Shown: positions 1-39,667 of the stretch, piece by piece
Position numbering within the stretch: position 1 is the stretch's first letter
How the letters are laid out: every line of letters begins with the position of its first letter
Assembly (NCBI GenBank): GCA_021735405.1
Contig: JAIPHC010000003.1
Location: forward strand, 1-39,667
Length of the DNA stretch: 39,667 nucleotides
Source: Candidatus Omnitrophota bacterium
GTDB lineage: Bacteria > Omnitrophota > Gorgyraeia > Duberdicusellales > 4484-171
Reading direction: 5' to 3'
Position numbers and translations under genes: made by a program
Notes under the pieces: model-generated
Seen by the model: the letters and a program-made list of their open reading frames with translations, nothing else
Database searches by the model: none
Told to the model about the DNA's origin: nothing

Positions 1-1043
1 GGGATAAAGGCCCCGGTTTAGGGGAAAATACGATTGAGATTTCCGGCCCCACAGTTAATCCGGTTAAAAGGACTATACCAAAGAGGATGATTAGGACAAA
101 TATACCGATGATTGATGTTTTTAACTCTTTGGTTGTCTCTCAAAAGCTGCCTATATTTTCTATATCCGGAGAGCCTTATAATGAGTTATTAGCCAGAATC
201 GCTTTGCAAGCCGAGGCTGATATGATTATTTTAGGGGGGATTGGCTTAAAGCACGATCAATATTTATTTTTTAAAAATAAATTAGAAGAAGGCGGAGCTC
301 TTGCGCGTTCGGTATTTTTTGTCCATACTGCATCGGATCCTGTGGTTGAAGGGTTGATGATTCCGGATCTCTGCCTGGCGGTAGCAGAAAAGTTTGCGCT
401 CGAAAACAAAGATGTTTTAGTCTTACTTTCAGACATGACTAATTTTGCTGATGCTTTAAAAGAAATTGCGATTACTATGGAGCAAGTTCCTTCAAATAGA
501 GGTTATCCAGGCGATCTTTACAGCCAGTTAGCGAAAAGATATGAAAAAGCAGTTGAGTTTGAAGACGCGGGTTCAATCACTATTCTTTCGGTGACAACCA
601 TGCCCGGAGATGACGTGACTCATCCGGTTCCCGACAATACAGGCTATATTACAGAAGGCCAGTTTTATCTGCGCGGAGGCTCAATAGAGCCTTTTGGTTC
701 TCTCAGCCGCCTTAAGCAGCAGGTAAACGATAAGACAAGAAAAGACCACCGGGCGATTATGGACGGGATGATTCAGCTTTATGCTAAATACCGGGACACG
801 GAAGAAAAACGTTCTATGGGTTTTAGAATGAGTTCTTGGGACAGAAAACTTCTTAAATACGGAAAGCTTTTTGAAGCAGAGATGATGGATTTAGCCGTAA
901 ACATTCCTATTGAAAAAGCTTTAGACAAAGGATGGCAGATGCTCTCTGATTGTTTTGAACCCGAGGAAACTAATTTTAGAAGTGATTTAATAAAAGAGTT
1001 TTGGCCAGAACCACAGAAAAATATAGAAACACAGAAAATATGA
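1..1043 (+). CDS. atpB: V/A-type ATP synthase subunit B, 5'-truncated by the window edge (frame open from position 3)
   Basis: Motifs [46 protein letters not shown]. Followed by subunits D, I and K. The symbol follows V-type nomenclature (ntpB). Confidence 0.95.
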
Positions 1044-1072
1044 AAGATTTAATGCGATAAAAGCGTTGACAA

Positions 1073-1092
1073 CCTGCCTGCCGGCAGGCAGG
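1073..1092. repeat. Perfect 20-bp palindrome CCTGCCTGCCGGCAGGCAGG (REP-like)
   Basis: Read directly. A 17/20 copy lies at 24671-24690. Confidence 0.85.
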
Positions 1093-1117
1093 CACTTTTG
1101 TTGCATAAGGAAGGATT

Positions 1118-1705
1118 ATGGGTAAGGTTAGGATAACCAAGCAAGAGCTAAGAAAACAAAAAGATTCCTTGGCAAGGTTTAGGCGCTATCTGCCTACCCT
1201 GCAGCTTAAAAAAAAGCAACTGCAGCAACAGATTGTAAAGGCCCACCAGCAAATCGATAGAGTATCCAAGGAAGAAGAGGATTTTAGAAACGAAGTTATT
1301 AACTGGGTGGATTTGTTTGCTCAGCAAAATCCAATCAGAGAAGTTTTAAGCCTGAAGGCTATAAAAACCCGGCGGGGGAATGTGGCCGGCGTTGATTTAC
1401 CTATATTTGATAGAGTTGATTTCGAACTAAAAAGCTACAGCCTGATGGAGACTCCTCTTTGGCTTGATTCCGGTATCGAAGCTGTTAAAAAGGTAATTAA
1501 CTATAAGGCAGAGTTGATTGTGCTGCATAGGCAACTGGATGCTTTAAAAGAAGAGCTGAGGATTACCAATCAAAGGGTTAATTTATTTGAAAAGGTTAAG
1601 ATTCCCGAATCAGAGGAAAATATTCGGATGATTCAAATTTATTTGGGGGAAAGAAGAACAGCCGCTGTGGTTAGAGGTAAAATCGCCAAAGCCAAAATCG
1701 GATAA
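1118..1705 (+). CDS. atpD: V/A-type ATP synthase subunit D
   Basis: LPTLQLKK and ELRITNQRVNLFEKVKIP motifs; operon position. V-type nomenclature (ntpD). Confidence 0.93.
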   Translation: MGKVRITKQELRKQKDSLARFRRYLPTLQLKKKQLQQQIVKAHQQIDRVSKEEEDFRNEVINWVDLFAQQNPIREVLSLKAIKTRRGNVAGVDLPIFDRVDFELKSYSLMETPLWLDSGIEAVKKVINYKAELIVLHRQLDALKEELRITNQRVNLFEKVKIPESEENIRMIQIYLGERRTAAVVRGKIAKAKIG

Positions 1706-1743
1706 AAGAAGGCTATGGTTTGATAAATAGTTGGCATTAATGT

Positions 1744-1825
1744 TCCGAGAGACGATGGATGAGGGACGAGAGGACGAAAATTTCGTCTATCGTCCTAGCG
1801 AAGTGGTCGTCTGTCGTCTATCGGA
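1744..1825. repeat. Inverted-arm element of GACGA(T/G)G heptamers and TCGTC(T)(A/G) heptamers
   Basis: Left arm gacgatg-gatgagg-gacgaga-ggacgaaa; right arm tttcgtc-tatcgtc...tcgtctg-tcgtcta-tcgga. Related to 3597-3649. Confidence 0.8.
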
Positions 1826-1838
1826 TGAGGGATAATAA

Positions 1839-3605
1839 ATGATCGTAAGGATGCGCAAGCTTACAATTTTAGTATCAAAGACAAGCGTTGATTCAGCTTT
1901 ACATGATCTGCGTGAGCTAGGGGTGTTTCATGTATCTCATTTAAGAAAACCCCACGCTGACTATATAGACACGGTAAGGAAAAGGTTGTCAAGATTAGAT
2001 AAAGTTTTGAATATAGTAGGGGAATCAAAAAAGCAAAAAAAACTTAGCAGAGAAGAGCTGATTTCTGCCTCCAAAGAAATTGTGGGTTTAGCTCAAGAAA
2101 AAAATAAACTCAAAGGCCGTCTGGCAGAATTAAACCAAAAAACCGCCTGGTTTAAGCAGTGGGGAGATGTTTCAAAAAAGGATTTGGAAAAACTGGCGGA
2201 TAAAAATATTTTCATTAAATTATATCGTTGCGGCGAAAAAGAATTCAAAAAGTTAAACCAGGATAAATTAGTTTACATTGTTGGGCGAAAAGGAGCTAAT
2301 TTACGCTTAATCCATATATCGACAAGCAAAGATGAAGAGCTAAAGTTTCAGCGGGTTGAAGTTCCTCAGGAGAGTTTGAGCTCACTTAATAAAGAAATTA
2401 ATTATATTCAACAGAGCAGAAAAGAAATCGAAGAAAAAATAAGTTCATTTTCAGTTTACCGGGATTGTTTTACCGGGTACAAGAAGAAACTGCTTAACAA
2501 GCTTGAGTTTATAAAAGTGAAATTTGGAATGGAAGGCAGCGAAGCTTTAGCCTGGCTCCAGGGGTTTTGCCCTCTTGATTCAGTAAAAAAAATAAAAAAA
2601 ACAGCCCAAAAAAATGGTTGGGCAATAGCAGTTGAGAAACCTGACAACCCAAGAGAAGTCCCCACTTTAATCAGAAATCCAAAGTGGGTCGAAATCATAA
2701 AACCCGTTTTTAATTTTATGGGCACTTTGCCCGGTTATAAGGAGTATGATATAAGTTTTTGGTTTTTATTATTTTTTAGTTTATTTTTTGCTATGTTAGT
2801 GGGAGACGCAGGATACGGGGTTATTTTTCTTGCAGCCACTTATTTGGCCAGAAGGAAATTCAAACAAGCTCCGGCTGCGCCCTTTTTTTTAATCTATACC
2901 TTAAGCTTTGCAACCGTTATTTGGGGCGCTTTATCGGGTAATTGGTTCGGGGTAGAAGCTGTTACTAAATTGCCTTTTTTTGATTTTTTAGTTATTGACC
3001 GAATTAACAGTTTTACAAAAACTAATCAAAATTTTATGATTTATTTTTGTTTTGTAATCGGGGTGGCGCATTTATCGATAGCCCATTTAATAAAAGCCTT
3101 TCGTTATTTGAACTCTTTTAAGGTTTTGGCGGAAATTGGCTGGGTTTGTATTTTGTGGACAGCTTTTTTTGTGGCCAGCCAATTACTTGTGGGCAAACCG
3201 GCTCCGAATTTTACCTCAGGATTAGGCATAGCCGGTATAACCGCTGTTATTTTGTTCTCTAACTTTCAAAAGAATGTTTTAAAGGGAGCCCTTTCGACTT
3301 TAGGGACTTTACCTTTAGACGTAATTAGCTCTTTTACCGATATTATTTCTTACCTGCGCCTTTTTGCTGTAGGTTACGCAACGCTTGCCGTTGCCACCGC
3401 TTTTAATACCATGGCAACAAGTACGGGCCTGGGGGGGCTTTTAGGCGGAATTGCGGCCGCAATAATTCTTTTTCTCGGGCATAGTTTAAATATTTTGTTG
3501 TGTTTAATGTCGGTTGTAGTTCATGGAATCAGATTGAATTTACTTGAATTTTCCGGGCAATTAGGAATGGAGTGGTCCGGTAAAGAATATAGGCCGTTCC
3601 GATAG
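1839..3605 (+). CDS. atpI: V/A-type ATP synthase subunit I (a)
   Basis: Soluble N-terminal half, GDAGYG, SYLRLFAVG with the essential Arg, HGIRLNLLEF; multi-TM C-terminal half. Confidence 0.95.
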   Translation: MIVRMRKLTILVSKTSVDSALHDLRELGVFHVSHLRKPHADYIDTVRKRLSRLDKVLNIVGESKKQKKLSREELISASKEIVGLAQEKNKLKGRLAELNQKTAWFKQWGDVSKKDLEKLADKNIFIKLYRCGEKEFKKLNQDKLVYIVGRKGANLRLIHISTSKDEELKFQRVEVPQESLSSLNKEINYIQQSRKEIEEKISSFSVYRDCFTGYKKKLLNKLEFIKVKFGMEGSEALAWLQGFCPLDSVKKIKKTAQKNGWAIAVEKPDNPREVPTLIRNPKWVEIIKPVFNFMGTLPGYKEYDISFWFLLFFSLFFAMLVGDAGYGVIFLAATYLARRKFKQAPAAPFFLIYTLSFATVIWGALSGNWFGVEAVTKLPFFDFLVIDRINSFTKTNQNFMIYFCFVIGVAHLSIAHLIKAFRYLNSFKVLAEIGWVCILWTAFFVASQLLVGKPAPNFTSGLGIAGITAVILFSNFQKNVLKGALSTLGTLPLDVISSFTDIISYLRLFAVGYATLAVATAFNTMATSTGLGGLLGGIAAAIILFLGHSLNILLCLMSVVVHGIRLNLLEFSGQLGMEWSGKEYRPFR

Positions 3606-3649
3606 GAACGAGGGACGATGGACGAGGGACGAATTTTCGTCTATCGGAA
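3597..3649. repeat. Second GACGAGG-heptamer inverted element; its left end contains the atpI stop codon
   Basis: Terminal stem ttccgatag (3597-3605) / ctatcggaa (3641-3649); interior gaacgagg-gacgatg-gacgagg-gacgaa-ttttcgtc. Confidence 0.8.
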
Positions 3650-3682
3650 GAAAGATAAAACGTAATTTAAGAGGAGGTTGAA

Positions 3683-4129
3683 ATGATACAAGGTTTTGGT
3701 GATATGAGTTTATCTTTGGCGTTTGCCGCAGTAGGCTCGGCTTTAGGCACAGGTGTTGCCGGAATGGCTGCGGTAGGGGCTTGGAAAAAAGCTTTTTCGG
3801 AAAATAAAACAGCACCATTTACCTTACTTGCTTTTGTGGGGGCGCCTTTAACTCAAACTATTTATGCTTGGATATTACGGGATCAAATCATTGGCGCTAA
3901 TTTGCCCGCTACTACTGCCACTTATGTATTTCAGGCTGTACTTGGGCTGGCTGCGGGTATTGCGATGGGAGCTTCTGCCTACATGCAAGGCAAAGCGGCG
4001 GCAAGAGCCTGTGACGCTTTAGCAGAAACCGGTAAAGGCTTTGGCCAATATATAACAGTGCTGGGGATAATTGAAACGGTAGCTTTATTTGTAATGGTGT
4101 TTTGTATGATGGCGCTTCCTTCGGCCTAA
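3683..4129 (+). CDS. atpK: V/A-type ATP synthase subunit K (c), four-TM, probably Na+-binding
   Basis: Duplicated-hairpin proteolipid with LTQTIY, MQG and IIETVALF. SD GGAGG just upstream. Confidence 0.93.
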   Translation: MIQGFGDMSLSLAFAAVGSALGTGVAGMAAVGAWKKAFSENKTAPFTLLAFVGAPLTQTIYAWILRDQIIGANLPATTATYVFQAVLGLAAGIAMGASAYMQGKAAARACDALAETGKGFGQYITVLGIIETVALFVMVFCMMALPSA

Positions 4130-4233
4130 TAGGGCGTGTCCGAGTAGGACGTTTACTAAAGCAGAGGCTTTAAGCCCTTAATTTTCGCTTTTTGAACGAA
4201 AAGGATTACGCAAAAATATAGAAAAGTGTTCTC

Positions 4234-4315
4234 GGTGTCATTCTGAGGGAGAGTCAGCGACCGAAGAATCTCAAGCCATTGCGGAGATCCTTCGGCTTCG
4301 CCTCAGGATGACACC
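4234..4315. repeat. GTCATTCTGAG...GAAGAATCT / AGATCCTTC...CTCAGGATGAC palindromic intergenic repeat
   Basis: Terminal stem ggtgtcattctgagg / cctcaggatgacacc, inner stem ccgaagaatctc / gagatccttcgg. Related copy at 24717-24811. Confidence 0.85.
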
Positions 4316-4350
4316 TAATGTTTTAAAAATGACAACGTCTACTAAAAAGG

Positions 4351-4379
4351 TTGATTTTTTTACCAATTCTTGTTATTAT
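4351..4379 (+). promoter_or_regulatory. Sigma70-type promoter for tRNA-Val (and possibly thrS)
   Basis: TTGATT-17 bp-TATTAT with extended -10 TG. Confidence 0.6.
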
Positions 4380-4420
4380 TGCGGATATGGCACTTCGCTG
4401 AAAATAATTGCATTTTCAAT

Positions 4421-4495
4421 GGGCGGTTAGCTCAGTTGGTTTAGAGCGTCTCGTTTACACCGAGAGGGTCGTGGGTTCGAATCCTACACCGCCCA
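4421..4495 (+). tRNA. tRNA-Val(TAC), CCA not encoded
   Basis: Cloverleaf: acceptor GGGCGGT/ACCGCCC, D-stem GCTC/GAGC, anticodon stem TCTCG/CGAGA with loop TTTACAC, T-arm GTGGG-TTCGAAT-CCTAC. Confidence 0.97.
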
Positions 4496-4619
4496 TGTTT
4501 TTGTGTTTATTCATAAATGTTATTTGCAAAATTTATTTGCGGGCAGTGCAATAGAATATTCGGAACAAATAAGACAGTTTTGGCAAGCAAGCAGCTTCGG
4601 CTGCGCCGAAGATTTGTTG

Positions 4620-4640
4620 CGAATCCTACACCGCCCACCA
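4620..4640 (+). repeat. 18-bp direct repeat of the tRNA-Val 3' end followed by CCA (attR-like)
   Basis: cgaatcctacaccgccca at 4478-4495 and 4620-4637; CCA at 4638-4640. Confidence 0.9.
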
Positions 4641-4711
4641 CTTTTTTGGGAACAAAAAAGTGGTGAGGCTCGCCAATTTGAAAAATTGGCGGCCCATAAT
4701 TCATAAAACAT

Positions 4712-4837
4712 AAATTCGAAATTCTAATATTAAAATTCGAAACAAATCTAAATATCTAAATATTCCAATTTTCAAAACTGTTTTTTGTATTTTTGAATTT
4801 TTTTATTTCGGGTTTCGACATTCGAATTTCGGATTTT
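4712..4837. repeat. AT-rich inverted-arm element of AAATTCG/AAATCT-like units upstream of thrS
   Basis: Left arm aaattcgaaattctaatattaaaattcgaaac...; right arm ...gtttcgacattcgaatttcggatttt. Confidence 0.7.
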
Positions 4838-4843
4838 AATAAT

Positions 4844-6550
4844 ATGGATTTAAAAACTTTACGACATTCATGCTCTCATGTTTTAGCTTCAGCGGTTAAG
4901 AAGCTCTATCCGGAGGCGAAATTAGGCATAGGGCCTGCTATCGAAGAAGGGTTTTACTATGATTTTGATATTCCCGGAGGTTTAAGCGAAGAAGATTTGC
5001 CAAAAATTGAAGAGTTAATGGAAGAAGAGATAAAATCCGGGCTGCCCTTTGTCCAAAAAGACTTAAGCAAAGAAGAAGCTATAGATTTTTTTAAGAAAAA
5101 GGGTGAAATTTATAAGATAGAATTGATCAAAGATTTAGAAAAAGACCAAGTTTCAACTTTTCAACATAATGATTTTATAGATTTATGCAAAGGGCCTCAT
5201 TTAAAAGATACAGGGCCTTTAAAAAATTTTAAATTACTTTCGGTATCAGGGGCTTATTGGCGGGGAAGCCAAGAAAACGCCCAACTAAGCCGGGTCTATG
5301 GAACGGTTTTTACCGACAGGAAAAGCTTAAAGAAATATTTAAACCGGTTAGAAGAGGCAAAAAAAAGAGATCACCGCAAGTTAGGCAAGGAGTTGGGTTT
5401 ATTTGATATATACCCCGAACAAGCCGGTGCAGGATTAGTTTTTTATCTTCCCAGGGGCGCGATTTTAAGAAAAATCATCACCGATTGGGAAATAAACGAA
5501 CACTTGAAAAGAGGGTATCAAATGATAAATACGCCTCATATTATGGATAGAAATCTTTGGGAAAAAAGCGGCCACCTTAGCCATTACCAGGAGTATATGT
5601 ATCCGGTAAAAAAAGCCAAACAAGAGTTTGTCTTAAAGCCTATGAATTGCCCCGGGCATATTTTAGTCTATAAATCAAAGCTCCATAGTTTTAGAGACCT
5701 TCCCCTTAGGTTGTTTGAATTGGGGACGGTTTATCGTTTTGAAAAGAGCGGGGTTTTGCATGGTTTGCTTCGCTTGCGGGGTTTTACCCAAGATGACGCG
5801 CATATTTTTTGCAAAAAAGAAGATCTTTATTCAGAAATAGAAGGAGTGATTGATTTTGTTAAATCGACTATGGATAAATTCGGGTTTAAAGACTATAGCG
5901 CCGAATTAAGCACCCGGCCGGATAAGTTTATCGGAAAATTAAAAGATTGGCAGATGGCCGAAAAGATTTTAGAAGGGGTTTTAGGAGATAAAAAGCTTAA
6001 CTATAAACTTAATCCCGGCGACGGAGCTTTTTACGGCCCCAAGATAGATATTATTTTAAAAGACGCGATAGGAAGAAGCTGGCAATGCGCTACTATCCAG
6101 CTTGATTATAATATTCCTGAGAGGTTCGATTTAACCTACCGCTCCAAAGAAGATAAAGATGAAAGAGTGGTTATGATCCACCGGGTAGTTTTAGGAAGCT
6201 TGGAAAGGTTTATCGCAACACTGGTAGAGCATTTTGCGGGAGCTTTTCCGCTCTGGCTTGCTCCCATTCAAGTCAGCGTTTTAAATATAAATAAAGATGT
6301 GGCCGATTATGCGGATAAAATAAAAGAAAGGTTGTTAGAAGAAGGTTTTAGGGCTGAATCCGACCTAAGAGAAGAGACTTTGCAAAAGAAAATCAGGGAA
6401 AAAGAGGCTGAAAAAATACCTTATATGCTTATAGTCGGCCGGCGGGAAAAAGAGGCCGGGACGGTTTCGCTGCGCCAAAGGGGAATGAAAAAAATGGGAA
6501 CAAAAAAAATAGAAGAATTAATAACTTTTTTAAAAAAGGAGGCTAAATAG
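4844..6550 (+). CDS. thrS: Threonine--tRNA ligase lacking the N-terminal TGS domain
   Basis: LRHSCSHVLA, DLCKGPH, RDHRKLG, KPMNCPGH, GAFYGPKID. Start moved from TTG 4793 (inside the repeat) to ATG 4844. Confidence 0.96.
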   Translation: MDLKTLRHSCSHVLASAVKKLYPEAKLGIGPAIEEGFYYDFDIPGGLSEEDLPKIEELMEEEIKSGLPFVQKDLSKEEAIDFFKKKGEIYKIELIKDLEKDQVSTFQHNDFIDLCKGPHLKDTGPLKNFKLLSVSGAYWRGSQENAQLSRVYGTVFTDRKSLKKYLNRLEEAKKRDHRKLGKELGLFDIYPEQAGAGLVFYLPRGAILRKIITDWEINEHLKRGYQMINTPHIMDRNLWEKSGHLSHYQEYMYPVKKAKQEFVLKPMNCPGHILVYKSKLHSFRDLPLRLFELGTVYRFEKSGVLHGLLRLRGFTQDDAHIFCKKEDLYSEIEGVIDFVKSTMDKFGFKDYSAELSTRPDKFIGKLKDWQMAEKILEGVLGDKKLNYKLNPGDGAFYGPKIDIILKDAIGRSWQCATIQLDYNIPERFDLTYRSKEDKDERVVMIHRVVLGSLERFIATLVEHFAGAFPLWLAPIQVSVLNINKDVADYADKIKERLLEEGFRAESDLREETLQKKIREKEAEKIPYMLIVGRREKEAGTVSLRQRGMKKMGTKKIEELITFLKKEAK

Positions 6551-7057
6551 GTGAAGAAAAGAGTAAGGGTAAATTTGAGAGTTGTTGCAGAAAGATTAAG
6601 ATTAATCAGCCCCGACGGAGAACAATTGGGAGTAGTGAGCCGTAAGGAGGCTTTAGATAAAGCAAGGGAGCATGGCCTTGATTTAGTCGAGATTGCTCCT
6701 TCTGCAAAACCGCCGGTTTGCCGGATAATGGATTTTACTAAGTATAAATACGAACAAAGCAAAAGAGAAAAAGAACTAAAAAAACATCAGAAGCAATCCC
6801 AGCTAAAAGAAGTGAGAATTACTCCGCGAACCGAAAAACATGATTATCAAGTTAAACTAAAAAGAATAGAAGGATTCCTTAAAAAGCGTCATAAAGTAAG
6901 GATAAGAATGTGGTATAAGGGCAGAGAAATTACTCATAAAGAAATCGGAAGAAGAATTGTAGATAATATTATAAAAGACACAGAATCTATTGCCCAAATA
7001 GATAAAGAGCCTGTAATGAGAGGAAAAACTATGATATTTACTTTGAGCCCGAAATAG
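6551..7057 (+). CDS. infC: Translation initiation factor IF-3
   Basis: LDLVEIAPSAKPPVCRIMDFTKYKYE, KEVRI, GREITH. GTG start 8 nt after AAGGAGG. Confidence 0.96.
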   Translation: MKKRVRVNLRVVAERLRLISPDGEQLGVVSRKEALDKAREHGLDLVEIAPSAKPPVCRIMDFTKYKYEQSKREKELKKHQKQSQLKEVRITPRTEKHDYQVKLKRIEGFLKKRHKVRIRMWYKGREITHKEIGRRIVDNIIKDTESIAQIDKEPVMRGKTMIFTLSPK

Positions 7058-7148
7058 CTATAATAGAACCACAGATAACCCAGAAAGCAGGTAATAGAAA
7101 GATTTACAGAAGACACAAAGAAAGAATAATAGATGAGGAGGAAGGGGT

Positions 7149-7349
7149 ATGCCGAAATTGAAAACAAAAAAAGCATTAGCGAAAAGAATCAAAATTACGA
7201 AAAAGAAAAAAGCTTTACGGTCAAAAGCCGGCAGAAGGCATTTGTTGAGCGGAAAGGGGCGGAAGAGAAAAAGAAATTTACGGAAAAAAGATAAAATGCC
7301 AAAAGAATTAAGTAAGCTGGTAAAGAGGGCTTTACCTTATTCTGTCTAA
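7149..7349 (+). CDS. rpmI: 50S ribosomal protein L35
   Basis: MPKLKTKKALAKRIKIT...RRHLL; position between infC and rplT. Confidence 0.95.
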   Translation: MPKLKTKKALAKRIKITKKKKALRSKAGRRHLLSGKGRKRKRNLRKKDKMPKELSKLVKRALPYSV

Positions 7350-7363
7350 AAAATAATGAGATA

Positions 7364-7423
7364 CACACAGATAAGAACTACGAAATCTGTGTAAATCTGT
7401 ATTTATCTGTGTGAATCTGTGTC
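7364..7423. repeat. 10-bp-period (A/T)ATCTGT(G)T tandem array with an upstream inverted CACACAGATA arm
   Basis: aatctgtgta-aatctgtatt-tatctgtgtg-aatctgtgtc (7384-7423); cacacagata (7364-7373) is the reverse complement of 7404-7413. Confidence 0.8.
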
Positions 7424-7439
7424 ATAAAGGAGGTTTATT

Positions 7440-7784
7440 ATGAGAGCAAGAAGTCCTGTAGCTTCTCGAAAAAGAAAGAAAAAAGTATTAAAGCAAGCCA
7501 AAGGGTATTGGGGCCGGCGTTCTAAGAATTACCGCAGAGCCATTGAAACCCTAAGGCGGGCTTATGTTTATGCCTACAATCACCGGCGGCTTAAAAAAAG
7601 AGAGTTCCGTTCTTTATGGATTACCCGTCTCAATGCAGCCGCCAGAGAAAGAGGGACATCTTACCGGGAATTAATCAATAATTTGAAAAAGAACAATATA
7701 ATCCTTTCCCGCAATGTCTTAGCGTTGATTGCTTCGGAAAATCCAGAAGTGTTTGATAAAATTGTTGAAACAGTAAAAAATTAA
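7440..7784 (+). CDS. rplT: 50S ribosomal protein L20
   Basis: KVLKQAKGYWG, KKREFRSLWITRLNAAAR; SD AAGGAGG. Confidence 0.97.
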   Translation: MRARSPVASRKRKKKVLKQAKGYWGRRSKNYRRAIETLRRAYVYAYNHRRLKKREFRSLWITRLNAAARERGTSYRELINNLKKNNIILSRNVLALIASENPEVFDKIVETVKN

Positions 7785-7792
7785 AAAAAAGC

Positions 7793-8188
7793 ATGCGTTA
7801 TATAATTATTGTAGGATGCAGCCGGACCGGCCGGGTTCTAGCCAGAGAATTATCCAATACAGATAATGTGGTTATAATTGATAAAGACCTAAAAAAACTG
7901 GATTCTTTTAAAGAGGATTTTAACGGGAAAAAAATATGGGCGGACGCTTTAGACGTTAACACCCTTGAAAAAGCGGGGATAAAAGAAGCCGACGCTCTTT
8001 TTTTACTTACGGGAAATGATAACCTTAATTTAGTGGTAGGCAAGGTTGTTAAAAGAAAATACAAGATTAAAAAGATAATCTTGCAGGTAAATGATACTAT
8101 GAAAAAAAAGATATTCGGAGAAGAAGGCCTAACTGTAATCAATAAGACCTATCTTCTCGGCGAGGTGTTGAAGAAGTGTATATCGTAA
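7793..8188 (+). CDS. trkA: TrkA-family K+ uptake regulatory protein, RCK_N domain only
   Basis: IIIVGCSRTG Rossmann motif, LEKAGIKEADA, TGNDNLN; 131 aa with no RCK_C. Confidence 0.85.
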   Translation: MRYIIIVGCSRTGRVLARELSNTDNVVIIDKDLKKLDSFKEDFNGKKIWADALDVNTLEKAGIKEADALFLLTGNDNLNLVVGKVVKRKYKIKKIILQVNDTMKKKIFGEEGLTVINKTYLLGEVLKKCIS

Positions 8189-8841
8189 TTGCCGGGGCAG
8201 GCAGGTTAGGTTTAATTTTGGCAAAAAGGCTTACAGAAGATAAGCATCAGGTTTGCCTGATAGATAAAAGCCAAAGATTATGCGGTTTGCTGGCCAGAGA
8301 GCTGGATAAGGTGATGATTATTTGCGGAGACGCGACCTATCCCGAGATATTAAAAGAAGCCCAAATAGAAAAGGCCGATGTTTCGGTTGCAGCAACCTCA
8401 GCCGATGAAGATAATATAATCATTTCATATCTAGCTAAGGAATTGTTTGGAATAAGAAGAACAGTTTCCCGGGTAAACGACCCCAAGCATATACCTTTAT
8501 ATAAGTATATGAAAGTCGACAATCCCGTAGATTCAACTTCCATTATTGCAAGGGTTGTCGAAGAAGAAGCTTCTTTTTCCGATGTGATGAATCTTTTAAG
8601 CATTAAAAAGGGAAGGCTTTCTATAGTCCGGGTCGATATTCCGGAAAATTCTCCTGTCGCTAACAAATCCTTAAAAGACATTAAACTACCCGCTAATTCA
8701 GTTTTGATTTCTATATTGCGAGGGCCTGAAATTGTTATCCCTTCTGGCTCGACATCTATTTTGCCCGGAGATGAAATAATTGCAGCAACTTTAATCGACA
8801 GTGAGGCGGATTTGACGAAGTCTCTTATCGGTAAAGTATAA
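8176..8841 (+). CDS. trkA: TrkA-family K+ uptake regulatory protein (RCK_N + RCK_C)
   Basis: IVIAGAGRLG, GDAT, DEDNII, C-terminal IPSGSTSILPGDEI. Confidence 0.92.
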   Translation: MYIVIAGAGRLGLILAKRLTEDKHQVCLIDKSQRLCGLLARELDKVMIICGDATYPEILKEAQIEKADVSVAATSADEDNIIISYLAKELFGIRRTVSRVNDPKHIPLYKYMKVDNPVDSTSIIARVVEEEASFSDVMNLLSIKKGRLSIVRVDIPENSPVANKSLKDIKLPANSVLISILRGPEIVIPSGSTSILPGDEIIAATLIDSEADLTKSLIGKV

Positions 8842-8842
8842 T

Positions 8843-8953
8843 ATGAAGCCATTTTTAGGTATTATTTTAGAGATTTGTTGTTGTTTGGCTATTATTTTAG
8901 CGGGGTATTTACTTGCGCTGGGGTTAAACTTCTTTTTTCCTTTTAGAATTTAA
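8843..8953 (+). CDS. Small hydrophobic membrane peptide, 36 aa (MKPFLGIILEICCCLAIILAGYLLALGLNFFFPFRI), not in the ORF track
   Basis: Translated by hand. ATG 1 nt after the trkA stop and TAA 2 nt before the trkH ATG, so it fills the gap exactly; one long hydrophobic segment. Confidence 0.65.
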   Translation: MKPFLGIILEICCCLAIILAGYLLALGLNFFFPFRI

Positions 8954-8955
8954 TT

Positions 8956-10440
8956 ATGGTAATTTCTCCCACCAAAAAAGATCTGTCTACAATTTTAAAC
9001 CTCCTGGGAAGATTAATTTTAGGTTTAAGTTTTTTTATGTTGGTACCTCTTTTGGTGGCTGCGGCTATGGCTGAAAGTTCTCCTTTTTTTGATTTTGTTA
9101 TCGGAGCTTCTCTCAGCGGGGCTTTGGGGCTTATTTTGCTGATTTTTTTTCCGATTAGAAACGAAATTTCCTGGATACATACTTTTTTTACAGTCAGCCT
9201 TGGCTGGTTGTTTTTTTCGCTTCTGGGTGCTATTCCTCTTTTTTTATCAGGGCATTTCGGTTCCTTTTTAGATGCTTGTTTTGAGGCGATGAGCGGGTTT
9301 GCTACAACAGGTTTGATTTTAATTCAAGACCTGGATCATTTATCTTTTTCACATAATACCTGGCGCCACCTAACTATGTTTATCGGCGGCCAAGGAATAA
9401 TTTTGGCAAGCCTTTCGATATTAACTCAGGCTAAATCCGTTGCCGTAGGTTTTTATCTTGGCGAAGCAAGGCAGGAGAAAATTTTTCCTAATGTAATAGG
9501 AACCGCTCGTTTTATTTGGAAGGTCAGCTTTATTTTTTTAATTACAGGGGTTACGGCGTATTCTCTGATTCTAAGCAAAACCGGCCTACCTGTACTTAAA
9601 TCAGTTTTTCAGGCTTTTTGGCTCTTTTTTGCCGCTTTTGATACCGGAGGCTTTACTCCCTATAAACAAAGTATAGCTTACTACCATAGTTTCCAATTAG
9701 AAATAGCCACAATTGTTTTTATGATTCTAGGAGCTTTTAACTTTAATTTGCATTTCTGGCTCTGGCATAAAGACAAAAAAGAAATATTTAAAAATTTCGA
9801 GATTAAAACTTTTCTTTTTACTTTTTTTTCCCTGCTTTTACTAGTTTATCTGCCTTTTTTAGGTACCAATTTTACCGGATTGTTCAGGGGCGGTTTTTAT
9901 CAGCTTATATCGGCTCATACTGGCTGTGGTTTTACTAACTTAGAGGAAGGGGTTTTGATGGGGTTTCCTCTGCTTTCGATTCTAGCGGTAATTTTTGCGA
10001 TGATGATTGGCGGAGGGGTATGTTCTACTACCGGCGGGATTAAGTTGATGCGGATTGGAATTATTTTTAAAACTATTTTTGCCGAGATTAAACGCTGGAT
10101 TATGCCTCCCAACGCGGTTTTTAAGGAAAAATACCATCATTTAAATAATCTGCTTTTATCTAATAAGCGGATAAAAGATGCTTTTGTAATTTTTATTTTA
10201 TTTATTATTACCTATGTAGCCGGAGCCTTAATCGCTGTCGGTTTAGGTTATCCGGGGACAGCCGCTTTATTTGAATCGGTTTCTGCGACTGCAAACGTAG
10301 GCTTATCTAGCGGCATAACCAGCCCCGATATGCCAAATATTTTGAAAATAGTATATATAATTCAAATGTGGGTAGGCCGGCTGGAATTTATCGCGGTTTT
10401 TGTTACTTTAGGAGTGTTGTTATCATTCTTTAGAAAATAG
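8956..10440 (+). CDS. trkH: TrkH-family K+ uptake permease
   Basis: Four pore-loop motifs (SGFATTG, AAFDTGGF, SAHTGCGF, SATANVGLS), GGGVCSTTGGIK, MWVGRLE. Confidence 0.94.
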   Translation: MVISPTKKDLSTILNLLGRLILGLSFFMLVPLLVAAAMAESSPFFDFVIGASLSGALGLILLIFFPIRNEISWIHTFFTVSLGWLFFSLLGAIPLFLSGHFGSFLDACFEAMSGFATTGLILIQDLDHLSFSHNTWRHLTMFIGGQGIILASLSILTQAKSVAVGFYLGEARQEKIFPNVIGTARFIWKVSFIFLITGVTAYSLILSKTGLPVLKSVFQAFWLFFAAFDTGGFTPYKQSIAYYHSFQLEIATIVFMILGAFNFNLHFWLWHKDKKEIFKNFEIKTFLFTFFSLLLLVYLPFLGTNFTGLFRGGFYQLISAHTGCGFTNLEEGVLMGFPLLSILAVIFAMMIGGGVCSTTGGIKLMRIGIIFKTIFAEIKRWIMPPNAVFKEKYHHLNNLLLSNKRIKDAFVIFILFIITYVAGALIAVGLGYPGTAALFESVSATANVGLSSGITSPDMPNILKIVYIIQMWVGRLEFIAVFVTLGVLLSFFRK

Positions 10441-10441
10441 G

Positions 10442-10498
10442 GACACAGATGAACACAGATAGCATACCAAAAACCAGTTTTTACAGATGCACACAGAT
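10442..10498. repeat. ACACAGAT repeat units at the trkH / downstream-gene junction; they supply the ATG at 10449
   Basis: gacacagat-gaacacagat ... tacagat-gcacacagat; reverse complement of the units at 7384-7423. Confidence 0.7.
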
Positions 10499-11006
10499 TT
10501 TTAAAGGTAAAGGTCTGTTATCATTTTTTATTTTGACGCTAAGCTTTTTATTTTCTTTAACTGTTTACGCCGAAGCCCAAACTATAACTTTAAAATCTTT
10601 AATAAATAACCCGGGAAAATACGACGGGAAGATGGTTTCTTTTGAGGCGGAAGCGATTGGGGACCCGCTTGGCGGCAGAAAAGGAATATGGTTTAATGTC
10701 CAGTCAGGAAAATATAATATGGGAATTTTTGTAAAAAACAAGGATCTTATCAATCAAATCAGCCATTGGGGCAGTTATAAAGAAAGAGGAGATTTGATTA
10801 AGAGTGAAGGTATTTTTTATAAAAATTGCTCTGTTCACGGCGGCAGGGATTTGCATTTGGTTAGCCTTGAAATTGTAGAAAAAGGCGGAATAAGGGATCT
10901 TAAAGCAGCAGAGGGAAAAAAAAGGTTTGCTTTATTTAGTTTTGTAATTTTCTTGACATTAGGATGTATTTATCTTATAAAAATAAGATTATGGCAGCAG
11001 AAATAA
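10449..11006 (+). CDS. Hypothetical membrane-anchored protein with a probable OB-fold-like extracytoplasmic domain
   Basis: Signal/TM segment ending VYAEA, then YDGKMVSFEAEAIGD...GDLIKSEGIF...CSVHGG, then a C-terminal TM helix. The fold call is pattern-based. Confidence 0.6.
   Translation: MNTDSIPKTSFYRCTQIFKGKGLLSFFILTLSFLFSLTVYAEAQTITLKSLINNPGKYDGKMVSFEAEAIGDPLGGRKGIWFNVQSGKYNMGIFVKNKDLINQISHWGSYKERGDLIKSEGIFYKNCSVHGGRDLHLVSLEIVEKGGIRDLKAAEGKKRFALFSFVIFLTLGCIYLIKIRLWQQK
10953..10981 (+). promoter_or_regulatory. Candidate sigma70 promoter for pheS inside the upstream CDS
   Basis: TTGACA-17 bp-TATAAA, ending 9 nt before ATG 10991. Confidence 0.55.
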
Positions 11007-12037
11007 AAACGATAAAAAGTAATTTTCAAAAAGATTTAGAGAACGCAGAAAGCAGAGAGTCTCTAAAGAAATTAAAGATAAAATATTTGGGGAGAAAATC
11101 TAAAATCTCTGAGCTTTTTTCTAATATTCCGAATTTACCCAAGCAAGAAAGAGGCTACTGGGGTAAAGAGTTGAATATTTTAAAGAATCAAATAAGTTCG
11201 GTTATCGAAGCAAGGCTGGCCGGAAAAAGCCAGAAGGAAGAAAAAATTGATCTAACCTATCCGGCCAGGCTGCCGGATCAAGGCTCTAACCATATTTTGA
11301 GCTCGGTTACAAACGATATTTGTTTGATATTTAAAGAGCTGGGTTTTAATATAATTTCCGGAAATGAAGTAGAAGATGAATGGCATAATTTTTCTGCTTT
11401 GAACATCCCTTTGGAACATCCTTCCCGTGATGCGTTTGATACTTTTTACCTGGATTTACCTGAAAAAAACCAAAAAAGCGGAAGCTGGCTGTTACGCAGC
11501 CATACTTCTCCTTCTCAAATTCGAATGATGCAAAAATTAAACCCCCCTTTAGCTGTAGTTTCTCCGGGCCGGGTCTACCGTCCTGATGTGGTGGATGCGA
11601 CTCATTCTTTTATGTTTTACCAAATAGAAGGTTTTGCGGTTGGGGAGAACTTAAGTTTTGCCGATTTAAAAGGGACTCTTCTTTATTTTGCCAAGCAATT
11701 TTTTTCTCAAGAAGTCCAGCTTCGTTTCCGGCCTCATTTCTTTCCCTTTACCGAACCTTCGGCGGAGGTGGATGTATCTTGTGTTATCTGCGCAGGCAGC
11801 CAGGCAGAAGGCGGAGGCAGATGCAGTGTATGTAAGGGTAAAGGTTGGCTTGAAATATTAGGATGCGGGATGATCCATCCCAACGTGCTTGAAGCTTGCG
11901 GGATAGACAGTAAAAAATACCAGGGTTTTGCTTTTGGAATGGGAGTAGATAGAATTGTTATGCAGAAATATCAGATAAACGATATTAGGCTTTTTTATGA
12001 AAATGATCTAAATTTTTTAAAACAATTCCCGATTTAA
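10991..12037 (+). CDS. pheS: Phenylalanine--tRNA ligase alpha subunit
   Basis: HPSRDAFDTFY, LRSHTSPSQIR, FPFTEPSAEVD, FAFGMGVDRI. Start assigned to ATG 10991 rather than 10964. Confidence 0.96.
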   Translation: MAAEIKTIKSNFQKDLENAESRESLKKLKIKYLGRKSKISELFSNIPNLPKQERGYWGKELNILKNQISSVIEARLAGKSQKEEKIDLTYPARLPDQGSNHILSSVTNDICLIFKELGFNIISGNEVEDEWHNFSALNIPLEHPSRDAFDTFYLDLPEKNQKSGSWLLRSHTSPSQIRMMQKLNPPLAVVSPGRVYRPDVVDATHSFMFYQIEGFAVGENLSFADLKGTLLYFAKQFFSQEVQLRFRPHFFPFTEPSAEVDVSCVICAGSQAEGGGRCSVCKGKGWLEILGCGMIHPNVLEACGIDSKKYQGFAFGMGVDRIVMQKYQINDIRLFYENDLNFLKQFPI

Positions 12038-12041
12038 AAAT

Positions 12042-14045
12042 ATGAAATTTAGTTTAAATTTTTTAAAACAATTTGTCGAAATTAAAGTGTCAGCCAAAGA
12101 ATTGGCCGATAAGTTTACTTCGGCCGGTTTAGAAATCGAAAATTTAAAGAAAATATCAGAAGACTGGGTTTTTGATGCCGAAGTCACCACCAACAGGTAT
12201 GATTGGCTTTCTATTCTCGGGATTGCGCAGGAAGCAGCTGCTGTATTGGGTAAGAATATAAAAATAAATTATCCTAAAATAAAAATTAAACCCGGCCTCA
12301 CGGAAATAAGTATTTCAGCAGAAGATAAAAAAGACTGCCCTTATTATTTAGCCAGGGTAATAGAGGGCATTAAGGTGGCGCCTTCTCCGGATTGGTTAAA
12401 AAAGCTGGTTGTAAATTGCGGTATGGCTTCGGTAAATAATATTGTTGATATTACAAATTATTGTATGCTTAAATGGGGAAACCCCCTTCATGCTTTCGAT
12501 AAAGATAAAATTGAAGGGGATATTTGTATAAGGAGAGCAAAAGATAAAGAAGAGTTTGTAGGTATAGATCAAAAGAGGCGGGTTTTAAGCAAAGAAAATT
12601 TAATTATTGCCGATAGCAAAAAAACTATTGCATTAGCCGGAGTAATCGGCGCTAAGAATACAGAAGTAACTTCTTCAACTGAAAATATATTTTTAGAAGC
12701 GGCTAAATTTTCTCCGATTACCGTAAGGCGTTCACGCAGGCATCTAGGCCTTGATACCGAATCTTCTTACCGGTTCGAAAGAAGAGTGTCTGAGTTTTTT
12801 CTAGATTATGCGTCGCAAGAGGCGGCTGATTTGATTGAAGAATTAGCAAAAGGAAAATTTTCCGGATTTAAAAAGATAGGCAAAAAGACGGAAAAACAGC
12901 CAAAGGATATCACAATAGGATTGGCAAAAATGAAAAACTACCTGGGAACGGATTTTAAAATAAATAAAGTTAAGAAAATTTTAAAAACCCTTAATTTTAA
13001 AATTCAAAAATCAACAACAGATAAAATAAAAGTAAAACCAGCTTTATCCCGGTTTGATATCGAGAAAGAAGTTGATGTTTATGAAGAATTTGCAAGAATT
13101 TACGGTTATGGCCGGATTAAAGCAAAAATACCTTTTTTAAAAAAATCCCAAAAAGATTTTTCTCTTTTAGGCAGGGAGGAAAAATTTTGGGAATTTAAAA
13201 ATAAAATAAGGAGTTTTGTTTCTCTTTCCGGTTTTTCTGAAATTATCACCTATAGCATCGAAAGCAAAGAAGAACTTTCTTTATTTACAGAAGAGAGCGG
13301 ATTAGAACTAAAAAATCCTTTACGCCGGCAGGAAGACAGCCTAAGGCCGGTTTTATCTTTAGGGATGATAAAAGTTGTAAAACATAATTTAAACCGGGGC
13401 AAGTCTAACCTTAATATTTTTGAAATTGCAGATGTTTATCAAAAGAATAAAAACAGCCTTAAAGAAAAACCATTTTTATCTTTAGGTATAAGCGGAGAAA
13501 AAACAAGATTTTTTTTGTTAAAGGGGCAAGTTTTAGCAATTCTAAATTATTTGAATATAAAATCCGTTCAGTTTAAAGAATCCAAAAAGAAAAGTTTCAG
13601 CAATGCTTTGGAAGTTGTTGTCAAAGGCGAAGTTGTTGGTTTTTTGGGTAAAATTAATAAAAAAGAAAAAGAGAAATTTGGGCTAAAAGAAGATTTATTT
13701 ATATCCGAACTTGACTTAAGATTATTAGAAAAATATAAAAGGGATAAAAAATTTAAACCTTTTTCTAGATTTCCGGCTGTTTGGCGGGATATAAGTTTAG
13801 CCATAGAGGAAAAGATAAAGTTTAAAGAGGTTAGGAGAATAATAGAAAAAGAAGGGCAGTATTTAGCGGATTTAGCGGTTATTGATAGTTATCAGAGCCA
13901 AGAATTACCGCCAGGTTATTTTGCTTTTACTTTAAGAATTTTTTACCAGTCAAAACAGAAGACATTAAATTCTAACGAAGTGGATAGTTACCATAATAAT
14001 ATTAGAAAAAAATTGGATAAAAAAACAGGTATAATTTTAAGATAA
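12042..14045 (+). CDS. pheT: Phenylalanine--tRNA ligase beta subunit, short form lacking the B2 OB domain
   Basis: MKFSLNFLKQFV, TTNRYDWLSILGIAQE, VDITNY, SSYRFER, RFDIEKEVDVYEEFARIYGY, FDX-ACB C-terminus. Confidence 0.95.
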   Translation: MKFSLNFLKQFVEIKVSAKELADKFTSAGLEIENLKKISEDWVFDAEVTTNRYDWLSILGIAQEAAAVLGKNIKINYPKIKIKPGLTEISISAEDKKDCPYYLARVIEGIKVAPSPDWLKKLVVNCGMASVNNIVDITNYCMLKWGNPLHAFDKDKIEGDICIRRAKDKEEFVGIDQKRRVLSKENLIIADSKKTIALAGVIGAKNTEVTSSTENIFLEAAKFSPITVRRSRRHLGLDTESSYRFERRVSEFFLDYASQEAADLIEELAKGKFSGFKKIGKKTEKQPKDITIGLAKMKNYLGTDFKINKVKKILKTLNFKIQKSTTDKIKVKPALSRFDIEKEVDVYEEFARIYGYGRIKAKIPFLKKSQKDFSLLGREEKFWEFKNKIRSFVSLSGFSEIITYSIESKEELSLFTEESGLELKNPLRRQEDSLRPVLSLGMIKVVKHNLNRGKSNLNIFEIADVYQKNKNSLKEKPFLSLGISGEKTRFFLLKGQVLAILNYLNIKSVQFKESKKKSFSNALEVVVKGEVVGFLGKINKKEKEKFGLKEDLFISELDLRLLEKYKRDKKFKPFSRFPAVWRDISLAIEEKIKFKEVRRIIEKEGQYLADLAVIDSYQSQELPPGYFAFTLRIFYQSKQKTLNSNEVDSYHNNIRKKLDKKTGIILR

Positions 14046-14065
14046 TTTTTATAAATGTTCTTTAC

Positions 14066-14094
14066 TTGAAAAGAAAAAATAAGCCTGTTATAAT
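14066..14094 (+). promoter_or_regulatory. Sigma70 promoter for the 6S-like RNA
   Basis: TTGAAA-17 bp-TATAAT with extended -10 TG. Confidence 0.75.
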
Positions 14095-14101
14095 TATAAT
14101 T

Positions 14102-14250
14102 ACCCTGCCTGTTGCGTTGGAGGTGTAAGCGCTACAGCCAACATCAGTCGTAAGGGAGCCAAATTTCTTAAACAAAAGTTTAGGATGCGGTGCCCACTTG
14201 TGTGAGAAGAGGACTGATAGCGTCGGCCTCGAACGGACTTATGGCGGGGT
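14102..14250 (+). ncRNA. ssrS: Probable 6S RNA
   Basis: Rod-like fold: accctgcc/ggcggggt, cgttggagg/cctcgaacg, central bulge, atcagtc/gactgat, gggagcc/ggtgccc. GC-rich island with its own promoter just downstream of pheT, a common 6S location. Confidence 0.8.
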
Positions 14251-14266
14251 TTAAATTTATAAAAAA

Positions 14267-15238
14267 ATGATTAAACAACTATCTAATCCAAAATTAAAAC
14301 AACCAGTATTTATAGCCGCCTGGCCGGGCATGGGCGAAGTTGCTTACCGGAGCGCTTTGTTTTTAAAAGAAGCGATGAATTTCAAAGTATTCGCAAAGCT
14401 TGATATGGAAGATTTTTTTAAACCGGCCGCGGTGATAGTCGAAGATGGAATAACCGCAATCCCTAAACCGCCCACGGGTTTATTTTATTATTATAAAGGT
14501 AAGGAAGGACCGGATATAGTTCTTTTTTTGGGCCAGGCTCAGCCTCCTTTGGAACACGCAGAAGAGCTTTCTTTGACTGTAATTAAATTTATTAAAAAAT
14601 ATAAACCACGGTTAGTGGTTACTTTTGCCGCAAAACCGGAATCTGTTGACCATAAGCATAATTCTTCTCTCTGGCTGGCAGCTACCCATCCATCTGTTGC
14701 CAAAAAATTTGAAAAAACTGAAATTAAAATATTAAAAAAAGGCCAAATTAGCGGATTAAACGGTATTATTTTAGGCATGGCTAAACGTAAAGGGCTTAAG
14801 GGCGCTTGTCTTTTAGCCGAGATTCCCTTTTATACTGCACAAATCGAAAACCCTAAAGCTACGGCAGTTATCTTAGACTTGCTTGTTCATTTTTTCCGGA
14901 TAAAACTTGATATTTCTTCTATTTGGAAAAGGGCAAAATTTATCGAAAAAGAAATAGATAAACTTATTAGTTACCTAAAAGGAGATGCCAAACCGGAAGG
15001 CCCCACTCCTTTAAGCGAAGAAGATGTCAGAAGGATTAAAAAAGATTTAGCAGCTTATACCAAGGTGCCTCAATCGGTGAGAAATAATATCGAAAAACTT
15101 TTTAAAAAGGCAAAACGCGATATAGCCGCTGCTAGTGAATTGAAAAAAGAGCTTGATGATTGGAATGTCTATAAAGAATACGAAGACAGGTTTCTTGATC
15201 TTTTTCGCAACAAAGGCAATGATAAGGGAACTCATTAA
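14267..15238 (+). CDS. PAC2 (proteasome assembly chaperone 2-like) family protein
   Basis: PKLKQPVFIAAWPGMGEVA, GQAQPP, GQISGLNGIILG, ENPKA; helical C-terminal extension. Confidence 0.8.
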   Translation: MIKQLSNPKLKQPVFIAAWPGMGEVAYRSALFLKEAMNFKVFAKLDMEDFFKPAAVIVEDGITAIPKPPTGLFYYYKGKEGPDIVLFLGQAQPPLEHAEELSLTVIKFIKKYKPRLVVTFAAKPESVDHKHNSSLWLAATHPSVAKKFEKTEIKILKKGQISGLNGIILGMAKRKGLKGACLLAEIPFYTAQIENPKATAVILDLLVHFFRIKLDISSIWKRAKFIEKEIDKLISYLKGDAKPEGPTPLSEEDVRRIKKDLAAYTKVPQSVRNNIEKLFKKAKRDIAAASELKKELDDWNVYKEYEDRFLDLFRNKGNDKGTH

Positions 15239-15343
15239 CTCCTCGTCATTTTATTATTTTTCCAAAAGGTAAGTATGGCAAGAACTTCTAAACCGGGTGT
15301 TATGCAACAAAACAGGTTCAAACGGAAATGTTGCATAAGCTGA

Positions 15344-15426
15344 GCGAGGGTGGCGGAATGGCAGACGCGCTAGCTTGAGGGGCTAGTGGTAGAAATATCG
15401 TAGGGGTTCAAGTCCCCTCCCTCGCA
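15344..15426 (+). tRNA. tRNA-Leu(GAG), CCA not encoded
   Basis: Acceptor GCGAGGG/CCCTCGC, anticodon stem CTAGC/GCTAG with loop TTGAGGG, long variable arm, T-arm AGGGG-TTCAAGT-CCCCT. Confidence 0.96.
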
Positions 15427-15446
15427 TATTATTATATAAAGTATAA

Positions 15447-15580
15447 AGGGGACGTTTCCCTCGTTTATAACTTCTTGTTAGCCAATGGTTTATAAACTGG
15501 AATTTTCCGTTTATTTCCGGAAAACGTCGCTTTATAACTCCTTTATCTGCAGTAACTTATAACAGAGGGAAACGTCCCCT
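15447..15580. mobile_element. 134-bp MITE/REPIN-like element with a 16-bp perfect terminal inverted repeat
   Basis: aggggacgtttccctc (15447-15462) / gagggaaacgtcccct (15565-15580), extending imperfectly to about 24 bp; no ORF inside. Confidence 0.6.
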
Positions 15581-15584
15581 GAGG

Positions 15585-16514
15585 TTAGTCTTTGCGGCGG
15601 TCGAAAATATATTTACTTTCGGGAAACTTTTTGGCCAGGCCTTTTAATTCCGCGCCCCGTGAGCCTATTTGAGCCACGTGGCTGAAGTCTTTTTCTTCAT
15701 TAGTTATTATTCCTATTGAAATGGTAGGAAAGCCAAATTTTGAATGTTCTCCTTCTCTGGTTTTTGCCTCGATATAGCCTCTTTCTCTATCGGTTGTGTC
15801 AAAAAAATTAGGAGCAAAACTATCAAATTTAGAAATTATATCTTTTGAAATTATTTCCGCTTTTTCAATTGAAGTTATTATCACAAAGTCATCTCCGCCG
15901 ATATGGCCGATAAAGTCGCTAAATTGGCCTTTTTCTTGGACAGAGGCAGCAAGAATCCGGGAAGTTTCCTTGATAACTTCATCGCCTCTGCCAAAGCCAT
16001 AGTAGTCATTTAATACTTTAAAATTATCTATATCTATGTAGAGAACGGCAAATTTTTCATTAGTTTTTAATTTATTTTCCAATTCTTTATTTATAGAAAT
16101 ATTTCCCGGAAGCCGGGTCAGGGGATTGGCGTCAAGATTTAGGCTTGACCTTCTAATTAACATTCTGATTCTTGCGATTAATTCCTGAGGTAAAAAAGGT
16201 TTAGTCATATAGTCGTCGGCCCCGGATTCTAAACCTTTTACCTTATCTTCTACCTCGCCTTTGCCGGTAAGCATAAGAACGGGCAAATTCATAAGCAAAA
16301 CATTTTGTCTTATCTTCTTACAAATTTCGTCTCCGTTTATATCAGGAAGCATATAATCTAATATAAGCAAATCCGGAGTATTTTCTTTTAATTGGATAAA
16401 AGCCTGGCGGCCGGTGTCTGCCCGGAAAACCTCAAATTCACTTTCTAAGGTGGCTTCTATTAAATCCAAGATATCTGTATTATCGTCTACGACTAATATT
16501 TTTAATTTATTCAT
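15585..16514 (-). CDS. Response regulator-diguanylate cyclase (REC-GGDEF)
   Basis: ILVVDD, DLLILDYMLP, GADDYMTKPF, then NPLTRLPGN, DIDNFKVLNDYYG, GHIGGDDF. Start reassigned to ATG 16514. Confidence 0.92.
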   Translation of the reverse strand: MNKLKILVVDDNTDILDLIEATLESEFEVFRADTGRQAFIQLKENTPDLLILDYMLPDINGDEICKKIRQNVLLMNLPVLMLTGKGEVEDKVKGLESGADDYMTKPFLPQELIARIRMLIRRSSLNLDANPLTRLPGNISINKELENKLKTNEKFAVLYIDIDNFKVLNDYYGFGRGDEVIKETSRILAASVQEKGQFSDFIGHIGGDDFVIITSIEKAEIISKDIISKFDSFAPNFFDTTDRERGYIEAKTREGEHSKFGFPTISIGIITNEEKDFSHVAQIGSRGAELKGLAKKFPESKYIFDRRKD

Positions 16515-18003
16515 TTTTCTTTTTTTCCAAGGTGAAGAAAAAAGAGGTTCCTTTGCCCACTTCTGATTCAACCCAGATTTTTTCTTTATGGCTGTCGATT
16601 ATTCTTTTTACCAAAGAAAGCCCCAAGCCGCTTCCTTCAATCGCTTTCTTTTCCATGCTTTTTACCCGGTAAAATTCTTGAAATATTTTATCCAGGTCGT
16701 CTTGAGACATTCCAAATCCGGTATCAGCGATAGATATTATAGCTTTTTTGGCGTCATCTTTGCAACTAATTTTTATCTTTCCTGCCTCCGGCGTGAATTT
16801 GATAGCGTTATTAAGAATATTAATTAAAACCCTTTCAATTAAATTTTTATCCATATAAACAAAAAGCTTTTCCGGCGTATCTATTGTGATTTCTATATTT
16901 TGGGATTGACTTTGTGGTTCAAAGAAGCCTGCAACATTATTAATTAAAGGAACAATATCGCAAGGAATTATATTTATTTCTATTTTTCCCGATTCGATGC
17001 GAGAGATGTCTAAAAGAGTATTAACTATATCCATTAACTTATCAACATTTTTAACTACTTTCGCCAGCCTGTCTTTAGCTTTATCCGGCAGCTTACCAAA
17101 TTTTTCTTCGGCTAAAAGCGAAGAGAAGCCTTTAACCGAGGTAAGAGGCGTTCTTAGTTCGTGAGATACGCTGGAGATAAAATCCGATTTTGTTTTGCTG
17201 ATGGTTTCTACTTTTTGTAAACTTTTGGCGAGTTCTTTGGTCCGGGTTTTGATTTTATTTTCTAAATCTTCTTTGGTTTTATAAATTTGTTCAAAAAGGT
17301 CTATATTGCTTAAACATTTAGCTAAATACATACAGAGGATCAAAAAAGAATTTTTTGTAGTTTCTCTGATAAATTTAGAAGAAGCCAGCTCGGCTAAGAC
17401 AAAAATACTATAAATTTTATTTTCAGTTTTAATTGGGCAAATAAGTATATTTTTTGTGTTTAATTTGGATGAAAGGGTTTTGCATATTTCGGATTCAGGA
17501 GTTATTATATTTTTTTCTTTAAGGTAATTTTTATTTTTGAAAACAATATCGGAAACAGCTTTAACCTCTTCGGGCTTAAAACCGGTTTGGTATATTTGTT
17601 CTAAATCGGGAGAGCTTATAAGCAGACCTTTTTTAAAGCCAAATTTTTGGATGAGGTTGTTGTCTATTTTAAAAAAAAGCTCTTCGGCGCTAAGTAGATG
17701 GAGGCTGGAGGATATAAATTTTCTTAAAAGATTAAGTTTGTTAGCGCGGTCTTCTATTTCTTGCTGGTATATTTTAACATCCATATCGCTTTTTAAAATT
17801 ATTTTTGCCTGTTGGTCTAATCTTTCTAAAGAGCCATTTAGGTTAGAAATGGTTTCTTTTAGGTGGGAGATAATTTTTAGTTTTTTAACAATATAGAGGA
17901 AAATGATAATTATAGATAAAGTGAAAAATAAAGCGGTATTTAAAACAGTATCGACAGAAACATTTATGATTTCAGATATTAAGAAAAAGTTAATCCCAAA
18001 CAT
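16507..18003 (-). CDS. Sensor histidine kinase (N-terminal TM, GAF-like region, HisKA, HATPase)
   Basis: SHELRTPLTS, NILNNAIKFT, DTGFGM, GSGLGLSLV. Confidence 0.92.
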   Translation of the reverse strand: MFGINFFLISEIINVSVDTVLNTALFFTLSIIIIFLYIVKKLKIISHLKETISNLNGSLERLDQQAKIILKSDMDVKIYQQEIEDRANKLNLLRKFISSSLHLLSAEELFFKIDNNLIQKFGFKKGLLISSPDLEQIYQTGFKPEEVKAVSDIVFKNKNYLKEKNIITPESEICKTLSSKLNTKNILICPIKTENKIYSIFVLAELASSKFIRETTKNSFLILCMYLAKCLSNIDLFEQIYKTKEDLENKIKTRTKELAKSLQKVETISKTKSDFISSVSHELRTPLTSVKGFSSLLAEEKFGKLPDKAKDRLAKVVKNVDKLMDIVNTLLDISRIESGKIEINIIPCDIVPLINNVAGFFEPQSQSQNIEITIDTPEKLFVYMDKNLIERVLINILNNAIKFTPEAGKIKISCKDDAKKAIISIADTGFGMSQDDLDKIFQEFYRVKSMEKKAIEGSGLGLSLVKRIIDSHKEKIWVESEVGKGTSFFFTLEKKKNE

Positions 18004-19117
18004 TTAATAACAACCCCCCGCTTTCTATATTGATATCTTGAGTCTCTGGGTCAGGGAAAAGATAATAATCGGAACAAATGCCAAATATTTCTTTTTTGGG
18101 AAAAATGGCCTCTTTTATATTTTCAATTTCTTTTACCGAATTCTGGCCCAAAATTTTTTTCCTGTTTAAGGAGTTAATTATAAAAACAGGGCCTTCTTCC
18201 GTATTTTTTTCTTTTCCCAGCCTGGCAATAAGGTGTTCTTTGGAATAGTGTTGCCTGAGAGTCGTTAAATTGCCCCTGGTTTTATTTCTTAAATTTCCTC
18301 TGAATAAAAAAGATCCATCTTCTAATATATCAACTATAGTTAGTAATCGGAAAGAATTTTTGCTTGATATCCCTAAGGGATAATAGGGGAAAAGGTGATT
18401 TTCGATAAAGCTGTTAAATTTCTCTTCAAAGTAATGCTTATAAATTTCTACAGCAGGTTTATTATTTATTTCATAAATTATTTGTTGCTTTGGATTGATT
18501 CGGGTTATGGTGAACGGTTTGCCGAAAACAACAAAATTTTGCAGGCGGAAAGTACTGGTAGCAATACCATCGAAAGTTAAGTTAACCAGCCCATTGCCCA
18601 CTCCTTTTTTGATGATAAAATCTTCCCGGGGCGAATACTTATGATGGTGGCCTGTTCCGGAAAAATTAATTAGTTTTCCGAGAGAAAAATTTAATCCTTC
18701 CAAAAAAGATAAAGAATTTACCTGAGGCGAGAGAAAGGATATAAGTTTTATGTCTTTTCTCTTAATTTTTTTAAAATATTTTTTTAAAATATATTCGATT
18801 TTTTCCGAATCTTGAGATCCGATAAATAAACTATTAATGTTTGTTTTTTCTTTGCAAATACAGCAGCCTATAATACCTTTTTCAATAAACGCGCCTTTAT
18901 AGATCAAAGAAGGGGCTTGGACTCCCAGTAAATTGGGGTTGTTTAAGGTGAGGTTAAAGATTCTCGACAATTCTTTAGGGTTGTAGTCGGGAGTAAAAAG
19001 GATAAAGATAAAAAAAGGCTTATTTCTAAATTTGGCTTTTATTTCTAAGGAAATTTGTTTTGCTGCTTCGCTTGCGTTTTTTTGGCTTAAATGGAGGGAG
19101 TATTGATTGTTTTTCAT
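17990..19117 (-). CDS. FIST-domain (NosP-like) sensory protein, divergent
   Basis: FIST_C-like GKPFTIT...IYEINNKPAVEIYKHYF...YPLG...EDGSFLFRG; overlaps the kinase start. Confidence 0.75.
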   Translation of the reverse strand: MKNNQYSLHLSQKNASEAAKQISLEIKAKFRNKPFFIFILFTPDYNPKELSRIFNLTLNNPNLLGVQAPSLIYKGAFIEKGIIGCCICKEKTNINSLFIGSQDSEKIEYILKKYFKKIKRKDIKLISFLSPQVNSLSFLEGLNFSLGKLINFSGTGHHHKYSPREDFIIKKGVGNGLVNLTFDGIATSTFRLQNFVVFGKPFTITRINPKQQIIYEINNKPAVEIYKHYFEEKFNSFIENHLFPYYPLGISSKNSFRLLTIVDILEDGSFLFRGNLRNKTRGNLTTLRQHYSKEHLIARLGKEKNTEEGPVFIINSLNRKKILGQNSVKEIENIKEAIFPKKEIFGICSDYYLFPDPETQDINIESGGLLLNVWD

Positions 19118-19234
19118 AGATATTTTTTGCTTACCTGAATTTTATTTTGCTTAGATTTTAATAAACGGCAAAATATTCCACAGGATAAAGCTTATCATAA
19201 AGAAAAAAGGAAATCAATGCGTTAATCTATTAGA

Positions 19235-19263
19235 TTGACAAGCCAGATAAACTGTTTTATCAT
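19235..19263 (+). promoter_or_regulatory. Sigma70 promoter for the pilM operon
   Basis: TTGACA-17 bp-TATCAT. A back-to-back minus-strand candidate TTGATT-17-TAAGCT lies at 19217-19189. Confidence 0.65.
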
Positions 19264-19321
19264 ATTTGTATACCCAAATCTATCCCGTAAAAAAGGTTTA
19301 ACGCCAAAAAAGTAGCTAAAA

Positions 19322-20341
19322 ATGCTTCAAAAGACACAAAATAAAATTATTAAGTTTGTTAAAAAAAATTTGGTTAAAAAAAACAGCGAAACTTTTACCG
19401 CAGTTAATCTCGGCAATTATTTTACCAAGGGAATCGTAGTTAAAAAAGGCCAAATCGTTGATTATTTTATTGAAACCACAAAAGATTTTTCTGAAATTAT
19501 TGAAAAACTAAAGGTAGACAGAAAGACTTTTCCGAAAAAAATCAGAGCTTCCCTTAAAAGCCCAGCTTGTTTAGTGCGTTATTTTCCCTTTCCTAAAACA
19601 GACAGGAAAAAACTAAAGCAAGCTTTATACTATCAGCTGAATAAATTTATTCCTTATCCTCCCAAGGAAGTGTATTTTGATTATACAGTTTTAAAAGAAA
19701 TTGATTCTTCTCAGAATTATATATTATTAGCGGTAGCTAAAAAGGATTATATTGATTCAATTTTAGATTCTTTTAAGAAAAAAGGTATTTTAATTTCCGA
19801 AATTACTTTAGACAGTATTTCTCTGATTAATCTTTTTTTAGATAGATATCCGGAAAGTAAAAATCTAAATTGCTGTATTTTGGATATAGGGCATGGTTTT
19901 TCAACTATGAATATTTTGGAAAAAGGGGTTCCGTTTTTTAGCCGGGAAGCGAAATTTAGCGCAAAAGATATCGTAGAAATTATAACTCGAATAAAGAATT
20001 TATCGCAAAAAGAAGCGGGCAAGGTTTTGTTCGGCCTGGAGAAAAAAGATAGTTTATTTGCCCTTTTAGAAGAAAATATTTCAGATTGGTGTAAAGAAAT
20101 CAAGAATTCTTTTGATTTTTTTGAATTAAATAAAGGCAAAAATTTAGATAAATTATATTTAACCGGAGGTTTAGCTGCAATACCCGGTATTGCCGATATT
20201 TTTTCTGAAAATTTAGAAATGGATACAGAAATATTGCAGCCGGATAAAGCCGGCAGTTTAAATTTCAGTGATGATTTTCCCAGAAAAGAATATCAAGGCT
20301 ATAAGCATAATTTAGCAGTAAGTTCCGGCCTGGCTCTATAG
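19322..20341 (+). CDS. pilM: Type IV pilus assembly protein PilM-like
   Basis: Actin-like fold motifs IPYPPKEVYFDY, LLAVAKK, ILDIGHG, LYLTGGLA, AVSSGLAL. Confidence 0.85.
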   Translation: MLQKTQNKIIKFVKKNLVKKNSETFTAVNLGNYFTKGIVVKKGQIVDYFIETTKDFSEIIEKLKVDRKTFPKKIRASLKSPACLVRYFPFPKTDRKKLKQALYYQLNKFIPYPPKEVYFDYTVLKEIDSSQNYILLAVAKKDYIDSILDSFKKKGILISEITLDSISLINLFLDRYPESKNLNCCILDIGHGFSTMNILEKGVPFFSREAKFSAKDIVEIITRIKNLSQKEAGKVLFGLEKKDSLFALLEENISDWCKEIKNSFDFFELNKGKNLDKLYLTGGLAAIPGIADIFSENLEMDTEILQPDKAGSLNFSDDFPRKEYQGYKHNLAVSSGLAL

Positions 20342-20345
20342 AAAA

Positions 20346-20915
20346 ATGAAAAAAATCGCAATAAATTTAAATCCTAAAAAACCAGATACTTTCAACCAAG
20401 GGCTGGAAAAAATTTTAGATTATACTCCTTTATTAGCGTTTTTGGTTATATTTTTTGCTTTGATAGCCGGCAGCGTAGGGGCATTTTCTTTAGTAAAGGC
20501 AAAAAAATACAATGGTTATCAAAATATATGGAAAAAGTGGGAGCCCAAAAACAACAAACTAACCAAGATTAAAGCTAACTTATCCGGTTTAAAAAAGGAG
20601 TCTCGCAAAGTAGAAAAAGCAATAACTCCTGCTTATACAGGCGTAAATTTATTAAATAGTTTTTTTTCTGCTTTACCGAAAAATATTTGGCTTAAAAACC
20701 TGCATTTTACCCAGAAGATGATTAATGTTGAAGGTTATATCGTAGAATGGGACAAAGACTCCTTGGCTTCTTTAGAAAATTTTATCGAAAGCTTAAAGGC
20801 TAATGAAAATTTTTTGCAGGAATTTAAAAGAATAGATATTAAGGATACCAAAAAAACAGATTTTAATGGGGTGGAAGTCACCCAATTTATTATAGAATGC
20901 AAAAAATTAAAATAG
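20346..20915 (+). CDS. pilN: PilN-like protein
   Basis: INLNP N-terminus, single TM, coiled coil, LPKNIWL; position after pilM. Confidence 0.75.
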   Translation: MKKIAINLNPKKPDTFNQGLEKILDYTPLLAFLVIFFALIAGSVGAFSLVKAKKYNGYQNIWKKWEPKNNKLTKIKANLSGLKKESRKVEKAITPAYTGVNLLNSFFSALPKNIWLKNLHFTQKMINVEGYIVEWDKDSLASLENFIESLKANENFLQEFKRIDIKDTKKTDFNGVEVTQFIIECKKLK

Positions 20916-21424
20916 ATAAGCAATTTATTGTTTTCATTGGTTTAGCCGTGGTGTTAGCAGCGGAACTGTTTATTTTTTTACCCTGGGGAATCGGCAGTAT
21001 TTCGAAAACAGGCAGGGCTGTCAAAAGGTTAAAGCAGAAAATCGAGACAACTAAAACCGAATGGCCTAAAAGGAAAGATTATTTAGCTAAGATAGATGAT
21101 TTAAAAAAAGAAATAGACAAAAATAAAAACAAAATAATAGCTTCCGGGCATGAATCCAAGTTAATTTCATTTATCTCAAAAAACAGCCAAAAGTATAACA
21201 TAAGAATTAAAGCAATTACACCTTTAGATTCCTATCCCGCGGAAGATAAAAAGTTTAACTATATTCCTTTTAGAATCGAAGCCGAAGGCGGCTTTCATGA
21301 CTTAGGTAATTTTTTAGCTTTTTTACAAAAAGATAATTATTTTTTTGAATTAAAAGAGCTAACCCTGGCCGGTTACAGGCCGAATAAAATCAATATTTTA
21401 TTATGTGGCCTAGAAGAAAAATAA
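20897..21424 (+). CDS. pilO: PilO/GspM-like protein
   Basis: N-terminal TM, coiled coil, IPFRIEAEGGFHDLGNFL. Confidence 0.75.
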   Translation: MQKIKIDKQFIVFIGLAVVLAAELFIFLPWGIGSISKTGRAVKRLKQKIETTKTEWPKRKDYLAKIDDLKKEIDKNKNKIIASGHESKLISFISKNSQKYNIRIKAITPLDSYPAEDKKFNYIPFRIEAEGGFHDLGNFLAFLQKDNYFFELKELTLAGYRPNKINILLCGLEEK

Positions 21425-21765
21425 TAAAGAGAAGTCTTTATTGCGCTGTTTTTTGTTTATTAAGCTCTTTATCTTTCGCCGATGATAAAGGGTATTTTTA
21501 TTCAAATAAAGAAAGAAACCCTTTTTATCCTTTAGTTGATTCTTACGGGAAAATTTTGATTCCTAAAAAAATCAATATTGCTAATATTTCTTTAGAAGGG
21601 ATAATTTATTCTAAAAAAAATCCGGTGGTAGCAATAAACGGAGAGATTTTAGAAGAAGGAGAACGTATCGGAGAATATACAATTGTAAAAATTGAAGAAA
21701 AAAAAGTCATTTTAAAAAAAGGCAATAAAAAATATAGTTTAAAGTTGGAGGTCGAAAATGATTAG
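21403..21765 (+). CDS. PilP/GspC/GspB-like small periplasmic protein
   Basis: RNPF motif then LEGIIYS...VAINGEILEEGERIGEYTIVKIEEKKVIL; position between pilO and the secretin. Confidence 0.6.
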   Translation: MWPRRKIIKRSLYCAVFCLLSSLSFADDKGYFYSNKERNPFYPLVDSYGKILIPKKINIANISLEGIIYSKKNPVVAINGEILEEGERIGEYTIVKIEEKKVILKKGNKKYSLKLEVEND

Positions 21766-23290
21766 GGGCTTAGGCAAGCTTGTAAAGTTATTTTTAATTT
21801 TTGGATTTTTTATGTTTTTTAGTTTTTCCTTAAGCCAGCCCGGGTTAGGCAAAATTTATGCCCAAAATTTTACCGAAAAACTTTCCCAAGGGCAGATAGA
21901 AGCTCTCAGGTTTAAGGATGCTAATATTAAAACCGTTATTCGTTCAATCGCTCAAAAGGCTTACCGGGATGGGGATAAGGTAAATATCGTTGCAAGCCCC
22001 GCTATTGAGGGAACCGTTACGGTAGATTTAGCCGATATCGATTGGCTTAACGCCCTGGAGGTGGTAATCAGGCCTTATGGTTATAGTTATGAGTGGATAG
22101 GGGAAAACACCATTGTTGTTGATACTACCGAAAAAATTACCGAGCGGGAAAAAAGAGATCAGGCTCGGCAGGAAGTTGAACGGCCTCAAACAGAAGTTTT
22201 TAATTTAAAATACATTGATGCCAATGACGCAAAGAAAGCTGTTGAGCCTTTGCTTTCACCGGTAGGCAGAGCTACGGTTTTAGAGATGACCGGCCAAGCC
22301 GGCTGGAAATTCGGCACAGATGTAACTAAAAGAGAAAGAACCGGTGAAAAAAGAGTGGCTAAAACAAAAGTTTTATTGATATCAGATGTTGCTAAGAGAT
22401 TGGCTGAGATAGAAGGTTTATTGAATTTAATAGATAAAAAACCAAAACAGGTTTTAATTAAAGCTCGAGTTATGGAAGTTAGTGAGGATTTGTTAGATGA
22501 TTTTGGTTTTCAATGGTTTACCGGAACCGACCCAGGCACAGAAATAGATATCGGTTCAGGTAAAGGGACAGGGTCTATAAAGCCTTTTGAACAGACCCCA
22601 TCTGTGTTTAATCCCGCCACAACGGCTCTTACACCTTCTTCTGGCCTGGAATTTGCTTTCAAAAAAATTACCGGCACTAATTTAGAGGCAGTCTTAAAAG
22701 CTGTAAAAGATGACGCCTATACTAATACTCTTTCAGCTCCGACAATTATGACTTTAGATAATCAGGAAGCATCAATTTTAGTGGGAGAAAAATATCCCAT
22801 CGTTAGCACAGAAGTCAGCACAGAGACTAATACCGTAACCGGAGGAGCCCTGGATTATTATCAAGATATAGGTATCCAGCTCAATGTTGTGCCCCAAATT
22901 TCAGGAGAGAACAAAGATTTCATAAATATGATTATTCATCCAGCTGTTACTTCATTAGGCGGAGAAGTAACTATTTCTTCAGCAGATGCTGATCTTGTTT
23001 CATACCCGAGGATAAATACCCGTGAAGCTGAAACACAGGTTTTAATGAAAGACGGTGAAACCATAGTTATTGGCGGATTGCTTAAAGATGTAAAATCAAA
23101 AGAAGAAATCGGGGTTCCTTTTTTAAGTAAGATACCAATTTTGGGCTGGTTTTTTAAGCGGCAAACAAAAGATACAGAAAAGATAGATTTATTGATATTT
23201 ATCACCGCTCATGTTATTGAGCCGGGTAAAATCAATTCTATAGAGTTGATTGAGTCTAGGAATGTTACCGACAAATTTAAAAAAGAATAA
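21758..23290 (+). CDS. pilQ: Secretin (PilQ/GspD family)
   Basis: QVLIKARVMEV, LSAPTIMTLDNQEASILVG, GIQLNVVPQI, DGETIVIGGL, VPFLSKIPILGWFFK, LLIFITAHVI. Confidence 0.9.
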   Translation: MIRGLGKLVKLFLIFGFFMFFSFSLSQPGLGKIYAQNFTEKLSQGQIEALRFKDANIKTVIRSIAQKAYRDGDKVNIVASPAIEGTVTVDLADIDWLNALEVVIRPYGYSYEWIGENTIVVDTTEKITEREKRDQARQEVERPQTEVFNLKYIDANDAKKAVEPLLSPVGRATVLEMTGQAGWKFGTDVTKRERTGEKRVAKTKVLLISDVAKRLAEIEGLLNLIDKKPKQVLIKARVMEVSEDLLDDFGFQWFTGTDPGTEIDIGSGKGTGSIKPFEQTPSVFNPATTALTPSSGLEFAFKKITGTNLEAVLKAVKDDAYTNTLSAPTIMTLDNQEASILVGEKYPIVSTEVSTETNTVTGGALDYYQDIGIQLNVVPQISGENKDFINMIIHPAVTSLGGEVTISSADADLVSYPRINTREAETQVLMKDGETIVIGGLLKDVKSKEEIGVPFLSKIPILGWFFKRQTKDTEKIDLLIFITAHVIEPGKINSIELIESRNVTDKFKKE

Positions 23291-23308
23291 AAGAAAAAAT
23301 AATTATTC

Positions 23309-24115
23309 ATGAATAACTATCTGGCTGCTTACGGCCTCAAAACGATTCCTTTTAATATCACCTCCGATCCTGATTTTTTCTATCGAAGTTCAACTCATAA
23401 GGAAGTCTTATCTACTCTTATTTTTGGACTGCGGCAGAAAAAAGGTTTAATGGCAGTGATTGGTGAAGTGGGAACCGGGAAAACCACTCTTTGTAAAGTT
23501 TTTCTTAATCATTTACCTAAAGAAGTCAAAACCTCGGTGATTTTTAGTTCGCCTCAATTCAGCCAAACCCAACTGCTTAAAAATATCCTGGATGATTTTG
23601 GCCTTAAGCGGGAAAGGAAAAATCGTTTTGATTTAATAAAAAACCTGAATTCGTTTTTAATTGACACTTCTTTAAGCGGCGGCAACGCTTTATTGGTTAT
23701 CGATGAAGCGCAAAACTTAACTCCTAAACAGCTTGAACAAATACGGCTTTTATCTAATCTGGAAACTTCCCGCGAGAAATTATTACAGATTTTATTGGTT
23801 GGACAGCCAGAGTTGGAAGATAAACTAAACAATTTTAAGCTCAGGCAGATAAAACAAAGGATAGGCATAAAATGCAGGCTTTTGCCTTTACGAGAGGATG
23901 AAATAAAACAATATATTCAATACCGTATCGATAAAGCCGGGGTTTCTATTCTATCGATTGAACCAGAATGTTATAAAATTATTTATCAATTTTCTCAAGG
24001 AATACCAAGGCTGATAAATTTACTTTGTGAAAGAGTTTTACTTTTAGGTTTTGTCCAAGAAAAAAATCAAATTAATCCTTCGATGTTAAAGGTGTGCATC
24101 GAAGAACTGCAATGA
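23309..24115 (+). CDS. ExeA/GspA-family AAA ATPase
   Basis: PFNITSDPDFFY, Walker A GEVGTGKTT, Walker B IDEAQNL, LVGQPEL, GIPRLINLLC. Confidence 0.9.
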   Translation: MNNYLAAYGLKTIPFNITSDPDFFYRSSTHKEVLSTLIFGLRQKKGLMAVIGEVGTGKTTLCKVFLNHLPKEVKTSVIFSSPQFSQTQLLKNILDDFGLKRERKNRFDLIKNLNSFLIDTSLSGGNALLVIDEAQNLTPKQLEQIRLLSNLETSREKLLQILLVGQPELEDKLNNFKLRQIKQRIGIKCRLLPLREDEIKQYIQYRIDKAGVSILSIEPECYKIIYQFSQGIPRLINLLCERVLLLGFVQEKNQINPSMLKVCIEELQ

Positions 24116-24609
24116 GTATAATCTATGAAGCTTTAAAGAAAGCTGAAGGCAATTCTCCTGATTCTTTATCCGGCCAGGATAATCATCAAAGAAAATTCAA
24201 TCCTAAAAAAAATATCTTAATTATTTTAATTGTTGTATTCTCTGCGGCAGTTTTTATCCTATCTTATAATTTCTCTAAATTAAAACAAATTATTTTTTCT
24301 AGATTAGAGCCAGAGCAAAGCAGAACAACCGCTTCTCTAAAACAAGAAACTGAGCAGGCAAGGGAAGGCAGTCTATATAATGGTTTGAAAACAACAGCCG
24401 GAAAATCAGATTCAAAACAATCAGGATTTAGCCCCAGATTGGAAGGGATAATTTTTGATGAGAATGAACCCTTTGCGATTATCAATGGGAGGCGAGTTTA
24501 TCAAGGTGATGAAATAGGCGGTTTTATTGTGTCAAAAATAAAAACAGACAAGGTAGAGCTTCTTGACCCAGAAAGCGGGGAAACCAAAACTATTACAATT
24601 GATTTTTGA
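24112..24609 (+). CDS. GspB/ExeB-like protein
   Basis: MSIIYEALKKAE N-terminus (ATGA overlap with the ATPase stop), TM, C-terminal LEGIIFD...AIINGRRVYQGDEI. Confidence 0.7.
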   Translation: MSIIYEALKKAEGNSPDSLSGQDNHQRKFNPKKNILIILIVVFSAAVFILSYNFSKLKQIIFSRLEPEQSRTTASLKQETEQAREGSLYNGLKTTAGKSDSKQSGFSPRLEGIIFDENEPFAIINGRRVYQGDEIGGFIVSKIKTDKVELLDPESGETKTITIDF

Positions 24610-24645
24610 ATTAGTGCGATATTATTATAGCTGTGGAAAAAATTT

Positions 24646-24813
24646 AATGTCATTGCGAGCGCAATGAGCACCTGCCTGCTGGCAGATAGGAAGCGACGAA
24701 GTAATCTCTCTATAGCGTCATCCTGAGCCCCCTTCGACTTCGCTCAGGGCAGGCTCCGGGCGAAGGATCTCATTCATCATAGAGATTCTTCGGTTTCGCC
24801 TCAGAATGACATT
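24646..24813. repeat. Composite nested palindromic repeat between convergent genes
   Basis: Outer aatgtcatt/aatgacatt; contains gtcattgcgag..gaagtaatct, cctgcctgctggcagatagg, gtcatcctgag..gaaggatct / agattcttc..ctcagaatgac and cccttcgacttcgctcagggcagg. Confidence 0.85.
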
Positions 24814-24836
24814 GAGGTTATTTCGGGCTTTGCCTT

Positions 24837-27221
24837 CTAACAGGGCTTACTTTTTTTAAATTTTAATAAAGTATGGATATACCAGCTGGCTGAGCCGGTA
24901 AGGTAGGAATAAAGGCCTTGCCCTTGGCTATTAAAATATTCAGGCAGTTGAGGATAAGTTGTGTTTGAACCAGATTTAGCCATTCCATAAAGAGAGTTAA
25001 TAACAGAATCTCCCTCTTTTCTAAAACCTCGTTTGTAAAGGGCATAAGAAAACATAATAATCATATGGCTAAAAAAAGCGCCATTTTCTTTATCCCCGTA
25101 GCTAAAGCCGAAAGCTCTTCCCAGCTCGGGATAGACAGAACCAAAATTTGTATTAAGCCGAAAGCTTTTGTTTTTATCTTTTAAATATTTATTGGCCGAC
25201 TGCCAGATTTTTTTAATTTGATCTCTGGTAGCTACTCCGCTCATTATTGCAAATACTTGCGGAGCAAGCATCATTTGTACCTTTGCTTTGTTTTTCCCGG
25301 CGCATTTTTTCCCGGCATTATCATAGTAGCCGTTAAAAAAACCTTTATTCAACCATTCTTTCTCCAGGAGCCAGCCGCTAAGATGTTTATATTTTTTTTC
25401 CAAATCAAAGATGACAGCGTCTACATTTACTTTGACTTTTTTACCAGAAATTTGTATTGTGCTTTCCAGATATTTTTTTAGTTGTTTTTGTTTTTCCCGG
25501 AAACTATTATAGTTAATCGGTTTATCTAAACTATCTAAAAGAAGTGTCAGCTCTTTTAGGATTTCGATCTTATTTTTTTTTCTTTTCAGTGTTTTCATCA
25601 GTTTAGTAATACCTTTTAAGTTATGAGCGTACATAAAGCTGAAAGTTACCGTTTCTCCGTAATTACTTGCCATATCTAAGGCGTCGTTCCAATCAGCGCT
25701 TTCTAATTTTATAATATTGTGGGAGCCGACGTTAAAAAATGATGTTAAGTTTTGGATAAGCAGATGTTCCAAGAGGCTACCTTTATAAATTTTGTTTTTA
25801 GTTGTACGTAAAATGAAATCTTTTTGATTGAAGCCATAATCAATTCTAGTTGATCGCATCAAGTGGGAATCTCGAAAATAAGGCAGTTGTTGGCTTAATA
25901 TATTTATATTTTTGCTTTGTTCTAAATAAGAATTTAAAGTCAAATAAGGCCAGATTCCATGGTCAGACCAAACCCGGCTTATTTTATTGCGGTCAGATAA
26001 AAAACTATTATCTTTTTTTATTATAGTAGCGTTTGAGCCGTCTAGGCGTATGCCGGAAAAAGAATTTATTATTAATTTTTTCGCTTCTTTTGGTTCATAA
26101 TGCAATAAAACTAAGGCATCCTGCCAAAGGTCCCGCCAGCCTCTGCCTCCTTTTCCATAGTCAAAATGGGGCAGAAACGAGCAGCCGAAAAGTTTACGCA
26201 AAGCAGGCTGTGCTTTCACCCACCTTAACCAGTTGTTATAATTTTTGTCTTTAAAATTAAATTCTATTTTTCCAAAAGCAGTCTGCCAATATTTTTTGGT
26301 TGCAATAAGTTCTTTTTTTACCTTTTTGTTAGTATCAATTTTAGAAAACAAATCAGTTATTTTATTGCGGCATGCTTTTTTTGCCCCCGATGCCAAGCCC
26401 AAGCCTATAATATAACTTGTTTGTTTTTCTTTTTTTAGTAATTTGCTGCCAAAATCGAAAGCAGCTATTATTTCTTTACCGTCAAAACTGTCTCTCTTTT
26501 TTTTGGCTGATTTTTTATTTTTATAAACCGCATCGGGTTTTAAGAGGCCTCCTTTTCCGCAGAAGTAATCTAAAACAGGGAATTGGCCTTTAATCTCAGA
26601 GCCTTTCCCCTTGGCTAGACAGAAATAGGTGGTTTTACCTAAGCTGTGGCCTTCTTCATTAAATAAAAGAGCCGGCCGGAGCAAGATGCCGTTTTTTGTT
26701 AAATCGATTCTATTTAAAAGGCTGCTTACGTGCCGATGGTCCCGCAGGGTCGTTTCGCTTCTCCCGTAAAGAGGTATAGCTGAATAGGCAGTTATGTTTA
26801 GATTTTTCTTTGATTTATTTTTTACCTTAATTTGCATAACTTCGATGTCAAGGTTGTAAGGGATAAAGTTTAATATTTCTACATCAACTAATTTTGTATA
26901 TTTGGTAATCTTATGATAGAAAAAACCAGCCTGGAGTTTATCGGGATAGGGGTCTGACAGCCGGATAATTTTTTCTTTTGTTGGGCTAACTTTAATTTTT
27001 ATAAAAAAATCCCTGCGAACTAAAGGATTATACTTTATATCTATCGCAGTTGCCGGCGGGGTAAGAAAGTAGTCTTTGTCTTTTTTGATGTCCCCGGCTA
27101 AATTGGGGCTAATTGAAGAAAGTAGACTTCCTGATTTATTTGTTAAGGGAAAGTAGTTGTTGTAGCGATGGGAATTTTCTACTACAAACTCTTCTCTGTT
27201 GCCGGTAAATTTATATATCAT
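24837..27221 (-). CDS. GH94 glycoside phosphorylase (cellobiose/laminaribiose phosphorylase-like)
   Basis: RDHRHVSSLL, GGRGWRDLWQD, catalytic ADWNDALD, ENGAFFSH, LTGSASW. Confidence 0.85.
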   Translation of the reverse strand: MIYKFTGNREEFVVENSHRYNNYFPLTNKSGSLLSSISPNLAGDIKKDKDYFLTPPATAIDIKYNPLVRRDFFIKIKVSPTKEKIIRLSDPYPDKLQAGFFYHKITKYTKLVDVEILNFIPYNLDIEVMQIKVKNKSKKNLNITAYSAIPLYGRSETTLRDHRHVSSLLNRIDLTKNGILLRPALLFNEEGHSLGKTTYFCLAKGKGSEIKGQFPVLDYFCGKGGLLKPDAVYKNKKSAKKKRDSFDGKEIIAAFDFGSKLLKKEKQTSYIIGLGLASGAKKACRNKITDLFSKIDTNKKVKKELIATKKYWQTAFGKIEFNFKDKNYNNWLRWVKAQPALRKLFGCSFLPHFDYGKGGRGWRDLWQDALVLLHYEPKEAKKLIINSFSGIRLDGSNATIIKKDNSFLSDRNKISRVWSDHGIWPYLTLNSYLEQSKNINILSQQLPYFRDSHLMRSTRIDYGFNQKDFILRTTKNKIYKGSLLEHLLIQNLTSFFNVGSHNIIKLESADWNDALDMASNYGETVTFSFMYAHNLKGITKLMKTLKRKKNKIEILKELTLLLDSLDKPINYNSFREKQKQLKKYLESTIQISGKKVKVNVDAVIFDLEKKYKHLSGWLLEKEWLNKGFFNGYYDNAGKKCAGKNKAKVQMMLAPQVFAIMSGVATRDQIKKIWQSANKYLKDKNKSFRLNTNFGSVYPELGRAFGFSYGDKENGAFFSHMIIMFSYALYKRGFRKEGDSVINSLYGMAKSGSNTTYPQLPEYFNSQGQGLYSYLTGSASWYIHTLLKFKKSKPC

Positions 27222-27229
27222 TGCTATCT

Positions 27230-27258
27230 ATTCTATAATAAGAAGCTTGTTTAGCCAA
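27230..27258 (-). promoter_or_regulatory. Candidate promoter for the GH94 gene (near-leaderless)
   Basis: Minus strand TTGGCT-17 bp-TAGAAT, ending 8 nt before the ATG. Confidence 0.45.
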
Positions 27259-27367
27259 TTATTTTTTCCCCAATGTTGCCGAGTGGTTAATTTAGAATAG
27301 GGAGAATTTAATTTCATTTTGGAAGCCAACCTGATATAATTGTTTCTAATAAGGAGAAAGGCCGGGG

Positions 27368-29092
27368 ATGGCGAAATATAAAAATTTAGTAATTTCAGCA
27401 ATAATTTTACTTGGATTAGTATCTAATTTTTCAGGGTTTTCACAAGAATCTGGACAAGGCCCCCCTTCAACTTGCGCAGTCTATCTTACCGGCATTGGCT
27501 GTCACAATTGTGCCATAACCGACCCCTTAATACTTTCGAAATTGCTTTATGAATATGATGATCTTATAGTTATCGAATATGAGATTTTTAAAGCTGGTTC
27601 GAAAAACGAAAAAGTAAGCTCTCAATATTTTAAAAATTACCTGCCCGGCGAACAATTAGGAGTTCCTTTTTTTATTTTAACTAAAACAGCCAAAGCTTTA
27701 GGCAGTATAGAAGTTTCTAAAGCAGAAGAGTTGTTTAAGAAAAAAAAGGTAAACCGGTGCCCTTTGCCTTCAGGCCGGCTTAGGTCTTTTGATAATCTAA
27801 ATTTAAGCTCTTTGCCGGGTAAGGTAAAAATTTGGCATAAAAATAAAGTATTGATTTCGGATGAAGGCAGGTCTGATAATAATAGTTTAAAAAATCTGCT
27901 TACTTTATCTGATCCCAGTCCAATTTTAAAAGAGATAAAAGCAGAAACAATTGAGCCCAAAGAAGTTTTAATATCAGGAGGTAAAATTAAATTTAAAAAT
28001 GCAGTGAAAATAGAGGGCTGGATATTTCAATGGGGGCAAAAAGAAATAGTTAAGAGCAAAACTGCGCGCCAGCAAAATAAAAGCATGATTAAAATTAATT
28101 CTGAGCCGGAAACGAGGAAGGCCTACAGCGATTATCGTTTATTTTTAAAGGGAGAGGGTGGAGCCAAAAATTTCTATATCGGCATAGAAGCATTAATTAT
28201 ATTGATTCTGGTTTTATTGCTGTTTAGGAAAAAGATAAGTTCATTATTTTCTAAAAATAAACAAGAATTTAAGAATTCATTGGTAATAATTAGTTTACTG
28301 GCAGCGGTTGGTTTAATTTTTATTTTGGCAAAAAATATTCCCGCAGGATTTCTAAAAAATTTTAGCAGTCAAGTGCCATTGCCTGTTTTTACCTTTACTA
28401 TTGCTCTTGTTGATGGTTTTAATCCTTGCAACTTATTTGTTTTAACTTTATTGCTTGCGCTTTTGATTTCAGCTTCCGGCAGTAAAAAAAGAGTTTATTT
28501 GATAGGTTTTGTTTTTGTATTTGTTGTTTTTATTTTTTATTTCTTTTTTATGGCGGCTTGGCTTAATATATTCAAATATTTTAATCTTTTTGCTCCAATC
28601 CGGGCAGTTATCGGAAGCATTGCAATTTTAGCCGGGCTGATTAATTGTAAGGATTTCTTTTTCTTTAAAAAAGGAATTTCTTTAACTATCGGAGACAAAC
28701 AAAAGGGGAAGCTCACTAAAAAAATGAATAAAGTAAGAAAAATAGCCGAAAGAGGCTCTGTTCTCATGCTTATCTTATCTTCGGCAGGGCTGGCGGTTTT
28801 TAGTTCATTTGTTGAACTACCTTGCACCGCAGGCTTTCCGATGATATTTACCACTATTCTCGCCGGTGAAACTGTAAAAGCTACCAGCAGTTACTATTTG
28901 TGGATATTATTTTACAATTTAATTTATGTATTGCCTTTAGCTATAATAGTTGCGATATTTGGGTATACCTTCCAAGCCAAGAGGATTAGCCAAAGACAAA
29001 TTGAATTTATTAAATTAGTTGGAGGGGTTATTATGGTAGCTTTAGGTTTGATTCTTATAGTTAATCCTCAAATTCTGGGAATCGCCCTTTAA
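27368..29092 (+). CDS. Thioredoxin-like (CxxC) domain fused to a CcdA/DsbD-type membrane domain
   Basis: Signal peptide, GIGCHNC, GVPF, then VDGFNPC and VELPCTAG in a multi-TM C-terminus. Extended -10 TGaTATAAT at 27332-27340. Confidence 0.75.
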   Translation: MAKYKNLVISAIILLGLVSNFSGFSQESGQGPPSTCAVYLTGIGCHNCAITDPLILSKLLYEYDDLIVIEYEIFKAGSKNEKVSSQYFKNYLPGEQLGVPFFILTKTAKALGSIEVSKAEELFKKKKVNRCPLPSGRLRSFDNLNLSSLPGKVKIWHKNKVLISDEGRSDNNSLKNLLTLSDPSPILKEIKAETIEPKEVLISGGKIKFKNAVKIEGWIFQWGQKEIVKSKTARQQNKSMIKINSEPETRKAYSDYRLFLKGEGGAKNFYIGIEALIILILVLLLFRKKISSLFSKNKQEFKNSLVIISLLAAVGLIFILAKNIPAGFLKNFSSQVPLPVFTFTIALVDGFNPCNLFVLTLLLALLISASGSKKRVYLIGFVFVFVVFIFYFFFMAAWLNIFKYFNLFAPIRAVIGSIAILAGLINCKDFFFFKKGISLTIGDKQKGKLTKKMNKVRKIAERGSVLMLILSSAGLAVFSSFVELPCTAGFPMIFTTILAGETVKATSSYYLWILFYNLIYVLPLAIIVAIFGYTFQAKRISQRQIEFIKLVGGVIMVALGLILIVNPQILGIAL

Positions 29093-29119
29093 TAATTTTT
29101 ATTCAGAAACAGTTATTTT

Positions 29120-30382
29120 ATGAACTTACCATATTTATTATTTTCTGATAAAAAAGGTAAAATTTATTCACATCCTTATCTGAAAATGCTCGGAGGCTTA
29201 TTGGAAGAATTCCGTCTTCCTAAAAAAGGGGAGTTAATTCCAGCTCCTTCGGGTACGACCTTTTTTTATCTTCCTGGCAGTTATCCTTGCGGTTATAATC
29301 CGGAGAGCCAAAGATTTGAAAAAATAGAGAAATTCGAAGGCAAAAGAGTATATGCGGTTTCGTCTTTTTTGCCGCCTTCTTATCTGCGTTTATATAATCC
29401 GGCAGCATATTGGCAAAAAAAGAAAAGAAGGCTTCCGCTTTGGGCTTATACCGGTTGCGGGTTTTATGGCGGAAAAGTTATGGTAGCGGCTAGAAAAGTT
29501 GATAAAAGAATCAGGCAGGCTCCCGGGTTTTATGATAATGGGTTGGTTGAAAAACGAGCTAATTTTTTTATTAAAAAATTTCGGAAAAACCGCCTCTATA
29601 AACATCTTTTTAATTGTGCTTTAAATTATAATTGTCTGGCTGCAAAAAATCTTTTTATGCAGCGCTGGGAAGCTCCTTTGCCGGTAGCCAGATTTTGTAA
29701 TGCCCGCTGTCTTGGCTGTCTCAGCCTTCAGGATTCAAATTGCATTTCTTCCCATCAGAGGATTAATTTTAAACCTAAAGTTTCTGAAGTTGTTGAAGTA
29801 ATGATAAATCATCTAGAAAAAGCAAAAGAGCCCATTGTTAGTTTTGGCCAAGGCTGTGAAGGGGAGCCCTTGCTGGAAGCAAGTTTAATAGCCGAAAGCG
29901 TAAAAGAAGTAAAGAGCAGAGTTAAACGGGGGACGATTAATGTAAATACTAACGGCAGTTTTCCGGAAAAAATAAAAACGCTTTCCCGGGCCGGGGTTGA
30001 TTCTTTCAGGATAAGTTTAAACAGCCCCGAAGAGAGATTTTATAATATTTATTTCAAGCCAAAGAATTATAAATTTTTAGATGTTGTCGAATCAATTCGA
30101 ATTGCTAAAAAATACGGAAAATTTGTTGCTCTAAATTTATTTATTTTTCCCGGTTTTAGCGATTCAAGGCAGCAAATAGATAAGTTATTAAGTTTTTTGC
30201 GAAAAAATGATATAGACATGATTCAGTGGCGCAATTTAAATATTGATCCAAACTATTACATTCGTAAAATATCAGACAGCAGCTTAAAACCAGCGGGGGT
30301 GCCGGCTCTTCTGGGAGCGGTTAGAAGAAACTTTCCCGGAATAAAGACAGGTTATTTTAATCTACCCAAAGAAAGTTTTTAA
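29120..30382 (+). CDS. Radical SAM protein of unknown function
   Basis: CNARCLGC (CxxxCxxC), FGQGCEGEPLL, NTNG; extra CALNYNC. Confidence 0.9.
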   Translation: MNLPYLLFSDKKGKIYSHPYLKMLGGLLEEFRLPKKGELIPAPSGTTFFYLPGSYPCGYNPESQRFEKIEKFEGKRVYAVSSFLPPSYLRLYNPAAYWQKKKRRLPLWAYTGCGFYGGKVMVAARKVDKRIRQAPGFYDNGLVEKRANFFIKKFRKNRLYKHLFNCALNYNCLAAKNLFMQRWEAPLPVARFCNARCLGCLSLQDSNCISSHQRINFKPKVSEVVEVMINHLEKAKEPIVSFGQGCEGEPLLEASLIAESVKEVKSRVKRGTINVNTNGSFPEKIKTLSRAGVDSFRISLNSPEERFYNIYFKPKNYKFLDVVESIRIAKKYGKFVALNLFIFPGFSDSRQQIDKLLSFLRKNDIDMIQWRNLNIDPNYYIRKISDSSLKPAGVPALLGAVRRNFPGIKTGYFNLPKESF

Positions 30383-30488
30383 AACTCAATTTTATATGGT
30401 ACAATCTATTTAAGAGATTACAGCGATTAGAAAAATGATTGTAATGATTCAATCATCGTAAAATAATTGCCGAAATCATGTTAAAAAG

Positions 30489-30707
30489 ATGATAAAACAA
30501 GTTGAATTAAATATCCCCACAACTTTTAAAAAAGAGCCTTTTTTTTATAATATAATTAAAAATTTTAAAGTTATCCCCAGTATTTTAGAAGCATCTTTTT
30601 CAACCGCGACCGGTTGGGCTATCGTTAGTTTCCAAGGCAGCAGCAAAGAATTAACGAGGTTGTTTGATTATTTAGAAAAAAAAGGCATAGAAGTCAAGTT
30701 TCGTTAA
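30489..30707 (+). CDS. Stand-alone NIL-domain protein
   Basis: 72 aa, EPFFYNIIKNFKVIPSILEA...GWAIVSFQG...YLEKKGIEV matches the NIL pattern. Confidence 0.75.
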   Translation: MIKQVELNIPTTFKKEPFFYNIIKNFKVIPSILEASFSTATGWAIVSFQGSSKELTRLFDYLEKKGIEVKFR

Positions 30708-30726
30708 TCCTTCCCCAGGTTAAAAT

Positions 30727-31788
30727 ATGGAAAAAGTAATAGTTGCAATGAGTGGCGGGGTTGATTCTTCCGTTGCGGCTTTATTATTAAAGGAGGCTGG
30801 TTTTTTTGTTGCCGGAGTTACTATGTCTTTTGCTGATAAACACAGAGATAGCGAATCCAGGAATTTTGAAGAAAGAAATATAGAAGACGCTAAAAAAATA
30901 GCCGAACAATTAAAAATAAAACATTATGTTTGGGATTTTTCAAAAGAGCTGGAAAATCAAGTGGCAGCAAAATTTTTAAACGGGTATTTGGCCGGCAGAA
31001 CCCCTAACCCTTGCGTGGAGTGCAATAAATTTATAAAGTTCGGGTCTTTATTAAAAAAAACAAAAGAATTAGGTTTTGATTTTTTAGCAACCGGGCATTA
31101 TGCTAAAATTCAGAAAAATAAAAATTTATTTTTGTTAAAAAAACCTAAAGATAAAACTAAAGATCAGACATATTTTATCTATTCGATAAAAAAAGAAAAA
31201 TTGGCTGATATTTTATTTCCTTTATCTGACTATCAAAAAAAGCAAGTTCAAAATATCGCAAAAGAAAGACAATTATTTGTTTTTGAAAAAGATCAAAGCC
31301 AAGATCTGTGTTTTGTTTTAGAGAAAAAATATGTTGATTTTGTCAAGGCACAAAGGCAAAAAGAAAAGGCAGGTTTTATCGTAAACACAAAGGGAAAAAT
31401 TTTAGGAAAGCATAAAGGAGTATTCTTTTATACTGTGGGGCAAAGAAAAGGCTTAGGAATAAGCGCTAAACAGCCATTATATGTTTTGTCGATTGACGCA
31501 AAAAATAATAAGATTATTGTAGGTAAAAAAAACAAGTTGAAAAACAAGGGGCTTATTGCAGGCAGCCTGAATCTTTTGGCAGAGTCTTTTCCTAAAAAAG
31601 CAAAAGCAAAAATTCGGTATGCTCATAAGGAGGCTGATTGCAGTTTAGAAAATGATGGCAAAAGATTAAAGGTTGTTTTTTCGCGCAAACAGGAAGCAAT
31701 TACTCCGGGGCAATCCGTAGTGTTTTACGATAAGGATATTGTTTTAGGAGGGGGGATAATTGAGGAGGTTTTAGATGAAACTAGCTGA
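30727..31788 (+). CDS. mnmA: tRNA 2-thiouridine(34) synthase MnmA
   Basis: AMSGGVDSS, TPNPCVECNKFIKF, ATGHYA, KDQTYF, SQDLCF, YTVGQRKGLG, ITPGQSVVFY. Confidence 0.96.
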   Translation: MEKVIVAMSGGVDSSVAALLLKEAGFFVAGVTMSFADKHRDSESRNFEERNIEDAKKIAEQLKIKHYVWDFSKELENQVAAKFLNGYLAGRTPNPCVECNKFIKFGSLLKKTKELGFDFLATGHYAKIQKNKNLFLLKKPKDKTKDQTYFIYSIKKEKLADILFPLSDYQKKQVQNIAKERQLFVFEKDQSQDLCFVLEKKYVDFVKAQRQKEKAGFIVNTKGKILGKHKGVFFYTVGQRKGLGISAKQPLYVLSIDAKNNKIIVGKKNKLKNKGLIAGSLNLLAESFPKKAKAKIRYAHKEADCSLENDGKRLKVVFSRKQEAITPGQSVVFYDKDIVLGGGIIEEVLDETS

Positions 31789-32680
31789 TAAAATTAAAAA
31801 GCTAAAGAAAGAAAAAAATGCTGTAATTTTAGTCCATAATTACCAGAATCCGGAAGTTCAGGAAATAGCGGATTTTACCGGCGATTCTTTAGGCTTAAGC
31901 AAAAAAGCAGCGGCTACGGATGCGGATATTATAATTTTTTGCGGAGTTTTTTTCATGGCTGAAACTGCTAAGATTCTCTCGCCGCAAAAAAAGGTAATTC
32001 TCCCTGATGAACAAGCCGGATGCCCCATGGCTGACATGATAACAGCAAAACAGCTGATAGAGTTAAAGAGAAAACATCCAAAAGCCAAGGTATTAACTTA
32101 TGTCAACAGCCCGGCTGAAGTAAAAGCCGAATCTGATTTTTGCTGTACTTCGGCAAATTCAATCAGTGTAGTTGAAAAAGCTTTTAGCGAAGATGATCAA
32201 ATTATATTTGTTCCCGATAAATTCCTGGGCCAGTATACCGCGGGTCAAACTAAGCGGGATTTTATATTCTGGCAAGGGTATTGCCCAGCTCATGCAAAAA
32301 TTAGCCCCGAGGATTTAAGAAAACAAAAAGAAATTCATCCTGATGCAAAAATCATTGTTCATCCTGAATGCCGGCCAGAAACTATAGCTTTAGCCGACAG
32401 AGCTCTTTCAACTTCAGGGATGATTAAATTTGCTAAAGAAACTACAGCAAAAAAGATAATTGTGGGAACAGAGCCGGGGATGATTTATCCTCTCAGAAAA
32501 TATGCACCGGATAAATGTTTTTATCCGGCTTCCAGCCAGGCTAATTGTCCGGATATGAAAAAGATTAATTTGGAAAAAGTCCTTAACGGGCTCGAAAATT
32601 TAAGTTATGAAATAAAAATAAAAGATGAAATAATTCATCAGGCAAAAAGAAGTATTCAGAGAATGTTGGATTTAAGTTAA
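31775..32680 (+). CDS. nadA: Quinolinate synthase
   Basis: VHNYQ, GDSLGL, FCGVFFMAE, GCPMA, YVNS, CCTSAN, HPEC, CPDMK. Confidence 0.96.
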   Translation: MKLADKIKKLKKEKNAVILVHNYQNPEVQEIADFTGDSLGLSKKAAATDADIIIFCGVFFMAETAKILSPQKKVILPDEQAGCPMADMITAKQLIELKRKHPKAKVLTYVNSPAEVKAESDFCCTSANSISVVEKAFSEDDQIIFVPDKFLGQYTAGQTKRDFIFWQGYCPAHAKISPEDLRKQKEIHPDAKIIVHPECRPETIALADRALSTSGMIKFAKETTAKKIIVGTEPGMIYPLRKYAPDKCFYPASSQANCPDMKKINLEKVLNGLENLSYEIKIKDEIIHQAKRSIQRMLDLS

Positions 32681-32691
32681 AAGCGCCTCAA

Positions 32692-32720
32692 TTGACACTT
32701 TTTTAGAGCTGTGATATAAA
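32692..32720 (+). promoter_or_regulatory. Sigma70 promoter
   Basis: TTGACA-17 bp-TATAAA with extended -10 TG. Confidence 0.7.
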
Positions 32721-32737
32721 TTTTTTAAAGGTTGATT

Positions 32738-33730
32738 ATGAAAACAAAAGCAATAGCGTTATTATCCGGAGGCCTGGACAGTATCTTGGCCGCTCAACAG
32801 GTTAAGGAGGAAGGAGTTGAGGTGACAGCCTTGCATTTTAATAACCCTTTTTCTGTTTCTCCGGAGGGGCAAAAAAAAGAACTTCTTGGTAAAATATCAA
32901 ATCAATTAGGGCTGAAATTAAATAATGAAGCTTTAGGAAAGGATTATTTATCAATCATAAAAAAGCCTAAATTCGGTTATGGGAAGAATTTAAATCCTTG
33001 TATCGACTGCCGGATATATATGCTGAGGAAAACAAAACAATATATGAAAAGCTCAGGCGCGTCTTTTATAGTTACAGGAGAAGTCTTGGGGCAAAGGCCG
33101 ATGTCGCAGCATCACAAAGCTTTGTTTGATATCGAAAAAGAATCCGGCTTAAAGGAGATGATTTTACGGCCTCTTTCGGCAAAGTTATTTCCTGAAACAA
33201 TTCCTGAGAAAAAAGGATGGGTAGAAAGAAATAATTTATTAAGTATTTCGGGACGGAGCAGAAAAATTCAGCTTCAACTAGCAGATAAATATAAAATAAA
33301 AGATTATTTTTGGGCAGGAGGAGGGTGTTTATTGACTGATTCCAATTTTTGCCGCCGGCTTGAAGATATTATAAAAATAGATCAATTAAATTTAGCCAAC
33401 ATTGAACTTCTTAAAGTAGGAAGGCATTTTAGATTCGGTCCTTCTTTTAAGTTTATCGTAGGAAGGGATGAAAAAGAAAACCAAAAACTTGATTATTTAA
33501 AAAAGGAAAATGATTATTTGTTTAAACCGATAGATCAAGCTGGCCCTACTGGATTAGGAAGAGGAAAAATTAATGAATCAATTAAAGAATTATGCACTAA
33601 AATTATTACCAGATATAGCTCAGGAGATCAAGATTTTAAGATACGCATAACAAATGATAAAGAAAAAATTGATGAAGTTTATAAGGCTGAAATGCCCGAA
33701 AATAATAAATACAGATCATTTATAATTTAA
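32738..33730 (+). CDS. PP-loop tRNA sulfurtransferase-like protein (ThiI/MnmA-like, no THUMP domain)
   Basis: LLSGGLDS, NPCIDCR, TGEVLGQRPMSQ, AGGGCLLTD, GRHFR. Confidence 0.8.
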   Translation: MKTKAIALLSGGLDSILAAQQVKEEGVEVTALHFNNPFSVSPEGQKKELLGKISNQLGLKLNNEALGKDYLSIIKKPKFGYGKNLNPCIDCRIYMLRKTKQYMKSSGASFIVTGEVLGQRPMSQHHKALFDIEKESGLKEMILRPLSAKLFPETIPEKKGWVERNNLLSISGRSRKIQLQLADKYKIKDYFWAGGGCLLTDSNFCRRLEDIIKIDQLNLANIELLKVGRHFRFGPSFKFIVGRDEKENQKLDYLKKENDYLFKPIDQAGPTGLGRGKINESIKELCTKIITRYSSGDQDFKIRITNDKEKIDEVYKAEMPENNKYRSFII

Positions 33731-33735
33731 AATAG

Positions 33736-33842
33736 AGGTATTCGCTAAATAATTGTATTTAAGTATAAGGCACTTCGCCAAGGAATTTGGCTCAGTGCCA
33801 TTGAAAATATAGGTATTCGCTAAATAAAATCATTTTCAATGG
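33736..33842 (+). repeat. Structured leader of metY: 17-bp direct repeat plus two hairpins
   Basis: aggtattcgctaaataa at 33736-33752 and 33811-33827; ggcact/agtgcc stem 33769-33799; ccattgaaaat/attttcaatgg 33798-33842. Confidence 0.75.
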
Positions 33843-33850
33843 AGGTAAAA

Positions 33851-35143
33851 ATGAGTAAAATTGATAAAAAATTAAAACCGGAAAGCATTCTCCTTCATGG
33901 GGGTCAAGAGCCTGATCCGGTAACTGGCGCACGAGCTGTCCCGGTTTATCAGACTACTTCTTATAAATTTAAAGATTCAGACCATGCAGCGAAATTATTT
34001 GCTTTAAAAGAGCCTGGCAATATTTACACCCGGCTAATGAATCCAACAACGGATGTTTTTGAAAAAAGAGTGGCTGCTTTAGACGGCGGAGCGGGGGCCT
34101 TGGCTACGGCAAGCGGGATGTCGGCAATTACCTTATCCATTCTTAATATTGCTCAAGCTGGAGATGAGATAGTTTCTGCTGATAACCTTTATGGAGGTAC
34201 TTACACTCTTTTTCGCTACAGGCTTAAGCAATTGGGGATAAAGGTGAAGTTTGTCAATTCAGAGAATCCAGAAGCTTTTAGAAAAGCTATCACAAATAAA
34301 ACAAAAGCTGTGTATGTAGAATCAATTGGGAATCCTAAACTGGATGTGCCTGATATAGAAAAACTTTCCGGGATAGCCCACAAAAAAGGCATACCTTTGA
34401 TTATAGATAATACTGTTGCGCCTTATATTTTGTCTCCAATTAAGTTTGGCGCAGATATTGTGGTTTATTCGGCGACTAAATTTTTAGGAGGCCACGGCAC
34501 CTCAATTGGAGGGGTAATCGTTGATTCGGGAAAGTTTAACTGGGATAAGGGAAAATTTCCTTTAATCTCAGAACCTGACCCCAGTTATCAGGGAATTAAT
34601 TTTATTAAGGCGCTGAAACCCCGGGGTAATATCGCTTATATTGTTAAGGCGAGGCTATCGCTGCTTCGTGACCTAGGGCCTGCTTTATCGCCTTTTAATA
34701 GTTTTCTTTTTTTGCAAGGGTTAGAGACTTTACATCTTAGAATGCCAAGGCATTGTCAAAATGCTTTAGAAGTTGCTGAGTTTTTAAAGAATCATTCTAA
34801 GGTTGCCTGGGTGAGGTATCCTGGTTTGAATTCAGATTCACAAAATGAAAAGATAAACAAATATTTACCTAAGGGTAGAGGAGCTATCGTTGGTTTCGGG
34901 GTAAAGAAGGGAAAAGCCGCTGGTAAAAAATTTATAGATTCTTTAAAATTGATTTCACATCTTGCTAACATTGGAGACGCCAAAACCTTAGCGATTCATC
35001 CGGCTACCACTACTCATCAACAGCTAACTAAAGAAGAACAAAAAACAACCGGAGTAAGCCAAGATTATATTCGGATTTCGGTTGGCATCGAAAACATAGA
35101 TGATATCATTTCTGATATCGATCAAGCTTTAAATCATGTTTAG
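33851..35143 (+). CDS. metY: O-acetylhomoserine aminocarboxypropyltransferase (sulfhydrylase)
   Basis: [59 protein letters not shown] favours ATG 33851. Confidence 0.93.
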
Positions 35144-35194
35144 AAAGAGCCAAGATACAAATTACAATAATTAAATTTTAATAACCAAATAAAA

Positions 35195-36121
35195 ATGCAT
35201 AAAATTTATCAAAGTATTACAGAAACTATAAGAAAAACCCCGCTGGTTAAGATAAATAGATTAACTAAAGATTTAGATGTAGAAGTCTTAGCAAAAATAG
35301 AGTCCTTTAATCCTTTATCCAGTATTAAAGATAGAATTGGAACGGCAATGATTGAAAAAGCTGAAGCCGAAGGTAAGCTCAATAAAAATTCAGTAGTTAT
35401 TGAACCAACAAGTGGAAATACCGGCATTGCTTTGGCTTTTGTTTGTGCCGCAAAAGGTTATAGGTTAATTTTAACTATACCGGATACAATGAGTATTGAA
35501 CGCAGGCAGCTGTTGCGGCATTTTGGCGCAGAGATAATATTAACAGAAGGAAGCAAAGGAATGGAAGGCGCAGTTGCTGAAGCTGAAAGGTTAGCCGGAA
35601 ATACACCAGATAGTTTTATGCCTCAGCAGTTTCAAAATTCTGCTAATTGGCAAACTCATTATAAGACTACCGGCCCGGAAATTTGGCAGGATACAAGGGG
35701 CAAAGTAGATATTTTTATTGCCGGGGTTGGAACAGGTGGTACAATTACCGGTGTGGGTAAATTTTTAAAAGAACAAAAAGATTCAATTAAGATTATTGCT
35801 TTAGAACCTAGCGCTTCAGCGGTTTTATCCGGAGGCAAATCCGGCCCGCATAAGATTCAAGGAATTGGAGCAGGGTTTATTCCAGAAATTTTAGATCAAG
35901 GTTTAATCGACGAGATAATGAAAGTCTCTGACCAAAATAGTGGCGAATTTGCTAAAAAATTGGCAAAAAAAGAAGGGATATTTGCGGGTATTTCCAGCGG
36001 AGCGGCTATTTGGGCTGCGGTTGAGGTGGCAAAAAGGCAAGAATCAAAAGGTAAAACTATTGTCACAGTTTTACCGGACACCGGAGAAAGATACTTATCA
36101 GTTTGGTCCATATTTAAGTAA
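35195..36121 (+). CDS. cysK: Cysteine synthase A
   Basis: [48 protein letters not shown]. Confidence 0.95.
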
Positions 36122-36126
36122 AAATA

Positions 36127-36178
36127 TTATCACACCGCGTAGGTGTGATAAAGAGAATTCCCACCTACGCGGTGGGAA
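36127..36178. repeat. REP-like doublet: two hairpins that are reverse complements of each other
   Basis: ttatcacacc-gcgta-ggtgtgataa and ttcccacc-tacgc-ggtgggaa. Confidence 0.8.
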
Positions 36179-36188
36179 GAGGTTGATT

Positions 36189-37325
36189 ATGAAAGATAAA
36201 GGAATCGGAATAGTCGAGACAAAATATTTTACTTTTGCTGAACCTGGGCAGGAGTTAGTTTTGGCTTCCGGCCAAAGATTAGGCCCGATAACTTTAGCAT
36301 ATGAAACCTATGGCAGGCTAAATAAGAAAAAGGATAATGCAATTTTGATTTTGCATGCTTTATCCGGTGATGCTCACGCTGCAGGATTTAATCAAGGCGA
36401 TAAAAAACCAGGCTGGTGGGATAATATGATTGGCCCCGGCAGAGCCTTTAATACCGATAAATATTTTATAGTTTGTTCAAATGTGCTAGGCGGCTGCAAA
36501 GGTTCAACCGGGCCCTCTTCGATTAATCCAAAAACAGATAAGCCCTATGGATTAGACTTTCCGATAATTACAATTTCGGATATGGTTAATGCTCAAAAGA
36601 AACTAATGGATTATCTGGGCATTAAAAAACTATTATCGGTAACCGGAGGATCAATGGGAGGGATGCAGACTTTACAATGGTTTAAGTCATATCCGTGGTT
36701 TCTTAGTTCGGCAATTCCGATTGCAACTGCTCTTAAGCATTCGCCTCAGCAGATTGCTTTTGATGAAGTTGGGCGGCAGGCAATTATGGCTGATCCTGAT
36801 TGGCAGAAAGGAGATTATTATAATAAGGTTAAACCGGAACGGGGATTGGCGGTAGCCAGGATGATGGGCCATATTACTTATATGAGTGATGTTTCGATGG
36901 AAAAAAAGTTTTCGCGGAGGATGAAAAATAAAAATTATAGCTATACTTTTAAAACGGATTTTGAAGTTGAAGGGTATCTGCAATACAAAGGGGATAGTTT
37001 TGTGAAAAGATTTGATCCCAATTCATACCTTTATATAACCAAAGCGATGGATTATTTTGATTTATCGGGGAAAAAATTGGTAGCCGGAGCAGATGGAAAC
37101 GAAACTCGTTTTATGGTAATTGGATTTAAGTCTGACTGGCTTTATCCTCTATATCAATCAAGAGAAATTGTTAATCAACTTAAATACCGGCGGGTAGGAG
37201 TAACTTATTGCGAAATTCCTTCTACCTATGGCCATGATGCATTTTTGCTTGAAGTAGATGAGCAGACTCATCTAATCAAACATTTTTTATCAAGCGTATA
37301 CCGGAATGAAAAAGATGGAAAGTAA
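36189..37325 (+). CDS. metX: Homoserine O-acyltransferase (MetX family)
   Basis: [24 protein letters not shown] nucleophile motif, SDWLYP, YGHDAFL. Start reassigned to ATG 36189. Confidence 0.94.
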
Positions 37326-37902
37326 ACGTATAGATTATAGAATTATTTATCAAATCATAAAACCAAACAGCCGTGTTTTGGATTTAGGTTGTGGTGATGG
37401 AGAATTGCTTTCTTTTCTGGTTAAAGAAAAAAAAGTCAAAGCTCAGGGTATTGAGTTAAATGAAGCTGCGATTTATAAATGTGTAGAAAAGGGCTTAAGT
37501 GTCTTCCACGGTAATATCGAAACCGGTTTATCGGGATATCCGGACAATGCTTTTGATTATGTAATTTTAAATCAGAGCATGCAGGAAGTTAAAAATCCAG
37601 AGCGAGTATTGGAGGAATCTTTAAGAATTGGCAAAAAAGTTATTGTTGGTTTTCCTAATTTTGCCTATTTTACCGCCCGGGTAAGAATTTTTTTTAAAGG
37701 ACAAGTTCCCATTACTTCTTCACTGCCCTATCAGTGGTACAGTACACCGAATTTACATTTTTTAAGTATTAGTGATTTTGATAATTTTTGTAAAAGAAAA
37801 AAAATAAAGGTCCTCAGCAAGTATCATCTATGGAAAAATTACTTAATAAAATTATGTCCTAACCTGTGTGCTTTAAATGCAATATATTTAATCAAAAAAT
37901 AA
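37306..37902 (+). CDS. metW: Methionine biosynthesis protein MetW
   Basis: [41 protein letters not shown]; follows metX. Confidence 0.92.
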
Positions 37903-37913
37903 AAGGAGTTACC

Positions 37914-38690
37914 ATGTTAAATGAAGCTGTGGTTTCAGAAGCTATAATTGATTCTTATCAAAAAAAATTAAAAGGCAATTTAACAGTCGATGCAGCTATT
38001 GCTGGAGCGGGACCCGCCGGTCTTATTTGCGCTTATTGTTTAGCCAAGGCGGGGGTAAAGGTAGTTTTGTTTGAAAAAAAACTTTCTATTGGCGGCGGCA
38101 TGTGGGCTGGCGGGATGATGTTTAATGAAATAGTTATTCAGAAATCGGCTAAAAAAATTCTTGATGAAATTGGAGTTAGCGCAAAATTATATAAAAAAAA
38201 TTATTATTTAGCTGATGCAGTTCAAACCGTTTGTTCTTTAGGGTATTTGGCGACAAAGGCGAAAGCAACTATATTAAATGGCATTTATGCAGAGGATATA
38301 ATGGTTAAAAAGGGAAAGGTTTGCGGCCTGGTAATTAATTGGGCGGCAGCTGATGTTGCTAAATTGCATGTGGATCCATTGACCATTGAGGCAAAAGTTG
38401 TAATCGATGCCACCGGCCATCCTACAGAAGTGACAAAGGTGGCAGAAGCTAAAAGCGGTCTGCAGTTAAAGACAAAAACAAAAAAAGTTTTAGGTGAAAA
38501 ATCGATGTGGGCTGAAAAAGCGGAAAATACTGTTGTCAAAAATACCAAAGAAGTTTGTCCTGGTTTGTTTGTGGCCGGGATGGCGGCAAATGCTGTTTTT
38601 GGTTCTCCCCGAATGGGCCCAATTTTTGGCGGGATGCTTTTATCAGGCAAGAAGGCGGCTGGATTGATTATAAAGAAGCTAGGAAAATAA
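37914..38690 (+). CDS. thi4: Thiazole synthase Thi4, sulfide-dependent (His-type)
   Basis: GAGPAGL, GGGMWAGG, LHVDP, DATGH, PRMGPIFGGMLLSGKKAA. SD AGGAG before ATG 37914. Confidence 0.93.
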   Translation: MLNEAVVSEAIIDSYQKKLKGNLTVDAAIAGAGPAGLICAYCLAKAGVKVVLFEKKLSIGGGMWAGGMMFNEIVIQKSAKKILDEIGVSAKLYKKNYYLADAVQTVCSLGYLATKAKATILNGIYAEDIMVKKGKVCGLVINWAAADVAKLHVDPLTIEAKVVIDATGHPTEVTKVAEAKSGLQLKTKTKKVLGEKSMWAEKAENTVVKNTKEVCPGLFVAGMAANAVFGSPRMGPIFGGMLLSGKKAAGLIIKKLGK

Positions 38691-38696
38691 GTATTT

Positions 38697-39667
38697 ATGC
38701 CAAAAAGGAATAAAGGCCTAGATTATAAAATATTTAAAGAATTAAAGGAAAATAAAGATTATCTTTCCGGACAAGAGCTAGCCAATAAGTTTAAAATATC
38801 CCGCCAGGGCCTTTGGAAACATATAAAAAATTTAAATGATTGCGGCTACAAGATAGAAGCAATCCCCCGCCGGGGCTATAAACTAAAATATTCTCCCGAT
38901 AAGCCTTATCCTTGGGAAATAAAATATAAATTAGGCACAAAATTTATCGGCTGCAATGTTTACTTTAGGCAAAGGGTAGATTCTACTCAGGATTTTATTT
39001 GGCAACTAGGTCAATCCGGAGCTCCGGAAGGCACAATTGTTATCGCCGAAAGTCAAAAAAAGGGAAAAGGCAGGATGGGCAGGAGCTGGTTTTCCCCAAA
39101 AGGAGGATTATATTTATCTTGCTTGTTTAGGCCAAAAAAAATCTTGTTAAAAAATATTTCCCAAATTTCCTTAGTTATGGCTCTTGCCTGTATTCAAGCT
39201 ATTGAAAAAGAAACCGGGGTCAAATTGAGCCTAAAATGGCCAAACGATATTTTTTTTGATAAGAAAAAAATAGGAGGAATTCTTTGCCAAATCAATGCCG
39301 AGGCCGACAAAATTAATTTTGTAGCCGTAGGTTTAGGGATAAATATCAATACGAAAAAATTACCCAAAGAAACAACTTCTCTCTTTTTAGAAAGAAAAAA
39401 TAAATTTTCTTTAGTAATAATTACCAAAAAAATTATTGAAAAAATGGAACAGCGCTATCTAGAATTTGAATCTGGCGAAGGCAAAAAGTTACTTGCGCAG
39501 TGGCAAGAGCGTTGCTTTTTATGGGGAAACCGCTTGCGAGTAAAAGTTTTAGATAAAACAATCGAAGGTGAAGCTGCCGGAATTGATCAAGAAGGATATT
39601 TGTTGGTCCGCAGAGATAACGGGCTTACCGAAAAAATATCGAGTGGAGATGTGACTAAAGTAATGTA
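38697..39667 (+). CDS. birA: Bifunctional biotin--[acetyl-CoA-carboxylase] ligase / repressor; stop codon cut by the window edge
   Basis: Hand translation: HTH LSGQELANKFKISRQGLWKHI, then DSTQD, AESQKKGKGRMGRSW, KWPND, KIGGIL, GLGININ. Window ends at 'ta' in frame, probably the stop. Confidence 0.93.
   Translation, partial: MPKRNKGLDYKIFKELKENKDYLSGQELANKFKISRQGLWKHIKNLNDCGYKIEAIPRRGYKLKYSPDKPYPWEIKYKLGTKFIGCNVYFRQRVDSTQDFIWQLGQSGAPEGTIVIAESQKKGKGRMGRSWFSPKGGLYLSCLFRPKKILLKNISQISLVMALACIQAIEKETGVKLSLKWPNDIFFDKKKIGGILCQINAEADKINFVAVGLGININTKKLPKETTSLFLERKNKFSLVIITKKIIEKMEQRYLEFESGEGKKLLAQWQERCFLWGNRLRVKVLDKTIEGEAAGIDQEGYLLVRRDNGLTEKISSGDVTKVM

Follow-up and report, generated by a model that had tools for sequence, protein, structure and literature searches.

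Hairpin elements at the gene junctions of an Omnitrophota genome: probably a mixed set of small selfish insertions, including gene-less cassette shells

Junction elements of the window

The window, the whole stretch of DNA analyzed here, covers 39,667 nucleotides of a Candidatus Omnitrophota bacterium (contig JAIPHC010000003.1), and every element described below sits between protein or tRNA genes. A first-pass annotation had placed an inverted repeat in most of the longer gaps. Using crude ORF-based gene calls, on which all gap and intergenic counts depend, we found a listed element in 11 of the 18 gaps of at least 50 nt, while seven gaps lacked one (7058-7148, with direct units only; 8842-8955; 14046-14266; 19118-19321; 27222-27367; 32681-32731; 35144-35194). 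The remaining 20 junctions measure 27 nt or less or consist of overlapping genes. The best-folding gap outside the earlier list, 14046-14266, was considered as a repeat element and is instead a candidate 6S RNA. A search of the window with Rfam 15 at gathering score returned two tRNAs and nothing else.

Each element was folded and compared with 200 dinucleotide shuffles. Hairpin formation exceeded the shuffles for 11 of the 12 elements: ten of the eleven in the main fold test gave z-scores of −2.96 to −8.49, equaled by 0 or 1 shuffle, and 24646-24813 gave −3.47 in a separate test. The exception to the inverted repeats claimed earlier was 10442-10498, which formed no hairpin (z −1.08; 23 of 200 shuffles equally good). 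It consists of three direct ACACAGAT units with no complementary arm, overlapping the start of a 185-aa ORF that has no Pfam or NCBIfam match.

The elements are given on the forward strand, apart from two between convergent genes, which carry no strand. The atpB-atpD junction holds an older hairpin (1052-1106; z −4.82), in which a perfect 20-nt palindrome found at 7 loci in the genome is nested (1073-1092); the relative G006 has the hairpin without this insert. A family A shell lies between atpD and atpI (1742-1826; z −6.82), with arms of GGACGAR heptamers and an AGCGAAG-type bulge in the 3' arm. A short family A shell follows between atpI and atpK (3606-3649; z −3.18); its outer pairing spans the end of atpI (3597-3605). 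Family E, with GTCATYCTGAGG ends and a nested inner stem, separates atpK from tRNA-Val (4234-4315; z −6.20), and a weak, AT-rich family C hairpin built of AAATTCGAA units lies upstream of thrS (4712-4837; z −2.96; 7 loci). The rpmI-rplT junction carries a family D hairpin of ACACAGAT units, a 64-nt insertion (7358-7421; z −3.17).

After tRNA-Leu, a 134-nt REPIN-like palindrome of family F occupies a gap between convergent genes (15447-15580; z −8.49). In the other convergent gap, nested modules of the family E type are combined with a CCTGCCTGC-type palindrome (24646-24813); parts of this composite match 8 other loci. A weak hairpin with GATT-type units is single copy in the genome (30415-30479; z −3.53). 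The family G leader module (33731-33842; z −4.35) comprises a GC stem and then a stem containing the promoter-like TTGAAA-18-TAAAAT (33801-33830), and ends at the ribosome-binding site of the next gene. Finally, a resident small hairpin shared with G006 (36127-36151; z −6.54 for the whole of 36127-36178) has received a 26-nt insertion of a multicopy 21-nt palindrome, with a 5-nt direct repeat at its borders (36151-36176), scored as an indel against G006. This palindrome occurs at 8 genome loci with no orientation bias (3 versus 4). Arms of tandem short units, as described in the first-pass annotation, are evident on reading the window. The stop, start and ribosome-binding contributions attributed to the elements are likewise directly visible: the atpI stop codon (3603-3605) is part of the outer stem, an ATG at 10449 falls inside the ACACAGAT units, and position 33842 adjoins GGAGG.

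Families, orientation and turnover

A BLAST census of the 861-kb source assembly, which is 77% complete, bore out the idea of multiple families: at least eight dispersed families are present, with 2 to 20 loci each. Intergenic positions account for 76 of 88 family loci, while non-gene DNA makes up 9% of bases. Family G is intergenic at all 14 of its loci and family F at 17 of 20, and small palindromes are inserted within the loops of older hairpins. Family E has about 15 loci; its GTCATYCTGAGG motif has 24 matches in this genome, 30 in the relative G005, and 0-4 in 11 other relatives. We found no literature containing the end motifs of these elements.

The proposal that purine-rich arms share one polarity relative to transcription proved uninformative as worded, because an inverted repeat reads the same on both strands. 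A global purine polarity was also discarded, since of all 145 hairpins in co-directional gaps, 76 have a purine-rich 5' arm and 65 a pyrimidine-rich one. Among orientable copies, families A (5/5), C (6/6) and G (13/13) are oriented with transcription, and families B (9 versus 6) and H (3 versus 4) are mixed.

Comparison of orthologous junctions revealed turnover. In 19 of 25 relatives, atpD and atpI are separated by 0-32 nt, and a contig from metagenome run X1 has 22 nt between them. Of 24 relatives, 10 have an atpI-atpK gap of 1-30 nt, and others carry unrelated hairpins there, of the B type in G006, G001 and G004. In G006, whose subunit I is 95% identical, different hairpins occupy both atpD-atpI and atpI-atpK, and rpmI-rplT has no hairpin. 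The 64-nt rpmI-rplT insertion is missing from G006, G005 and G004, as well as from contigs of 96-97% likeness in four metagenome runs. The palindrome at 1073-1092 is a clean indel relative to G006 and is left out in a contig of 95% likeness from run X4. Altogether, clean, sharp-ended indels of 64, 20 and 26 nt separate congeners, with a target duplication at one of the three (5 nt, at 36151-36176), and contigs from four lake metagenome runs bridge empty forms of the junctions. The hairpins come and go between genomes of the same genus and between co-occurring strains.

Gene-bearing counterparts and mobilizing enzymes

The first-pass annotation had stated that similar arms flank four-helix-bundle (TIGR02436) and GxxExxY (TIGR04256) genes. 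This link is real, and the flanks are inverted arms of tandem units. TIGR02436 genes occur in 34 of 41 related genomes. The longest exact complementary run between their flanks has a median of 11 nt at 29 loci, against 7 for 243 control genes, and reaches at least 10 at 20 of 29 loci versus 11 of 243 controls (p 1e-8). In G005 and G002, a PF05635/TIGR02436 gene lies between arms homologous to 1742-1826 and 3606-3649; because of this homology to the arms of filled cassettes, we regard the two window elements as gene-less forms. Family B shells match their cassettes at 88-93% identity (E 7.6e-11).

The association extends far beyond the genus. Among 80 relatives of the protein clade (59-80% identity, with titles naming at least ten phyla), 45 have at least two GACGA upstream and at least two TCGTC downstream. 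The means are 2.21 and 2.10, respectively, whereas the swapped motifs average 0.06 and 0.39, and the pattern is found in 0 of 29 diverse members of the four-helix-bundle family. Judged from these flanking sequences, GGACGAR heptamer arms are kept with the family A four-helix-bundle protein clade across many phyla. Counted in seven related, incomplete genomes, family A shells number 25 in G005 and 10 in G002, both with filled A copies, and 7, 6, 2, 2 and 0 where no filled copy was seen. The source genome itself encodes three full four-helix-bundle genes with arms of another type, and none with family A arms was found in its 77% complete assembly. Cassette genes run sense with the host operon in 26 of 26 cases.

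For the second gene family, TIGR04256 genes are present in 12 of 41 related genomes, and none was found in the source genome. ACACAGAT-type units bracket PDDEXK_3/GxxExxY genes, and CAC[AG]G[AG] units occur at 5 of 8 GxxExxY loci. From unit type, 7358-7421 and 10442-10498 may be of the PDDEXK_3 cassette kind; BLAST alignment gave no match. When elements C, D, E, G and H of the window were compared by BLAST with 64 cassette loci, only family A and chance neighbors matched arms. No filled form was seen for families C, E, G, H and I, and no pair of GTCATYCTGAGG motifs in 13 genomes was both inverted and more than 232 nt apart, which yields no filled form.

Empty, arms-only and filled states, the three proposed for such junctions, all exist; the filled ones lie at other junctions, and none turned up at the junctions of the window in the 26 relatives compared. 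The earlier view of the elements as empty cassettes holds for the shells at 1742-1826 and 3606-3649, whereas at least six of the twelve elements are of other kinds: the REPIN-like palindrome, the 20-nt and 21-nt palindromes, the GTCATYCTGAGG family, the leader module and the single-copy hairpin. In the portions of the literature available, we found no paper that treats cassettes with four-helix-bundle or GxxExxY genes beyond rRNA as one class.

It is true that the window contains no mobilizing enzyme, as the first-pass annotation stated; a probable one for family F is encoded on contig C39 of the genome. Besides single ends, family F comprises 13 paired copies measuring 93-164 nt, and within a 749-nt copy on C39 lies a 187-aa ORF with a Y1 transposase match (PF01797; 5.1e-14; 52.9 bits, cut-off 23). 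The best NCBIfam model for this ORF is the REP-associated tyrosine transposase NF047646, at 62.7 bits, below the cut-off of 80. The REPIN/RAYT system, as given in the available parts of two reports, combines many-copy intergenic palindromic doublets with a single Y1 tyrosine transposase lying between the same ends (Bertels and Rainey 2011, PMC3116915; Bertels and Rainey 2011, PMC3337134). Family F resembles it in its many palindromic doublets, the putative Y1 transposase inside the same ends would fit it as well, and movement of shells in trans by a single-copy gene would be a further, presumed likeness of the cassettes. The A, B and D cassettes differ in encoding a four-helix-bundle or PDDEXK_3 protein, not an HUH transposase, and in having arms that are tandem arrays of short units. 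MITEs are gene-less derivatives of insertion sequences. The elements here share with them short, non-coding bodies, inverted ends, many copies and variable presence, whereas the parent cassettes have no known transposase; to our knowledge, neither cassette protein is one.

Origin and significance of the junction hairpins

We consider it likely that the junction hairpins are a mixed set of small selfish insertions of three recognizable kinds, gene-less cassette shells among them. Such insertions would persist where they are harmless, that is, between genes and in the loops of older hairpins. Shells of arm-gene-arm cassettes, made of inverted arrays of 7-9-nt units, would be the first kind. In a full cassette the arrays would surround one promoterless small gene, encoding either a TIGR02436/PF05635 protein or a PDDEXK_3/GxxExxY nuclease-fold protein. 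Since full cassettes lie sense with the host operon, they would ride on operon transcription, and the purine-rich upstream arm would give the gene its ribosome-binding site. The REPIN-like palindrome at 15447-15580 would represent the second kind, with the RAYT-like Y1 transposase on C39 as its likely mobilizer, acting on single-stranded hairpin DNA. Small palindromes and elements of modular build (1073-1092, 36151-36176, 4234-4315, 24646-24813) would make up the third kind together with the leader module 33731-33842; we know of no enzyme for them. The product of filled copies may move the shells in trans, with the unit arrays as putative recognition sites. Transcribed stems presumably last as RNA hairpins in this clade, which seems to be without RNase III.

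Other explanations ascribe the hairpins to the host or to local events. They might be RNA signals that punctuate polycistronic transcripts by processing, stabilizing or decoupling translation, and that are kept for use. Their sense-strand position within operons, the stop codons and ribosome-binding sites they hold or adjoin, the uniform orientation of families A, C and G, and the promoter-like site and ribosome-binding site of family G would fit this. We nevertheless regard it as unlikely: the same junctions are empty or carry an unrelated hairpin in congeners whose neighboring proteins are 95-98% identical, unrelated operons have sequence families in common, and RNase III, the usual stem enzyme, was not found in the source genome and 20 relatives (TIGR02191 and PF14622 models). 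An intrinsic terminator or attenuator role is the least credible of the proposals; on the sense strand, 1073-1092 has the pattern of a terminator, but it is the only one of the twelve elements to do so, 36127-36178 matching on the antisense strand only and the others having no T run, and most elements lie inside single-complex operons (V-ATPase, ribosomal proteins).

Tandem arrays have also been interpreted as regulator sites. In the parts of the Geobacter metallireducens study available, Aklujkar et al. 2009 described arrays, paired on opposite strands, in which four octanucleotides or five heptanucleotides stand in tandem, and predicted from them the sites of a global regulator (PMC2700814). 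Those arrays resemble ours in their paired, opposite-strand heptamers or octamers at dozens of intergenic places; they were read as regulator sites or regulatory RNAs, and the portions available connect them neither with a cassette gene nor with gain and loss. A global transcription regulator is highly improbable here, because unit sequences vary between families, orthologous promoters do not keep the sites, many arrays sit between genes transcribed together, and the arrays accompany a small gene across phyla. Equally improbable, and already disfavored, is local slippage and duplication of short units without mobility. Copies do differ in unit number, and heptamer number varies among Coxiella strains according to the available text (PMC4990558), yet copies at many unlinked loci and in different genomes are 70-93% alike over both arms, and the ends of the indels are sharp.

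For the cassettes, a close known counterpart lies in ribosomal RNA genes. The ORF-bearing 23S rRNA intervening sequence (IVS) that Coxiella burnetii carries is, in the sections available, an inverted-repeat stem around an S23p (PF05635) gene, with tandem GACAGAT heptamers on the 5' side ahead of the start codon, and RNase III was shown to excise it (Warrier et al. 2016, PMC4990558). Filled A and B relatives share the tandem-unit inverted stem around a PF05635 gene, the window copies being arms only; the gene is sense to the host transcript in both, and copies of the IVS, as far as the available text goes, also undergo decay with loss of the gene. In the present case, the hosting transcript is an mRNA operon and not rRNA, and most copies are gene-less; no 23S rRNA gene was found in the source assembly. 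Excision by RNase III cannot be assumed here, because the enzyme was not found in the clade. Its absence does not explain cassette abundance either, since among 61 genomes from the phylum, those with RNase III and those without it both carry four-helix-bundle genes, in numbers that do not depend on the enzyme.

A broader reading, which we advance tentatively and hold to be doubtful, is that arm-gene-arm cassettes are distinct, very widespread minimal mobile elements, of which the 23S IVS would be the special case that has long been known. Their own protein would recognize the folded-back arms and move the cassette and its shells in trans, in the sense direction, into junctions and loops. The protein in question may be the pentamer-forming, Avd-related four-helix-bundle protein or the PDDEXK_3 nuclease.

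The selfish-insertion reading ties together the four-helix-bundle and GxxExxY families, the ORF-bearing rRNA IVS and the short-repeat intergenic hairpins of many uncultured bacteria. That a clade with long stems throughout its operons should apparently have lost RNase III raises a further question. For annotation, the finding is a warning that stems in essential operons can be insertions that come and go, not conserved regulators. If the arms are recognized by the small proteins, these abundant families would gain a testable function.

Hairpin families in the window and the genome

The genome assembly (861 kb, 51 contigs, 77% complete) contains the window as a complete contig. Its genes, nearly all on the + strand, comprise those for V-type ATPase subunits B, D, I, and K, tRNA-Val, thrS, infC, rpmI, rplT, trkA, trkH, pheS, pheT, a two-component system, pilM to pilQ, mnmA, nadA, methionine and cysteine genes, and birA. 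The first-pass annotation had listed 12 inverted repeats at their junctions. Eleven folded better than shuffled sequences, with z from -2.96 to -8.49 in 10 of the 11 elements tested together (200 dinucleotide shuffles) and -3.47 for 24646-24813 in a separate test. The exception, 10442-10498 (z = -1.08), carries three direct ACACAGAT units with no complement and is not a hairpin. By our own crude ORF calls, listed elements occupied 11 of the 18 gaps of at least 50 nt, leaving seven without one; a further 20 junctions measured at most 27 nt. Just one of the 12 elements fitted an intrinsic terminator on the sense strand.

The multi-family set was confirmed by element BLAST against the genome and motif scans, which showed that the window contains no fewer than eight families: A (1742-1826 and 3606-3649; GGACGAR heptamer arms; five loci by BLAST and three more by fold scan), C (seven loci with AAATTCGAA units), D (ACACAGAT units), E (about 15 loci with GTCATYCTGAGG ends and nested inner stems), F (a palindrome of 134 nt at 20 loci), G (a leader module at 14 loci), H (a palindrome of 21 nt at eight loci), and I (a perfect palindrome of 20 nt at seven loci). 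A ninth, B (AAGATACAAG units), has 15 loci in the genome and none in the window, and element 30415-30479 is single-copy. Outside our gene calls lay 76 of 88 family loci, compared with 9% of bases. Every family G copy lies directly upstream of a gene, extends to that gene's RBS, and carries a promoter-like site. On contig C10 (5933-6040), one family E arm is amplified head to tail as five tandem 24-nt units, each containing GCTCAGGATGAC.

A common polarity had been read from the purine-rich arm coming first, a measure that cannot show polarity because inverted repeats read alike on both strands. Orientation was scored on asymmetric features by strand-specific BLAST. Families A (5/5), C (6/6), and G (13/13) always lay in the sense of transcription, E (7 versus 2) and F (10 versus 3) mostly did, and B (9 versus 6) and H (3 versus 4) followed no rule. 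Filled cassettes, in which arms enclose one small gene, were co-directional with their neighbors at all 26 loci with co-directional flanks. Replication-strand bias could be an added contributor to this orientation.

Three further features of the window were observed. The best-folding gap absent from the earlier list, 14046-14266, holds a 6S RNA candidate (14099-14254, + strand; RF00013 over the full model length, E = 1.4e-7, with 42.7 bits against a slightly higher gathering score, 46.4), preceded at 14066-14094 by a strong promoter-like site, TTGAAA-17-TATAAT with TG; the Rfam scan of the window otherwise returned two tRNAs and nothing else. Between trkH and pheS, a 185-aa ORF (10449-11006, + strand), whose first codons fall within ACACAGAT units and whose start resembles a signal peptide, had no match in Pfam or NCBIfam. 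At 4593-4640, a copy of the 3' end of tRNA-Val (4420-4496) recurs approximately 130 nt downstream of the tRNA, beside 35 nt that include a small GC hairpin and are repeated on C13 (twice) and C29; the arrangement could mark an old integration site.

Insertion and loss of elements at orthologous junctions

Elements have been inserted and lost at the DNA level. We compared the V-ATPase region across 26 relatives. The atpI-atpK gap, scored in 24, is 1-30 nt (the RBS and little more) in 10. In G006, G001, G003, and G004, as well as in three genomes at a greater distance, it is occupied by 114-228-nt hairpins that differ in sequence. Subunit I of G006 is 95% identical to that of the window, and this relative carries a B-type hairpin at atpI-atpK and a different hairpin at atpD-atpI, and its atpB-atpD hairpin lacks the 20-nt palindrome.

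Other junctions were compared in five congeners. In three of them, 15-30 nt separate rpmI from rplT, so the window element at 7358-7421 represents a clean 64-nt insertion. At cysK-metX, the window carries an insertion of 26 nt with a 5-nt direct repeat at its borders. Conversely, thrS-infC and oahs-cysK are empty in the window and hold a 190-nt B-type hairpin in G006 and an E-type element in G004, respectively. Such differences were also found in contigs from four lake metagenome DNA runs: contigs 96-97% like the window bridged the empty rpmI-rplT form, and others carried 22 nt in place of 142 at atpD-atpI or bridged the palindrome-less atpB-atpD hairpin. No filled cassette was seen at the compared window junctions in relatives, congeners, or metagenome contigs.

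Cassette genes and their arms

Of 41 related genomes, 34 carry four-helix-bundle genes (TIGR02436; 1 to 10 per genome, with four in the window's genome), and 12 carry TIGR04256 genes (Pfam PDDEXK_3), of which the window's genome has none. The longest exact complementary run between flanks had a median of 11 nt for 29 four-helix-bundle genes versus 7 nt for 243 controls encoding 80-200 aa, and runs of at least 10 nt flanked 20/29 versus 11/243 (p = 1e-8). Arm units vary between cassette copies.

As the first-pass annotation had stated, similar arms surround TIGR02436 genes. The decisive case for the proposed link between cassettes and shells, the gene-less arm pairs, is on contig C85 of G005, from the same genus: its arms enclose a four-helix-bundle gene and can be aligned, 3'-arm bulge included, with the atpD-atpI hairpin of the window and with four other copies in the same genome as the window. 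Two more filled copies of family A type occur in G002, and in G004 such a gene lies within B-type arms matching a shell of the window's genome at 88-93%. For TIGR04256, CAC[AG]G[AG] units, the family D unit type, bracket five of eight inspected genes, a unit likeness and not an alignment.

The G005 protein has relatives at 59-80% identity across many phyla, by record titles (Omnitrophota, Planctomycetota, Nitrospirota, Desulfobacterota/other Deltaproteobacteria, Margulisiibacteriota, Saganbacteria, Bacteroidota, Betaproteobacteria, and more). Flanks with two or more GACGA upstream and two or more TCGTC downstream were found in 45 of 80 relatives and in none of 29 diverse family members. The means across the 80 were 2.21 and 2.10, versus 0.06 and 0.39 for swapped motifs. 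The last arm units can be read as the protein's first residues; in most copies read, however, the downstream arm comes after the stop codon, and its conservation therefore cannot be put down to coding. Across these relatives the arms accompany the protein.

In some relatives, four-helix-bundle and GxxExxY (TIGR04256) genes cluster, several within 5-16 kb, as cassette arrays (G013:C34:31185-47433, G013:C17:51088-54194, G007:C2:136443-148253, and G007:C8:48964-54221). Two filled four-helix-bundle cassettes (C9, 1090-1410 and 3830-4144) lie among sugar-nucleotide genes in the window's genome; in a Riemerella capsule locus, a gene of this family lies between wbpP and ugd (PMC13688083).

Nesting, RNase III, and proposed movement

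The window contains no mobilizing enzyme, as claimed earlier. Elsewhere in the genome, on C39, the ends of a 749-nt family F copy bracket a 187-aa Y1 transposase, whose top NCBIfam model is REP-associated tyrosine transposase, at a score below the model cut-off. Nesting in hairpin loops is recurrent, as in window 24646-24813, the 1073-1092 palindrome (also within the loop of a family A element on C25), an additional module present in a G006 hairpin and missing from G001, and a three-level nest in G040.

RNase III (TIGR02191, PF14622) was not found in the window's genome and 20 relatives, spanning its order and neighbors (12 of 21 at least 90% complete). It is present in 31 of 32 genomes of the phylum's other classes and, within the same class, in 8 of 28; a clade-level loss seems likely. 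A tie between cassette abundance and RNase III was rejected, as cassette numbers do not follow the enzyme across 61 genomes of the phylum.

The closest described systems are 23S rRNA intervening sequences that carry an ORF (PMC4990558), REPIN/RAYT systems, and Geobacter paired heptamer and octamer arrays, there read as regulator sites (PMC2700814); our literature search returned no paper treating non-rRNA cassettes plus their shells as a class. Among seven related, incomplete genomes, family A shells number 25 and 10 where filled A copies exist, versus 7, 6, 2, 2, and 0. Shells would be moved in trans.
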